DNA of 63,714 nucleotides, the filler included, from Perkinsus chesapeaki ATCC PRA-425 (taxonomy: Eukaryota > Protista > Perkinsozoa): NCBI GenBank assembly GCA_013115145.1. It is 6 parts of 6 records of this genome, joined end to end, with 100 filler letters (N's around TTAATTAATTAA, not from the genome) between each part and the next. Parts side by side here need not be neighbours in the genome. Positions count along the whole stretch, not along the records: positions 1 to 31,478 come from JAAPAO010000420.1; positions 31,579 to 57,572 come from JAAPAO010000514.1; 4 more parts are not named here. The stretch is one strand, 5' to 3'. Position 1 is the first letter of the stretch. Every line of letters begins with the position of its first letter. This document shows, one piece after another, positions 1 to 63,714 of the stretch. The translations under genes were made by a program, and so were the position numbers. Under the pieces are notes generated by a model. That model was not told the origin of the DNA, did not search any database, and saw only the letters and a program-made list of their open reading frames with translations.

Positions 1-333
1 AGCGACACCGTGAGAAACATGGTCAACATCCGGAACCGCCGACTCGATGCCATTTTCGGTAACGCCGACGGCAACAAGCCCATCATCGACCCAGTTCCCC
101 AGTGCAACCAAAATCGGCGGTCTATGAACATCCGGGTTGGCGACCCTGTACTTAAATGGACCCCTGCCACTGGTCAAGGTCCTCTTGGCACTCACTGGTC
201 TGGCCCCTTCACCGTCACCCACAAGACTGGTCGTCAAACGGTAATCCTAAGCGATGGTTCTCTACAAGATTGCAGAAATGTTCGACGATGGTATGGCAAG
301 CTACCTTCAGGCTCCAATACTCCTTCTCCTTAA
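1..333 (+). mobile_element. 3' end of Ty3/Gypsy LTR-retrotransposon pol (integrase C-terminus)
   Basis: ORF 10-333 contains the integrase C-terminal GPY/F-type motif HWSGPFTV and is followed immediately by a polypurine tract and an LTR-like segment. Confidence 0.8.
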
Positions 334-544
334 GGGGGGGAGAGGATGATAATATTTATAGTGCGTTGCACCGGCGCGCTGCACACAACGCATGCGTTTC
401 GCCGGATACGTTTCACATATCTGTGTAACCGTCTCTGCCTAACTCAGTTTTGCTACTCATATATCGTAATCTCTAGTAATCATATCACTGAGTAGGTTTG
501 TGTATACCTTTGCATTTCTATGCCCGGCAACGATTTGAGTAACA
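332..544 (+). mobile_element. Polypurine tract (332-346) and putative 3' LTR (347-544, TG...CA)
   Basis: AAGGGGGGGAGAGGA directly precedes TGATAA...; the segment ends GTAACA at 544, an imperfect inverted match to its start. The 5' LTR lies outside the window, so the target-site duplication cannot be checked. Confidence 0.65.
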
Positions 545-560
545 CCAGTGGCGATGAACG

Positions 561-3500
561 TCAACTCTCTACAAACTCTATTCCAGCTGAGGCTAAGCTG
601 TGATACCTGTGTAATTTAGCGACAGCTACTTCCGCTTCATTCTTCGGCAACGGAGTCGTCAACTTCAATTTAGCCGCCAGTGGAGGTGCTGTGCTCCCCA
701 AAGATTCAAATACAGGCGATAGGCCAGTAACCAGTTCCTTCTCGTCAATATGAGCTATAGAACCTGACAAACATAATCAAGGTACAGACAGAAAATCTTG
801 CTTACCTTGCTCATCTTGCATTTCCTCAACGCTGTTATCAGCATCATTCGACTCCACTGCCTGATTAGCAAAGGCCGCCATCATATTAGACTTTTGTACA
901 GCATCTGAAATGGTTGGATTTAGCGCGAGCCCAATTGATCGATTGGTTACCCTCATCAGTTGGCGGTTTGTTAGTCAGCATCATTTTATTAATGATAGCT
1001 TCAAATTCAGCCATCTCATCCCGTGTGTCTTCGCTGTGTCCAACGTGCTCGGATTTCTAACGCATGGTAAGGTTTACAAATTGATGCTGGAAAAATTGGA
1101 AAATACATGGAAATTCACGAAATTCCCGGAAAATTTAGATACTGGAATTTTCTTGGTGACAAATGACACTACAGCACTCCCGTTACTCTCTTGCTTAGCA
1201 GCCGGGAGTAGAAAATGACCACGAACTAGCAAAACATAATACTACTATCAAAAGTGTTGGTGAAAACCCCGATCCTGGCATATAAATTTATAACTGATCT
1301 TTTTTATCAGAAATGGAGTAGATAATTTTCACCGATGGAGATAGAATTTTTGATGTTGTCTGATTTTTTATGTTGCGTATGACTATTAGCCTTACTTTCT
1401 CATCACTGGGCTCTTCAACCTTCTCATTCTCTTCGTTATATAATAATGTCCGATCGCGTAGCTGAGAAATATTTTCCATTAAATGTTCAACATGACGGTG
1501 AACAAATAAATGGTGCGTGAAAATAAGTATCCACTGAGTCTTACCGCTTCCGTGGAGGTCAGGAATGCCTTAGAGGCTTTCTCAAGATACTCCTGGCCGA
1601 ACTGGTCCATCTGAAAAATACCGAATGCCGGGATCGAACTTGCGCCTTTTCATATGCGGCAAATCGGATAGCAAGCCATAACAGCTCTATTCGATACTGG
1701 ATGTGCAGCGGAGCGAAGCGAGACACTTTTTGTTATTGTATTATCTGAACACTTACAATCTCCCTTGCTTTTGGATGGTTTTCTCCAAGCTCTCGGACTA
1801 ACGTGCACACTCTAACATAAGATACTCCAAAATTTTGCAGCAGCGCAAATCTTGCCTGTGCGCAACATCCAATGCTTCCTCTGATTCGTCCGAGACTTCC
1901 GTTGCCTGTGAACCCAGCGACGCGTTCAATGCTTTGACAAATCGGTCAAGTAGCTCAACGTCACGGTCCAGTAAAAATGATATCTGAGATCAAAATGCGG
2001 GTGCCGGGAATCGAACCAGGGACCTTACAAATTCTCTATACTCTTCATCTCCCAGCGTGGCCTTTGCAAACTCTAGCATCTTGCCATTCACACTGCCGAT
2101 CTTTCTAGTCCATTCATCTTCGAGACGATCTCGTATAGACCTCCGCGTGACCGCCAATTGCCGTTGATACCTGAAATGATGGATTTTTTCTGACACCTCT
2201 AGCTGTGTAAAAACCTACTCCATTCTCAAATGTTTAACTTTAGCATTGTCTATTTCTTGCTGAAGACTCTTCACTTGCTCTCCAAACACCACCATTTCCA
2301 GCATCATCTCATCTATGTATCTAAAAAGAGCACTGACACTTAAAGTGAGCATTTTCCCGAACTTGAACCATGTAATAAAAAACAACAAGCGTATCATAGT
2401 CCAGCTATTTGCTACAAAAACTTCAATAAAGTTGAAGCATCATTCCCCGCCCCTGCAGAAAATATGAGAACGCTCTCTGTGAAATATCAAGAGGCATTGA
2501 TCAATATGCAATGATAGTTATTGTCATAATTATTGTGAGTTCCAACTTAGGCACATTATGTCGGGCAATCTAATGTTTACCACCTGCATCCTCTTACCAG
2601 TGGTTTGCTATAGAAATTTTTCTTCGCGAAAAGCTCGGTCGAGCTCATCTCACGAGCGAGGCTTGAAGTAGACGAATCTTACCTGGTCTCCAATCTTAGT
2701 CGATCAGCCAGGAATTCATTAAGGATTGGATGCCCCCGACCAAGCTCGTTCACATATTGCCGTGCTGCAGAATCCAATACAATTAAACTGCCAGATAATG
2801 GCCATTCCCATCGAGTTTCGAGCTCATATCTGAGTTGAGGAAATGCAAGATCCGGCAAGATTAGCAAGATTTGTACTCTAAAAACTGCTGCCTCTGTCGA
2901 CGATGCTTTGTTATAGCGGGCCATACACGGCTGCTCATTGTGCCAAGCTGACCTATTGCATATTGCTCAACATCATTGATGTCGTTTAGGGAATCTGAGA
3001 CGGCTCTGGATGGCAGCAGCATTTACGTCGCCTTACGCGCTCTCCTCAGCTTCTCCAGAATTCTGCCTTCCGCAATTTCGTACCTGATTCCATCTTGCAC
3101 TTCTGGAGAATTTCACAAGTCTAAAAGAGTCTCGGGAGGGGCAAAAACAGTTCCACTGAAACATACAGCGGTCGGAAATCCTATTGTTAAGTTAGATACC
3201 GTTCAGCCAGCCAGACTACTACTGGAAGAGGTAGTTGTATCTGTAGTTGGATTCTAGGCAACAAATATCTACTACTTGGTGAACTCAGTATCTTTAGGAA
3301 ATTGTCCAGCCAACTTACCTAGATTTCAGCTCCTCTTCGGCAAAGTTCAAGATCCCCGTAAGCTTCTGGGGAAGAGCCCTTTTGTATTTTTCAATCAGTT
3401 TGTGAACTTGGTATCTGGCTTGATCAATTGTAACGATATTCCCAATGTTCTCTATTTTCCAGCAAAAGTGTGACTCACGATTTTCTATGAAACGGTTGAT

Positions 3501-5480
3501 CGATTTAGGTTCCCGTGACAAATATATACATTAAACCCTGTAATAAATTTGCGAATTTTGGCACAAGAAGTCCCATATAAATTTTTTTAACGATTGCCCA
3601 TGATACAAAGACTAATCACGGGCTTACGGCGTGGCAGTCTTATCAGTCGATGAGGATTTCGTTGCACCCAGTTGATCGATTTCATACTGTAAGCCTTCCT
3701 GTAAGTCAACGAGCATCGTGTGGAGCTTCTCCGACAGCATTACCTGAAAACACTTTAAGAAGGGATAAATAAAGAGTGGTGATCTAGGAGGTGAATGAAT
3801 GTTTGAGACTCGATGGGCATTTATCTCGGAATGCTGAGATGACAAGGAAACCTACTCAGTCGATTAGGGAACGAATGATATCGATATAAATATCGTTATT
3901 AATAATAGTGATACAACCTAGATTGTTTGCTCCTCCTAATAAAGGTTATTGCTTACAGTGTGAGGTGTATATTTCCGGAGGAGTTTTGGGCCTCGGTGCT
4001 TTCTTTTCGCGCGACATGGATCAGGAAAGTACAAGTTATTTTCAGCATCTTGCTTTGCAGGATGATTTGAAATAAATCGAAATGACAAGTCCGACATGAT
4101 CTAATAATCGCTGTCCATTAATAATACAGATGATACAGAAGTTAGTAATTAAAGTATATGAAAATCATCACAGAAATACCTACACCAAAAAAGGGTACAA
4201 TTATATAAAGGTCTATTGCACTACTTAAGATTTGGTCAAACCTGTCACTCAACAGCTTACCACAGCAGGATGCTCCCCACCAAGCGACCTTGTATAAATC
4301 CTCTGTAGACTTTCGACCAGGTTGATATCGAGACCGCGCTGACAAAGATGAACACTACTGTCGCAGGTACTTGATGAGGATTTTTAATGTCCGTGTTGAG
4401 AATAAGCTTAATGTAAACGACATCCTAGAGCCTCCGCCATTTTACACGTATCACTCTCGTGAAGAGTGATGTTTCAAGTACTAACAATGAAGAGATTTCG
4501 TACTGTGCAGAGAGCCTTGAAGCCTCCAGTTAAATGTATGTTACTTTTCAGTCGAACGCTGAACTGGCCTTAGTTCTACTCAAACCGATGTACACCAATT
4601 CTTCATTCACCAAAGCAAAATTGATATTTGCTAAATACTTAATATTAAATGATACAAAGCTTGATATCCCCATTGGCCATGGGAAGTCTCTTGCCAACTG
4701 GGTTATGCAGGACCCTCGTCAGGAGCAAAGACGAAGATGAAAGCCCACCTCTTTTGCACAAACTATAGATGCAACCTGTAGTGCTTCAAAGCTGAGGTTA
4801 ACCTATAAAATGATTTTTGAAGATACGCCTGGTGGTTGCTCTTGCCCAGCTCGGATTCCTTAACCTCCGACTGAGATAGAGCCCGACAGCTATCTCGGGT
4901 AGAGGTGGGCAAACCTCTTCAGACCAACGGAAGCGCTCTGAAAGAGGGAGGTATGGGAGTAGGAAAATGCTGGATTATACCTTTGTTCTTCTTATATTGT
5001 TTTAATCGTGCCACCGCCTGGAATCGAACCTGGGTCGTTTGCATGGAAGTTAGCCCTCCCCCTTGTATGAGCTTACCACTGTGAGTACAATATGTGGTGG
5101 CTGTCTTATTGGATCATCTAATAGCTCATCTGCACTAAGTATCCGATTATGGAACATTGAATTGATATTATGGGATGATTTAGTCATTGTGATGATACAT
5201 TCTACTGACAATTGCGCACTATAAAGAATATCTTCCAACGATCGAGCATCTTCTATTCAAAATCCCAGGAGTGTTTACTAGTTCCACGTATAATGATTTC
5301 CAGTGCTCATTCATGAACATTCATTCTAGGTTGAAATTTTCAAGGTAATAGTAAAAAAGCACAGCATGAGCCATACTATATTTGGTTACGAACGCTACCT
5401 GAGTTCGTGTATACAAATGCTTTCATTGATATCCGATGAAGATAACAAAGCGACTGTATTTCCAGTGCCCTTATTCAACA
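561..5480 (-). CDS. Multi-exon hypothetical protein gene (possibly more than one gene; 5' end uncertain)
   Basis: Exons join in frame across short GT-AG introns (e.g. TDE|DAVQKSNMM..EQ|GSIAHIDEKEL; EEYREF|ISFLLDRD; AREI|MDQFGQEY). No family motif recognised. Confidence 0.55.
1619..1660 (-). pseudogene. Degenerate tRNA 3' half (Ala-like) at the 3' end of intron 1611-1756
   Basis: GCATATGAAAAGGCGCAAGTTCGATCCCGGCATTCGGTA followed by TTTTTCAG: B-box/T-loop plus a T-run that also serves as the acceptor pyrimidine tract. Confidence 0.5.
1984..2028 (-). pseudogene. 45-nt intron composed of a tRNA 3' end
   Basis: GTAAGGTCCCTGGTTCGATTCCCGGCACCCGCATTTTGATCTCAG: T-arm, acceptor 3' strand CACCCGC, discriminator A, TTTT. 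Read-through hits a stop codon; splicing restores a long open frame. Confidence 0.7.
5009..5055 (-). pseudogene. tRNA-Gly(UCC)-derived 3' half inside intron ~4938-5076
   Basis: CTTCCATGCAAACGACCCAGGTTCGATTCCAGGCGGTGGCA: TCC anticodon loop, variable loop GAC, T-arm and acceptor strand; no D-arm or 5' strand. Confidence 0.65.
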
Positions 5481-5639
5481 GCGTACATTTCATCACGATC
5501 AGCCCTTATCATAGTAGTTGTCCATGCCGATGAGTTGCTGAGAGAGAGCCACCAGTAGGATTCAAACGCGCCTTCTCGGCCTGCACGCCGGTTTCAGTAA
5601 CGCAACCGCCGGCCAGAGTTGGTATTAATGTTACACCAG

Positions 5640-7119
5640 TCATGCTCGTTGTATCCAAACAATGCCCGCGTATCCAAAACCTTCACAGTGCGCTACCGTG
5701 TCACTGTTAAAATAACATCATCGATTACATGACACGCTATTTCGCGGTTTCCTATCGACTGTTCTATGCAGCTTTCTATCACTTGTGCCACTATGCCGCA
5801 CGACACTTCATCAGTAATGCTCTCAGAGCTACACGACACTGTGTCACTGCTGTCCCACTGTGTCGCCGCGCTCACACTATTTGCTATTATCTCATCAACA
5901 ACGATTCTACTAAGCGTCACCGAGCAACTCTCCGAAACTGATGACCATTCCTCTTCGTCGTCAACCCCACAACTGTACATGGAGAGCAGGACTGTTCTAA
6001 CCGCCGTTCGTAATTCTGTGGCGCGCGACTTTAGCTCTTGTGCTGCGCTATCGTACACGTAAGCGAGGTAAATCGCCGTGTACTTCTTAGTCACTTTACT
6101 AATAGAAGACTTCATAATCAGTTTGGTGATGAGCTTAGGAACATATCTCACGTTCCATGCACGCTCATACACCCTTGACAAAATGGATAAACATGAATCG
6201 CTTCGCTCCGTCTGAATATCCACTTCTTCTGGAATGACTTTTAGAGCTTCCACTGGCTTTTTCGTAATGGTTCTCTCAGGCTTCGGTGATGGCTTTGGTT
6301 TGGGGACTGCTTTCTTGGCGGGAGATGGTGAACGTTTGCCTGAGGTAATGTGCTGCAGGACTACACTTTTAAACTAGTAGGCGTGGCGTTCCTGTGGTAT
6401 TATTGTATATGTTATCAACGAGGAAAGACACTAAGGGTGATAGAAGGATAAGGACTAGTTGGAGAGCTATTTCTCGGATTTCGAAAGCGAGTTGAGTTCC
6501 TCAGCCGATCAGAGAGATTTCGAGGCAGCAACCTCTGAATCAGGGCAAGCCCCGTCAGCCTCTTTGACAAAATGTACAGGCCAATAATATTTCTGAAAAG
6601 ACCAATAATACGGTACTGCCACAATCAGTCATTTTTCCTATAAATCAAACACTTTATGGAAGCTGCTGGATTTCATATTCGGAGTCTCTTCAACAGTCAT
6701 ATTTCCCACTTCTTATAATCATCATCACCCGTTCACTTTTGGCATACACGAAAGCTCCAGAGCTTTAACACTAAATTCTGTAAAGGATTGATATGCCCAA
6801 GTGGCGGCGGCTCACACCAGCAACTCTACCCATGCCATCTATACACTATTAAAGCCCTACCTCGTTTGTCGGGGCTCTCCGGTGCCTTGGGCTTTACAGC
6901 ACGAGGAGGAGGAGGGGGAGGAGTCTCCTCTGATGTAGCACAGCTGAACACGTCATCATCGATCTCCACTGTAGGCGACTTTGGAGGCGGCTGAGGCACG
7001 CAGGTTCGATCCGAGGGTAAGGTACTTGGCATACCTTTTTGGGCCTGCTCCAGTTCATTAGAGCATCTCTTCCGACGCCTAATAGCCTTCCTGGACGGCT
7101 TCTTGTAAATCTGGCCCAT
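5640..7119 (-). CDS. Hypothetical protein, basic/Pro-rich N-terminus and acidic Ser-rich C-terminal region
   Basis: ORFs 6826-7119 and 5693-6253 on the same strand with exon-like segments between them. Confidence 0.55.
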
Positions 7120-7229
7120 GCTCCTTGTGCTAGTTCTTGCCGCGATCGAGACTGAATAAACAAAGTCAATATCGAGACATTTATGACAACTTTTGCTTTA
7201 CGCAAATAACAACTTTGTTCTTTTCGCCA

Positions 7230-7766
7230 GACTCCATATTAGGATTGGCATGTCTCAACACTTGAACTTCGACTACTCAGCTCGTACAGAAAGCAAATTA
7301 TACTAGCCAGATGAGTGTTAGAGACAAAACTCACAAAAAGGTTGAGGTATTTCCCGTGCATTGCGTACATTTTCGAAAAGACAATGAAGAAGGTGCAACT
7401 TTTTTACAAAAAGTTCGCGACTCGCTGAGAGCTCACCTCGTCGATTTGCTTCCGGAACTCCTCAGCTGTTTTGCCTGATATCGAAGTGACATAGATACCT
7501 TCCAGAAAATATACCTTGCTTTTCCCGCATCGCTCCGCTAAGTTTCATCATTTTTTTTCCTGACCTTCTCGGCAACGGCGGCAGGATCGGTGGATCCAAC
7601 TTGTGTTTACGTAGTGGTAGATAGTTATCCTGGAAACGGAAGAATCGGTATGACACGATTTCGGAATTTTCCTTACTTGCCATTCCCAGTGTGTCATCAT
7701 AACCCATAGCTCATCCTCAAGCTTATTATTTTCGATACGCGTCCGACCAACTCGGTGTGGCATTTT
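7230..7766 (-). CDS. Small multi-exon hypothetical gene
   Basis: Short minus-strand ORFs with splice-like boundaries; no family recognised. Confidence 0.3.
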
Positions 7767-8015
7767 CAAACAAGCTGATCGGAAGTTGTGCTCAAAGATA
7801 TTAGCTCCCGAAGACTCGGCAATATATACCAGTCATCGCCCTGCCACAACTACACTATTGAGAGAAGCTATCATAGGCTAGAGCAATCCAGTGATTTCAG
7901 AGCCTTGTCATTCGCCAATAGCCAGCGTTTAACAATCCATCCCTTGTCGGAACTTATATCACGTATCGGTCAAGAGCGGTAAAACCTGCATGATCAAAAG
8001 TGGCAAAAAATATGT

Positions 8016-8087
8016 GGTCCTATAGTGTAGTGGTTAGCACTCTGGACTTTGAATCCAGCGACTCGGGTTCAAATCCCGATAGGACCT
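8016..8087 (+). tRNA. trnQ-UUG: tRNA-Gln(UUG), copy 1
   Basis: Full cloverleaf: acceptor GGTCCTA/TAGGACC, anticodon stem CTGGA/TCCAG with TTG, T-arm TCGGG-TTCAAAT-CCCGA, followed by a T-run. Confidence 0.97.
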
Positions 8088-8256
8088 TTTTGCGTCCTAA
8101 TCTAGTCGATCATACAGTTTATAATCAGCGCCTTGCAACCTCAAGGATCCCAAGTATGATGGAACGCAAAAAACAGGAAAAGTGAAACAATACAAGATCA
8201 TAACAAGTATATCATGACATAACAAATCGATCATCCGATCGATATCTCCATCGCCT

Positions 8257-11200
8257 TCAATAAACCGCGCACTTCAAATGCGGTGTTATGCCCTTAAGCT
8301 TCTCAGGTTTCTCAAAGTTATACTCGCTCATGTACCTGTCACATCGATCTAATCCGACTTTGAGATCTGTCAAACTTTATCAGCGCTCGGCTGGGACCGT
8401 CACCATTTGGTAACATGCTGTCACACTTTTCAAACATCTGTTTAGCCTTCTGCCAGCTGCCGTAATTATAAAAATGGTAACTGAAAAGAGCGGAGCGAAG
8501 CAGGTGAAAGATGAAGCATATTGTTAACTCTTACGCTTGTCTCCATAAAGTCCTGAAGTCTAATGTAAATCCCTCCTGTACAAGTTGAATATCTTTATCA
8601 ACTTCGAATAGCTGACAAAGAGAGGGTCATCTTGCGAGTTGAAATAAATTTGAAATAAGCAAGACTTTGGCGATGGCAAGGAAATTTAAACGTCTTAACG
8701 GAACCATAATTAAGTCTTCCAGTCGGGACTCACATATTCCAATGTGTTCTCGGCAAGCTCGCTGTCAGGTACCTCTGCTGGTAGGATGATCTTGCCCAAA
8801 AGATGATCTAACTCACAGTGTAATGTCGGACTCTTCCATATTAAGTAACGATGAACGATAAATTAAGGGAATTTACACCGTCACTTGACACCGAGATAAC
8901 TTCCGACGATCAACTTCTCTCTTCATCTTTGGGCAACACCACCACCGGACAAGATGACGATTATGTTACCACGTGATAGCCCAACCACCAGAACACAGTC
9001 TACTGCTACCCCTTAAAGGTCATTGCAAAATACGCGAGAGAAATGTGGTCTGGTTAAAAACCACAATAAAATAGAAATAACGGGCTCATAGAACACCCTA
9101 TCATAGCAATCCATCATTGTTGTTGTTCTTACTGTCAGGTATATCGGGTATATTATTATTCATATCGAATGTATACAGCTCATACTTCATCTCCGTTTTA
9201 GGCTCCTTACCAACTTCACCAATCATAACCTAATAACTTGCCCAACTCTGGCAGTGTGATCGCTGTGAGCTGTTGTTTAAACTTCTGCGTTTATTATTCC
9301 TATTCTTAAAACAACAGTTCTGTCTAGAGACCGAAATAATGCTCTTTGAAGCTCTTTGCCATAAGCACGCCTACTCAGTGAGCTTTGATCGGAAGTTTGT
9401 CTCAGAAGTAGAAAGGCAACTCATACTAGTGAATCATACAGCGTTGTGAACACCGCATCGACGAAGCTCAAATGATTTCTCATTTACTCGAAAATTTTCA
9501 AGTGATCTCGAGAGCGCTTTAAGGAGTATATTGGTAAATTGGAACAACCCAAGCATCATCACAGTCGTCACCTCATCAACAAGTCGACATCTCTCCCTCA
9601 CTTTGCCACCAAGATGCTCCATAACCGCACCGGTGATTAGTATATTAACTCCATAAAGTGGTGTGGATCTAACCTACCAATCAAAATCTCAACCCACCAA
9701 CACTCACACAAACCCCAATCGAAATCTCTAAAGATTCACTCAACGAAGAATCGCAGTTCGTTTTTTAACCTTCGTACCTACTTGGTCATAACAAAGATAT
9801 TTCTGTCACGCTCAGCAGCATTCTTTGGAATACAGCTGAGAGTGAAACTCCTATCAGAACTTGCCACTCCAAAGCTCTTGAATGATATTCTTTATTGATC
9901 GGATTAACATTTTAGTACAAATCGAAGAGAGCTTTGTTGATAGAGGTATACGTGGCTCACCAGAGAGTAGGCAGCACTAACATGGAATCCGATATAAGTG
10001 GCATCAATCTTCTGTTCGCTGCCAATAGCACCTACTTCCCATAACATACGAAAACCGTCACTCGCCACGAAATTACCTTCAATGCTCCATCCACAATGTA
10101 GAGCTACTCCGGCATCTACTTGATAGGCGAGCCCAAATTTTGGTATCAATTTCGGGTGTTTTGCATATGCTCGTAGATCACCAGCCCGGCGAATTTCAGC
10201 GACTATTTTGATGCAACCAAGCAAGGCTTTCTCAGCCAAATCTTGCCAATCTTGCTTTTTCTTAACGCTCCGTTCAAGACCAGCAAAAGAGCTTAGCGAC
10301 TCCATAGTGGTACTGAAATCGTTATAAGCATTTAGTGGCTCGAAGGAGAGTACCGGATTCTTCAGCGATAAGCACGAACAGAAAGTATGATGATAAATGA
10401 CGTAGACAACTGATGATGAAATCTAGGAAGGCGACTGGAGGACGGGGAGAGCATTGGATTCAAGCAAAACCCAAACCGACACGATTGTCTTAAATTCAGA
10501 GTAAGCTCACTACTTACCTCGGGTTTGCCAAGCCGGTAGCGTCTTTAGTGGCTGCTGCAGTGCTAACTGAGGAATAAAGAATCATTAACTTAATCATTTT
10601 GCATCCCATAAAATTCACCATCTTACTTCGAGCCTCCGTACCCCTTGTCTTCCCCTTAGATGATAACAGCATCATCTGAAACAAAATCTTGCAATCTTAC
10701 ATTTCCTCAACGCCACTTACTTCGCTCAACTCCGTATCATCTTGTGGTAAGAGCCACGTGAGCAAGAAGCTATCGCCAAGATTCTTATTAGCTGCACCCT
10801 CCCACTCATCGGCGCAAAGGTGAACTATTCTGGCTATCTTATTGACAAATACCATCACCTATATTTCATAGAAGATTTGCCATCACCCGACAAAGTCGAT
10901 TCGGCGCATCGAGTTTAAGATGTATTCTCCGACAACTCACCTCTTCAAGTAGGCAGTCTGTAGTGCCGCCAAATTTACGTATGTCACAATAGGCGTAGAC
11001 TCCTTCGACCTGAAACGAGCCAATCAAAGGGGGCGCTCGGCTAAGTGGCGACTTGACATTTAAAACCGTATAGCAAATCCGGCCTGGCAAATACCCATAT
11101 CCAACTGCGGCAGAAGATAATACAGTAATAAGTAAGGATCGTGCATTTTCCTTAGGCAAATCGCGAAGAATTTTATTTCTCGGCCAATTTTGAGAGTTTC

Positions 11201-14200
11201 GTTCTGAAATTTGAAGGGTGACAAGCCTTCAACATATAGTAATACATACTTGAAGTACAAGGTCAAATACGAAACGGTTTGTGTTACATAACAGGGCGGG
11301 CGTTATTTGCATCCTACTTAGTCATGAATGGTAAGACTACCGCGCTATGCCATACACAGAATGTGGGTAGTGAAGAGAGCGTCTAGTCGTGTGCCAGAGG
11401 AGCTAACCTTACCCTTCTTCCCGGCAACATAAAGTTAAGTCCGCTGGAATTGCCGCTACTTTGGCTCATGTTCTTACCGATTATTTGGGCACCAGCTTGA
11501 CCGAATCCAACCTACATACAAACAACTCATCCAGGAACTCATTCGATAGGAAAGTCGAGGACGCTACTAAAATATAACAGGAAGCATCTCATCGGCTCAA
11601 CTGGTCTTCCGGCAACTACGATATAGTCCCAATTTCCCCATCTTGTGTAATGCCGTTTATACGGCTACCTCACCCTCAATAATCCTCCTATCTTTAATAT
11701 AGTATTCTCAAGCATATCGGTCTCCATCTCCTTATCCCTCGTCGCGGAGGATACCTTCTTAGACTCTAAAAAGGAAAGTGAACGCCTTCTGAATTCCTTC
11801 CGGCTACTTCTGCCTTTCTTTCGAGAATGCCGGTCACTTGAACCCTCGTGATCATCCGCGTGCCTGAAAGCCACCAGTGCATCCTGCTCCGATCAGTTAC
11901 TCGATAATTTTGGAACCGCGCATGTCAACTAATCTTCCCAAAAGTGGAATCGTTTCTCTTTGCCATGCAGACATTCGTTAATGGCTAAAATTTCATAATA
12001 GTAACTCGTAGTCGATGTCATAGCTTATTTCATTACCTACACGTAGGACCTACGACTTCTGTTAATAGGAGAAGAGAGATGCCTGTCGATGGCATGTAGA
12101 GCTTCATTGTGTAGTAGCGAGCCGTCGGTGACTGGATACGCGAGATTGACTTCTGTTATGTCATAAAGCCTCAGTCTGTGCCTCTGAGGCACTCGATCAG
12201 CCAGGAAGATCGAAGGAAATGGCCTTATTTTGTGGTCCTATAGTGTAGTGGTTAGCACTCTGGACTTTGAATCCAGCGACTCGGGTTCAAATCCCGATAG
12301 GACCTTTTCAATACAAAAAAATTATTCTCAGACAAAGACCATACCCAGCCTGAAGAATTCTCAAAATTACCCATTTTCAGAGCCATCAGAGTCATCCAAA
12401 TCTTGCTCATCTTGCTCTACCTCAGGCTTCCTCAACGGATCATCTGCCAGCTGCTTAACAATATTCACCATTTTCTCTATGGGAGCAATAACCACCTTCT
12501 GTGTGTCGGAACCTAAACCGCATACCATGGCAGATTGCCATAAGATAGCGATTTAATCTTCTCCTATATTAGCACATAATTTAACTACTCCACATGGCGT
12601 GTGTGTGAGTTTATAGTCCAACGCCGAAATTGGCTTAGTTAGACTATCCAATCTATGTTCTGCAGCTTCAGAGCGAGAGTTTAATACCTATACTGTTATT
12701 GTCATTGTAGGGTTCACTAAAGGGAATGTTACTAGTCTCAAGAGATCATCATACTTGTGGCAATCCTTCCAGATGCGAATGCACTCATTCACATAGTCGT
12801 CACCAAAAGCAGAAATGACATCAACATCTGTAGTAGTATGTTTACACATCATTAGAAATGTATAATACAAACTTATTATTATAATGTATTTAAATGCTAA
12901 CCATCAATACCTCTGACTTCTTCTATAAGATCTATCCGTGATGTACAGTACCAACCGTACCGTTATACAAACGGGCTTTTTGAAGCGGATTTCACAAACG
13001 AGAATGTTGAACTTGGATTATACCGCAATAATAACATTTCGGAGAATAATTGTCATTTGTTGACAAATGTGAAATCCTAATTTTCGATATGATGCAAATT
13101 CTGATGAGCTATGGATTTGGTTAACCGACTGCACCTTTCTCCACGTTGTGTGTTCTGTCCCCACTCACTAAATAACATCGCTCCGAGGCCCAACAAGACC
13201 ACTATCATGCTGGTCTGTAACATCGACATCTTAGCCTCATCTTGCTTTCTTTTTCTGTCCAAGAATTTAGCCGAGACCATCAGGTCCGCACACGGCGAGT
13301 CTGGAGCTCTACACATCGGTGGTGTATATCTGATCATCGCGGCCATCACGTGGATGCTTCAGCGGTTAGCGGTCGACAAACGACCGTTGAGCCGATTGGC
13401 CGATATAGATGTGTCTATAACAATAAAATATGTATGTAGATATTTTTGGTACAGTGATTCTTCATAGTTCTCCGTCAAACGGGCGACAGATTAAGCGAAA
13501 ATCGGACTTCAGGAAATCATTCAAGTCGGGCTGAGCCAGCCATCGTGGTCGATATAACTGATTTAATATCTTTCCATAACTTCTAGCAGCTTCAATCAAC
13601 ATAAGGAAGAAAAACAGTAGACTCGATAATATATTATCAACCCTTCCAGATCGGTAGAGTAAGCTTATCGATGTCGTTGCTTATCATCATCATTTTATGA
13701 TTGTCGCTGAGGACCATCAACTGTTAGGAAAGTAATTGATTTCCCCTTTCGGTCTAGGCACACACTCTCAACCACATTTCCATCATCCTTCAGCACCAGT
13801 AACAGTGTTACTGTAACACATTTCTGTGCCGCCGACCGACCCTTTAATGCTCACACGACACTCCGGATCTCCGAATCCCTCCAGGGGCAATCGTCATTCC
13901 CAACTTCATCACCACCAAATCCACAGCTCGTGTGGGCACGCCAACAGCAACACGGTCCAGTCGCCTCAAGACCTATGACCAACGGGCGAAAAGTTCAGCA
14001 AAACCCCGACCGATTTCTGGATCTTTTCAAATTTCTGGTTGTTTGACCCTTCTCTTTAAATTAGTGTATATCCACATTCGACACACTCAAGAGGCGTCGG
14101 AACACCGATGACTGTGATGGCGTGTTCGGATATCGATCTTCTGTTAGTGGGGCGGAAATATGCCTTTATTTGTATCACTAAGACTCTAATGACTTCCCTT

Positions 14201-17200
14201 AGTTCAACGAGTGCCAGCTTGTCTGTGCTCCGACAGTGTTGCGGGAGATAGCAAACCCGATGACTCACAGCAAGTGTCAAAGCCAGCAGGTAAGCCATTA
14301 TTTGGTATAGAGAAATCCATAGTATACAAATTGGCTGTAGCAGGATGGCATCTGCTTGTTTCTATGTACCTTAATATCGGGATATCCAACACTCACCCTG
14401 ATCAGATATTAAACACGTTCTACGAGTAGCGCTTTCTCGGTAGTGCGTCGCTGGTGCATTGTGACCGAATCCTTTCGCGTGCGTTTGCGTATGCGTGCAA
14501 AGATACGCTTTTATTGCGACACTCATGAACTAATTGTGATTGCTTCGTCTGGGCACTGTTGTTGTTGTTGATGAAGGACGGTTATAAACACGCTATTTTT
14601 TTCTATACCTATTCTCATTTCCAGTAAGCAATTAAGTTCTATTATATGCATATTGTGCGCCCACATTTGTTAGGCAAATTCGAAAAAAAGCTAGAATTTG
14701 ACGAATAAAACGGGTTTCGATACGAAATCAATATGCGTTGCGTAGACATCACGGACCTATATAATTGTCATGACAGACCAAATCGATCACCGTTTCATCG
14801 CTCTAGGATAAAGGTTATTTTCCGGTCGGCAGTGTGATGTAATAATAGTCGAGATCCTTAACTGTTGAATAACATTAGGACAGCTAAGAGGATTTTGCTG
14901 AGTGCACCAAGTTGAGCTTTCCCCAGTACCATTCTCTTACTAATGTAGAAATACAACATCTTCACAAAATTCTGAATTAATAATGTGCCTTATTTTTAAT
15001 ATATACTCTCCGATCATCAGTTAACCGAGGCATTTTCCAACTCAGTTTACCAACTTACTAATTACACTACCACTTGATCCTTTTACACAAACTCTCCAAC
15101 CTCTCGCGACTCGAATACGCGACTGATTTCATGGAATCTTTGGTAGATCCCATCGCAGCTATCGCCAATAGTTACATTCAACTTGAATGATTAAAGTGCT
15201 CACTTGCATGAATTTATGGTCGAAAACTGTCAGCTGCAGCTGCAGTTGTGGATATCTCAACACTTTTGTGATCCTTGACGATCAACAAATACCTCCCCCG
15301 TGCCTCACGTGATGCTCTTGATCCTCCCTGGAGGGTCAGCGGTGAGATCGGGTATTTCCAACCATAACAGAGGCTCGTTAACCTTGGCATCCAGACCCTC
15401 CGATGATCGAGAGACTTGCGAATATCTGAGAAGTTCTTATCTGCTCCTCGGAACAAGTTGAAAAGTAATTTTGACAACTCACTCATAAATCATGAACTGC
15501 CAACCTTCGAGGGTGAAATCCGCCAAGTCGAGCGACCCATTGCAGGTGGAGGAGCTTGCGGATAGGCCTTGGGCTCGAGCGATGAAGTCGACGGCAGAAC
15601 CTAACAGGAGAGATAGGAGAAATATGTTACTAGTGATACGGAGGAGGAAGAGGAGGAGATATTTTACTAGTGCTGATGACGAGTAGGAGGAGGTGACGTA
15701 GCTGTATAATTGCCTATTGCTTACCACACACGCTTCTCCCTGCCCAGAATAACTGCTCCAGCCCTGCCTCGTATGCCAGGTTAGTCTCCGTCAATTCTAT
15801 AAGTGGAAGGACCAACATCATCGACAGAACCTGATGATACAAAATATTCAAACTGCACTGCGCAACACAACTTTAGCAAGAGGGCGCGTTTCTTATAATT
15901 CTCGATGCATTTGCGACCTGGAAAAAGACTTTTTTGAACCAGGTGACTTACCGTAAGTGTCTAATAGGTATCTCAACAGGAAATAATGATATTGTGAATA
16001 CTCATGGACAAACCGTCCTTGCTAAAGCTCTGGTGTGCACTATATACCGAGATAACTATTTAAAAGATATCGTTAATACTATTAGGCTGCCGCCCAACGA
16101 ATGCCAATCCTTGAAAGCCTGGAAGCTTTCCGACATGAAATCAGTCTCAATTATTGATAATCATATTAACCTCTATAAGAGCGATGCTACTCTTCGATTT
16201 TCATATCAGGTCTTAAATATATCGTCGACTTTTTTTAATAAAGTCTCCCAACTAGCCCACATAACCTACCCCAATGATAACCCTCCGAGTCGTCTGTTCA
16301 CTCAGCATCTTACCAAGTCGACTCGCTTCAATTCGCTGCTGTTTATTCGCTCCAGGTTCAACAGGGGCAACTTCTGTAGCCGCCATAGAGTTGCTTCGCG
16401 CCTAAGGACGATCTCTGGAAGAAACCCTTCATCCAGCGTGGTCCTATAGTGTAGTGGTTAGCACTCTGGACTTTGAATCCAGCGACTCGGGTTCAAATCC
16501 CGATAGGACCTTCTTACCGCAAAAGGCGATACTTCCTCTTGATCATCCAACTCTGACCGTTTGCCATTTCCTGACCAACACATCTCAATTCGACCCTCGA
16601 AGAGCCTTCTTTTGGTTGACCGTCAATTCGCCGTGAAGGAGCCCCTTTGGGACATCCTCGAATGACCAACTTGTTAAAAGAAGTAGTTAATCCATCACTG
16701 AGATGGCTGCTATCACCGATTGTGGGAATGATAATGAGTTTTGTGCTTCTATTGTTTTATACACTTATCTCCAACATACTATTGTTTTTAACATTTATTT
16801 ATAATGTTCTCCATTATTTTCATTTCCCCCCTCAGACCCGAATTTCCATCCACCTACTCCTAAAAAGCTTAGTTAAATTAACAACTCTCAACAATCTCAC
16901 CAACCGCACCAATCTAACAATCCTTCCAGCTCGAGTACCTGATGCCATCGAATCACCAATCACCAACAGACATGCCTTACCAGCTCTAGAAGCTCTGCCA
17001 GCCCGAGCCACGCCACTCTGACCTCCTCCTCCACCTTGTGAACCAGAATCACCTAAAGTGCTTCCGCTGGGATTCGAACCCGCGTGCCCAGTATTACCCA
17101 TATCATACAGGTCTGCTAAAAATGCTGTAAACCAACCTATATCAGGTATTAGAGATGCAGTTGCCACACAATCGAGCCAGAAAAAAAAGGACCATTTGTA

Positions 17201-17780
17201 ACTGACGAAAATCCCCACATTCATTCCCTTGTCGATTTTTTCCAGGTCCAAAAAGTGTATCTTATTTTCTGTGGAATTTTCACCTTTTTCTCCTTGCCCT
17301 AATATAACAAGTACGCAAGCGGAATTTTTTCAAAATTTTCTTGAATTTTCGCGAATTTTCGTCATTTTTTTCGCAAATTTTCGTCGTCACGATTGATCTA
17401 GGGAGAAGTACCGCATCCCAACCCACTCATCCTGTATTATCGAATTGATTGTCAGTTCCACCATGAAACAAATAAGAGCAAAAATAAATGACACATAAAA
17501 TGCGCCGTCCGCGGATTTGTACCTACGTGGTCGATCGCTCTCCCGTCCGAGCAATTATCCTTACGTTGAGTAGATCCTGAGGTCATCTCCGTACAGTGCA
17601 AAAATGGTTAAGACTGTCATAAAGATTTGGACACTCTTCGACTCCATAAATTGTGTTAATTTCTGAGGGGAAAATCTCCGGAAAATATTTCCACGAAAAA
17701 CTCCCAGGAAAAATCTTGAAAGTTTCCGTCAATTTCTTGGACGACCGATGAAGCCGATGTTCTTGAACATAACCCATTTA
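8257..17780 (-). CDS. Alveolate ion-channel/adenylyl cyclase (AC-alpha type), many exons
   Basis: S1 FMTVLTIFALYGDDLR; S3-S4 FWLDCVATASL..ARAGRASRAGTRAGRIVRLVRLVRLLR; EASRLGKMLSEQTTRRVII; IAPIEKMVNIVKQLADDP; ETDMLENTILKIGGLL; cyclase core YAYCDIRKF..VMVFVNKIARIVH..ANKNLGDSFLLTW..HCGWSIEGAIGSEQKIDATY; C-terminal GSWQKAK..GDGPSRAL. Start codon uncertain. Confidence 0.92.
12234..12305 (+). tRNA. trnQ-UUG: tRNA-Gln(UUG), copy 2, antisense within an adenylyl cyclase intron
   Basis: Identical 72-mer to copy 1, followed by TTTT. Lies between the IAPIEKMV exon and the ETDMLENT exon. Confidence 0.97.
15600..15690. repeat. Degenerate copy of the 55-bp satellite also present at 31406-31700
   Basis: AAATATGTTACTAGTGATACGGAGGAGGA is shared exactly with the array flanking the 31479 gap. 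Confidence 0.75.
16440..16511 (+). tRNA. trnQ-UUG: tRNA-Gln(UUG), copy 3, antisense within a 116-nt adenylyl cyclase intron (16402-16517)
   Basis: Identical 72-mer. No TTTT immediately downstream; the trailer TTCTTAC contains the minus-strand GTAAG donor. Confidence 0.95.
17053..17097 (-). pseudogene. Probable 45-nt intron composed of a tRNA 3' end (Ser/Leu-like)
   Basis: GTAATACTGGGCACGCGGGTTCGAATCCCAGCGGAAGCACTTTAG. It is in frame (15 codons, no stop), so splicing is inferred from GT..AG, length and tRNA character. Confidence 0.6.
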
Positions 17781-17799
17781 ATGGAATTCTAACTAGGCC

Positions 17800-19095
17800 A
17801 AACTAAAAGACTGCCGGATGATAATAGGATAATTGTTCCTTAACGAAGCCTTTCAGGAACCTATTTCCCAGATATTTACGTCATTTGGGCGGAGGAGACC
17901 GTATTGGGAGATTATTAATATCAATGAAATTTTTGTCATGTTACTTCTCTTAAAGATATTTTAGTCTCAATTTTCTTTATATCATCTTCTGTCGTCTCAT
18001 CACCAAGCGGTAGGATAGGATCACCGTGAGTGAACAACTGAAAAGATACAAAATAGGTTAACTTGAGTACGATCCATCTGAATTCCACACAGAAATTATT
18101 TCCCTTGAAAAGACCTACGGGCGTGTCAATAAATGCAATATTATTTATCTATCCATCTTACTTTATCCTTTGATGAGATGTAACGTTGTCTTAGCCTCGA
18201 TAGCAAATATATTACTCTTGATACAACTGAGAAGTGATATATTATATCAGCTTTAACTGAGTGCTTAGATGTCAGTTCATGCTTCTGACCTGGGGCGTAT
18301 ATAAAAACGGTACACGTTGACACCGAGGTTCGAATCATGTGGACCGTCGAGCTAGTAAAAGCTCTATATTACAAATTTTTAATAATATAATTGGTAATAC
18401 CATTAATAGTCGAAGAAGAGTACGTTCCCAGAAGTGATGTATTTCACACTTTCGGAACCTTTCACTAGGAACATATTTTTCCAGATTTCTAGAGTCAATA
18501 ATCCTTCTTTAAATAACAGACATCCCGTGGAACGGGTTTTAACCGGTTAAAAAGGTTTTTAAGGAGTAACTAACTTTAAAGAAGCTTGTGACATAGGCGC
18601 CCGGAGCGTCCGTTCCAGTGACACTTGATGATTACTGATAACAATTGTTGACTTTACCAATAAAATGTATCGTCTGCATTAATCGATCCGAAATTGAACA
18701 TACAGCTTAATCCCCCTAGTAGACACCTCCTTTATATTATTAAAAACATTAAATGGTATTGTGACCTGCTTCCTGACCCCAACAACGATTTTTTTCTGCA
18801 ATTCTAACGGCCGAAAAATATTTTTCCCGAATTTTCCGTGAAATTCCCCCCAGTATTAGCTTTGCATTCGATATAGTACCTCCTGTGGTCATGGTCAAGG
18901 TGGTTGATGGGGTTGAGGAGGCAACAGTAGGGAAAATGCGCTGTTGGAAAAGCGCACGCCAACAAAAATATAAAAATGGGTAAAGCAGGGTGAAGGGCCC
19001 ACGGGAGGCCTTAGCCTATCCGTGGAGAAGCCGGTATAACTTGACTCAGCATTACCACCACCACTCGGTAGACGCAATTCCTCAGTCGTAGGCAT
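17800..19095 (-). CDS. Hypothetical multi-exon gene (may be an upstream extension of the adenylyl cyclase)
   Basis: ORF 18895-19095 plus exon-like frames (LFTHGDPILPLGDETTEDDIKKIETK) bounded by GT/AG. Confidence 0.4.
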
Positions 19096-19169
19096 GAGAA
19101 TGAGAGACTATCGAGTACGAGATTACAAGCTGAAACAAAGCAGATATCATGCTCATAACTCATATCTCA

Positions 19170-20830
19170 TCAAACTATACTAATCATCATTAATTAGGGC
19201 CATCATGAGAGTGGTCCTCAGCGAAACCGTCGGGCCGTTTCTCCTAGAGGGGCGGAGCGATGTAAAATATACAGTGACATTATCTTCATATGCCCTACAG
19301 CGGGAGTGACTAAGGATCAAAAAGTTACAATGCCAACCACCACCGAATAAAAAAACATATCGATTGCAGGTGCAAGTCCTGGCGTATGCTCCTCGGAAAA
19401 GCGCACGTCTCCTTGGGATTTTGTAATGTTCTCTACTACGTCTCCTCGGTAGAGATGGTATTCGGTTGGTAGAAAAATGTGATTAAAATGAATGGTATAT
19501 AGTAATAGCCAGTGATGACAGTGTCCGGCTTAAACGTTCATAAAAAACTACTGGTCTTAATTAGCAGCAAGCTTACAGAACACCTTTAACAAGTGTCCCT
19601 GTTTTTATGCCACTTTACATGGAGACCGCAGGTTGGTGGCCTGTATGTGGTCAAAGGATACCAAATGCATATAAACCTCCGTCAAGAGGAGCATATGCTA
19701 CCACTTATACATCAGCTTATGATGTTGAAGATCAAGTAGGACTAATGACCTCGAATCAACCTATATAGTATCTTTCAGCCTCGAGGTCCGTATCCTCCAG
19801 GATACGCAGGTCATCTGCCAGCTATTCGCCATAAATTTGGATACAGTATGCCGGCACCAGATGTCAATATTACCGGAATGGATAAGCGAACGTAAAGGAT
19901 AGCAAATACCCATTTTGGAAAGATTCTCCTTGAGAAGACCACAAGACTATTAATGCCGCGTTCTTAGTACTCTTTTTTATATCAGATCATCAGCAGCATA
20001 TTAATCAATATTAACATCGCAAATCTGGCTTTCGGAAATTTCGCGTTTTTGTTAAATTCTTCCTCATCTGCTATTTGTTATTGTTAACTTTCCTTCTAGA
20101 AAGGTTTGTCTTTCGATCAGATTTGGGCCCTCACTTGAATTCGCTTCGACACCCCTACCACAAAGAGCTTTTGATAGAAGCGTATCAGTGCCACAAATAC
20201 TATGCCATAAGGAAGGTGCTCGAGCCTCCAAACCAGGTAAGGAAAATCAGCAAGTAAGACGTTGAACCAGCTTTGCTTCAAACTCGATCGCGATGCTTTT
20301 TGATTCGGCTTTAGTATATTATTTCTTCGTCCCTGAAGTACAAATGATCGATGTGGCTCTAATAATGAAAAGCTCCAAATCACTGTCAATAAAATATGTT
20401 AATGCACATTTATAGAATTTTATAACCTTTCGTGGTGGTTGTAATATATTTCTTTTTGAGCAGTCAAAGCTCGATCACTGATGTGAGGCCTAGAATCAAT
20501 GTATTGCATGCCTCCTTTCAGATCACATTTGCTATCGACAATTCCGTATTAGTAACCCCTCGAGGAGTATCTTTCTGAAAATTTAGATGCTTCACTGTTA
20601 AGTATCTCCGTGTTGCACTTGAAGATTTTTTCCAATATTTTCCCAGAGGATTTGTCTACGAAATATTTCCCGATAAAATTTTCCTATTTTCGATTACATC
20701 GTCCGGATGATGCAACGGGTTGAATGGATAACAGACATTATATTTTTCTTAGATTTAACAAGATCATTCAGCATGGCTCGAAGCCTCAGAATTGATACAC
20801 AAAGGTTGGTAGCATTAAGTCGCTGCGGAG
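19170..20830 (-). CDS. Hypothetical multi-exon gene
   Basis: Exon-like frames (PKWVFAILYVRLSIP|LADDLRILEDTDLEAERYYI) between short introns. Confidence 0.4.
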
Positions 20831-21312
20831 AGGGATGACTTCCTCTAGGTCCCCACGTCTGGCTTCATCGTATGCTTCGGCTTATGGTAGCCCAAAGCGA
20901 TTTCTGATGCAAAAACCCTCGACGGTGAGAAAGATTCTTAGGAGGTTGATTGGATAACCATCTCAGGATGTTGCATCACCGTCCGGTTCTGGTCTTGGAT
21001 ACACCCCCAATTCCGTGGCCATGCGCGGTGTTGAATGGCTTCCTTAATGTAAGCATCAAATACTTATTTTTCCGCAGTAAACATTTTATTTATCAGTTCG
21101 ACGAGAACACTGCATGCATTATTGTTTTGTCAGATTTTCGTGGTGCGTGACTTTCATGATGTGTTAACTGTTGATGTTGGTATTGCATATAGCCTTGAGT
21201 TTAAGTTAATGTAAAATAATTGAATTTCGTCGATGAAATGTTGTAGGAAATACGAGGGATCACTTCAACTGAAATGACCATCAGAATGTGCCCCCATCCC
21301 AGTTGACTTTTA

Positions 21313-24117
21313 ATGAAAAGATCGCATAGCGAGACCATCGAAGCTCTCCCCAAGGGGGAGTGGTCTCGTGCGATCCTGTCTTGCAAGGACCGTGCCGACG
21401 CTTCGGCTTTAGTTTGTCGTCTCCTCAACACATCTCCATCCACCACCGAGAGGTCCTGCACTCACTGTGTGCGAAGTTTCGGTGAGGAGGGGGCATCCAG
21501 GCCATGTACCTCCTGTGGGGAGGTGTACCGACTCACAAGACAGTGGCAACGCGAAACGGTTATTGCGGCGCTCGATGTGGTTCTCTCCGAACACGAAGTC
21601 ATCCGGGCGGAATCTGAGTTTAATGGAAGTCCTTTGGTTGTGACAACGGCTATGCGAAGGAAGTGGTGCGATATTATGAAGTTCGTCGGTGAAGTTGTTA
21701 AGGTTGGCAACTTCCCCCTGCCCGATGCTCTGTGGCATAAAATCACTCGGTGCGCTACGGGACCACTGGTGCTCCTGGTACAGACTACCACATGGATGAA
21801 TAATGATATATTTGACAGTATCGCCAGCTTCATCAAATCGGCAGTGGAGCGAAAGGCGCTTGTGCCGTCCTTCGGCACAGTAGTTGGAGAGAACAAAAGC
21901 GTGGTCGAGTATCTGAGATTGGTTCATACCGATTCTTTGAAAAATAAGATAACTTTGTTGGTTGACGCTGTGGACCGTAGATGGTCCAATTGGAGTGTTA
22001 CGTCCGAGGGTGACTACATTAGAGCGTTGGAAGGATACAAGTTGAAAAGTTCGACGACTTTAACTTCAACACATGCTTTTAAGAACAACTCAACCGTAAC
22101 CAGTCCCGCCGTCACCAAAAGTAGGTCGTCGTTCATTTCCTACCGGTATCATCCTCGACCGCGCTGTCGTATAGAAAGGAGTATAGCGGTGATCGAGATA
22201 GATCTTTCGAATGAGGTGCTCGACAAAGCTTGTTTGAAATGAGGTCTGGGGAAGTGAGAGGGAATATGAATCATGATAAAATCAATAGATTTGATGCTCT
22301 AGATTGGTTAGTAATATATGTTGAAGGTTGGTGGTGCAAGAATGGAAAATTCTATATGTGCAAGTCAAGTCTAGTATATTGCGGTTTTTCAATCAGAAAG
22401 TGACATCTTCCATTTCCAGGGATGCAACATGAGATTCGAGACCTAACTCGTCATTTGCCCATCCACCCCGAGTCCTCCATTTATGTCGTTTATGATGACA
22501 AGAGAAGTGATCTTCTTAAAGCTATGATAACCGGTATGACATTATCAACTTCATCGCCGTGACTTTCTCCTTCAGGGCCGGTCGGAACTCCATATGCGAA
22601 TGGTTGCTTTGTTTTCGACATACACGTATCATCTACTTATCCGAATGCCCCTCCGAAGGTCAAGTTTATGACGACTGGCGGGGGGAAGATAAGATTCAAT
22701 CCGAACCTCTATGCAAATGGGTGACTATTTCCTGTGTTGGTTTTTGATGAGTAGTTACCATTTCTACCAGTATCCTGTGCTTGAAATCGCTATGTGCCAC
22801 AACCTCTATTGAATACCTTGCACACCGTTGCTTGTTTTGATAGCAACAATGAGATGATTAAAAAGCTCAGCCTTATTCGATGAACGTTCACATGGTCGAT
22901 TGTGATTCGAGCTTCGTCGTTGAGAAATAACCTATAGAACGAGTACTGTTAGAAATGTGGTGTATACCCGCTTGGCTGGACACTGCAGATTGAAGTTACT
23001 AACGTTATATATTGTATCTTTGGCGCACAACATGAATGTACTTCAACAACACAACAACACTTCAACGAAACGCATGAACATTTATTATTGACATACCTTT
23101 TAATAGAACTAACGTAACATCATCTCCCTCAGAAAAGTATGTTTATCGTTATTGGGCACATGGAGAGGCCCTGGCTGGAAGGCCAAGGAGTCTAATATTA
23201 GACAAGTCCTATTGTCTATTCAAGGATTGGTTCTTGTTCCTCATCCTTATTTCAATGAACCTGGTAACACTGTTAATGGATTTATTATTACTCTTATAAT
23301 AACATTGATATATACCGCTCCCTTCTCTNNNNNNNNNNNNNNNNNNNNNNNNNNNNNNNNNNNNNNNNNNNNNNNNNNNNNNNNNNNNNNNNNNNNNNNN
23401 NNNNNNNNNNNNNNNNNNNNNNNNNNNNTATTAACGTATTTTATATGGTCATACCGCTCCCTTCTCTTATTAACGTATTTTATATGGTCATACCGCTCCC
23501 TTCTCTTATTAACGTATTTTATATGGTCATACCGCTCCCTTCTCTTATTAACGTATTTTATATGGTCATACCGCTCCCTTCTCTTATTAGCGTATTTTAT
23601 ATGGTCATACCGCTCCCTTCTCTTATTAACGTATTTTATATGGTCATACCGCTCCCTTCCCGTATCGCCATTAACGTCTAGCAAATCTCACAACACTGTC
23701 GATCAGTGTCGCACAGCGTTCGTTAGTTAGTTCGGTCACTCATAAATATTTTCAGGATTTGAAGGCTCGATGAATACCTCACAAGGCAGCAGAGCTTCAG
23801 AGACCTACAACCAGAGCATCCGGAGTCACTGTCTGAGAACTGCTATATTGAATATGATGAGAAAGCCTCCAGTCGGGCTCGAAGAGGTGGGAATTCTTGC
23901 GAGTGCGATAAAGATTCTTTTTCAGGTCGTTCGTTTGCACTTTCAATACCGAGCTGACCAGATCCTTTATCAACTCGAGGAGTGGGAAGCGTCGGCTGAT
24001 GCAGGCCACAAACCAGCCGTTTCTAAGACTTCATCGGAGCTAAGACCATTGCTCGAAGCTGCTAGAAGGCAAAGAGTAGATATCCCTCCGGAAGTGATCG
24101 ATCTTGATGATGACTAG
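21313..24117 (+). CDS. Ubiquitin-conjugating enzyme E2, BIRC6/UBE2O-like UBC domain with N-terminal extension
   Basis: [10 protein letters not shown]|[72 protein letters not shown], preceded by the 309-aa ORF 21313-22242. May start near 20835. Confidence 0.85.
23429..23660. repeat. 39-bp intronic minisatellite (about 6 copies, running into a gap)
   Basis: TTAACGTATTTTATATGGTCATACCGCTCCCTTCTCTTA in tandem; a partial unit also lies left of gap 23329-23428. Confidence 0.95.
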
Positions 24118-24549
24118 TTAATGTTGTTACTTATTAGTTTACTATGATTGCTGAGATGCTTTGTTTCATTTGTATGTGTTTTGTTCATTTTAAAAGTAAC
24201 AAAACTGCTCTGAGGAGTGGGTCTTTCCATCTGGTCAGTATTTTGAAACTTTCTTGGTTGTATAGAAACATTTAAGAATCTGCTAAAGTCTACCATATAA
24301 AGAAAATGAAGGTTATTCAATTGCACGTAGATAAGTATCATCAGATTCGCTACCCGTTTTCTGTCTCTCCTGTCGGTGAAAATGTATGTTTGAAGTCGGC
24401 CATAGTCTCTGTTGCATCATTTTCGTATTAGTCCGCAGTTTATTAATGACGCTTGAAGATGCATACGAGAGGCCTTGTTGGGAGTCTGATGTTTGGCTAT
24501 CTGAAAGACTCACAGAACCTTCCGTCATTAATGCGTCTGCGGTAGGATA

Positions 24550-27500
24550 AGTCGCCTTACCTCAAATGCCTGTTTGCACACGTTAGCGATGAACCTCTGA
24601 GCTTTTCCAGGCTTCTACCCTCAAGTGTTATAATGATATAGGGCTAGGCTAGTGTCAGTAGCAAATGCTACCATTTCTTTGGGATGGTCAAAGAAGCCCA
24701 TGGGATAGATTCCCTATGAGCTGTTGTGAGCCATCTCACCACATCGACTCCATCACTGCATCGTTACATTGTTAATGTCCTCAGTGCCTTCACTTACCGT
24801 ACCTCTCACGATTTCAGCTTCAAGGAGAGACATTCCCGAAAATTCCGAATTTTTTCCTCCATAAGATGCGAGATGATATTATATTAGACATTTTGGTGGA
24901 TAAAGGAAAACTGCTAGAAAGACGTTGTCACCGGCGCTGGCTGTCGATGTGCCATGCTCAGATTGGTGTTTTCGTTGAAGTTCCTGAACACCATACGAGT
25001 TCGTCATCATCATCATCATCTTCCTCCACCCACTTTGAAGACCCTGAACAGATACTACTGTTTTATGGCAGTTCTGTAAGTAGCATCCTGATAAGGGAAG
25101 ATTTGCTAGACTAGACATACTTTTGGGGGAGGGGAGGCTTGATTTTATCATAGAGAAATACGATACGGGGTGTCTCTAACATTAACAGTGTGATGGTATT
25201 CATAAGCCATTATTGCTAGGGAAGTTCCCTGGTTTCAAATGATATAATATTATTACTTTATACTAATTATTACTTTGTTTACGACTGTTATGATTATAAC
25301 TGATATAATGAACTATTACTATCGTCTGTTCATTCAGTTTATAGAAGTTCGGCAGACGAAGTTCCCTATGAGAGTTGTATGGAACCAGCAGCTCTTTGGA
25401 GAGCACACGTCACATGTTATCGATGCGAAGAAGGTCAATTTGGGAACCAAGCTCGATGCGGTAATTCATCTTTCTGACACCTCTAGCCATTCTCTTTTGT
25501 TATGCCAGGTTGTTCTACTAACACTCGATGGCTCTTTATTCATAATACAATGGACGAATACAGACTACGGCTTCACGGTACGGGAAATTCGGCCATTCAA
25601 ACATGAAGGTGCGACAAAGACATAATCGTTTCTCGGATACTTTCCTCAGATTTCAGTCTAGTCCTTACTGGCGTGTGGGACTTAAGACAGCCTGAATCGG
25701 GTGGCGAGATAGTTATCGTTCGTTCGGCCGTGTCCGAGAAGGTATGTGATAATCTAGCTTAAAAAATCACACATCCGCAAGTTGTGACAGCACGGAAACT
25801 GCTGCTGCTTTTGGTGCTAACAGTGGTTTGGGGGTAGCTGATGCTTCCTGTTAATCATTCTAGACAGAATAGCCATTCCCTCCAGTGGCTCATATATATT
25901 GTGTGGATATATGTATTTAATGTACGGACATCAGTATTGAATACTTCTAAGATGATATATGTCATACATGAGAAGGTCATGAACCCACACCGTGACCCAC
26001 CGTCATGTTCCGGCGGCCGACTATTATAGATTTGCGGGTTGTGACTACTTGAGATCCACCGTTTGGTAAGCTGGAGGTCTTATTTGGCTACACTGTAGTC
26101 CAAATGTAATTCTATTAGCCTGAGTTTTCAAACTCAGGCCAGTGGCCACTTGAATACCTTAACCGTACCGTAGTTGCTCAAGCCAGCTTCTGGTTAATGG
26201 TGATGTAGCTAAATACAACTGATGGTTATTCTTGATCATCATTTGTATGGCAGTATTCGCGAGTTAGTTTCACTGTTGTATTAACCAGCCCACGAATGCT
26301 GAACAACCTTCAGAGGCAGCCGTATCGGGATAGATTGCACATTCAACATCATATTGGCAGAGTACGATATTCTCAGTTATGGGTGCGCTACCGACTGAAG
26401 GGACAGCCAAGCCAATCGCGATCGCTGTAATACGGTCTAATATTACTGAAACGTGACTAACGCCTCGTGCTTCTCTCACGTGATCAAGAACATGAGAGAC
26501 AATAACACTGAGCTTGGGTCGTTTCATACAGTGGTTGATGGCTACTTAGTCCGACAGCTGAGCTTATTACATAACTACACACTGCGATACTTAATTCCAG
26601 TAAGGTCAAGAACAGTGCCGCAGCAACCTGCATCATCACAAATTGTACTTTACAATGATTCCTGTTCCCACACTACCACCACAACGCAGCTAATCAGAGC
26701 AGCAGCGTTCCTGCTGACTCGGACTTGTGTTGAAACTGGGAGCAGATGGGAATTTTGTCTGAATAAGTGGAAAAGTAAATTCGTATTTTCATTCTGTCGT
26801 AAACTGTGAGATATAGCAACCTATTACTTTGATATTCCAGGTCATGCTGTCTGTTTATCGTCCCTTACCCATCGGAGATGTCGAAATGATCAAGCCAGAC
26901 GGTGAGATCCGTCAGCTTCGAGAATAGTCATTTTTCGCGAGCGTGAATCAGGTTCCAAAGGGCCAGATTACGTTACTGCGGAGTTTGGGAGAACAATAAA
27001 TCTGAAGGGCTTAACAAAAAAGCGGTCGGAAAGACTTGCAATGTCCGGTATTATAAGAGGCTTAAGTCTATTTGAGGGAGGCTTGGCGGTGAGACTAAAT
27101 CTATGTAGATGCGTTCATTCTACGATCTTTTTCGTCTACCTTTCTCAGGTAGCACTATGCTCGCCATTCAATGGTACGACCATATGTGTCCTTGAAGCTC
27201 CATCTTACAGTACTATAACTCTCCTGGTGGATCCTGCAAGTAAGGGGTGTGGATGATCCACAGTGGATGCTTTGAATTCACTCTTTACAACATTCGCCAC
27301 AGAATGAGTCTCGAGGCAGATAGATCTTAGTTATTATTCAATCATAGCGCTGCGGTATCATATATAGACTCGTATATCGATTGATGGAAGTAATGATACG
27401 CTCAACAATAGTGCTACTCCTCTACTATGGCATTTCTAGGTCAAGTTAATTATATGCCAGGATTTTGGAAACCTTACCCATTCTATCTATGAATTACCCG

Positions 27501-30500
27501 ACCATTTGATGATATACCCAAAATTTTGATAATTTATCATGTCTGTTTAGTAGCATAAAAGGTCGAAATGAAGTAGCATTATAAATAGGTCTCTTTCTTC
27601 CTCATCATCATGATCATATAATTAACTTGACCTGGAAATGCTATAGTATAAAATCTCCAAATTGGTTTTTGTAATACCGCAGCAGTTCTTTCTACGTTCA
27701 GTTACCCACACAAGTGTTTTCAACAGTAACCTTCGGATAGCAGCCGTGTCTGGTGGGCTGCTTATGATTTACCAACTTTCGATGGGTTTCTAGATTGCCC
27801 TCGATCAAACTCAACGCCTTTATCCCTGATGGTCTCTGAAGACGGAAGATCTGTTGTTGGTGTTTGTGACATGATGATCTTAAAAGTCGATAAGTAGGTC
27901 TAAATTGTTGGCTTATTCGGGGAACCTAATCTCACCAATCTTTGATGAGATGAAGTCTTTAATACTTTATCACTATATATAAAACTATCGTGCAACCCCA
28001 CGAAAGTTTTACTACTGCAAGTCTGTAGTATTAACTTAGTGTTTCGGAATTATGCGACACCCCGCATTCTTACTGGTGAATAAGTAGTGCTGGCCTGTGC
28101 TGTAGTAAACAATAGTAGTTCAATAACAAAATTAAAGTTATGCAATAATAAGTAATAAAAGCGGACAGTGTGAGCTCCAGTTCCTTGCCGAAAGATACTA
28201 CTAGCTTTGTAGAACTTGGCTGAGCTTCGTAGATATTTTGAAACTCGAATTGATATTTGTCGTTTGTTTCAGGTACCGTTGGTCAGCCCATCGAGTTGCT
28301 ATACGTGGTGGTGAGTCTGACAAAGATGCCAGCAAGAGGTGGGGATCTATAGAACGCTAATATGATAGGTATGGTAGGTATGATGAGAGATGTAGGTTGA
28401 CAGAGGATGAAAAAGATGGCAGAGGGTCTCTTATCGAAGATCCTCCTCCACCAGGCAGCATTGTGAGATTCTCATCGTTGGACAAATTGACTTTGCACTC
28501 TACTTCCAACTCGGCAGCGATACCTGTGATAGTCTTTAGCTGAATCCTCAATTTGCCTTTGAGTCAGTTTGGTCAGGATTACTTGCTCACAATCTGCTCA
28601 TCTGACATGAGCTCTCTGGATCCCCCCTTGGCCTATTAAATTCGCGACATTCTCATGACTATGGAGTATTTCACTTCACAAACACTTTTCTGATCGTGAA
28701 TTCACGTGACGAGATAGGAATCATTATTTGCAGGTGCCATCGCCACAGCTTCTAAGATTCACTAAATCGTTGTCTGTCTGGGGCACGACTGCTCGAAGGA
28801 TGACATTCAGAGGAATGGATAATCTTCGGCCTACTATAGGTGAATTACAAAGCCTCTATGTGATGAATTATTGATTGTGCAATATCGCCTTCCTATCAAC
28901 CATACTTAGTTCATAATAAAATTAATATAAATTTATATTTGTCGCAGTCTGAGACGGCTCATACTGCTTGGAGGCCTCCTTTTGCCTTGTTTGAAAATGT
29001 CCTGTAAAAGATTGCTATTGTGTGTTGCTCAGTTGATAGCACTCCTTTGCCTCCAGTGGCTCCAATGAGGCGGCCACCATTGAAGGGGATCGATAAGGAC
29101 TGTCTCGGTGAGAAGCTCGATAAATTTAGCATCTTTCCGATATCCCCTTGGTGATCTCCGATGAAAGCTTTCTACAGTATTCTGATTCGCATTTGTGGAT
29201 TGGTTTAGTAGCGCACAGAACCACTAAGTCGTCCCATGTTACCTTCTCTTGTGGGATGTATAATACTGAAAATCTTAATTCGAAGTGAATTATCGAGATT
29301 GCAGACATCACCGACCGTGGTCTCTGTGAGAGTGCCTATTCGACAGGTATGATAACATCGACAACCTGCCTATTGCCAACGCATCTCAACATAGATGGTG
29401 ATGCGGTTGTCTTACTATCAGATCCTATGGGAAAGCTATGGGTAAGAGACTAAGTAGATTAAACAACTACGCAGGAACTGCTCGGAGGTTTTTGATAATT
29501 TTTAATGCTAACAGAAGTAGTGGTTGCGCTAGATTGAGAAAGGAGACAGCGCACACAATCCAAGATACCCCTCGTGCGCGTATTTCGTCACATCACTCAT
29601 ACAAGATTATAAAAAGATTTTCGAGTAACACTTCATTCGAATGGTGAAGTTGTTTTCAGTTCTTTCCGCTCGGAACAAGAAATCAAAATCCTTCGGCGAC
29701 CGAGAAGAGACAGATAGTTGAAGTCGATTGCGAAAGTGACTTTGTGTAAGTGATGATGACTACGGACATTAGTTTATTATTTCCGATCAGTTATCCGTGC
29801 CCAACTCGACACCTCATCCCTATTGGGAATGCTGGTTATATAATATGCATTGGTGAGTGTGGTGCACCATCCCAGCTGCTCAAGATTCACCACACGTGAG
29901 TCCTTCAGCAGCTTCGCTCCGCTGAGATTGTTTTGTCAGAGATGACAGGAAGGGATTGCGCGTCCATATAGCCTTGCCTTGGCCACCGATCCCTACAGAC
30001 CGTCCATTGCTGCCAGCTCCTATCATACGTATCTGGTAAGCCTGTGAACTCCAACAACAAGAACGTTCGAGATCATCACCCACCTCGGACGTCGGGTGAA
30101 TACCTCCCAACCGCGGCTCCCCTTTAAAGTGTTTTCTCGCATTTCTGCCATGTAGAGAACTCGTAATTTGCTTTGGAGCAGCAAATATGGTTCTCGTGGA
30201 TTTTTGCCAAAGCATGTTATTCAACGACACGAATGATGCATGGTCTCATGAATCATTATAAGATTCTTAATATGTATCAATAATGACCCCGTTGTCTCTA
30301 TAGGACTCTTTTGTGGCCCATTTCCTTGTCCAATTCTTATGACTCTATCATGACAACTCTGTTTCTGTAGAGATATTACTGAACTGGTAGTCGAATATAT
30401 GGTGTAATACGTCATCAATTTGAGCTGCTATTTTCTATCATTTCTTCAGTGAGCTGCCAAGAGGCCTGACAGATGTGAATGACGATGACACGAGTTTCCC

Positions 30501-31478
30501 CTGCCCTCCAACAGAGGAGCATTCGACGTTCACCACAGTACGACAGCGATATACTACCATACCAGCTACGCCGTATTCAGGCCATAGCGCTTGGTGGCCA
30601 GTATCCGAGCTCATGTCTATCTTTCATAGTTCTAGATTCAGTGAGGAGCCTAAACTATCCTGTCTTTTAATCTTCCTTTCGATCAGCCCTCTATATCGCT
30701 CGAGGTAGAGGTGGCCAGTATCGGTCCGCATCCACCACGGGAGATATTTGCTATGAAAGTTCACCGTGGTGAGTTGAAATATGTTTCACTGTAACGAGAT
30801 GGATTTCGGTACCAACGATTTGGCAGCTACTTTCGCACATGAGGGTTTACTTTATATAAAAAGTCTATCTTTACAAGAGCCAAAGGTCTGCGTGCTTGCT
30901 GGCCAGAAAATGGAAACTGTGACGTATCTACCGTCCATCAAGCATTCTTTGAAATATCTTGCCCACTTTTTCCAATTCCACGCTGGCTTGAGCGAAAGAA
31001 TCCTTTTTAAGAGAATCTCGGCGACATTTCACAGAAGTGTATTTTCAATTAGAAAACGTAAGGCTCTACCAAGTAAGCCGGTCGACAGATTTTCGAATTG
31101 TCGTCGGTCTCGCCTCCGAGGTTTGGTATTTTTGAGAGTAGGTACGATGATCCTCCTTGCCTTTGAAAACTGCACCAAAGCGATTTTTCTCGCTGAGAGT
31201 CCGAATCAAGAAGAGCCATCATTTTCCGAGATGAAGAATCCGGTGTGGTTGCGTCAGACAGATGGTACGTTACTGGCGGTGTTGGGAGATAATAACGAAC
31301 TGTTGGTCTATGAGGATGGTGTAAGCTGGGGGGAAAGATACTGTGAATTAGGTTTCATATTTACGGGAGAGGAGTCTCATGTTTCATCGATCACATATGA
31401 TGAAACTATCAAACTCCTTTCTATTATATCTCCTCCTCCTCCGTATCACTAGTAACATATTTCCTATCAAACTCCTTT
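24550..31478 (+). CDS. DDB1/CPSF160/SF3B3-family beta-propeller protein (most like DDB1), 3' part lost at the gap
   Basis: Motifs in DDB1-like order: VVLLTLDGSLFIIQW; DGDAVVLLSDPMGK; HLIPIGNAGYIICIGECGAPSQLLKI; EVASIGPHPPREIFAMK; KVCVLAGQKMETV. Divergent; boundaries approximate. Confidence 0.55.
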
Positions 31479-31700
31479 NNNNNNNNNNNNNNNNNNNNNN
31501 NNNNNNNNNNNNNNNNNNNNNNTTAATTAATTAANNNNNNNNNNNNNNNNNNNNNNNNNNNNNNNNNNNNNNNNNNNNGGAGATATAATAGAAAGGAGTT
31601 TGATAGGAAATATGTTACTAGTGATACGGAGGAGGAGATATAATAGAAAGTAGTTTGATAGGAAATATGTTACTAGTGATACGGAGGAGGAGATATAATA
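31406..31700. repeat. 55-58 bp satellite in opposite orientations on either side of gap 31479-31578
   Basis: Left: CTATCAAACTCCTTTCTATTATATCTCC..CCGTATCACTAGTAACATATTTC. Right: its reverse complement with a 55-bp period (31581, 31636, 31691). Confidence 0.9.
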
Positions 31701-31784
31701 GGAGGATAGCTTGATCGTATCTTCGATTGACTTCACCTTACAAGATATTTTCAAGGTCAACCTGAGTGTATCTTTGATTATCTT

Positions 31785-34700
31785 TCCATAGTTACGTCCG
31801 TGTCGAGTCCCCATTCTGTGTCGATATGCAAATCGTGGATCTTCCTGGATTCCGCGATTTCGCGTTGGATAAGGAAAAGCAGCAGTTGGCCGACCAAATT
31901 GATAATCTGGTGAATTTCGTGGCGCGGTGACGATTATGAAAGGATTTCATTAGGTTATGAGGTTCATGCAAGATACACGTAATGTTATGTTATGTGTTGA
32001 AGAAGCAGGTGATGCCGCGAATCTTTCGACATTGTCAAGATGCAAGAGATTGGATCCCGGATTTCAAAGGACGATATTAATCAGGTTATAATCAGCCAGG
32101 GGACGGGGGAAAGGCTCGTCATCATCAGTCGCCGGTTGATATCAGCATTCTCGTCAAACCCTCGGGACGGTATGTGCTGATCGATGAATTTTATTGGTGA
32201 TCATTGTTACTTCGTAACGTACTCGTACAGTTGATGTCGGTATTGTATTATCTGGTCGCGAGAATAGCTCTCTCCGATCTGGGATAACTGGGATAAGCTG
32301 CGTACAATCAACGAATCTGTGTGGAAAACTAAGATAAGCAATAAGACGATTTTCATAGTTAAACTTAAAAGAGTAGCTCGTACGCGAATACCGGAATATC
32401 TCAGGTTGAAGCGCGTAATATTGCTCTTTGCTTAAAGAAGAATCGACACTTTGTTGTTGTTGTTCACAGCATTGTCATTCTTCATAGTAACTCAATAAGT
32501 AGATATCTAACATGAACTTTCGGGTATTATTTTTCTAGGGGGAATTGTTGTTGTTTTTCTTCAGGAATAAATTGGATAAATATTATCGTGATTTAACATC
32601 TCAGAATATCAATGATTGGTTGAATGGATTTGGTGATTTACCGGAGAATCTTAGTAAGTATAAACCTCCGATGTATCTTTGTATTTTAACCTATGACGTA
32701 TCTTTGTTTTTCAACCTATAACGTATCTTTGTATTTTAACCTGTAACGTATTTTTCTATTTCAACCTATAACGTATCTTAGGTAAATTTTGTATGACATT
32801 ACCACATTGGAAGGATGGTGAAGATTGTCCGAAACCATTTGCCGAGTTGAGAGAAGATATGAATAAACAGGATTTGGCGGAATTGAAGTGGGGAGTATCT
32901 TTGTCGCCTCGAAATGCATCCTTCAACCTCAAATATCCCAACCTTGACATATCTGTTGTGCTCTTATACCGTTATCAACTTTGTCTTTTTCAAGGTCGAA
33001 GGGAGCGAGCGAGAAGTTCATGGGGACGATTGGTTTCAATAATTTTACAAAATACATGGAAAGGCGAATAGAAGTTATGTTTGCCCAGTCAATCGGTCCT
33101 GTACTAAAGAAGGTAGTATCTTAGCTTGAAGCGTGCAAGATACATAGTAAGTTATTTTGTTAGCTGAAAGATTTGAAGCAACAAAATTTGGAGAAAGAAG
33201 AGAGTATGAAGGATGAGATCGAGAATACGAACCCAGCGCAGATTGTGTCAACTGTTCGAGATGTCGGTATGAGTTTTGCACACTCGTTAAATCACGTCAT
33301 GGAGGGGTAATGGGGAAGGGGAGACACCTGCCGCTTGGGAAAGTTCATTTCCCGAAAGATATTTTCCCATGAACTTTTCATTGGTAAATTCCAGACCGCC
33401 ACTGAGCGATTAAGTTGGATTCATCGAATAGGTTGACGATGAATTGCATTTATGTGCCAAAAGGGTCGTGATATCCTCCTTCTGCTCCACCACTGCGCAG
33501 ATAGTCAACATATTCTCTTAGAGTCTCTAGAGGGCATTATCCGATAAGTTAATATGCTTCATGTCATTGCCCTTCACTTCCCCACCATCGCCAATAGAGG
33601 GATCCTGTGTAATTTCATCACAATCCTCTTCCCTTGTTGAAGTATGTATAGTGAAATGGTATTAGGATAGTGGAAAGGGTATCGTTGAATTATTCCGTTT
33701 GCCTTAGCAGATTTGAGCATATGTGAGATATTGCTTCAATTGTTTAGTTTTGTACGTTCCGATGCTGGTCGATTAACACTTGAGGATGAGCTCAGAGCTT
33801 TCCAGGCCTATGAGGAGGTAAGGGCAGGTATTTGCCAGAATGTTTTCCTCTCTAAATGGCATGTGCACGCATGAACCTTGGATACTTTCAGGGTCAAGGT
33901 GCCGATTTTATGATGCTTCCCAGCGAAGACTTCGCATGTTTGGACGACTACATTGATTATTTGCGGAATGATATCAAAGTACGTTGAGAAAAAGCAAGAT
34001 TGTTCGAGATTGCAAGATTTGTTAGGTGCCAGCATTTGATGTTGAGATTAATGGTGGTGCGCAGTTTAGGAGGTTGATGTATGAGGTTGAAGTATTTTTA
34101 AGATTCTCTGAGATTGGTGTGGAAACAAAGAAGAAGGATGTTATACAGGCTAGGGGTAATAAATAGGGAAAGATACGTTAAAGGTTAAATAGGGGAAGAT
34201 ACTTCAGAGGTTACATAGAAAAAGATACTCATGAGGTTAAGTAGGAAAAGATACTCGAGAGGTTAAATATGGAAAGTTACTTGAAAGGTTAAATATGGAA
34301 AAATCTCTTAGAGGTTAAATAAGAAATATCCTAGAGGTTGAGCAGGAAAAGGCGTTACAGAGACCGCCTAAATCGTCGGTGATAATATTATTGAAACAAT
34401 CTCCCGTTTGATTAATCTTAAAGATTTTTTTGAGGTTGACTGTGCATCTTTGTTTTCCCTCTTCAGGTGTTTCTATGGGCTCCGTAACTTGGAGGGATGT
34501 AATTGTTAAATTACTTTGCACAGAGGCATTAATTCCTATGAAGTCTAGGATTCAATATGCAGGTAATGTCAATGTCATATCTTGCAATCTTGACCAATCT
34601 TACGTTTCCTCAACGGGTAGTTCCCTATAGACATTCACAAATTTACGGTTATTACTTTTAATAAAATGGGCTTACTGACTTCAATTGGGGAAATGAGAAG

Positions 34701-36653
34701 GATCCATTGATAGCTGAAATCGATTAGCTGATCGATTTGTGTAATTGTTGTTAGGAGAGAGAATCAAGTGGTTCTTCGTCTCTCAAAAGGATGCTGTGAT
34801 AAACTTTATGTTGAGCATTAAAGGATCGGCAGATGAGCAGATGTTCTCTGGGCTTTATACGAAGCATGTTAAGTTGATGTTGGAGAATGAGATGATTAAA
34901 CAATTGGTGTTTAAGACATATGATGATGCTTGTGAAAGGCAGCTGGAGCAGGTAGGAATACTTTAATGCTTATTTTGCTCGTTAATTAATGGTATGAAGA
35001 TATAGTTGGCCCAGACTTTCTGAGTAGGAGTATGGCAACCAAGATTTGTTAACTGTTAAAAAGCACCATAGGAGTGGTAACATTTAATAATGTTTGAAAC
35101 TATTATACCTTTAACTTGAATATATAATTGAGGATGTATATCAATGTACTTGAATACTTTAATTAGTGGAAAATAATATTCAATAATTGAACTCGTATGG
35201 CGAATCGAGTTGTAATCAGCACCCTTAGTTGGTCGAAATTCAAGCTGCTAAAACTTTTCGAGGCATTTGACGTTTTCCGAAGGCCTGAAGGCTTTTCCTT
35301 TCCCGGAAAACTTTTATTACTTTCATTAGTGTAATCGCAGTTATGCTGGTTGCGGAAGTAATTGTTGACAACGCTGGTTGCAAAGTTGTTGACAACGCTC
35401 CGTTATTCCCTGGGTTCAAACATCCGAAATCTTTCGAGTGCGTAATTGGCGTATCTTTTGTCAGTTCATGGAGCTATTTGATAATACTCTTGCATCGACG
35501 TTCTCCAATCCCTGGGTTTTCCTAAAACGAGCATCATCTGGTTTGGATAATTTGGATAACAGCAAAGATGATGATAACAGTGACACGAGCAGTAGGCAAG
35601 GACAAGATGCAGATGATGATGAGTCAACCGATGATGGATTGGATGATATTCAATTACCAACTTTTGAAGATACCAAGAAAAGGATACCTATGGAGATTGA
35701 GGTGAGGACTTCATAATGGTGGTGGTGGTGTGATTGCTGGTACATTATGAGTCTTGATAATTTTTTTGTCGTCGTCGTTGTCGTCGGGTGGTATTGTTTT
35801 CAGGATTTTTATCATTTACCGCTCATCCCAACTTACTCGTTTATATATCTCATCCGCGTTAAATGGTTAAGAAACGTTGAAATTTCTTTATGATGTTGTT
35901 AGTGTAAAAACGTTATTGTCTCCACGATAATAGTGACATATTATTAATATCGCTTGGGAATATCGAATGTTGAGTATTACTGTCTTCAGCAGCAATGCTG
36001 TCGATTAAAGTATATAAGATAACGCTCCTCCTCGCAACTTCACTAGGTTGTCTCTCAGCGCAATTCTTCGGTACCATAGTAGTAGTAGTACGGCAGCACA
36101 GAAGAATTGGTATTATTAACTCAAATGAGTGATAAAACGGATACTTGTATGGAATTGGATTTGTCGTTCTTCAGTCACGGAGTGGTATCGAGACGACCCT
36201 GTCCCACTGGTTGAGTACCATTCCTATGGAACCACAGCAGATAGATGAAGCGGTGGAGAAGGTTCAGATGCTCGTGTTGAAGACATTCTCATTCATCAGA
36301 TCTCAGATAGCTGATCAGATCGAACTGGTACTACGGTTGTCAGAAATTATGATATAATTTTGTGACAGTTTTCGGAGTCATTTTTCAAGTTGCCGATGAT
36401 GCGTCGGTTGGAGGATGATATGAGTAACATTCAAATGACAAATGTCGATACCGAAACTTATAAGGTGCGGAATGTGAATCTTGAATTCTTCACAGTGCGT
36501 AACGAATCTTTTTAGGTTCGTCGAGAGTATCTTGAAGGTGAATTTAAGAATATTGAAGATACCTTAGCATCGTTGAATGAGTGCATCGATAAGCTGCAAG
36601 GATTCGCATTAAAAGCGCAGGCCAAGATGAGTAGGGTGTCTGCGAAAAAATAA
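31785..36653 (+). CDS. Dynamin-related protein, alveolate DrpC-like; N-terminal G1 motif missing (in or beyond the gap)
   Basis: YVRVESPFCVDMQIVDLPGFRDF (G3); MLCVEEAGDAANLSTL..DPGFQRTILI; DVEINGGAQFRRLMYEVEVFLRFSEIG..DVIQARG|VSMGSVTWRDVIVKLL; C-terminal helical region ending AKK* at 36653. Confidence 0.8.
32662..32782 (+). repeat. 25-bp intronic minisatellite (about 5 copies)
   Basis: AACCTRTRACGTATYTTTGTWTTTY at 32688, 32713, 32738 and 32763, plus a degenerate first copy. Confidence 0.85.
34165..34340 (-). repeat. 26-bp intronic minisatellite, reverse-complement relative of 32662-32782
   Basis: AGGTT anchors at 34182, 34208, 34234, 34260, 34286 and 34312; units like GAAAAGATACNNNAGAGGTTAAATA. 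Confidence 0.8.
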
Positions 36654-37297
36654 GTCAGCTGTTTAAAAAAATACAACATGCATCGCTTCGCTCCGCCGGC
36701 AGACGATTCGACGGATAAGTTATGTGGATGTTGCTTTACCAGTGATGATGATTAGTCTCGATTCATCATTATTAAGGTTTCTGTTAAATTGCATTATGAA
36801 AGGATAATTGAGTTTAGTATCAATTCTTGGGGCAGAATCTTAAGTTGAAGCTAGTCAGATGCGTAATAGGTTAGTTTGCGGTGCGTTGATAAAGGTAACA
36901 ATTTTCGTTCTATTATCCATCCAGGAAACCTAGTTGGCTATCCTAGTTGTTCCTCGAGTTCTCCCATGTGTCGCCAATCGACTGAGATCGAACTACATTG
37001 AACAACCTATTTATTAGGGTGACTGTTTTGGTGATACGTATGGCGTTTGAAAGCTCTTGAGAGTGACTGAGTAACGGTATTCGATGAGGTTAACGAGAGA
37101 TCAAATTTTAAAAAATTCAGAAGAGAATCGGTTATAATGTCAGACTTGACCGTAGTTCAATTCTATTTAAATTGCATACCATTTACTTGCCGTTTATTAT
37201 TTAAGTAGCTTTACGCAGCTACCATGAGAATTACTTGATTGTCTATCCTCATTATGAGCCTCTCGAGCTGTCACGGAACATTGGGCAGCAACAATGC

Positions 37298-40200
37298 ATG
37301 TTGAGGCTGGGACGGAAAGTATTTGGGACTTCACGAAGGCCGCTGCTCGAAGGGAATTCGTTGTGCATTTTCCTAGTCAAGTGTTGCTCAAGCTACCTTT
37401 GCTCGAATGATAATATCGCGGCGCGTGACTCCGTCGTGGCTCCGTCACGCTTTTGTTGTTACGAGAAGATTGAATGCATCTTTGGTTATGCCTGGTAAGG
37501 ATGAAGGATTTAAAGTTGCTCCCACGCCAGCGATTGGTAACCAACTATGTTAATAATTGAATATAATATTTTTAATAGGTGTTGCATTTGCCCTTCATGA
37601 CACTTCAGGGTCACTTGTTGAAGCTTTAAGTATCTTCAGTAAAAAAGGCATAAGCCTGTCCCATGTCAGCAACAGGTCATCACCATCCTCCATCTTACCT
37701 TATCTATCTTCTTCTTCTTTCCAACAACTCAACTTTTAGATGCTCTCCATTGGAGCCATACAAGGCCATGTTTCACGTTCACTTTCGTGGATCGTGGGAA
37801 TCAAAGGAAACTCGACAAGTTCTTGATGAGCTTCGACCTCTTACACTTGACGGTCAGCTGTAAGTATCTTTCCCACAAGTATTATGCAAGCTTCAAGCTA
37901 AGATATCTTCAGGTTCAAGATTGCGGCACCTGATGTACCCTGGTTCCCACGTCATATATCGGATCTAGACCAATTTTCCAAGTGAGGTTTTAACCGAGTC
38001 GAAACCTAAATCTCATCTTTCCTTAGGAGTACACTAGATGCCGGTGATGACCTACAATCGGACCATCCAGGATTCACTGATCCGGACTATAGGGCAAGGT
38101 GAGGTACCCGACTCGAACCCGTGCATCCAATATAATAATGAGTTGTTCCTCAAATGTGTGCCTACCTTGTACGTGATATACATAGTGCATGATCGGATGG
38201 ACTAGGGAGAAAAAAGCTTTTCCAGTGTAGGTGGGATAAGCACTGGATAACACTAATAAATTTAGTTATTATACGAGTTAAGTGGCACTCCACTTTCTGG
38301 GCATTCTTGAATCATTCAGACGACCAGCTTGGCATAATGGGAGTATTGGTGAATATAAATTGGATTCAACGACGCTGTAACAGTGAATTTTAGGCGAGCA
38401 GAAATAGCGAAGATTGCATCCGAATATCGAGGGGCAGACGGACCGGTGCCGCATATTGATTATACTGATCAAGAAGTAAGGGGCTCCAAGGCTGCTGCGG
38501 TGGCGCGTCAAATGGAGTTCATTCACAAGAAAATCTTAGGTAAACTGAGCTACTGATAATAAGGCCTATCTTACACTAGTCTGTATGAATAAATATTATA
38601 AGTCTTAGCATTGGAATCGGCTACCGATAAAGTTCGAGTAATGCTGCTGCTGCCGTTCAGGTGGCCACTTGGGGGTGTGTTTGGGACAAGTTAACCAAAC
38701 TCTACCCGAATCATGCTTGTAAGGAACACAACGATGCTTTGAAGGAATTAGTTAATGCTGGTAAAGGGCTGGTTTATTCACGCATTATAGGCTATTACGG
38801 TGGTGGTGGTGGCAATTTCAGGTATCTACGGACCAAGGAAGATTCCTCAGTTGAGCGAGCTATCAGAGTTCGTCTCGGCTAGAACTGGGTTCCAGTTCCG
38901 CCCTGTTACAGGATTGCTTAGTGGACGAGATTTCCTCAATGCGTTGGCTTTCAGGGTGAGTTTTCATACCAGATACTAAATAGCTCTGTGATGGGCTGTA
39001 TGCATGCTGGTGCATTTCCGTTTATACCACATATACAGTACTTTGTATTATAGGATTTATACAATAACATATTCAGCGTCAAATGTCGATGTTGAATGTC
39101 AGGTGTTCTTCTCGACACAGTACATTAGACATCACTCCGCGCCAATGTATACCCCTGAGCCGGATGTTATACACGAGTAGGTGAGGTTTCTTGTGGAAGA
39201 AGATTATCAAACAGTTCAGGTTGCTTGGACATGCACCGATGTTTTTAAATCCGGATTTCGCCGATTTCACTCAGTACATTGGATTGGCCAGTCTTGGTGA
39301 GCGTCCTCCTCTCCGGAAATGGTTATGTTTCGATATTCACGCCCTACTACAGCCCTACGCCCCAGCAGCCAGTGAAATAGCATATTTCGCATTCTCCGTC
39401 TCGAAAAATTCACGTTAGACTGACATAAATGACCACAAAATTTTGCTGAATGCCCGCGAGATCTACTCAGAAGCCTCCCGTGAAGCAGGGTGACCAAGCT
39501 GACTCTTGTACCCGTGTACCCTCTGTTGCCCCTTCAATAACCTTCTGCGTTGCCGTCGGCAGAATGCCGCGATGCGTAAACTATACACATAGTGAACCAC
39601 TTGAAGTTGAGCGAATACGGGAGGCGGCGGGTAGCCTGCTTGGTAGCCCTACACATTTCCGGCGTGCAAGGTTTTAAGCTCATGGGTCTATGGAGGAGGA
39701 TCATTCTTAAATGGAGGCAAAGGTTTAATCAATCCTTCAAAGGGAAGTTCGACCGAGGAGCCAGACAATGTGCCATCTCTCCCGTGCCTTCGCCACCGTG
39801 GGGTCCGTAGAGGGTTCCGGTGAATCCTTCATCAGGCTCCCGTGCACGCCACGGTGTGCGGCCTGCGCGTCTGTCACTGCCGAAAGCCTGGCAGCCGGCG
39901 CATGGGAAAGTCGAAAAAGTTGAGCAGGCGGCAAAAACGAGAGAGAAAAGTCAATCAAAAAGCTCCATTGAAGATTTGTCACTCAACTTCAGAGACTGAA
40001 GGCTCTGCCTACATTAGGATTCGAATTAAGCTGCGAAACTCCCAAAGTTTTGATCTGACCGTCAGATGTATGCCACTGGTTAAATAAACAATGTCGTGAT
40101 ACTCATGCGTGAACTAGAGGATGTTGTGACATATACTCTGTCTGGCATCTGAATCGGCCGAAGAACCGAATCAGCAGACTACACATCTGCCAAAAGACTA

Positions 40201-40925
40201 TAAAATCTATATCTCCTCGATGAGGAACATCGTGGCATCTGGTTGATTTAGGGGCGAGTGATGAAGTTATCAAGAAGCTAGCTACGTGTTATTGGTTTTC
40301 TGTCGAATTTGGGTTACTTGTTGATTTTAAGGGGGCCGTCAAGGTAGTACCATTACATCGTTCACAGTTGTTGTTGTTCTTGATTAGTCGGTATGTCAGG
40401 CCTATGGCGCTGGTGTGTTGTCCTCGTATGGTGAGCTACTTCATGCAACTTCTCCAACCAATACTGAGATCGCTATTAAAGAGTGGGATCCTGAGGAAGC
40501 AGCTAACCAGGTCAGTCTCTCGTCGTGATGTGAGCTTAATCTGTGTAATTTATAAACTGAATCTATCTCGGGCGATTTGTTCCACCCTATCCCGCGGGTA
40601 TTCCTACGACCCCAAATCACATACTGTGCTGATAATAATCGAATTAGCAGCTAACAGTTGTGCATTTTCCGACAAGTCATTCCTCATTGTAGGACTATCC
40701 CATCACAACCATGCAGCCGGTGTACTTCGCAGCAAGGAGCATGGAAGACGCGAAGATTAAAATGAAAGCGTAAGAATCCTGGAAGTGGACGACGACGTGG
40801 TTGACTTTGTTTGTTTCAGCTATTGCGATCGGATTAATCGTCCTTTTCATTGTATGTATGATGCTGAGTCGGAGAATGTTTTTACAGATGTGGATGTGTA
40901 CACCAGGCCAGTGGGAATGAAGTAA
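37298..40925 (+). CDS. PAH: Phenylalanine/aromatic amino acid hydroxylase with N-terminal ACT domain
   Basis: [20 protein letters not shown] (ACT); [12 protein letters not shown]; [13 protein letters not shown]; HACKEH; [46 protein letters not shown]; YWFSVEFGL; [13 protein letters not shown]; [12 protein letters not shown]. Confidence 0.95.
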
Positions 40926-41299
40926 GCATTGAAGAAGCAACACGTAGACGCATAGATGGCGGCTTTGGCGGTGGCGCAATGTATGAAATAACATTATTTA
41001 CAAATATTCAATATCCTGCCATACACTCGGTACTTAAATCTATAGCACTCCTATTTGACGTATATAATTTAACTCTGATTCCTGCCGAGAAGATGCGACA
41101 CTTGCGCGCCAAATGACATCGTGCGAAGACACACGCTGGGAGCATGATGATGACAGTGAACACTAACTAAGCAATGTTCAGGTATCGCCCCGTGGATCTC
41201 ACCTCGAGGGAGCCATTGTAATCCTCTTTTTTGAAAGATATGTCTTCTCTATTGATCTCATAACCATATCATCATAATATCCTTTGGTGATGCAATATG

Positions 41300-44200
41300 T
41301 GATAATGGTAAAGCTATGTCACCGTCAGTGTTGAGTTCAATACAGTAAGCTGAAGCTCAGTTCCCGAACATTGCATTCCTCTCATTTTTCAAACTTTCTG
41401 TTCCGGGAAGGCTTCAAGAAGTTGAGACGAGAAGGCTCGTATTTGCCCCGTTGAGGTTAATTCCCGCTGGTTTTGCATAATCTGTTTTATGAAGACTAAA
41501 TCTCCATGGAAGCGCATTCTACAAATTATTCACCGGCATCGAAATTACGTAAATCTGATAACCCTAATGTTACCTATAATCCCTCTCACTCTCGACTTAT
41601 TATAATAACTAAACTATTAAAATTTTACCACCATTAGCTTCTGCTCCTCGGATTAAGCATCTTGGAGTAGTTGTTAACGAACCCTTCTGACTTTTTAGCG
41701 ATATTTGGAAAATTGTTGGTAACCGCGTAAGTCGTAAGCCGGAAGCATTGTTGACGAAAGCTGCATTGAGGGGCTGGCGAAAGTATGTTAATAGGAAAAG
41801 GCTTCTCTGGAGAAACAGGTATTTTCGTGGCGCGTGACTTGAGCTTCGACTCGGCCTTATAGGATTGTCGTATCAGCTAGAGGCCGGTTCCGGTATAAGC
41901 GTGATGTGATGCTTGGATGGTATGGTTACACTCACAGTGAGGAAATGATGGAATTGAGAAGAAGGCGAGAGGAGTTTATTAAAATGGTGAGGTGGGATTT
42001 ATTCAGGAATTGCAAATACACAAAGAGACTGCAAAATCCACGTAGGCTCATCTCCGAGCAATTTTTATGTCGGCTCAGTTCTGGATACTAAAGCTGGAAC
42101 TTCGGCAAATAATATATGTTATTGTACTTGTAGTTTGTAATTGTTCCTCACAGGTAGCCGATAGACATCACCATTTGGCTGCCTCTGCGATGTTCTCGGC
42201 TTGGGTGTCGTTAGTGTATCGAGGAAAAATGAAGAGGTTACGAAATAACAGAGCCGAGGCTTATGCTGTTCTAAGGATATTGGAAAAAGCATGGCAAATG
42301 TGGCAACAGTGAGTGACGGTTTAACGGCGTGAAGCTCCAAAGGCGTGAACGAACTTTCCATGATGGAATATCTAATTTTCGCTGAGATGGAATGTCAATG
42401 TCGAGGTTTCGGAGTTCCGATCAATCTTAAGTGTCTGCTGTCGGTGTATCAGTTATACGTCCGACCGTACCCGTCTGGCATCCCTTGAATGTCTTTGTGA
42501 GCATCGGTGGGCTCAAAGGACTAAAGAAGAGTACATCAAAAGGTGGCAGCAAGCAGCGGACATGTCGGCACGAATTAGGAAAATTACGAACAATTTCTCA
42601 ACCAGAATGAAACAGAAAAGAGGAATTAAGGCGCTGCGGAGAGCAGTATTGCGATCTCGCCACATTGAGGAGATTAGGAGACAGATTTTGTGTGCAAAAG
42701 CGCGCGCCGTGGTGATCGATTTGAGAGAATGGACGCGAGAAAGAAGTCACAAGAGAATGAATAGGGCGTTGGCGAGAAAGATGTTGACCATTTGGCGGAG
42801 TGAAATTAGAAGAAAAATCAAGCTTGAAGATTCTCGGCATATTCTTGAATCTTTGAGGTGCCGTCGACTGAAGCGATCGGCGTGCGAGAATTGGCTTGAC
42901 CTCACCAGAAAGGAAATAAGCGCTGCAAGATATGCCGTTCGTAGGCTGTTGGAAATTGTGTGGGCTAAATGGACTTGCACGGTGAAGCATTCTTGCGTGT
43001 TGGCGGCCTTCTTAACCTGGCGTGAGAGGCTCGCCCGGGTTCCGAGGGAGCTAGCGCGGGTGCGGCTCAGGAGGGCATTTGGCGGCTGGTTGCTGAGATG
43101 TGTTGATATGAAACGGTCGGAAAGGCAAGGCATCGAGTGTCGAAATATGCACGACAATGTTATGAAATTATCGGTGTTGTTGAAGTGGCAGAGGCTTCGA
43201 CTTTTATGGGAAGTGGCGCGGAGAATGGCATCAGGCGGTCTGAAGAGGAGAGCGTTGATTGGATGGAAAGACGAGATGAAAATACGTAAATTGGAGAAAA
43301 GACGGGATAGGAAAATTGGTAGGATCTTAGCGGAGCGAAGCAGCCGAATTCATTTTTATGGGTGGCATGATCTCTGCAGAGTGAGCGATTTCAGAAGAGT
43401 GTTGGAGTTTCGAAGGAAACGGAAATTTATGAATTTATTTCGAGATCTTGTGGAAGATAGAAAATATTGGAGACAGCTCGATCGTGGAGCTGGTGGGAAA
43501 TATTTTACGAAATTGATAGGCGCGTCAATGAGGGGAATGCAGATGTGTGTGGCGTGGCACCGACGGGGCCGGGAGGAAGCGAAGAGGAAGCTTGCAAGAA
43601 GTTTATGCAGGAAATGGTTCGGAAAATGGATTGAAGTTTTGCCGATTTTGCGATGTGAAAATAGCCGGTGGATGGTAGCGGTTAAGCTTTCGTGTGAGGT
43701 GTTGATGGGGAGGGGGTTCAGAGGGTTGAAGGAATTTAAAATGAGACGAATGTCCGAAAAAGATCAAGTGAGGCGAGCTCAAGTGGTAGTTATGAAATTG
43801 AGAGCACTACAAAGTTTGGCCATCTGGAGGGGATGGAAGAATCGTAGGAAGATTCAATGGCAGGTAAGCTGCTTCCGGGTAGGAGTATCCTTAGCAGTTC
43901 CTCAACCTTTTCATTTGTTATTTTATTATTTTCCGAATCCTCGTGGAATATGCATCAGTCGGTCGGTTTTCGGAGGTTTGTTTTTTTGTGCAACTCTCGT
44001 ACGGGGAATTACCTTTGGACGGGTATTGAAGGAAAACGCTGCAATGCTGAAGGAATTAAGTTTCATTTGTTGGTGTTGTTCTAATAACAGAGGTCATTCC
44101 AAAGAATATTATTAGATTTCAGGCATAAGTTGAATAATTATTATTTAGATTCCTCAATAAGTCGATGCGTGCTTTGTTTAAGGTCTCGTCTCATCCTCCC

Positions 44201-46000
44201 TTAAAGTGTTTCTAACCTTTTATGAGCAACAATAGTATTATGCACTCTTTACTTGCAGATTGAGCCATGTTAATCGCATATTGACTTTGCCTAGTAAACT
44301 TACCACCTTACTATTACGCCACATTCTTCCTATTATTACTTTCCTTTATTGATGTAGTTCAGGTCTGGCAGATTAAATCTTCTACCATCGCTGCGGCCGG
44401 GGACGCCCAGAAGCTTCGCTCCACTTTTTTATATTGGAAAAATGATTACCTGCATTACGCCAAACTCAAACATATCTTGCGGAACATCGCCACGAAATTC
44501 AACCTTCTTATGGAATGGAGGAGACTCCTCGTCGGTGTTGAAATAGTGAGAGGATACAGGGAAAGATTGGAGGGTATCTTAGGTCGAAGGAGGGTTCAAA
44601 CGCTAAGCCGGTAAGCTGTAGAACTACAAATAAATTGTCATTTGGACATACCTCTATTTTTCGCGGTGCGTTCCGTCCCGTTTTCAACGGCGCCAAGTTA
44701 ATCTTCTAAAAGTAACAATTGAATGAAAGGTTTCAAAGGACCTTCGCTTCCAGTGGTTCCTCGGAACAGTATTCCCTCCGGTAGCGTTCAATGCCTCTTT
44801 ATATCATCATTTTGATTCCTTCCCAAATTTAGAACAGTTTGACTCAACGAGTCGTCTAATGGATGATGATGTTTTGTAAGATTATCCTTTCCTTTGAATC
44901 TTACGTCTTTTTGGCCATTCGCCGTCGTACTTCAGATTTTCAGATTTTTTAATCTCTACCGAGAGGCAGTCACCGACAGTCTCATCGTTCGTTATAATAA
45001 TTCTCGCGCGCTACTTCACTGGGCGGATAATCTTTCCTCGCAAGTTTGGCGGTATTGGGTAACCAACAAGAAGTGTTGTGTGCCACCGCCCTCGCCCCTT
45101 TGCAGGTTGAGTATCTCAACATTAGGAAAAGCTCACAACTTTTGCGCCGCAAATCAGATGACTTCCTCAGAGGTCGATTAACGTGTAAAATTTTTCGAGT
45201 GTTCCGGTCATTTTCGTCGAGCCAGAGGACATGCCGGCTCGCTGTTGGGCGAATTAAAGCCATCAAAGAGGTAAGGAGTGGATCTTCTTTTTCATTTTCC
45301 ATCGCTGCAGTTCGGAGAATCCGAGAAAAATGAGCTCTAAGCATTTTGGGTTATGTTATCTTCGCATACTGAATTACATCTACGCGTTATACGTACATCC
45401 CCACACTGGAGCTGTTACCCTTCATCAACGACAACATCATCATCATCAATAACAACAACAACAACAAAAACTTAACCCTTAGTGATTCCTCGCCTCATCG
45501 CCATACTTTTCTTCGACACTTCCAATTCGTATTTTGGCTTTTTGTTCGAGCATATTTTCCTGTCCTGAACTGTTTGCAGGTTCGCCTTCTGCGAGGATAT
45601 CTCATCTGTTGGTCCAAATCTTATGACAGAAATCTACGTGTGAAAGCAGGACTGGAAGGTTTTGAAACTTCCCGATCACGAAGAACACAACTTGGCTGTC
45701 TCCTCCAATGGCGGCAAATGGTTCACCAAATGTGCGCGCTACGGAATGTCGGAGATATCTTGAAGAGGAGAATTCTGCAATTTGGTTTCGTGGCCATGCG
45801 GAGGGCGATCGAAGAGATGCGTCGGCAGGTGCGCCAATTTTGCCAGTTTCTCATCGACTTGCCGTTTTAGGAGAGCATCACTGTTAAGGTTGCTTACCGT
45901 TGGCGTCGCTTCGTTCGGCACAGACGTCAAGAGCTCCAGGACGAAGCTAAAAAGTTGAATTCTGAAAGGGAAAGGGAGATTTGGTCGAGGCTTGAAGAAA
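41300..46000 (+). CDS. Sfi1-like basic Trp-repeat (centrin-binding) protein
   Basis: 517-aa ORF 42562-44115 and neighbouring exons show Arg/Lys-rich repeats ending in W (RRAFGGW, RALIGW, RKWFGKW, RIHFYGW). Confidence 0.6.
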
Positions 46001-46698
46001 TAAAATATGAAATTAATAGGCTTCGAGCAGCGCAAGGTGTGACTGGAGGCTAATTCATCACTATAACATGGTTCATTTCAACTCCTCTGTCGCGTTCGGG
46101 AGTGGACGAAGTGAACAGCAGCAATCCATATTTGCGAATCAGCAGGAAGGCAATTGTGGCACTTTCATACCTTCCCCAACGTGAGTGTCGGGCAATTCTC
46201 ATGCGAGACAGGTGGCATAGAAATGGTAAAATTGCACAATTGAAGCACTCGTCATCATTCCCTTTCTGTCCGACCTTCTAATTGCCAAGTTTTTCTGGTT
46301 GTTTTTTAATGACGATTCGAGGGGATGAGGAAATGCAAATGACAAAAGACGAGGAAATATTGCGACTGCGGAAGTAACCGATTGCTTATCGTGGAGGTTA
46401 CCAATACGACGACGTTCAATAATTAATACCATATTAGATTCCATTTGAGATATCTCTTTAATACTTCACTACTTAATTCAACTTGTTGACTCATGATTGA
46501 ACATTTCCAATCCTGGCACTTCCATTGATAACAGTGCTTCCCTCCGTCAAAATGAATAATACTCAAACAGTTCATCCTATCAATCTATCTCAAGAGTTAT
46601 CTTGCAAGCTTTCTGCACCACATAACAGTTAGTAATATTATAGTCTATCGCAAGCGTGGCTCCAGCACTCCTGCTGCGGCTGGCACCGCCGAGGGAAG

Positions 46699-48502
46699 AT
46701 GGCCGACGGCAACTTCACCGATTTCTGGTCGAGTTTCAGTGAGGACATTTTTGCTATTGGACCTCCTCGTCTATCTGAGGTTGAACTGATATGGCGAATT
46801 GTTTCAGGGAAGTTTCTGCGCTACGAAGAAGAATCGATCGATACCGAGTAGCTCATCTGGAGGAGGAAGGTCGTCTTGTCGATACCCATCATCAACATAA
46901 TGTAGGTTTGTCTCTTACAGAACTCGAACTTGTGGCCACAGAAACTCCCTTTACGTTTCTTCTTCTCGCCCTACAAATAAATAAACTGTCTCTCAAAAGT
47001 ATCTTCGTATCACTTTTATCACATTATGGCTTCAAGGAGGCTGGACGATCCCATAGGAGTGTCTAATACACTTGCCTCGGCAGCAGGTTAACTACATATA
47101 ATGTTGGAGGTCGTTCATACTGTATAAGCAGCATCTTACTGCCATGGACTTCTACAGTCGTGCATTCCCGTCAGGAGCACGCGTGGAGCTCGGATATTCC
47201 TCGTTCTGTCAGGTATGTGATGATTCATCTCTCAATACGTTCCATCATAGAGTCCTATGGTTGTTGGGCCTCTTATTATTACAATCATTATCTTCATTTA
47301 TCCTGTCATCGTATAGCGGCCTACTAGCACTCCATCCAGCCATTGTATACTTCTTAACAATGTTAGTTGGTGCTGGTGGTAATGCAGGAAGTCAGAGCGC
47401 TGTTGTGGTGGTAAGAAAGATACTCATAGGTTACTTCATCGTTTCAAACGATTTAAACGATTTAAACGGTTCGGATCAATCCAAATGCTTGATACTTTAT
47501 ACCACTAAGAATGATTATAACTTGATTAGGTTTGACTAATAAACCATTATAGCTCAGTACGGTATTGCCTTATCCATCTTTTACACATTACTCTTTCTAC
47601 AATGACATTTCATTGGCAACGGCCAAGTCACCCTCGGAGTTGAAAATCCTTCAAGGGTCGTTATTACACAAATTTTTAGTTCTCTTCTTGAAACGTCCCG
47701 CAAGACGCCACTCGAGAGTCTTCAATGACACCTGATTAAGACTTTAATACTTTACCCTACCTTTATGCCAATCTCTCGTTCACCTTGATTCAGGTCCGCC
47801 GTATCGCTTTGGGCTCACAGGACACATCTTCTATATGGAAGTCAGCCCTGAGAGAAATAGGTATGTCATTAAGATTGGCCGGAACACTGGGGGTTGCCAG
47901 TATAATTAGAACAATGCTCATACCAACCAATGATGGTGAAATTATAACTTGGGTGAGACTGAGGAAGCTCCGGTCATATTTATATTATTATCTTAGTCGG
48001 AGTCCATCGCAATATCAACATCAATGATTGTTATAGTAATGATATCAATCCTACTGGGAACACTTCTACCGCTCTTGCTCAATCGGTTAGGCCTCGATCC
48101 AGCACATGCCGGTGCTGCAATACAGGTGAGCTGATGTCGGAATATGTAAACCGTGTTACATATTTCATCCTTCACCGCCGCCACAGAAATTGGTTTTTCT
48201 ATTAGAATGGTAGGGCTCCTCAACCTGGATCTACTGATGGTCTTTCTGAGTAAACTTAACGGTAACGCCCTGAGCGTCACGCTCGGTACTTTCCTGAAAG
48301 GCTCATCGCTTCTAGTAGCTCCGATATAACTTTATAACTTGCTGCTCTCCTAGATGGTTTTCTTTTCTGCAATAATCCAGGCTCCTTCTCCAAGTATCGA
48401 GTTACCAGGCTTATGTTCTATATGCATTATTGCTATCAGGTTCTCATGGACATCCTCGGTGTACTGCTCACTTGCTCCATTTGTAACGCTTTTCTAACAT
48501 AA
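46699..48502 (+). CDS. MgtE/SLC41-type divalent cation transporter
   Basis: RVLWLLGLLLLQSLSSFIL..FLTMLVGAGGNAGSQSAVVV..DPAHAGAAIQVLMDILG. Confidence 0.85.
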
Positions 48503-49245
48503 TGAAGCCTGATTCAATCCTAGCCAGCCTTGTATCATCAGTTTTATATACCAATGACATTGAGTTTTCAAGTAGTCCCTAAAGATGGAACTTTGTGAAT
48601 GTACTTCCGTAACGGAATGGACAGTTCGTCAGACAGTTCGTGACACTCTAAACCAAGCAATGGTACGACGCTATCAGACGTAGCCGAATTCAGCCTCACG
48701 GAACTGTGTTCGGTTTCGAAGTGAGAGGATATCGGGAGAATCGGGGAGTGTTTCTAGTAGAAGATACAGTGGAATAAATTTGACGTAAAATATGTTACTA
48801 AGAAATGTGACATGAGATTTCGTTCCTGCTGCTACTGCTCCTACAAGACTCGTGCCCTTGAAACTCAATCAGCATCAAGCAATCAGATAAATGAATAAGC
48901 GCACCGGTAGTACAGAATAAACAACAAGATACAATACGATCATACTAGGTGTGCAAAGGTATTAATGTCATTGAAGTAGCTGGGACCCAAAGTAAGGGCA
49001 GACCTAGACCACACCAAGGGCCACGAATCCAAGTCTCCACAGTGGCGGAAGCCACCCATAGAAGACCTTCGCCCAGTTACGACGGTGACTCGTGCAAATG
49101 AGGAAGGATGAAGGCACGTACATGCTACGAACGTTGTGGATGCGCTGTGACGAAGCAACGCAGAGAAACTCTGAGTAGATTCGTAAAGCATGTTAATCGG
49201 CTCGTCATGCATTACAATGTCCGTCAGATAGTACACAGACACCTA

Positions 49246-49972
49246 TCAGCGACGAATAACAATGTCGGAGCAAGTAGCAAAGTAAATGCCCGTAAACTTC
49301 CACATATAAAAGATGGTGTAAATACCGACAGTTAAGTTACGTGGAATCGTAATAGTAGCAGATGTAGTATCGATAGTGACACTCTTATTGTAGTAGGGAT
49401 GACATTCTTCCAATGTGGTGAAGTCATCAAACGAAGGATCATCCTTGTATGGAGCGATCTTGATCTGCACGCAGGTGCCTAACAAAAGGACACATCTGAA
49501 AATCAGATGACTTATAGAGTATTGTTACCATCCGACACAGAGTTGGTGTGTCCATTTCCCATCCAAGAGATATGAAGCTTACCACCTGACAAAAAGACTA
49601 TTAATATAGAAGAGCTAAATGCAGGCCATCTCGTCACCTCTGGTCACTTCAGCACGGAAATCAGTGTTAGGTGCCCCTGGAGAGCCAGCTAGCCGACAAG
49701 GTCTCTGGGAGCTCGCATCCAGAGGCTTATAAGGTGGTGGGTAGTTCTCGCACTGACTTAGGTTTAATGGAGCCGGACAGATTGGACGCTGAAACATAAC
49801 ATGACAAATTAAGCAATAAATCACTTACTGCATAATAATGATCTGGATGAGCATGTGTATTTGGACCATGTCTTGGCAGCCCATCTTTAATATCACCTCT
49901 GAGATTGAATACCCAACTATGACCAGCGGCCTCCACAATAATGATTAATATACTTGGGAGTTGATGTATCAT
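49246..49972 (-). CDS. Secreted protein with predicted N-terminal His (LPMO-like), paralog 1
   Basis: Four exons: signal-like MIHQLPSILIIIVEAAG then HSWVFNL; WMGNGHTN; GIYTIFYMWKFTGIYFATCSDIVI. Confidence 0.75.
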
Positions 49973-50879
49973 ATGTTTGTATAACATCACACTCTGCGCA
50001 GAATAGTAAAGCACAGGTCACTCGCCGAACACATTCAGAACGTAGCGAATGTTGGCAGTCTCAAACGGATTGCTTTCCTTTTAGTCATATGCCATCCACA
50101 TTCTTCTAAATACTTATCCAGTAACCTCAAGTATGGAGTGGGTAACAAGGGGTGCCACTGAAGCATTTCGAGTAATCTTCGCTGTGCAGCTATTCAGGGC
50201 GTTTCCATGCCCCCATAAGGCATCCGCTAGAACCGTATACACTGAGGCCTACCAGTTGCGAGCATTTACGAGAGTATTCACGCCAGCGCCCCACATTTCT
50301 GGCGTAACATGAATGAAGAGCTCGTTAGGCAGATATCAGCCGCGGCAGGCTTGCGCTTGGGATAGCCAACTCGCTCGCCTCCCGGTCACACATTCACGGA
50401 CCAAATGAACAAGTTGCTAGCAGCAAAACCAGGACCCTCGTGCCATACAGGACACGCTCTCCCGCAACGGGCCCTTAGAGCTTCTAGTGACCTTTTTATC
50501 GTCTTACAGCGGTCAGACAAGGTCAGTACTGAGCCTAGTGTGAAAACGAGGATCATAGTATCAGCTGGTGACAGGGGAGTGAAATGTCCCCCATTCTTGA
50601 AGTTGTAGACTCCAAGAAATATATATGCCTGGATCATCTCCACGCCATGTTGCCGTCAATTCATCATCCTCAGTACCATGCTGGCAACACAGCTCAAGGA
50701 GCGGGTGTCTTTCCTAGGCAGATTTTACCTCCCGGAAACGCTCTTTCTTGCAAAGTTTGTTAGCTAATTTATCAATTCAGAGCGAGTCTTAAGGGATTTG
50801 ATATGAGAGTTCAGGAGTGATACGTTCTGGAAACTGTTGCTTGCTCGTCGTTCATAATGAAGCGAGTCAACAAACAAAT

Positions 50880-51090
50880 CTGTCCTGAGCTATATCGAGT
50901 TGGGCTATACCAGTCTGTCCTGAGCTATATTGCTTTGGTCTGGGCTATACCAGTCTGTCCTGGGCTATATCGAGTTGGGCTATACCAGTCTGTCCTGAGC
51001 TATATCGAGTTGGGCTATACCAGTCTGTTCTGAGCTATATCGAGTTGGGCTATACCAGTCTGTTCTGAGCTATATTGATTTGGTCTGGGC
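50880..51090. repeat. ~35-bp tandem repeat (about 6 copies, two unit variants)
   Basis: CCAGTCTGTCCTGAGCTATATCGAGTTGGGCTATA, with variant ..GCTATATTGMTTTGGTCTGGGCT.. Confidence 0.9.
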
Positions 51091-51764
51091 TGTTGTCGAT
51101 TAGATCTTGAAATGATGTAATACCGGATAATCCCGGTCCGAGTTAAGGGACCGGCCAGTGAGTCGTTGACTGTTAGCTGGCCACCGTAGTGCAGTCCTCC
51201 CGTTACCAACCGTCCTGGAGACTGAATGTTGCTTGGGCCATCTGCTTTCGGCGGTGGTGATCGATCTGTTTGTCACCTTTAAACGCATTAGAAGGCACCC
51301 ACCAGCGATTAATCTAGGGTCGTTTACTCAGCAAGCAACCGTACTACCCACTATGATGGTCGGTCTAATTGTCTCATTACTTGACGTCTGTTGGATCCGC
51401 TAAAAGTTGGTGCAAGATGGCCATCTGGATAGAGTCGCGCAAGTCTATCCAAGTCCTCTCTCGCTTCTCAGCGGGGATTACTTAACACTATGAAAACTCA
51501 ACTGTACAGAAATGGCAAATTCGAAACCCTCGGAAAATTGCATTACATGCTGAGCTAGATCCAATACGACGACACGAGGGAAGTGATAATGAAAAAAGTA
51601 GTGATTCCGAAAGGTAACGAACACGGTGGAAGCCTTGTGGATGCGCTGTGACGAAACAACGCAGAGATACCTGCACTTAAACAGTAACTCTGAGTAGATT
51701 CGTAAAGCATGTTAATCGGCTCGTCATGCATTAGAATGTCCGTCAGATAGTACACAGACACCTA

Positions 51765-52493
51765 TCAGCGACGAATAACAATGTCGGAGCAAGTAGCAAA
51801 GTAAATGCCCGTAAACTTCCACATGTAGAAGATGGTGTAAGTGCCAGGGGGTAGACAAGGAGGAATCTTAACGGTAGCAGATGTAGTATCGATAGCAACC
51901 CTTTTATTGTAGTAGGGATGACATTCTTCCAATGTGGTGAAGTCATCAAACGAAGGATCATCCTTGTATGGAGCGATCTTGATCTGCACGCATGTGCCTA
52001 ACAGAAGGACACATCTGAAAGTCAGACGAATTGGATTATTATGATTACCATCGGAGACAGAGTTGGTGTGCCCATTTCCCATCCAAGAGATATGAAGCTT
52101 ACCACCTGAAGGAAATACAAATAGAACGCGTCGCTCGACCGCAGACGATTTCATCACCTCTGGTCACTTCAGCACGGTTATTAGTGTTAGGTGCCCCTGG
52201 AGAGCCAGCTAGCCGACAAGGTCTCTGAGAGCTCGCATCCAGAGGCTTATACGGTGGCGGATAGTCCTCGCACTGACTTAGCTTTAATGGGGCCGGACAG
52301 ATGGGACGCTGAAAGTATAATGTAACAAGTTGGGCAATAAATCACTTACCGCAAAGTAATGGTCAGGAAGCGCGTGCGAGTTTGCACCATGTCTTGGTAA
52401 GCCACTTTTAATATCACCTATGAGATTGAATACCCAACTATGACCAGCGGCCTCCACAATAATGATGAGGATACTCAGGATGCGAGGAATCAT
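51765..52493 (-). CDS. Secreted protein with predicted N-terminal His (LPMO-like), paralog 2
   Basis: Near-identical exon structure and motifs to 49246-49972; 5' and 3' flanks are also homologous. Confidence 0.75.
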
Positions 52494-53942
52494 CGAAACA
52501 CGTATAATATTGGACTGAGCGTAGAATAGTGAAAAGGGCCTATCCCCGAGCACAGTCAGCACACAGCGAATATTAGCTAAGAAACGGTTCATGCATGGGA
52601 TTGAGGAGAGGGTCGGTAAGGACATAGATCAAGACCTTAATACCGGTAAACCGGCAAGTAACTTTTGGCGAGCTCGCGGCGGTTGCTCCGTCGCATTATG
52701 TCGGCAATCCGATGAGATCAATACAATACGATTTAGTACGTGCACGAATCCCAGAAGGCGCATGCGTGCAGGGCTGCCTGGGCTGTTGGGTAGACCCTAA
52801 ATGAGCCCAACTGAACAAGTGCCGTATCACACAAACAGCAGACGGGGGCTCGAATGCAGAAAATACTCGACGACCTCGTCAATCGCTACAACACCTATCT
52901 TTACTTAAAATAACCTCAGGAAAGACCAGTCAGAACCGATATGGTCGCTGTAATACACCAACACCCACAATGAGTAGGATAAGTGACACCAAGGTTCAAG
53001 GAGACTTCAACCAGGAACCAACAGACGACAACCAAGGAACCTTTTAAGGCAAACAGCCAACTATGGGGTCCGTGCGGCGAACTTATTGGGTTCATGTGGG
53101 TGACGTATATTTGGTGGGAACCCTCATTGGAAGAATCCTGAGTGGATGAGAAAGCTTGACCGATAACCGCTGCCAAGGATTCAAAGCCTCTGGATCTCTG
53201 CTGGGTTAGCAATCATGCTGGTGAGGCTTTGCTCATTTCACGTCATACCGGTGGCGCCGAATGTGCATGCGTGCATGAACAATTGCATTTATAAGATTAA
53301 GCTCGCACGGATAGAAAGCCTTTGTTGCAGTCTCCTTCTTTATATTGTGTTCATTGTTATGAACGAATTGACAACGAAATAACATATCGCAAAGAAGAAT
53401 GATAATAATGTTGTTCTAAACCGTGAAACAATCGATCAAGCTATGGGCCCCAGCTCCACGGCCGCACAGTGCGGGCCGCAGTAGCAGGAAGGTGTACGAT
53501 CTTGACACACCACAGCGAGCTGATGTTCTTTACACAGTTGTTTCCCGCATCATCGCCCATCCCGTTTGGTTGGGTACGAAGGTGACCTGCCTGTTCATAG
53601 AGCAAATACGATGTCTCATCGAAGCGCATGGTGACGCCCCTAGTCCCCGGCATGGCCGCTGGCCACAATGTTGCCTCCACCACGGAACCGGGTTAAAGGT
53701 GTACCGGAACAAGCTCCATTTGAAGGCCATGTGGCATCAGGATCTCGGAAAGGCATAATAATTCAATGTGTTGTTCGGCAATGCGGAGAAAATGCGGAAT
53801 CCGCATATGTTTGTGCATGCGTGCACGTTTTTGCGCGGCTCGCTTTTTGTTAGTGTATGCGTTTTGAAGTCTTAATAGTTCGGTCGTTAATAGGCGTGCA
53901 TGTTATATCTGGAACACAGAGACAAGATTGATAATGGAAACG

Positions 53943-56420
53943 TTAAGATGATACAGCTGGTCTGAGTTCTTTTGCTAGTTCCTCTTTTGTAGCCATTCTA
54001 GGATATCCAGTGGTAAAGTAATCATGCTTGATGATATCACCACTTGTTGGGCGAGCGCAAGGGTTCAACATCAGCATACCTTAATAACAAACATTAGTTT
54101 TTATGGAAGACAATTCCTGAAACGAAAAGTGTGTAGCTGGTAACTAACCGATAGGCTAACTGGTACGATATAGTCGTCTTCCACTTACACACCACATGAT
54201 ATTCATTTGGCAATCATGGCCAGGAATGTTAACTGGTAGATTCGGAAACCAGTTTTGCCCAAACAAGTTTATGTCACTAAAGCTCGCCAACCGACTTTAT
54301 CTATTCACATTCCAATTTAATATCTTATTTCGTACTAGTCTCGTGTCTTACTTTTCAGCAACTCATCCAGTTTTTCTGATTCCTTGCACGCATCGCCGAA
54401 CAGATCTCGAGGCCAGTTCTCCGGCGGGGCCAAATACGCAAATTCATGAAAGCTCGGTAGGCTCGATGCCTCCGGCCAGATCTGTTCTGAGGGCGTGCCG
54501 AGCAGTTCAACTATCGCTTTGAGAAGTTCTAGCTCGGATGGTACCTGTCACATATATCAACAATTTCGGGAACATTTGCCGACCTCAAAAAGTGGGCTTC
54601 GTCGCTTCACTGTGCTAGGCCGACTTCTCTCCCCTCGAGGAAGCATCTCTGCCATCAGTGTACCGATTGACCATACGTCAACAGCTGGCGAATAATATGA
54701 TGATTCGAATAACAACTCTGGTGCTCGGTACCAAAGCGTTACAACGTTGAATGTCATATTACCACCGAAGGATCTTTTAGATTGGCTGAAGCAACCCTGA
54801 GGAGGAAAGCCACTTAACAACAATCAATAGGTGAATTTAGGGAAGGGATCTATCTATGTAGCCTCAACGGAATGTGCTCATCAAAGATCATCATCAGAAG
54901 GGTTGTTCCTGATGAGTTGATCTTGCAGAAAAAGGATTCATAGTGCGGAAGAGATGCCACATAGATCTAAGAACGAAAAAACAAAAGTTCATTACTTCTG
55001 GGAGGACCATCTGCTGAAGCTCCATGCCTTCACAGTTCTCACAGTAAGTGATGATATAGAAGAGATAATAAAGAGTAGTGATGAATAATAAATGATCAAA
55101 CAAGACATGTTCAACTGGGCAGCAAGCGATGATGAGAAATTTCTATTGCCACTTTGAGCATGTTCTTGGCTAGTTCAGAGGTTCAAGCAAAACTCTTTGA
55201 CAGCTAAAAAAGGGAAAATTCGAATAAAGCCGAAACTAGGTCAATTAAGATTGATATAACCGAATCCTTACTGGAGGCGGCTGGCCAATCTGACGTGCCA
55301 GACCGAAATCGGTGAGGCTGAGTGTGCCAGTTGTTAAATCACATAGGACATTTCCCGATGAAAGATCTCGATGAACAAACCAAGCATCATGAAGAGCCTT
55401 CACACCACACGCTATTTGATAAACCATACATTTTATACAGGATGCTGGCAAAGTTACATTACGAGAACCTGAAAACGAAAATGTAATACATGAAACGCTC
55501 CGCTCCGCTGTATTCTTACTGAGCACTTTCTTCAAATCACAATGCATGAATTTCATGACAAGCGATAACTGAGGCTGCTTGTGCCGCGGTGTTGCCGTTG
55601 AAGCTGATTCCTCCACTGCTGTTTCATCTTCATTAATTGATGCGAATACCTGAGAGCCGAAGAAAGAAATGGTACGGATTACTGGTAATCAGTGGAACGG
55701 AGGACTCAGACATGATAAGACAACAAAACAGGATATGATGAGATAAGATGGTCTGGAACATTGTGAGCAGCACTGCTGCAGCAGCAGCAGCAGCTGCTTG
55801 TCGACAGAAAAGTTATTGCTCCTATCATCTACTCCGCCTACCTCACTTTAATAGAGAGTAAGAGTATTCCATCAGATTGAGAGTGTAGATAATACTTAAG
55901 AATATATAATAAATATTAATATTTTGTAGATATAATAAAAATGACATATGCCTTCTGCTAATCAGGTAACACTTAACTTGTGGATAATGTGCCACTTAAT
56001 TGGTATTTCTATGCTTTCAGCCACCTGTTGAATCCTCGCATATTAACTCACATCAACAAGAGACATAACATTCTCACTGTGGATGGCTTTCATAACTTTT
56101 ATTTCGCGAATACACGTGAAATGGATACCGCCGATGCCTCGTCCAGCACCTGAGAAGAAAGCAGAGTTGAGCTATCATGTATCCTGCATCCTTCAACCTA
56201 AGATACCTGCTGATGCAGCCTCTGTTTTAAGCCTCTTGATAGCTACATCTTCACCACTTGATAAATCTTTCGCCAAAAATACTTTACCGTACGTTCCCTC
56301 ACCTAACGAAAATGCAAAACATGTAACAATCTTTAGCGGAGCGAAGCATATCTTACTAATAAATTTCTCTATTCGATATCTCTTTCTTCCTTTAAGCTCA
56401 TGATGACCCTCTACTATCAT
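53943..56420 (-). CDS. Cyclin-dependent kinase, CDK7/MO15 (MRK)-like
   Basis: [13 protein letters not shown]; [14 protein letters not shown]; [18 protein letters not shown]; [19 protein letters not shown]; [11 protein letters not shown]; [15 protein letters not shown]. Confidence 0.88.
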
Positions 56421-56451
56421 ACTAACCACAACTGCCAATTCAATGATACAA

Positions 56452-56495
56452 TAAAAACGCAACATGCCGGGATCGAACCAGGATGGCTTCATCAA
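56452..56495 (-). pseudogene. Degenerate tRNA 3' end in the 140-bp FEN1-CDK spacer
   Basis: CCTGGTTCGATCCCGGCATGTTGCG followed by TTTTT. Confidence 0.5.
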
Positions 56496-56560
56496 CACTA
56501 ATTATGAAACTCTTAACATTAGCTTCTTTTACGCTGCATAATCTTCAAACTTAACTCGTA

Positions 56561-57572
56561 TCATTTTTTGACTTTTTTCGCGGCCGCTCCGCCAGCTGAG
56601 GCACTCGCTCTTTTACGACCTCCGGTACTTACGCCATCTAAAAATATAATTCTCAGCGGAGCGATGCACTACTATTTAAAATAAAAAACACCGAATGAAA
56701 ATCACCCTACAGTTATGCTCTTGACAAACTGACCTCCCATTAACAACCCACCTATCAACGAGTGGTACATCCGTCAGAAAATGTCATATATTTCTCGCGC
56801 GCCACGAAAATCGGAAAAACGTTAAAGACATAATCGAGAGCAAACAAATGGCAATTTGATGAGGTATTGAACCACAGCATATATCATGAGCACTGCAAGG
56901 CTTGCCTAACATGCCGAGGGGAACTATTTAACTGTCATGCGCCAGAACTGAATCATCAAAGAATAACGTAAGGCACTTGGTAGCTGACGCGTTAATAAAA
57001 TACCAGCTTTCCAAAATTTACTTTTCTTGGTCTCCTTTTTGAACGGGTCGAATTTATCTTCCTTTTTAATGGCAGGTTTTGTAGTTTTGAAAAACGTATC
57101 CAACCTCATCTGTGTCTTGGCTTTCTTACATTTCTGTAATCGACTAATATATCTAAAATAAAAAATGCCTCCTCCCGGGATCGAACTCTCATCTTACTTG
57201 TCCACCCTATCTTCAGAGAACTGATTCTCATCGACCAAGAACTTCTTCAAGCCCTCATAATCAGGAGTCGGCCACTTCAATTCTGCATTTTCTCTCTCCA
57301 CCACAGGAGCGTCCAAGAAATACTCTCTTATCTAACACAGCCATGAACTGGTCCGAAATTATGGCCTTACTCTTGTGTAGTCTCCTTTTTGCCAACTCTC
57401 TGGGATTGTATTTTTGCTGTTATCCATATGCTCTAGGACTCCTTCAATGTTTTTATATTCTTTAATCAATTTGAAGGCATTGTTAGGACCTAAAAACTCA
57501 AGCAAGGTAATCGCGTTAGCGATTGGCGCGTTAAAATGTGGTAGGTCGAGCCGTAGAGGTTTCGAGGCGCGC
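56561..57572 (-). CDS. FEN1: Flap endonuclease 1, 3' part (truncated by gap)
   Basis: AFKLIKEYKNIEGVLE; SEDRVDKYISRLQKCKKAKTQMRLDTFF (PCNA-binding Q..LD.FF); basic C-terminus GRKRASASAGGAAAKKVKK*. Confidence 0.9.
57153..57197 (-). pseudogene. 45-nt FEN1 intron composed of a tRNA 3' end (Thr-like acceptor)
   Basis: GTAAGATGAGAGTTCGATCCCGGGAGGAGGCATTTTTTATTTTAG. Splicing gives the FEN1-conserved EDRVDK|YISRL junction. Confidence 0.75.
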
Positions 57573-57672
57573 NNNNNNNNNNNNNNNNNNNNNNNNNNNN
57601 NNNNNNNNNNNNNNNNTTAATTAATTAANNNNNNNNNNNNNNNNNNNNNNNNNNNNNNNNNNNNNNNNNNNN

Positions 57673-57720
57673 ATGGCAAATCTTTCCATGCGCAGGTTCG
57701 AATCCCGGGTGCAGATTTTC
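57673..57720 (+). pseudogene. tRNA-like 3' half cut by the gap (Ser-like T-arm)
   Basis: GCGCAGGTTCGAATCCCGGGTGCAGATTTT; T-stem mismatched, 5' half not visible. Confidence 0.45.
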
Positions 57721-57849
57721 ACGTTTACCTTTTTTTGAGTTGACGAACCGCTGTTCTATCCTACCGTGTAGATGTATATATTAGGACTGTGTAGGAGAAA
57801 AAATACCTCAAAACTCTCATTCTTGAAGAAGTTACGGCTGCCCATCGAT

Positions 57850-58960
57850 TCCCCCCCTCTAGAGGACCGGTACTGTAGCCCTTCCAGAGCGGCTCTGGCA
57901 GAGCCTACCGGGTTCAGGGCATAGACCGCAGGAGACGTGTTAGGCCCTAGTAGCTAGGGTGGTATGGCTGATGATCAGCCGCTGATCTAAACTTGGCGCC
58001 GGAGGACACGGCCAGCCTTCGGAACACTGCTCCGAGTGATCCTGGATCACTGATCCCAGTCACTTCGCTTCGCGGCTGCTTTCGCCTTTTGGTGTGGCAC
58101 ATGAGTAGAGTACCTGATTCGAGGGACTTCTACCGTTTTGGCTCGTTGAACGAGCCTCGTTCGGAGGGAGGAAGTGGAATCCCAATTGCAATATATCCAA
58201 GGGAGAAATCTGACTCAGATTTGTTGAGGTGTGCGCGTACATTGATAATCTCATGGTAAAGGTCGGCATATTTAAAACACGGTTAAGCCTACCGTAGGCT
58301 GCCTACGGTCTATCGCTGTTGTGATTAAGGTTAAGTAAGGTCTAAGTGCGCGAGATGATATGTGGTAGCTCTTAACTGTAGATCGATTGCCCGATCTATT
58401 TTCCCGCCTTAGTGAGATATCTATGGTCGTACGTGTTTCCGCGGGCGCTTACTATCATTGTTTATCACTGTACTACTGTAGGGGTTCTTGTTATTGCTCT
58501 GTTGTTAACTCATCGACCGTGTTATGAGCACCCCAAGGTCTAGTGACCACAGTCCTTCTATATCGGCTGATCCCGAGCGTTCTGTGTTATTGAGTGAGAG
58601 GGACGATAATCATCACGCCATTGACGGCAGTTTACATCAATCGCCATCGTCACAGTGAGGACGTTGTTGAGTATCGGATGCCGGGTAGGGGAAATGCCTT
58701 TGGCAAACAGAAAGACAGTTTGGTAGAAAGCTTGACTATTTTATTCCCTTGTGGATAGTAGTGCCGTGGCTTGGGAATTCGACTTGCGTCCAGTATCTCT
58801 GTCAAACTGCCACTTTCGTGTAGGCAGCCTACACTGTAGGCCCTACAGTAGGCTATCTCGCGTGAATTTCCAGTCCTGCTCATCGGATAGCTTAGTGTAC
58901 CGACTGATGTGTCCTGTGTCCGTGAACCTCTATTATGCCAGAGACTCTCTGGCAGAGAGT
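57850..58960. repeat. Cluster of overlapping short fold-back palindromes
   Basis: At least seven X-x'-X chains read directly (see findings). Confidence 0.9.
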
Positions 58961-59095
58961 TCGGCCGTTATGTGGGGCGCAGCAAATTCTACGCCGCCGC
59001 GCGGTGCGCTTGCGTGCTACCTGCGCATGCGTGCCTCTTCGTGTTTTATTGTACTCGCAACATAAGTATCACTTACCCCTTTAATTTTCTTGGCA

Positions 59096-59456
59096 ATGGC
59101 CCCACTGCAAGGCTTCAGCCGTCGGTGGTTTTTATTGGCCGGCTTATGTTTCGTCTGCGGTATTTATATCATTTGGACCACTTGTATCTACTCTTCGGAT
59201 GCTAAGAGTCTGACAGGCGTGCTACTGGCCACCGGCGGCGGTCTCCGTCAACCCACATCTGTGGTAGAAGAGTCACGCCAGGTTTCTCGCTTGGATGAGT
59301 ACATTATCGCGTACGAGAATAGCAGTACTTGCAGGGATCGGATTGGCCTAGATCGGATCCTCAAGTACCGGGATAGCTTTCGCCAGCATACTCAGGCATT
59401 CTGCCGTGGCGGCTCGAGCTCAGTTCAGTGTGATGCAACTGTTGATCTGAGGAGTG
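59096..59456 (+). CDS. Type II membrane/secreted hypothetical protein, possibly a glycosyltransferase stem; truncated by gap
   Basis: Short cytosolic N-terminus, hydrophobic WFLLAGLCFVCGIYIIW, then a Cys-containing luminal region. Confidence 0.5.
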
Positions 59457-61126
59457 NNNNNNNNNNNNNNNNNNNNNNNNNNNNNNNNNNNNNNNNNNNN
59501 TTAATTAATTAANNNNNNNNNNNNNNNNNNNNNNNNNNNNNNNNNNNNNNNNNNNNTCCCGCCCTTATGAGCACAATGGTAGAAGGCCGTCACGTTCCTT
59601 CGTGGGCGCCCCTCTTGTGCTTGAGGAGTTGCTGTAATGCTTCGTATAAGACGGAAGATGTTTCTTGGTCATCACGCGAGAAGCTCGCTTGTTGACCACT
59701 GGTCAATGACCAGCTCTGACGATAGACCACAAACCGCCATATGAAACGATGTGTCGCAGCGGGATAAGCAGAGGAAGATTAGTTAATCGAGTACTGCTAA
59801 CGATACTCTGTCCGGTTGAGAATCAGTGGCTTGATTAACCAGACATACGCTGGCTCCGATGGATGTCACATGCTATATTGAGACGATTAATTGGAGCTAG
59901 TTTTACTAACACCGACAGAGCCCTTTGGCAGAGCTTCACTAAAGAGGGCATCCTTCACTAACGAGATGTATCAAGCAGTTATGGTTTGCAATCCTCAGCC
60001 ATGCTACGCTTTGAACAAGCACGCTGATTTATCTTCTATGACGTCCTCGCAGGAAGCTCCATCGGGACACATCTAAATACGAAATCAATCAGTTGCGAGT
60101 TAGCGACGTGACGAATGGTATCCCGCCTGCCTTACCGATTGCTCACAGTTAATCCCACATCTTTTGTCCAAACACATCTTGCGGCCCACTGGTGTAGGGG
60201 GGCACGATGAAGCTGATTCGCAGAAATTTGCATATACCACCCAGAGCTGGCCAACAAGGTCCTGAGGTTAGAATAGTAAGCACTTTCAGGAAACTGTTCG
60301 CTGGACTGATGTAGAGTGCCACGCTAGCGCGGGCCTACTATTTTGTGGGCGAAATCTACACCCTCGGCACATTTACACCCTACGACCCTCTGCGTGGCTG
60401 GGTCGAGGGTGCAATGCCCTTCAGGCTTTTCGTAGGAACCTAACAGAGCACGGATTCTCTCTAGATCACGTACTTCTATTTACCAGGATATTCATTGGAC
60501 GGGGTGTGCCTGAGATTTTCTGCATAACTCGCGCGAATAGCTTTAACGCTACCCATTCCTGCTCTGAAAAATACCAAGACTGGCGGCTTGGATAATATAC
60601 ATGAGGCATAGGCTAGTCATTAACATCTTGTGGATGATTGCCATTGTATCGAGCAAACCTGACTGGGGAAGGGTGATTTAATGTACCCCCACACTCTGAT
60701 CTCGGACAATACTCGTGGTAGCGTTCTGATGAGCGGGAGTGGAGTTAGCACGCGCTGGCCTATGTAACCCGCATATGGTGCATATTGCTGCGCGATATGT
60801 GCTGCGCGCACAAGGCGGATTAATATTGATGAATAGTATTGGCACAGCAAAGCACAACGCAACGCGACCGCAACTGAGTGTGCGTAAGAAATTCTTATGA
60901 TGAAATGACTTACTATATCATCTATAATAATGGAAATCAAGAAACCCTGCGATTCGAACCCTGGAAAATGCAAACAGCGGGCCGGGCCCGAGTCAATAAT
61001 ATTGGATGTATAGGCGGTGAGCAAAANNNNNNNNNNNNNNNNNNNNNNNNNNNNNNNNNNNNNNNNNNNNTTAATTAATTAANNNNNNNNNNNNNNNNNN
61101 NNNNNNNNNNNNNNNNNNNNNNNNNN

Positions 61127-61200
61127 CTCCTATGTTGCAGTAACTGCAATGCAGTTGGCTAGGTCTCCTATGTTGCAGTAACTGCAATGCAGTTGGCTAT
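61127..61200. repeat. 38-bp tandem duplication with internal palindromes, at a contig edge
   Basis: CTCCTATGTTGCAGTAACTGCAATGCAGTTGGCTA at 61127 and 61165. Confidence 0.85.
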
Positions 61201-61299
61201 TCCGCTCGCACGTCCGTGGTCGACCAGAAATTATTGCAATGTAATAAACTCATGCTGCATAGTCGCGACCAGCACCAGGCGATGCGACGTACTAAAAAG

Positions 61300-61845
61300 T
61301 GCTTTTAGCAAAGCCTGTGTAGCCAGAGGGGGTTGGCTGGCTCGCACTCCGCGCTCTAAACTGAGCTTGCGACGCCGAAACTCGTTGTTTCTCTACCCTG
61401 TACGTGTCCTTGCGACGCGAATGCTCCACCTTTTTGGCTGATAGCTACACTTTTCTTAACTTTGGTATTTCGATGCTTTCCTTCACACTGGCCGGTGTTG
61501 GAAAGCGTGTGCCCACCGCGTCGTTCCGGCAGGAACACGCGCCTTGGATGAAGGAACTCCCACAGGGTGATTTTTCGCTTAAGTAGTACTACTTTTTGAG
61601 GCTTTTCATGAGTTTAGTCGAGTAGGTGTGATTGTCTCGTGCCCGTTGTATCTCTTTATAGTACTAAGCTGACATTTTCTGATGGTTAATCCTTCTTCGT
61701 CTAATATCCCGACTATTGGGTTTGCACCAGAAAACGAGTGGCTTGATCCCGCTATGGCTACACCTGGCTCATATTGGGCAAGGCCAAGTTTAGGGTCGTA
61801 GTTTAGGACCAAGCCGGCAGATGCATCATAAGATGATATTGTCAT
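61300..61845 (-). CDS. Hypothetical coding fragment(s)
   Basis: ORF 61606-61845 has protein-like composition; no family recognised. Confidence 0.3.
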
Positions 61846-62731
61846 GACGCATCATCCACTGTAAGACTTGCAGAGTGTAGCTACCCGTCTGCTCGACATT
61901 GCTCGCCCTTCCTCAAGGTTTGAGAAGAGTCCATGCTATAATCTCAGCAATCTTGTACCCATATTAAGCGACGGCGTTATTTGAAGAATCGTCTGTCAGT
62001 GACAATTACTAGTGATGCTACCGCTGAACTGTCGTGCAACTTGCCTCAGGCAAGCACGACTTATGGAATCGAGGAGAGAATATATCTCTAGAGATTGTCT
62101 ATAGAGAATGAATTGGCTCGCAAACTGCGTTACCTATCGATTTGCCCGTCCAAGCCACTCATTCCTAGATGTCTCGTAATATACGCTTCGCCAGGGTGTG
62201 CCAACCTCCTTCCCGACTACTCCAGTTACGAGCGACCCTATGAGGAAGAAGCTGCCCCCTAGAAGCATTATCATAGTCATGCAATATGACTATCAACTGG
62301 TTCATAGCACCCTGGTCCCAGCTTCGCTTTGCTCCACCTTGACTAGCAGCTTGACAAACAACTCAACCTGTCGTCACATCTAGCGAAAAGCTTGTAGAAT
62401 AATAACAACGGTGACGGATTCCAACAATGAAAGCTCGGTAGTTCATAGCGCTCTAGTTGAGTGCTAATGACTAAAGTGACTCTACGGATGGCTAGAGCTT
62501 CTTCTTGGCGAAGCCAATAGAGCCAATATCATAGGTAAACTGAACGAAGTGGCCCTTGAACAGNNNNNNNNNNNNNNNNNNNNNNNNNNNNNNNNNNNNN
62601 NNNNNNNTTAATTAATTAANNNNNNNNNNNNNNNNNNNNNNNNNNNNNNNNNNNNNNNNNNNNTATGATGTATAACCTATTAAGTTTATAGTTTCTTCCC
62701 ACTTATCATTTGTTGTGCTACCACAGCAGTA

Positions 62732-63016
62732 CTACACCTCCCGAGATTCGGACGAACGCTTCTGGAGTGCCAGTAGCTTCAGTCGCGCCGGGCGACCAAT
62801 CGCCGCGTCAAGGTTTTCGGGAATATAGTAGACTCGTTCCTCTGAGATGACGAGCAGCAGCGTCGCCATAGCCTCCATATCAGAATCGTCGGTGGCATCC
62901 TCAGGGATGAGGGAACGTGCCTCGACTTTTGGGGTCACTGAAACGGCCTTCAATGACGACGGCAGGAGGGATCTTCCAGGCAGAAGCAAAACGGCTGAGG
63001 GTGTCAGCGTCGGCAT
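62732..63016 (-). CDS. Hypothetical coding fragment (host gene or retroelement relic)
   Basis: 94-aa ORF in GC-richer DNA next to a gap; no motif recognised. Confidence 0.3.
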   Translation of the reverse strand: MPTLTPSAVLLLPGRSLLPSSLKAVSVTPKVEARSLIPEDATDDSDMEAMATLLLVISEERVYYIPENLDAAIGRPARLKLLALQKRSSESREV

Positions 63017-63409
63017 TTTGTGCTGCCGAGATATGTTCCACGATAGGTTGAACCTATTAGGTTCTCAGTTCATCTGCGGCGGCCAGCTCAGACTATACAC
63101 AGGTCCGTACTGACTCTGCCACCGTGCAGATCTATTTGGGCTTGTGGACCCTTAGGCACTCAGGCCTCCTCAAGCTGAGGGAGTGCCACTGCCGGTTCAC
63201 CGTCGGACTCACGGTCCTGCCCATCGGCGTGAGTTGCGCAGTCTGAGCGCACAAAGCTGATACTCTTGACTCAATAAAACAGGTTCCGACCACTAGATGC
63301 ATGTTATTCACAAGGTCTATCCGAGGTCTATGCGGCCTCTCATTGAAGGAGTTGTCAGTAATAAATGTATCAACCAATTGCCTCAATTGAACTAAGCCAA
63401 TATTAGCCT

Positions 63410-63605
63410 ATCATGACTACTAGTCACTGACTAGCTGCCGGTCAAACGTCAGTTCGAACCAGTTTGATCCTCCAGCTTCGAGATTCTCGAAGCTTATTGT
63501 TAATAAGTCATTTAAAAGATAGCAAACTTTGCTAAGACTTTGCTAAGCAAAGTCTTCGAATAGCGTTAGGGTAAACGCTACTGTAACAGCAATATTTTTT
63601 ATTGA
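63410..63605. repeat. Near-continuous run of unrelated short palindromes
   Basis: See findings; stems of up to 11 bp with 1-5 nt spacers. Confidence 0.9.
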
Positions 63606-63714
63606 ACTCTCAGTAGGGTGTTTCAACACAGAGGAAGTACCGTAGGGCAAATCCACGCACGTGATGGGCGCTGGTTAAGGTTATCATTACTCAGGTTAGA
63701 CCGTCATGGCCATC

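Follow-up and report, generated by a model that had tools for sequence, protein, structure and literature searches.

Perkinsus branches beside the dinoflagellates, a group in which little is understood about gene regulation and chromatin. Extra-TFIIIC (ETC) B-box sites and transposon-derived factor sites are repeat-derived words that are independent of orientation and lie away from promoters. The 12-mer investigated here, in a 64-kb stretch of Perkinsus chesapeaki DNA (the window), differs from ETC in that it is not a B box and has a candidate reader only. No B box was found downstream of it on the same strand within 110 nt (0/11 copies), and on this ground a Pol III type-2 promoter made of an A box plus a B box, or a tRNA-derived SINE, was dropped as an explanation.

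With Introners, as far as the accessible parts of the reports describe them (PMC9860276, PMC7789003), the Perkinsus repeats share related intron-sized units in either orientation, an alveolate host and several families per genome. Unlike Introners, most Perkinsus host introns show no end-to-end similarity up to the exon-intron boundaries, the 11 copies showed neither arm pairs of at least 8 bp, as terminal inverted repeats would give, nor a clear target duplication (part of the Introner families have these features), and the coding copies of the word show no insertion. The supplementary table of the Introner survey lists P. chesapeaki, P. marinus and P. olseni among the negative species. The ultra-short element MUSE1 of Podospora mitochondria and similar organellar repeats, as cited in PMC7218506, are likewise words of 11-12 bases with very many copies and little common flank. 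Unlike mitochondrial MUSE1, the Perkinsus word is nuclear and biased to short introns, and a diverged gene copy shows no empty site. The presence/absence pattern of a MUSE-like element was not observed in a small sample, in which 2/2 sites were filled and the coding copies aligned without gaps to P. olseni.

The core of the word also recalls prokaryotic elements. Several REP elements, which are mobilised by RAYT, carry GC-GNA-GC at the loop, according to the accessible part of PMC2817692. The Perkinsus copies, unlike REPs, have no enclosing palindrome (0/11), a Pfam search of 13 long frames of the window found no HUH tyrosine transposase, and the wording common to both may be convergence. GC-GNA-GC heptamers are described as exceptionally stable, with stable folding for each of the four loop bases, and as present at phage and plasmid priming or promoter sites; GNA mini-hairpins occur at the phage G4 origin, RSF1010 ssiA and the N4 promoters (PMC13037366, available text). 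The Perkinsus word holds the heptamers GCGGAGC and GCGAAGC. Those GNA sites are single and read as single-stranded DNA (ssDNA), whereas Perkinsus has about 11 per 64 kb, with a constrained loop base and the sister heptamers unenriched. We found the same 14-17-mer in prokaryotic and phage hairpin repeats, at no fewer than 120 prokaryotic and 122 viral loci, which give contexts rather than frequencies. Among the matches listed, arms of at least 8 bp enclose it at 29/118 prokaryotic loci, against a background of 2% (derived from the window, which is richer in AT, and too low for GC-rich loci), and NGC follows the word in 52 of 106 distinct viral flanks (background, 8%).

Copy number and makeup of the 12-mer

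On both strands of the window, the 12-mer occurs in 6 exact and 5 one-mismatch copies, 11 in all, spaced at about 6,000 bases inside and beside genes. A preliminary description of this DNA had listed four exact and four near-exact copies; its eight coordinates were all correct, but it had missed two exact copies (29911, minus; 43330, plus) and one with a single mismatch (44413, minus). The copies and a weak member are as follows.

1708..1719, plus strand: exact copy in antisense; host, a minus-strand intron (1697-1756 or 1611-1756, predicted)
6200..6211, minus strand: one mismatch; sense; in an open frame of 226 codons and in a GT..AG segment of 50 nt (6174-6223); right-flank group
7527..7538, minus strand: one mismatch, T at position 10; sense; host, a minus-strand intron (7499- or 7475-7564, predicted); left-flank group
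8490..8501, plus strand: exact copy in antisense, 9 nt before the acceptor end of its 54-nt host intron (8481-8534, predicted)
29911..29922, minus strand: exact copy in antisense; host, a plus-strand intron of 44 nt (29896-29939, predicted); left-flank group
36685..36696, minus strand: exact copy, its repeat unit present three times; 31 nt past the stop codon of a plus-strand gene; right-flank group
43330..43341, plus strand: exact copy; coding, in a Trp/Arg-rich repeat protein; left-flank group
44413..44424, minus strand: one mismatch; coding, antisense
55497..55508, minus strand: one mismatch; sense, in CDK intron 55469-55519; right-flank group
56336..56347, plus strand: exact copy; antisense, in CDK intron 56303-56356; left-flank group
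56656..56667, plus strand: one mismatch, T at position 10; antisense, towards the 3' end of a last intron (predicted); left-flank group
19252..19263, plus strand: two-mismatch look-alike of the T-at-10 variant; weak member

The recurrence had been described as beyond chance, and this was confirmed. Dinucleotide shuffles (n=100) gave a mean of 0.02 exact copies (maximum, 1) versus 6 in the window and 0.16 copies with up to one mismatch (maximum, 2) versus 11, and order-5 Markov simulations (n=12) gave 0 exact copies. Chance origin of the 12-mer is excluded by these shuffles and simulations. In the masked window, the word tops the dispersed 12-mers with 6 places, the best unrelated ones reaching 3. 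It extends into a 5-base unit, AGCGR, repeated 2-3 times, and T at position 10 is a recurrent one-mismatch variant. Both orientations relative to the mRNA are used, as first reported, with 4/11 copies sense and 7/11 antisense (P=0.55); for the 8 non-coding copies the numbers are 2 and 6 (P=0.29). Literature searches found no description of the 12-mer.

Host introns and coding copies

Seven copies lie in introns (five of them predicted), one after a stop codon and two in coding sequence, and the copy at 6200 lies in an open frame. Two of the host introns belong to the CDK gene.

55469..55519, minus strand: 51-nt CDK intron hosting the copy at 55497; spliced in two contigs of run X7 and skipped by CDK proteins
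56303..56356, minus strand: 54-nt CDK intron hosting the copy at 56336; skipped by CDK proteins (homology)

Run X7 is RNA by guess. The introns around 1708, 7527, 8490, 29911 and 56656 are predicted from splice signals and frame continuity only, and those within 700-10000 remain predicted since no RNA match is listed for that interval. The claim that most copies sit in short introns thus stood for 55497 (spliced in X7), for 56336 (by homology) and for the five predicted cases, and not for 36685, which follows a stop codon. Of the gene labels given at first, CDK has Pfam support; cyclase and FEN1 have none.

Within the CDK gene, the motif is present in 2/4 short introns and 0/3 long ones. Intron 55469-55519 is the type example of an intron-sized unit, running GT, motif, branch-site-like word, T-tract, AG. 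The segment 6174-6223 around 6200 aligns with it; an Atlas search with the open frame at 6200 gave no usable match. The copy at 36685 also lies within a 49-nt GT..AG candidate (36654-36702), antisense to its gene, and the host of 56656 is the gene upstream of CDK, with a predicted acceptor at 56638. From the end of sense copies 7527 and 55497 to the following AG there are 28 nt; for four antisense copies, the distance to the acceptor AG is 5-17 nt.

At 43330, the exact copy encodes AERS where the P. olseni counterpart has ADRI, and the alignment has no gap; no longer forms of this protein were found among 7992 candidates. A lone exact coding copy would arise by chance with a probability of roughly 1-2%. 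At 44413, KLRST faces LLRSA of P. olseni, again without a gap, and this copy may be a chance match. A search of metagenome contigs for CDK relatives gave 37 candidate stretches, 0 of them confirmed, and a 23-base flank pattern had no exact match in these contigs.

Flanking sequence

Anchored on the motif, the flanks resemble one another more than letter shuffles do, on the left (reached by 0/150 shuffles) and on the right (1/150). The two groups are disjoint, no copy belonging to both. The earlier statement that there are no shared flanks therefore has to be replaced by two subgroups that share flanks above chance. In the right group (6200, 36685 and 55497), the copies align over 31-38 nt, with a T-tract and an AG 26-28 nt past the motif. 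Current splicing does not explain this likeness, since 36685 runs antisense to its gene and an open frame contains 6200; part of the flank likeness could be convergence on a branch site and T-tract. An alignment of 10 host segments had 42% column identity, with conservation confined to the core; the three segments of the right group are alone in being alignable for the greater part of their length. Contigs from elsewhere in the genome align with 55477-55509 (33 nt) and with 56301-56347 (47 nt; 4 substitutions, 3 gaps). So few foreign matches of 33-47 nt could be chance, given thousands of cores in the genome. It had been foreseen that flank alignment might expose the core of a known repeat: the flanks are indeed partly common, yet they match no known repeat.

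The copies examined showed no terminal repeats, no target duplication and no empty site, so that mobility is a proposal. Repeats of 3-6 nt seen by eye at some junctions do not exceed the usual AG|G(T) overlap, which is also found at motif-free introns. Rfam had no match over any copy, and a known structured RNA was dropped for that reason, as was a Dada transposon footprint, whose target words in PMC3706591 differ. The score of left flanks against reversed right flanks beat 2000 shuffles. A single ancestral hairpin with the flanks as arms was nevertheless dropped: A/T tracts and acceptor ends dominate the alignments, and no copy has both arms.

Mini-hairpin heptamers

Two overlapping GNA mini-hairpins had been proposed as the key feature of the word. 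Every copy (11/11) does hold at least one intact GC-GNA-GC heptamer. Outside the motif, however, free heptamers are at background: GCGAAGC and GCGGAGC occur 5 times and once versus 6.3 and 4.5 under an order-2 Markov model, and GCGCAGC and GCGTAGC 4 and 3 times versus 3.7 and 2.9. Moreover, the two heptamers of the 12-mer share bases and cannot fold simultaneously, T at position 10 breaks the second GNA loop, and no copy has an enclosing stem with arms of at least 8 bp (0/11). The proposal was not upheld by the unenriched free heptamers, the T-at-10 variant and the missing stem. None of the 10 copies folded had a significant z-score, a weak result since nearest-neighbour models underrate such hairpins. 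Unenriched sister heptamers and absent arms suggest that sequence rather than shape is retained.

Conservation and the diverged second gene copy

Non-overlapping matches at 0, 1, 2 and 3 mismatches number 6, 5, 5 and 32 in the window, against a background of 0.04, 0.36, 3.1 and 28. This spectrum fits a core divergence of 5-8% and has no tail of decayed copies with 2-3 mismatches; the probability of at least 6 exact copies out of 14 is 0.057, 0.025 and 0.0005 at 14%, 16% and 25% divergence.

A second copy of the CDK gene was compared using the 40 of 201 difference rows listed, the rows of its record being assumed complete up to 56235. On these rows, it differs at 24/76 third and 11/40 fourfold positions (27-32% synonymous divergence). 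The second copy keeps the motif of 55497, where its single change gives the consensus, and the intron differs at 4/44 sites (P=0.044 versus fourfold and 0.006 versus third positions, on the listed rows). For the 12 bases by themselves, conservation does not significantly exceed that of synonymous sites (P=0.07-0.12). At 56336, the second copy has no gap across the intron. Both CDK introns covered are filled (empty sites, 0/2; a small sample). The comparison establishes age for one copy and, for a second, only the absence of a gap.

Origin and possible role of the word

We tentatively favor the reading that selection keeps the 12-mer as the core of an old repeat of about 50 bases, the size of an intron, and that the word is probably a binding site for a putative protein. 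Descent from a repeat is drawn from the flank likeness above shuffles, the right-group alignments, the foreign contigs and the neighbouring repeat families, and selection on the core from the sharp mismatch spectrum and the motif kept by the second copy, on an evidence base of one 64-kb window and 11 copies. A mobile unit would have invaded or generated short introns in either direction, and purifying selection would hold the core while the flanks drift. A putative double-stranded-DNA-binding protein would read the word in gene bodies in either orientation, and point mutation would occasionally create exon sites where the encoded protein tolerates it; since 43330 is exact and gap-free against P. 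olseni, some sites seem to have arisen in place. As a guess, chromatin, elongation or replication organisation along co-oriented gene clusters would be a candidate role. Of the DNA-level signal proposed initially, strand independence fits both orientations and the coding copies, and factor site and mobile relic are probably both partly true.

An unlikely but serious alternative is that the word is a relic, neutral or almost so and without a present role: the GC-rich core of one among several old Introner-like or MITE-like families that invaded or created short introns, conspicuous only against AT-rich flanks. Common flanks and intron-sized units are what such a relic would leave; three or more further module families found in short introns, the 14-17-mer in prokaryotic hairpin repeats (arms at 29/118, among the matches listed) and NGC in viral flanks also speak for it. 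It does not account for the absent tail at 2-3 mismatches, the motif retained in the second copy within an intron of low divergence, or the exact coding copy at 43330 without insertion, and the published survey scores three Perkinsus species as lacking Introners. Spread by copy-and-patch, in which templated insertions or template switches during double-strand-break repair distribute modules and yield mosaic introns with the word as a frequent donor, is improbable. Pol theta does produce templated insertions (PMC11292364, accessible text), the flanks are mosaic, of the left or the right group and never both, modules also lie in open frames (6200; 10249), and dispersed exact 14-mers (54 versus 26 expected) and 16-mers (8 versus 1.4) are in modest excess. 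Such copying leaves unexplained why one word reaches 6 exact copies when unrelated ones stop at 3, as well as the gap-free coding copy and the sharp mismatch spectrum.

We are slightly more doubtful of an ssDNA signal, in which the word would be read at sites of replication, repair or transposition as a GNA triloop in its folded form, possibly with tandem G.A pairs. The exceptional stability of the heptamers and their phage and plasmid sites (PMC13037366, available text) are in its favor, as are the heptamer in 11/11 copies and the longer form common in prokaryotic hairpin repeats among the matches listed. Yet all loop bases are stable according to that text and free heptamers stay at background, the two heptamers overlap, 11/11 copies have no enclosing stem, and the 10/10 folded copies without a significant z-score count weakly against it, as models underrate these hairpins. 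Very improbable is an RNA-level splicing element adjoining the branch site of very short introns: the distances to AG are patterned (28 nt sense; 5-17 nt antisense), but both orientations occur (2 sense and 6 antisense of 8, P=0.29) and there are coding copies.

A broader form of the selected-core reading, for which we see a rather slim chance, would make the 12-mer a genome-wide address word of gene bodies, with 4,000-7,000 copies by extrapolation from the window, seeded by an intron-making element with a core like the loop of hairpin repeats in prokaryotic ssDNA, and spacing chromatin or replication landmarks through the putative protein, which would be dedicated to it, along gene clusters of shared orientation. 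In this sister group of the dinoflagellates, introns would then act as a scaffold for signalling at the DNA level. If the core is selected, an orientation-independent word in tiny introns is a concrete bait for a candidate reader protein; as a neutral relic, it would add little to catalogues of repeats. The address word would stand alongside B-box relics and other intron modules.

Other repeat modules in short introns

Other short repeat families, at least three module families, occupy neighbouring short introns in both orientations. Many short Perkinsus introns would accordingly be built of repeats too old for Introner surveys, which bears on intron origin and retention. A module of the CAAGAT family lies in an open frame at 10249, and 7 and 14 foreign contigs align with intron 56152-56208.

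Abundance and form of the word

Counts refer to the window, which is eukaryotic DNA rich in introns (about 43% GC, contigs joined by N linkers), unless stated otherwise. The two strands together contain six exact copies of the 12-mer (1708+, 8490+, 29911-, 36685-, 43330+, 56336+), where dinucleotide shuffles yield 0.02; if one mismatch is allowed, the number rises to 11, compared with 0.16 in the shuffles. No exact copy arose in 12 order-5 Markov simulations. Masking removed tandem arrays, tRNA genes and one duplicated gene; in the remaining sequence the word was the commonest dispersed 12-mer. All eight coordinates of the preliminary description were correct, but its list had overlooked 29911, 43330 and 44413. 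Nine of the 11 copies have A immediately before the word, and a third unit is partly present in several, so it is best written as two to three 5-base units, AGCGR. Simple extrapolation to a genome of 42-44 Mb would put the exact copies at about 4,000 and the near copies at about 7,000.

The word is real and apparently undescribed. Full-text literature searches turned up no account of it in Perkinsus, although Perkinsus genome papers, supplements and repeat databases could contain it; papers containing its letter strings were apparently unrelated, judged by title. P. chesapeaki figures only as an outgroup in the accessible text of PMC13685798.

Location of the copies

Copies of the word and the basis of their assignment (X7 is a sequencing run, RNA by our guess)
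55497: CDK intron, 51 nt; skipped by two X7 contigs and by CDK proteins
56336: CDK intron, 54 nt; skipped by CDK proteins
1708, 7527, 8490, 29911, 56656: introns predicted solely from open frames and splice signals
36685: 31 nt beyond a plus-strand gene's stop codon, within a 49-nt GT..AG candidate
6200: within a 226-codon open frame; exon or in-frame intron
43330: coding; AERS versus ADRI in P. olseni, gap-free alignment with the orthologue
44413: coding; KLRST versus LLRSA in P. olseni, gap-free alignment with the orthologue

The CDK gene (minus strand) carries the word in two of its four short introns and in none of its three long ones (248-465 nt). A kinase exon is 100% identical to the protein P. 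chesapeaki FOL47_008221 and 84% identical to relatives in P. marinus and P. olseni, on which basis the DNA was assigned to P. chesapeaki. The public FOL47_008221 model (53946-57430) joins the end of the upstream gene, which we take to be FEN1-like, onto CDK, and bypasses the true start near 56422, which matches P. marinus. Because about 0.2-0.8 one-mismatch matches are expected by chance per window, copy 44413 may be noise; the exact coding copy 43330, which would have arisen in place, is less easily dismissed.

Similarity of the flanks

The copies had been described as without shared flanks, a view that did not hold, since the flanks are shared in part: anchored similarity scores were reached by 0 of 150 letter shuffles on the left and by 1 of 150 on the right. 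Copies 6200, 36685 and 55497 agree in about 10 bases on the right side of the word, align with one another over 31-38 nt and show a T-tract and AG end 26-28 nt downstream. A short left flank is common to 7527, 29911, 43330, 56336 and 56656, and no copy has both flanks. Part of this likeness could be convergence on branch site and acceptor, an account inapplicable to 36685, which is antisense to its gene, and to 6200, which lies in an open frame. Two stretches, 55477-55509 and 56301-56347 (the latter 47 nt, 4 substitutions, 3 gaps), are matched by contigs from other parts of the genome; given thousands of cores in the genome, some of these matches may be chance.

Age and constraint

Sequencing run X5 contained a second, diverged version of the CDK region (53943-56519) at similar depth (208 versus 195), either an allele or a paralogue. 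Spliced contigs of both versions were present in X7, and the second copy was absent among the pieces listed for run X1. It differs from the window at 24 of 76 third positions and 11 of 40 fourfold positions (27-32% synonymous divergence); its long introns are replaced and shorter, and its short introns align. Within the 55497 intron, 4 of 44 sites differ, with a 3-nt deletion, a low divergence (P=0.044 versus fourfold, 0.006 versus third positions). The sole change inside the motif leads to the consensus, and the motif bases alone did not differ significantly from synonymous sites (P=0.07-0.12). No gap crosses the word at 56336 among the 40 of 201 difference rows listed. Thus, neither CDK site is empty. 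Matches with 0, 1, 2 and 3 mismatches numbered 6, 5, 5 and 32, against a background of 0.04, 0.36, 3.1 and 28, which fits 5-8% core divergence. Together, an old site and a sharp core point, on thin numbers, to selection on the word.

Origin of the word

The word is probably repeat-derived and constrained. Our tentative preference is that an old intron-sized repeat family spread it, being carried into or along with short introns in either orientation. The flanks would then have drifted within the limits set by splicing, and the core would have been retained, most simply because a putative protein with repeated recognition units would bind the duplex; new sites may also form by substitution in exons (one case). 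A neutral relic is unlikely, since far larger numbers of copies with one to three mismatches than were seen would be expected from neutral decay at 14-25%. Repair-templated patches (PMC11292364) are an improbable source of the copies. Relative to the mRNA, 4 copies are sense and 7 antisense (P=0.55), in line with the reported occurrence in both orientations; a splicing element seems very improbable.

The preliminary description took a GNA mini-hairpin to be the feature. GC-GNA-GC heptamers, known from phage G4, RSF1010 and N4 sites, melt at 70-76 C regardless of loop base (PMC13037366), and at least one intact heptamer is kept in 11 of 11 copies. Selection on shape would be expected to make sister heptamers common; however, free GCGAAGC (5 versus 6.3 expected), GCGGAGC (1 versus 4.5), GCGCAGC (4 versus 3.7) and GCGTAGC (3 versus 2.9) lie at background. 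Enclosing arms of at least 8 bp were found in 0 of 11 copies, and none of the 10 copies folded did better than shuffles. The hairpin as the meaningful feature is not supported, and a single-stranded DNA hairpin signal ranks just behind repair patches in probability, even though a longer form of the word is a genuine element in other genomes. Among the matches listed, NGC follows the 14-mer in 52 of 106 distinct viral flanks (8% background), and prokaryotic loci with the longer word carry 117 extra GNA heptamers (39 expected) and enclosing arms in 29 of 118. Some REP sequences carry GC-GNA-GC loops (PMC2817692). The longer word may hint at the nature of the parent element, or be convergence. 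Seven prokaryotic loci (L134, L136, L161, L164, L173, L175, L189) show a long hairpin repeat family around a 17-base form, in genomes of gut Clostridia, Bacteroides and Bacilli; L141, L157 and L191 look integron attC-like by eye.

The word lacks defining features of known systems. Introners are similar end to end, unlike most host introns of the word; three Perkinsus species scored negative in the accessible text of an Introner survey (PMC9860276), and in Amoebophrya the introners carry terminal inverted and direct repeats (PMC7789003). REPs have a palindrome, which the Perkinsus copies lack; MUSE-like elements (MUSE1, as cited in PMC7218506) leave empty sites, whereas 0 of 2 sites was empty here; and 0 of 11 copies has the B box of Pol III promoters.

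Other repeat families

Short introns of the window host several further families.

Repeat families and tRNA-related features
CAAGAT-rich family, both orientations: 790-835, 2828-2880, 10228-10270, 10680-10724, 12388-12432, 33979-34025, 34572-34620
GTATCTT..AAGATAC family: 56152-56208, 33112-33170, 37862-37912, 32905-32945
tRNA T-arm/B-box pieces, 6 of 7 minus, the strand of local genes: 1628, 2004, 5017, 17067, 56467, 57175, 57695
tRNA-Gln(TTG) genes, three, identical, plus strand amid minus-strand genes: 8016-8087, 12234-12305, 16440-16511

In the seven aligned CAAGAT-rich copies, GTTGAGGAAATG precedes repeats of the CAAGAT unit; most of these copies lie in short predicted introns and one apparently in an open frame. 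Four aligned copies have GTATCTT and AAGATAC as arms; since the one in CDK (56152-56208) matched 7 (X1) and 14 (X5) contigs from elsewhere, this longer, multi-copy intron repeat is the better old-Introner candidate. Several tRNA pieces form most of a 45-nt predicted intron, and the tRNA-Gln genes are spaced 4218 and 4206 bases apart with unrelated flanks. P. marinus has >500 copies of tRNA genes, along with tRNA-targeting Dada transposons (PMC3706591). Non-coding runs of GGAAAATT / TTCCCG-like words, seen by eye (1080-1150, 17320-17380, 17660-17720, 18810-18860, 20620-20690, 33350-33390), may represent another family of intron modules. Clusters of TGCATGC-like words occur in intergenic DNA (14490, 52760, 53260, 53810, 59020); the words resemble the upstream motif of apicomplexans.

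The host of copy 43330 (42376-46050) encodes a Trp/Arg-rich repeat protein with Trp every 23-33 residues, 46% identity to P. olseni FOZ60_007428 and 0 matches in a Pfam search; we assume it to be Sfi1-like. A gene is duplicated in tandem at 49116-49972 and 51617-52493 (81-92% identity, 2.5 kb apart). Between the two copies lies a 35-base tandem array.

Follow-up and report, generated by a model that had tools for sequence, protein, structure and literature searches.

A tandem gene pair in Perkinsus chesapeaki, a parasite of clams, for predicted secreted proteins resembling lytic polysaccharide monooxygenases

Lytic polysaccharide monooxygenases (LPMOs) play a central part in turning over recalcitrant polysaccharides, and several of them act as virulence factors. 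Among the described groups closest to the proteins reported here, AA11 comprises chitin-active fungal enzymes, X325/Bim1 proteins serve copper acquisition or buffering at the fungal cell surface, and DUF7492 (PF24320) is an uncharacterised, large, mainly ascomycete family. Our literature search returned no LPMO reported in alveolate parasites and no LPMO-type enzymes in diatoms. In Perkinsus chesapeaki, a parasite of clams, we analyzed a stretch of 63,714 nucleotides (hereafter, the window), in which a tandem pair of secreted, LPMO-like proteins had been predicted at 49246-52493. Both genes were found intact there, on JAAPAO010000514.1, with four exons each (Table 1).

Each gene encodes a 194-aa protein (177 aa once its leader has been removed), and the annotation of the public contig likewise calls a 194-aa gene for either copy. 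The translation of copy 2 equals the database protein P0001 (FOL47_008220, 194 aa) with no mismatch, and of the window pair, it was copy 2, via that record, that entered the protein-level searches and folding. The three introns of each copy are short (40-52 nt) and of the GT..AG type. In addition, a homologue that is 77% identical lies on an intron-free 923-bp contig, L002, from which all three introns are precisely missing, and this contig provides independent support for the splice model of both copies. A later donor for intron 2, six codons on (after ...DEIVC), was considered and rejected: copy 1 has no GT at that point, and the database protein and L002 both follow the GTGAYG donor instead.

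Table 1. Positions in the window of the two genes, their exons, and the codons of predicted functional sites (mature numbering)
Feature	Position	Strand	Basis
Copy 1, gene for LPMO-like secreted protein	49246..49972	-	194-aa gene call on public contig; L002 introns
Copy 1, exons	49829-49972, 49638-49788, 49529-49585, 49246-49478 (incl. stop)	-	
Copy 1, signal peptide, 17 aa, MIHQLPSILIIIVEAAG	49922..49972	-	family-wide -3/-1 rule
Copy 1, His1 codon (predicted mature N-terminus and first brace His)	49919..49921	-	
Copy 1, His94 codon (WMGNGH; predicted second brace His)	49548..49550	-	
Copy 1, Phe167 codon (aromatic three positions ahead of Cys170; predicted axial)	49279..49281	-	
Copy 2, gene for 194-aa protein (P0001, FOL47_008220)	51765..52493	-	gene call on public contig
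Copy 2, exons	52350-52493, 52158-52308, 52049-52105, 51765-51997 (incl. stop)	-	
Copy 2, signal peptide, 17 aa, MIPRILSILIIIVEAAG	52443..52493	-	family-wide -3/-1 rule
Copy 2, His1 codon	52440..52442	-	
Copy 2, His94 codon	52068..52070	-	
Copy 2, Phe167 codon	51798..51800	-	

The duplicated segments extend over ~49116-49972 and ~51617-52493, with a spacing of 2519-2521 nt. Their protein products are 88% identical, and none of the 23 differences falls at an invariant position, although copy 2 has an additional, seventh Cys at mature position 148. Comparison of the two copies yielded a dN/dS of 0.19 at a dS of 0.34, which, together with the spliced, transcript-like contig of a close homologue, indicates that function is in all probability kept in both.

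Both proteins start with M...IIIVEAAG/HSWVFNL (the slash marks the predicted cleavage site), continue with ...ISWMGNGHTNSVSDGTC..., and end with ...YTIFYMWKFTGIYFATCSDIVIRR. Hence, the 17-aa leader ending in AAG and followed by His-Ser-Trp, as described in the original prediction, is present in each copy (a further in-frame ATG five codons upstream in copy 1 would make the leader 22 aa long). We judged the cleavage site from the -3/-1 rule and from conservation across homologues. All 35 homologues with a complete leader directly before HSW obey this rule, having G, A, or S at -1 and A, V, S, T, C, or I at -3, with a median leader length of 18-19 aa. Cleavage is thus predicted to leave His at position 1, in agreement with what had been proposed.

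Searching 1.84 billion representatives with a profile uncovered 47 relatives at E<=1e-10, and the named ones belong to Perkinsus and to Skeletonema diatoms; no relatives were found in the viral contigs searched. Among 31 aligned homologues, the identity of which is only 32-48% outside Perkinsus, His1, Ser2, Trp3, His94, six Cys, and the F/Y-x-x-C-x-D strand show little or no variation, and at this level of divergence such near-invariance places the signature far beyond chance. His94 itself is found in 31 of 31 sequences, and position 167 is F or Y in every one of them (Phe in P. chesapeaki). Moreover, all three relatives without His1 (P0049, P0050, and P0057) also lack His94, i.e., the two His are lost as a pair. 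The elements read earlier from the DNA of the window, namely, a second His in WMGNGHT, several Cys (six conserved ones per copy), and a C-terminal F/Y-x-x-C-x-D strand (Y-F-A-T-C-S-D-I, with the aromatic residue three before the Cys), were all recovered in both copies. Two Perkinsus paralogues, P0008 and P0009, have aberrant C-termini.

In nearly all representatives, the LPMO-like domain directly follows the leader. It is fused to GH16 in P0012 (Skeletonema) and P0042, and a sister group, homologous to this family by hhalign (98.8%, E 6e-17), carries CBM1 and GH5 modules, whereas the Perkinsus proteins of this family contain no CBM or GH module. The N-terminal placement of the domain and the combination with CBM and GH modules, as in modular LPMOs, are therefore both present in the family or its sister group. 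In UniRef, the homologues from P. marinus and P. olseni are named "Chitin-binding type-4 domain-containing protein." Language-model features revealed "Chitin-binding type-4" and LPMO clusters as the nearest ones (scores 0.92-0.94), and a BIM1-like cluster at 0.90.

An AlphaFold (AF2) model built on the 31-sequence alignment reached a pLDDT of 92.9 and a pTM of 0.88, superseding a first model from a shallow alignment (pLDDT 65.5), whose Foldseek matches were weak (E 0.01-0.3). Foldseek comparison of the later model with the PDB revealed 56 matches at E<=1e-3, nearly all of them LPMOs. Furthermore, when 48,161 chains were searched exhaustively with VIA, each of the 23 matches with Z>=8 was an LPMO or LPMO-like protein (AA15, AA10, AA11, AA9, AA13, AA14, AA16, and X325), and residue 1 of the model paired with His1 of the LPMO structures in structural alignments. 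The highest Z was obtained for AA15 (12.0), followed by AA10, AA11, and AA9 (~11) and X325 (9.4), with generic beta-sandwiches at <=7.6. As the scores for AA15, AA10, AA9, and AA11 lie within 1 Z unit of one another, structure does not assign the proteins to a specific family. Collectively, the model shows an LPMO-type immunoglobulin-like beta-sandwich fold, and the check by AlphaFold and Foldseek bore out the original prediction as regards the fold.

At the sequence level, no Pfam family, whether LPMO (AA9, LPMO_10) or other, reached its threshold for the window proteins; the earlier description of an "unassigned family" therefore holds. AA11 (AoAA11 of Aspergillus oryzae, 4MAH/4MAI) was the sole solved family found by a sequence profile: the 31-sequence profile matched 4MAH in the PDB at E 0.001 (22 bits) and 9EXJ at E 0.0087, while a profile of eight Perkinsus sequences had no match there. 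The family and AoAA11 have four Cys positions in common (P-C, G-[ST]-C, C-P, and x-x-C); in the HMMER alignment, Tyr140 of AoAA11 coincides exactly with F/Y167, and His60 falls within one residue of His94. The structures align from His1 over 134 residues (Z 11.0, rmsd 3.0). However, identity is ~17%, the family derives from alveolates and diatoms rather than fungi, it has no X278-type C-terminal module, and the axial residue of P. chesapeaki is Phe. In addition, Glu138 of AoAA11 (E-x-Y) is replaced: two residues before position 167, P. chesapeaki has Ile, P. marinus and P. olseni have Val, and most other members have Phe. Since these residues stand in place of the Glu/Gln of AA11/AA9, catalytic competence is not assured. 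The sister group, unlike the family, does have an E-x-Y-type Glu (G-E-F-Y).

The original prediction also mentioned a fungal family with an HSW motif, which on sequence grounds is most likely DUF7492. This family resembles ours in its HSW mature N-terminus, N-H motif, and Y-x-x-C-A-D near the C-terminus, and 23 of the 31 relatives match it at E<1 (best 2e-5). These matches stay below threshold, at 16-22 bits versus a cut-off of 27, and cover only the final ~50 residues; P0001 itself did not match. Only a distant relative, P0063, passes the cut-off (31.1 bits). The sister group, which scores above the DUF7492 threshold, differs from the family in its N-terminal half (HSWL-C-D, extra Cys) and is ~15-30 residues longer. 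AA11 and DUF7492 would accordingly be the closest sequence relatives of the family, judging by profile matches and shared motifs.

The remaining named families are more distant in sequence. TdAA15A of Thermobia domestica (5MSZ, AA15) is the best structural match, over 151 residues at an rmsd of 3.9, and many AA10s have an axial Phe as P. chesapeaki does, but identity to AA15 and AA10 is 11-16%. LPMO_10 (PF03067) did not match the window proteins even at E<=10, and matched one of the 31 members at E 0.18. AA9 (PF03443) has a similar aromatic-x-x-C strand and a best Foldseek E of ~1e-5 (TM ~0.5); its Pfam scores (E 0.011-0.067, 13.5-16.1 bits versus a cut-off of 27.8) fall far short, and the sole Pfam match of the window exons and ORFs was to AA9, at chance level. 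The family also lacks the H-x(n)-Q-x-Y second-sphere motif of AA9 and is smaller (177 versus ~220 aa). X325/BIM1-like proteins (LaX325, 6IBH) share the LPMO-like fold, the N-terminal His-brace signature, and the small domain size. Our data support placing the proteins in an LPMO-like lineage of their own among marine protists, outside the named LPMO families tested; AA18, which exists in CAZy (PMC13431639), was left out of this comparison.

The explanation that accounts best for these observations, and which we regard as probable, is that the two genes encode LPMO-type secreted histidine-brace copper proteins that cleave polysaccharide oxidatively. Three lines of evidence sustain the histidine-brace reading of the original prediction: the fold matches, the conservation of all three predicted copper-site positions throughout the family, and a domain that begins right behind the leader. 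Upon secretion, the leader would be cut off and His1 exposed. A single copper ion could then be bound in a histidine brace formed by the side chain and amino group of His1 and by His94, while Phe167, which is Tyr in other species, would occupy the axial position and three disulfides would stabilize the fold. We infer that the bound copper may allow a polysaccharide of the beta-glucan type to be cleaved oxidatively, in an O2/H2O2-dependent manner. The most likely target would be the cellulose-containing wall of the parasite itself, as the cell enlarges or zoosporulates, with glycans of the host or the environment as a second option. Indeed, the prezoosporangium wall of Perkinsus has been described as cellulose (PMC12127817). 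A more far-reaching view, to which we give somewhat less than even weight, is that these proteins belong to a new CAZy-level family of active LPMOs that occurs in marine protists alone (perkinsids, diatoms, and unidentified plankton), is linked in evolution to AA11 and DUF7492, and in Perkinsus loosens the cellulose wall of the parasite, or host glycans, by oxidation.

A non-catalytic, copper-binding LPMO-like protein for copper acquisition or buffering at the cell surface is the most serious alternative, albeit an unlikely one. The fold and brace signature are common to X325 (6ibh, Z 9.4), the BIM1-like cluster is among the language-model neighbors, the second-sphere Glu/Gln of AA9/AA11 is missing, and the Perkinsus members are stand-alone proteins without a CBM. 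Against this, X325 scores below AA15, AA10, AA11, and AA9, and fusions to GH16 in relatives and to CBM1 and GH5 in the sister group are typical of polysaccharide-active enzymes. Furthermore, the protein stops two residues past its final conserved strand (…CSDIVIRR) and has neither a C-terminal extension nor a GPI-type tail.

A secreted beta-sandwich without any metal site (an adhesin, a lectin, or an ML-like lipid binder), in which the His would be structural, appears very improbable. Der p 2, NPC2 (ML domain), and Fn3-type sandwiches do occur among the weaker fold matches, but at Z<=7.6 compared with 9-12 for the 23 LPMO-type chains; moreover, an invariable His at the cleavage site and the paired loss of the two His are hard to explain without a brace. 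Still less credence is due to the idea that either copy, or both, is a duplicate in decay or an artifact of annotation. The tandem duplication is recent, copy 2 has a seventh Cys, and the C-termini of P0008 and P0009 could be taken to point that way; however, both frames are open with canonical introns, dN/dS is 0.19 at a dS of 0.34, every invariant position has been spared, and L002 confirms the splice pattern.

If the proposal of LPMO-type copper proteins is correct, it would provide a concrete hypothesis for DUF7492 and suggest, in a form that can be tested, what Perkinsus uses to build or open its cellulose-type wall. With a histidine-brace family specific to protists, and its links to GH16, CBM1, and GH5 fusions, the oxidative chemistry of polysaccharides would reach into marine plankton and the carbon cycle. 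Should the proteins bind copper only, they would represent the protist equivalent of Bim1-type copper uptake in fungi, whereas activity on the parasite's own wall or on host glycans would matter for the life cycle of Perkinsus in bivalves.

Two tandem minus-strand genes for LPMO-like secreted proteins (copy 1 and copy 2) lie on a contig of Perkinsus chesapeaki, an alveolate that is parasitic on clams. Both genes have the same exon layout, with GT..AG introns of 40-52 nt, and in the public record, where they lie between genes for a protein kinase and for MgtE, each is called with 194 residues. Splicing copy 2 yields exactly the protein of its database record (P0001, hypothetical protein FOL47_008220, 194 aa), through which copy 2 was searched, and copy 1 was searched via its exons and ORFs. 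Moreover, a 923-bp JGI contig (L002) holds an uninterrupted homologue (77% identical) that lacks precisely the three predicted introns; it is thus independent evidence for the splice model, down to the unusual GTGAYG donor of intron 2, and it shows that a close homologue is transcribed. In-frame ATGs are also present upstream of both genes, yet the annotated starts give the 17-aa leaders typical of the family, which the longer form of copy 2 would not.

Features of the gene pair and its surroundings (window positions)
Feature	Position	Strand	Description
Contig JAAPAO010000514.1 (assembly GCA_013115145.1)	31579-57572		25,994 bases
Copy 1	49829-49972, 49638-49788, 49529-49585, 49246-49478	minus	four-exon gene
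Copy 2	52350-52493, 52158-52308, 52049-52105, 51765-51997	minus	four-exon gene
Upstream in-frame ATGs, copy 2	52494-52625	minus	44 codons before start
Upstream in-frame ATGs, copy 1	49973-49987	minus	5 codons before start
Codon of mature residue 148, copy 2	~51855-51857		unpaired Cys
Repeat array in the spacer between copies	50874-51091		~six tandem repeats of 35 nt (unit ...CCAGTCTGTCCTGAGCTATATCGAGTTGGGCTATA...)
Open frame	42562-44115	plus	517 aa

Each copy of the duplicated DNA is ~860 nt long, the spacing is 2519-2521 nt, and the proteins agree at 171 of 194 residues (88%). Since dN/dS is 0.19 (dS 0.34) and all 23 amino-acid differences spare the family-invariant positions, both copies are held under purifying selection. 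Seven of these differences fall in the loop 143-153 of the mature protein; residue 148 is a seventh, unpaired Cys in copy 2 (P-P-C-L-P) and an Asn within an N-L-T glycosylation sequon in copy 1. Elsewhere on the contig, the plus-strand open frame is very rich in Arg and Lys and has Trp at regular intervals; it falls within a region of strong positive GC skew (0.37) and overlaps an annotated 624-residue gene with a Biopterin_H match.

The original prediction described a hydrophobic leader followed by His-Ser-Trp, a second His, several Cys, and a C-terminal motif, and all of these are seen in both copies. Each precursor begins with 17 residues (a basic start, nine hydrophobic residues, and E-A-A-G), after which the mature numbering starts at His1. 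His94 lies within W-M-G-N-G-H, six conserved Cys occupy positions 35, 44, 62, 103, 126, and 170, and the C-terminal strand Y-F-A-T-C-S-D-I places Phe167 three residues ahead of Cys170. We inspected 35 homologues with an initial Met and 10 or more leader residues (median 18-19, with a strongly hydrophobic core). In all 35, the His is preceded at -1 by Gly, Ala, or Ser and at -3 by Ala, Val, Ser, Thr, Cys, or Ile, which matches the classical -3/-1 pattern of leader cleavage. The predicted cleavage site would thus put His at mature position 1, as originally proposed.

We then examined conservation in an alignment of 31 mature domains (A2), whose members outside Perkinsus are 32-48% identical to the query. 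Invariant positions are Ser2, Arg17, Cys35, Cys44, Pro61, Cys62, Trp89, Gly93, His94, Phe120, Pro146, Trp160, Phe162, Cys170, and Asp172. Position 167 is Phe or Tyr in every sequence, and His1 and Trp3 are conserved in at least 90%, the sole row without His1 being a sequence trimmed one residue too far. Three divergent representatives with complete N-termini carry Lys (P0049 and P0050) or Gly (P0057) instead of His1, and at the His94 position they have Leu, Leu, and Asp or Asn, respectively. No aligned member with a complete N-terminus retains one histidine without the other, a coupled loss that would be expected if both form one site.

The window proteins reached no Pfam family at threshold, in keeping with the unassigned family that had been suggested: AA9 scored 13.5 bits (cut-off, 27.8), LPMO_10 gave no match, and DUF7492 matched 23 of the 31 relatives at 16-22 bits (cut-off, 27) over the last ~50 residues only. 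Besides Perkinsus proteins, word searches retrieved just one JGI contig and one MMETSP transcript. Because the family scans left the protein unassigned, we ran a profile search of 1.84 billion representatives, which uncovered 60 proteins at E<=1e-3, 47 of them at E<=1e-10. Their named sources are Perkinsus olseni, P. marinus, P. chesapeaki, and the diatoms Skeletonema marinoi, S. dohrnii, and S. menzelii, the others being MMETSP transcripts and contigs (metagenome or Logan) that have no taxon assigned; a search of viral contigs turned up no relative. Most relatives have 250-765 aa, with the homologous domain at the extreme N-terminus followed by Ser/Thr/Pro-rich linkers. In the Skeletonema proteins (P0012, S. 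marinoi KAK1735218.1, 713 aa) and in P0042 (562 aa), the N-terminal HSW domain is joined to a GH16 glycoside hydrolase that makes up the C-terminal half; GH16 is all that the source annotation names. Past the linker, many longer homologues, namely P0013, P0024, P0026, P0031, P0035, P0036, and P0039 share a short conserved Cys-containing stretch without a Pfam match (e.g., ...LLLDYGTVDC... and ...C..YGDP.K.C...), which may be an undescribed binding module. The paralogues P0008 (P. chesapeaki FOL47_008617, 228 aa) and P0009 (P. olseni FOZ60_005903, 186 aa) are family-like to ~residue 175 and unrelated thereafter, and P0009 also lacks part of its N-terminal half; errors in the gene models or frameshifts seem likelier here than genuine variants.

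Searched against solved structures, the A2 profile reached one family, AA11 (AoAA11 4MAH, E 0.001; AfAA11B, E 0.009). Position 167 aligns with Tyr140 of AoAA11, the axial ligand-position residue of that enzyme according to Hemsworth et al. 2014, and the numbering agrees with the alignment. His60 is one residue off His94 in the profile alignment, and the P-C, G-S/T-C, C-P, and x-x-C cysteines coincide. A distant match of the profile search, P0063, passed the DUF7492 threshold (31.1 bits). Its relatives open with leader-HSWL-C-D, have an A-K-N-H motif, and close with G-E-F-Y-N-S-C-A-D; CBM1 modules are common among them, and GH5 or WW modules occur in some. Members P0116-P0127, P0124, and P0130 belong to this marine sister group, which scores as DUF7492 and is often fused to CBM1 (PF00734), GH5 cellulase (PF00150), WW (PF00397), or PF27624. 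Comparison of the P0063 group with A2 by hhalign (probability 98.8%, E 6e-17, 106 columns) paired the second His and the aromatic-x-x-C-x-D strand. Given the hhalign and Pfam links, the Perkinsus/diatom family and the CBM1-linked marine group seem to form a single HSW-type LPMO-like assemblage together with DUF7492, which is connected to them through Pfam scores only; among characterized families, AA11 is the closest to this assemblage. The modular P0063 group suggests that DUF7492 as a whole is LPMO-like.

The proposed LPMO-like fold was borne out by modeling. AlphaFold gave a poor model from eight Perkinsus sequences only (pLDDT 65.5) and, for the mature protein with A2, a pLDDT of 92.9 and pTM of 0.88. 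Foldseek returned 56 PDB matches at E<=1e-3, nearly all LPMOs (AA9, AA10, AA11, and AA16; best E 7e-6, TM ~0.5). In an exhaustive VIA-align comparison with 48,161 representative chains, all 23 at Z>=8 were LPMO or LPMO-like: AA15 (5MSZ, 12.0), AA10 (3UAM, 11.0; 4OY7, 10.9), AA11 (4MAI, 11.0; 7P3U, 10.7), AA9 (10-10.7), AA13 (10.0), fusolin (9.8), X325 (9.4), AA14 (8.9), and AA16 (8.8), below which came unrelated beta-sandwiches (Z<=7.6). Every LPMO row starts at model residue 1, and on the target side at mature residue 1 or the first post-signal-peptide residue (e.g., 28 in CBP21, 35 in CelS2), the copper-binding His. Since the family scores tie within about one Z unit, the model places the protein in the superfamily and in no particular family. 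The ESM Atlas agrees: shape comparison gave clusters of AA9, LPMO_10, and unnamed protist proteins (TM 0.61-0.70), and language-model features gave 'Chitin-binding type-4' and LPMO clusters (0.92-0.94) and DUF7492 (0.84). In UniRef, P. marinus and one P. olseni homologue are labeled 'Chitin-binding type-4 domain-containing protein', so automatic pipelines had already picked up the LPMO likeness; the P. chesapeaki proteins are labeled 'hypothetical'. Our literature search, of incomplete coverage, found no paper on LPMOs in Perkinsus, DUF7492, or the A2 family. We rate the window proteins as LPMO superfamily members that fall below the threshold of every Pfam LPMO family.

Collectively, these proteins combine a secretion leader, an LPMO fold, three conserved copper-site positions, and six conserved Cys, and members of their family are associated with carbohydrate-active modules. 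We postulate that leader cleavage would leave His1 (amino group and Nδ1) and His94 (Nε2) holding copper in a predicted T-shaped brace over Phe167, that reduced Cu(I) would activate O2 or H2O2, and that hydrogen abstraction would follow at C1 or C4 of a polysaccharide chain on the flat face. In AA11 and the P0063 group, a second-sphere Glu precedes the axial Tyr by two residues (E-x-Y), whereas the A2 family has Ile, Val, or Phe there, a difference that matters for mechanism. The absence of this carboxylate, together with the lack of any CBM in the Perkinsus proteins, favors the main rival, non-catalytic copper handling like that of X325/Bim1; we consider it unlikely, as the relatives are modular and a GPI-type tail is absent.

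For an oxidative enzyme, beta-1,3- or mixed-linkage glucans are the candidate substrates suggested by the GH16 fusions, and cellulose or mannan those suggested by the sister-group CBM1 and GH5 modules. The thick wall of the Perkinsus prezoosporangium has been described as cellulose (PMC12127817). On the strength of these fusions, modules, and wall, our first guess is that the proteins may remodel the parasite's own wall, and our second that they may act on host or environmental glycans.

Follow-up and report, generated by a model that had tools for sequence, protein, structure and literature searches.

The window is a stretch of 63,714 nucleotides joined from six records of the Perkinsus chesapeaki ATCC PRA-425 assembly, and the piece analysed here (57673-59456) derives from one of them, JAAPAO010001786.1. 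Examination of this piece reveals three units on the plus strand, namely a tRNA-like 3' part continued by a multi-copy segment, a multi-copy unit with a short spliced-leader polyadenylated transcript, and the start of a glycosyltransferase-61 (GT61) family gene (Table 1). Between them lies unique spacer to which chains of overlapping palindromes are confined, with none in 57673-57877, in 58317-58654 or in the coding region.

Table 1. Features of the piece, in window coordinates. T is the 8-mer from which a chain can be written; fit is the number of positions agreeing with the rule given in the text.
Feature	Position	Strand	T	Fit and remarks
tRNA-like 3' part (GGTTCGAATCCCGG, acceptor-like stretch, T-run), then multi-copy segment	57673-57877	+		no chains
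Chain c1	57884-57905		CCAGAGCC	22/22; two odd palindromes, arms 7 and 7, centres 7 nt apart
Decayed odd palindrome	57945-57959			CCCTAG-tag-CTAGGG; arms 6, one mismatch beside the centre; chain score 11/14
Chain c2	57966-57987		GGCTGATC	22/22
Chain c3	58036-58057		GTGATCCC	21/22; inserted 14 nt = 58037-58050
Chain c4	58141-58162		GCTCGTTC	22/22
Single odd palindrome	58206-58222			AAATCTGA-c-TCAGATTT; chain score 11/14
Chain c6	58286-58307		AGCCTACG	22/22; arms 7 and 9
Multi-copy unit with short spliced-leader polyadenylated transcript	58317-58654	+		exon 58482-58654; no chains
Chain c7 (two nested events)	58819-58854		outer TGTAGGCT; inner (c7b) GCCTACAG	inner event at 58827-58848, 22/22
Chain c8	58938-58959		CCAGAGAG	22/22; inserted 14 nt = 58945-58958
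GT61 family gene start, cut by the piece's edge	59096-59455	+		no chains

The leftmost unit stands at 3 to 10 times the baseline depth; its multi-copy segment, at 6 to 10 times, has a sharp end at 57877, with other contigs diverging at 57878, and the whole of 57673-57877 may be a tRNA-linked repeat. ARAGORN and Rfam scans of the piece returned no match, which we attribute to a tRNA gene that is either cut by the piece's edge or degenerate. Hundreds of tRNA genes, targets of Dada transposons, are reported from Perkinsus (PMC3706591). The central unit, at 2 to 9 times baseline depth, is represented by an RNA contig from a marine metatranscriptome (X6) that corresponds to 58480-58654, with CCGTAGCCATTTTGGCTCA in front of it and poly(A) after 58654. 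We take CCGTAGCCATTTTGGCTCA on this contig to be a dinoflagellate-type spliced leader, and an AG acceptor for it lies at 58480-58481. The 44-aa open reading frame of this unit (58524-58658) had no record in the protein collection searched. Abutting chain c4, the stretch TCTACCGTTTTGGCTCG at 58129-58145 resembles the spliced leader ACCGTAGCCATTTTGGCTCAAG minus 5 nt and, judged from its sequence, may be what is left of the leader of a retroposed mRNA. An origin of the palindrome arms from the spliced leader was considered and rejected, this one stretch being a plausible relic and the similarity of the other arms being at chance level.

The GT61 gene is a member of a paralogue family in the window genome. 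Its product shares 67% identity with P. chesapeaki KAF4671908 and 38% with a P. olseni GT61 protein, and the DNA of 59300-59456 is 93.6% identical to another P. chesapeaki locus (L001). Amoebophrya, which the dinoflagellate-type leader on X6 had suggested as the source, was rejected on the strength of these Perkinsus matches. Searches with the GT61 fragment gave matches only in P. chesapeaki and in an MMETSP transcript, the latter 69 to 71% identical; with the P. olseni GT61 protein as query no orthologue was retrieved, and the syntenic locus of P. marinus contains neither the piece nor GT61. Over 59353-59456 the depth rises 2 to 5 times, with other contigs diverging at 59384 and 59446. Upstream of the gene, at 58970-58988, lies a motif GGGGCGCAG(A/C)AAATT that several divergent copies have conserved in front of related genes; it may be a regulatory or promoter-proximal element that they have in common.

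The overlapping palindrome chains of the spacer are real and highly non-random. Across 57673-59456, perfect palindromes with arms of 6 nt or more around a 1-nt centre number 16, against 0.42 ± 0.68 (maximum 3) in 300 dinucleotide-preserving shuffles, and with arms of at least 7 nt the count is 15 against 0.12 expected from the shuffles. Spacers of 0, 2 or 4 nt with arms of at least 6 nt gave zero palindromes in the piece, and palindromes with loops of 2 to 6 nt numbered five (in two of these the arms reach 6 nt or more), which is at or below chance. Eight pairs of neighbouring palindromes overlap, as did none in any shuffle, with a centre-to-centre spacing of 7 and one case of 8. Direct 6-mer repeats at a distance of 14 nt were found eight times (0.3 expected), and all other distances were at chance level. 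An earlier note on this DNA had quoted seven chains and taken enrichment of their X-n-x'-n-X geometry over dinucleotide-shuffled DNA as a test of its reading; a scan of the piece recovered each of the seven in its place, and the excess over shuffles within 57673-59456 was strong. Its list had overlooked the single palindrome at 58206-58222 and the decayed one at 57945-57959. Its description of the arms as mostly unrelated holds in general, except that CCAGAG is common to c1 and c8 and AGCCTAC to c6 and c7, and what it called a four-fold GTAGGC/GCCTAC chain is indeed present but resolves into the two nested 14-nt events of c7.

A single rule describes these chains, in which an 8-mer T is expanded to T[1..7]+rc(T)+T[2..8], a product of 22 nt with a net gain of 14 nt. 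Seven chains follow it at 22 of 22 positions and one at 21 of 22, giving eight formula-fitting events in the piece, or nine if both nested c7 events are counted. The single deviation of a centre base concerns c3, whose first centre (58043) is T where the rule predicts G, and in c6 the second palindrome runs 2 nt beyond T, up to 58309. When the inner 14 nt are removed from c7, a perfect 22-mer for TGTAGGCT is left, and deletion of its 14 nt in turn leaves plain ...ctttcGTGTAGGCTATCTCG. The apparent spacings of 8 and 6 nt in c7 are by-products of these two nested events; a 9-bp unit for its first pair, considered at one point, was dropped since the nesting accounts for the spacing. The single palindrome at 58206-58222 is read as a variant scar whose third arm is just 4/7 intact. 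Between c1 and c8 the two T sequences differ at two bases, which translates into five symmetric differences across the chains, and each chain was therefore made from its own T. Some targets recur, AGCCTAC three times and CCAGAG twice. Taken together with the relatives described below, the unit T is 8 bp in all 13 events (eight in the piece, four in P. olseni, one in P. marinus).

Unitigs assembled from runs of two studies (X1, 2020; X2 and X3, 2022) cover 57716-58346 and 58581-59413 with 0 differences, the independence of the two studies being limited in that either sample may be the window's own source. The chains are not an assembly artefact of a single data set. Divergent copies within the same genome reveal what the sites look like without the insert. 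At c8, divergent contigs of X1 and X3 match the piece to 58944 and resume gap-free at 58959, being 14 nt shorter; these empty copies are without 58945-58958 and hold one CCAGAGA(T) only, and a further divergent copy is 16 nt shorter at the same site. At c3, a divergent contig joins 58036 straight to 58051, that is, the chain minus exactly 14 nt. Where the empty site of c8 is known, the centres of the chain are the complements of t8 and t1. No microhomology or quasi-palindrome that could serve for priming was found in the empty sites CCAGAGAT and GTGATCCC, or in ACGACGAG of P. olseni.

The same events were found in other Perkinsus species, and the 22-nt rule is common to P. olseni, P. marinus and the window genome. 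For P. olseni, the syntenic locus was aligned from three isolates (L002; L003, identical to L004; and L005) at 92 to 94.5% identity. At L005 4647-4668 the sequence reads ACGATGA CTCATCGT CGATGAG, and both L002 and L003 have the bare ACGACGAG, a clean 14-nt indel whose centres are the complements of the last and first base (t8, t1) of the empty site. The insertion polymorphism carrying inverted copies of the flank that the earlier note had anticipated between strains is found in this comparison of L005 with L002 and L003, in addition to the c3 and c8 copies. At L002 5060, a 61-nt insertion built on T=GTGGACAC reads T[1..7]+rc(T), then about 39 nt of filler, then rc(T)+T[2..8]; this filled, "unannealed" form is private to L002 and missing from two haplotypes. 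It sits in an apparent intron. Fixed chains were found in P. olseni at L003 8541 (T=CCGGAGCT) and L005 19060 (T=GAAACAGA), and P. marinus ATCC 50983 carries one at L006 19769 (T=GTTGACAC), so that the relatives contribute five events, four intact and one filled.

Chains decay neutrally between P. olseni haplotypes, through single uncompensated substitutions such as those separating L003 from L005 at 19060. Compared with these decayed chains, those of the piece are in a near-perfect state and are therefore young. They are also clustered, with eight events (nine with both c7) per 1.8-kb piece against about 1 per 20 kb in the P. olseni and P. marinus loci, and the nine fall within about 1.1 kb of spacer. 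In 25 kb of other P. chesapeaki loci (L001, L007) we found 0 perfect chains.

These loci contained further structures that deserve mention in their own right. Palindromes with the GTAGG/CCTAC core of c6 and c7 occur in P. chesapeaki at L007 204-218 (AGTAGGC-a-GCCTACT) and L001 5239 (GTAGGA-c-TCCTAC), and this core may be either a motif that recurs or a target that is preferred. At L001 5183-5233, between exons of a START-domain gene and where the sequence is not conserved, lies an odd palindrome of 51 nt that is perfect but for one mismatch in its 25-nt arms. Read on the gene strand it begins with GT and ends with AG, and it may be a very small intron folding as a hairpin or else a long scar of the one-sided kind. 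In P. olseni, a 1176-nt insertion at L003 6976-8151, missing from the two other haplotypes, is foldback-like: it has a GGCA duplication of about 4 bp and inverted arrays of 20-mer repeats (CAAAATCCAAGGCACCTGAC) in subterminal position. Its appearance is that of a non-autonomous DNA transposon that is still active. A second insertion, of about 690 nt and present in one haplotype (L002 5405-6113), starts with 12 nt that repeat its left flank in inverted orientation (CAACCAGACCAG-aaa-CTGGTCTGGTTG) and contains many short hairpins and a tRNA-like T-arm (GGTTCGATTCCC).

The chains are mutational scars, and neither selected hairpins nor artefacts. That they result from the repair of hairpin-capped breaks at an 8-bp duplication appears very probable to us; that they are, more specifically, excision footprints of a hAT-type cut-and-paste transposon, or of an enzyme cleaving like one, is the explanation we favour and consider reasonably probable. 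Target site duplications (TSDs) of hAT elements are mostly 8 bp and hairpins form on the flanking DNA (PMC5499845), and hAT excision footprints in yeast have arms of up to 20 nt, with joins that are mostly microhomology-mediated (PMC5873905). In the scheme that we propose, insertion would duplicate the 8-bp target T, and excision would seal each flank into a covalent hairpin whose apex is the complement of the base bordering the element, a feature that would account for the palindromes being odd. If the hairpins were opened far from the apex, or resected, two 3' tails reading rc(T) and T would be left; complementary over the full 8 nt, these could anneal, and after trimming of the flaps the ligated product would be T[1..7]+rc(T)+T[2..8], the original site plus 14 nt. 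Were the original TSD copies to anneal instead, the site would be restored without a visible trace, which may be why the visible scars are uniform. This hairpin-tail-annealing route is our own derivation, and it agrees with the centre bases at the L005 event and at c8. A strand-symmetric product, a fixed 8-bp unit and 1-nt centres arising at sites that held no prior inverted repeat are what two hairpinned TSD copies would be expected to give. Repeated short hops of one element could leave a trail of about ten fresh scars in a 1.1-kb spacer, and one hop into an earlier scar could produce the nested c7; the clustering would fit the tendency of hAT elements to reinsert nearby.

Several features known from hAT footprints were recovered. 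In all 13 events the 8-bp TSD still flanks the scar on either side, the odd palindromes are centred on the complement of the element-adjoining base (with the first centre of c3 as the exception), and compared with unoccupied sites the scar adds sequence, as seen in the c3 and c8 copies and in the P. olseni haplotypes. Hermes biochemistry, reportedly that of Zhou et al. 2004, is said to show that hAT enzymes nick with a 1-nt offset. Indirect support for this offset comes from PMC5873905. Other observations fit the hAT reading less well. Typical short hAT footprints, which are 8-bp near-tandem duplications, are not enriched in the piece, and the repair outcome would therefore need unusual uniformity, with host repair favouring long tails and annealing. 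Of the 13 sites, just 2 (GTGGACAC and GTTGACAC) have the T2 and A7 of the hAT target consensus nTnnnnAn, to which many hATs conform only weakly. Simple hopping also does not predict related targets, such as CCAGAG used twice and AGCCTAC three times. Among the P. olseni indels no hAT-like MITE with terminal inverted repeats and TSD was found. The Perkinsus transposons in the literature found are Dada, Merlin and Tc1-like only, and the literature search gave nothing on such palindromes in Perkinsus. As a separate observation, two near-tandem duplications in the piece, ACTGTACT/ACTGTAGG (8 bp, at the leader acceptor, 58467-58482) and TGTGTCC/TGTGTCC (7 bp, 58908-58921), may be another kind of short footprint, their number being at chance level.

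The search of roughly 100 kb of Perkinsus DNA turned up neither a hAT transposase nor a hAT-like MITE, and no occupied site, a result that also agrees with a host process acting without any mobile element, through an endogenous hairpin-forming nuclease (e.g., a domesticated transposase) or some other break-repair route with an 8-bp stagger. Such a process would produce a geometry identical to that of the hAT reading; it is consistent with a cluster inside one spacer, and the recurrence of targets could mean a sequence or site preference. We nevertheless regard it as unlikely, for a copy of T is needed on both hairpinned ends, which a simple staggered cut without prior insertion does not provide, and single scars are scattered at unrelated sites in other Perkinsus species. 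Polymerase template switching, by Pol theta snap-back at breaks or by U-turns of a replicative polymerase between strands, is the direction in which the earlier note had argued, and much of what that note described stands. Its view of the chains as the footprint of a process writing inverted flank copies is supported by the rule and by the 14-nt presence/absence, the writing of new non-coding DNA amounts to nine events of 14 nt (about 126 nt in about 1.1 kb), and the process is iterative in that one site was hit repeatedly, c7 being two nested events. Inverted flank copies and iteration at c7 would both suit template switching, as would the c6 arm that reaches 2 nt past T and the filler DNA of one P. 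olseni insertion (L002). The proposed enzyme, a snap-back or Pol theta-like polymerase, is probably wrong: the product is strand-symmetric with a fixed 8-bp unit and 1-nt centres only, and neither the priming microhomology nor the unpaired loop that mark Pol theta snap-back was found. Template switching of either kind is improbable, given empty sites that offer no microhomology or quasi-palindrome from which to prime, no enrichment of the spacers of at least 3 unpaired bases that a primed fold-back leaves, a length of 8 bp in 13 of 13 events, and a rotational symmetry that corresponds to two identical hairpinned ends and would demand two unlike jumps of a one-directional polymerase.

The earlier note also offered the alternative of selected, switchable hairpins, which in DNA or RNA would have a role in transcription, termination or replication. 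In its favour are the intergenic position of the chains next to transcription units and a middle arm that can pair left or right. Presence/absence polymorphism, among haplotypes and among copies within the genome, and the decay of older copies by single substitutions contradict it; the arms have no common sequence, Rfam gives no match, and conservation with compensatory changes, as expected of a functional element, was not observed, all of which makes such selection very unlikely. A sequencing or assembly artefact has still less to recommend it and strikes us as extremely improbable: certain library preparations do generate palindromes, and both DNA samples are possible sources of the window, but the unitigs of four runs from two studies are identical at full depth, and the same 22-nt rule appears in three P. 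olseni isolates and in P. marinus ATCC 50983, whose assemblies are independent and were sequenced years apart.

Scars of this kind are already known as transposon excision footprints with P-nucleotides, and what is new is their occurrence in Perkinsus as uniform, full-TSD palindromes that form a clustered trail. Like the chains, the footprints of hAT elements (Ac/Ds, hobo, Hermes, Tam3), with their palindromic P-nucleotides, combine an 8-bp TSD with odd palindromes on the complement of the element-adjoining base, and hAT elements share with the present case microhomology joining after hairpin opening and a preference for nearby reinsertion (PMC5873905; PMC5499845). The P-tract here is the whole TSD in nearly all events, with a uniform 22 nt, whereas hAT elements leave a spectrum of short footprints. 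Covalent flank hairpins opened off-centre to give inverted flank copies are also a feature of V(D)J P-nucleotides (RAG and Artemis) and of Transib and MULE elements. RAG and Transib hairpins are symmetric and should yield even palindromes, and the TSD of Transib is 5 bp. The flank hairpin of Muta1 is exactly doubled (43 bp to 86 nt), and MULE TSDs measure 8 to 10 bp (PMC5499845). Even palindromes are thus expected from the symmetric hairpins of RAG, Transib and Muta1, in contrast to the zero found here. Pol theta end joining with snap-back likewise produces inverted, flank-copied insertions and can iterate, yet it needs priming microhomology and a loop and gives variable lengths, unlike the fixed 8 bp and 1-nt centres of the chains. 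Quasi-palindrome correction by replication template switching in bacteria and yeast also makes perfect short palindromes by templated synthesis, but it starts from an imperfect palindrome and adds no 14-nt unit, and the empty sites here are non-palindromic.

A further parallel lies in the introners of Amoebophrya, which have inverted repeats of 8 to 20 nt without family-specific sequence, together with short direct repeats (PMC7789003, Farhat et al. 2021). They too belong to the Myzozoa, and the filled 61-nt event of P. olseni has a similar inverted-repeat and direct-repeat look; by their published description, however, introners are spliced introns of 40 to 1000 nt within genes, unlike the filler-free chains in the spacer of the piece. 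It is conceivable, if quite doubtful, that the scars stem from a lineage-specific hairpin-forming break-and-repair activity of Myzozoa and not from passing transposons, an activity that would leave 14-nt palindromic units when filler-free and insertions bounded by target-derived inverted and direct repeats when filler is captured, and that would be the origin of the Amoebophrya introners. If this were true, it would supply a mechanism for those introners and for their inverted repeats lacking family-specific sequence, and if the filled variant were common, it would give a lead on the origin of inverted-repeat-bounded introners in related parasites.

Under the hAT reading that we favour, the rule T to T[1..7]+rc(T)+T[2..8] can be counted genome-wide and would trace past cut-and-paste activity even after loss of the element. 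The uniform product suggests that hairpin-capped breaks are repaired by long tails and annealing and not by apex nicking and classical end joining, and this reading of the repair route bears on genome editing in P. marinus; Perkinsus species are parasites of commercial oysters and clams. About one tenth of the spacer was written by the process, which makes it a visible source of new non-coding DNA and of cruciform-prone sites.
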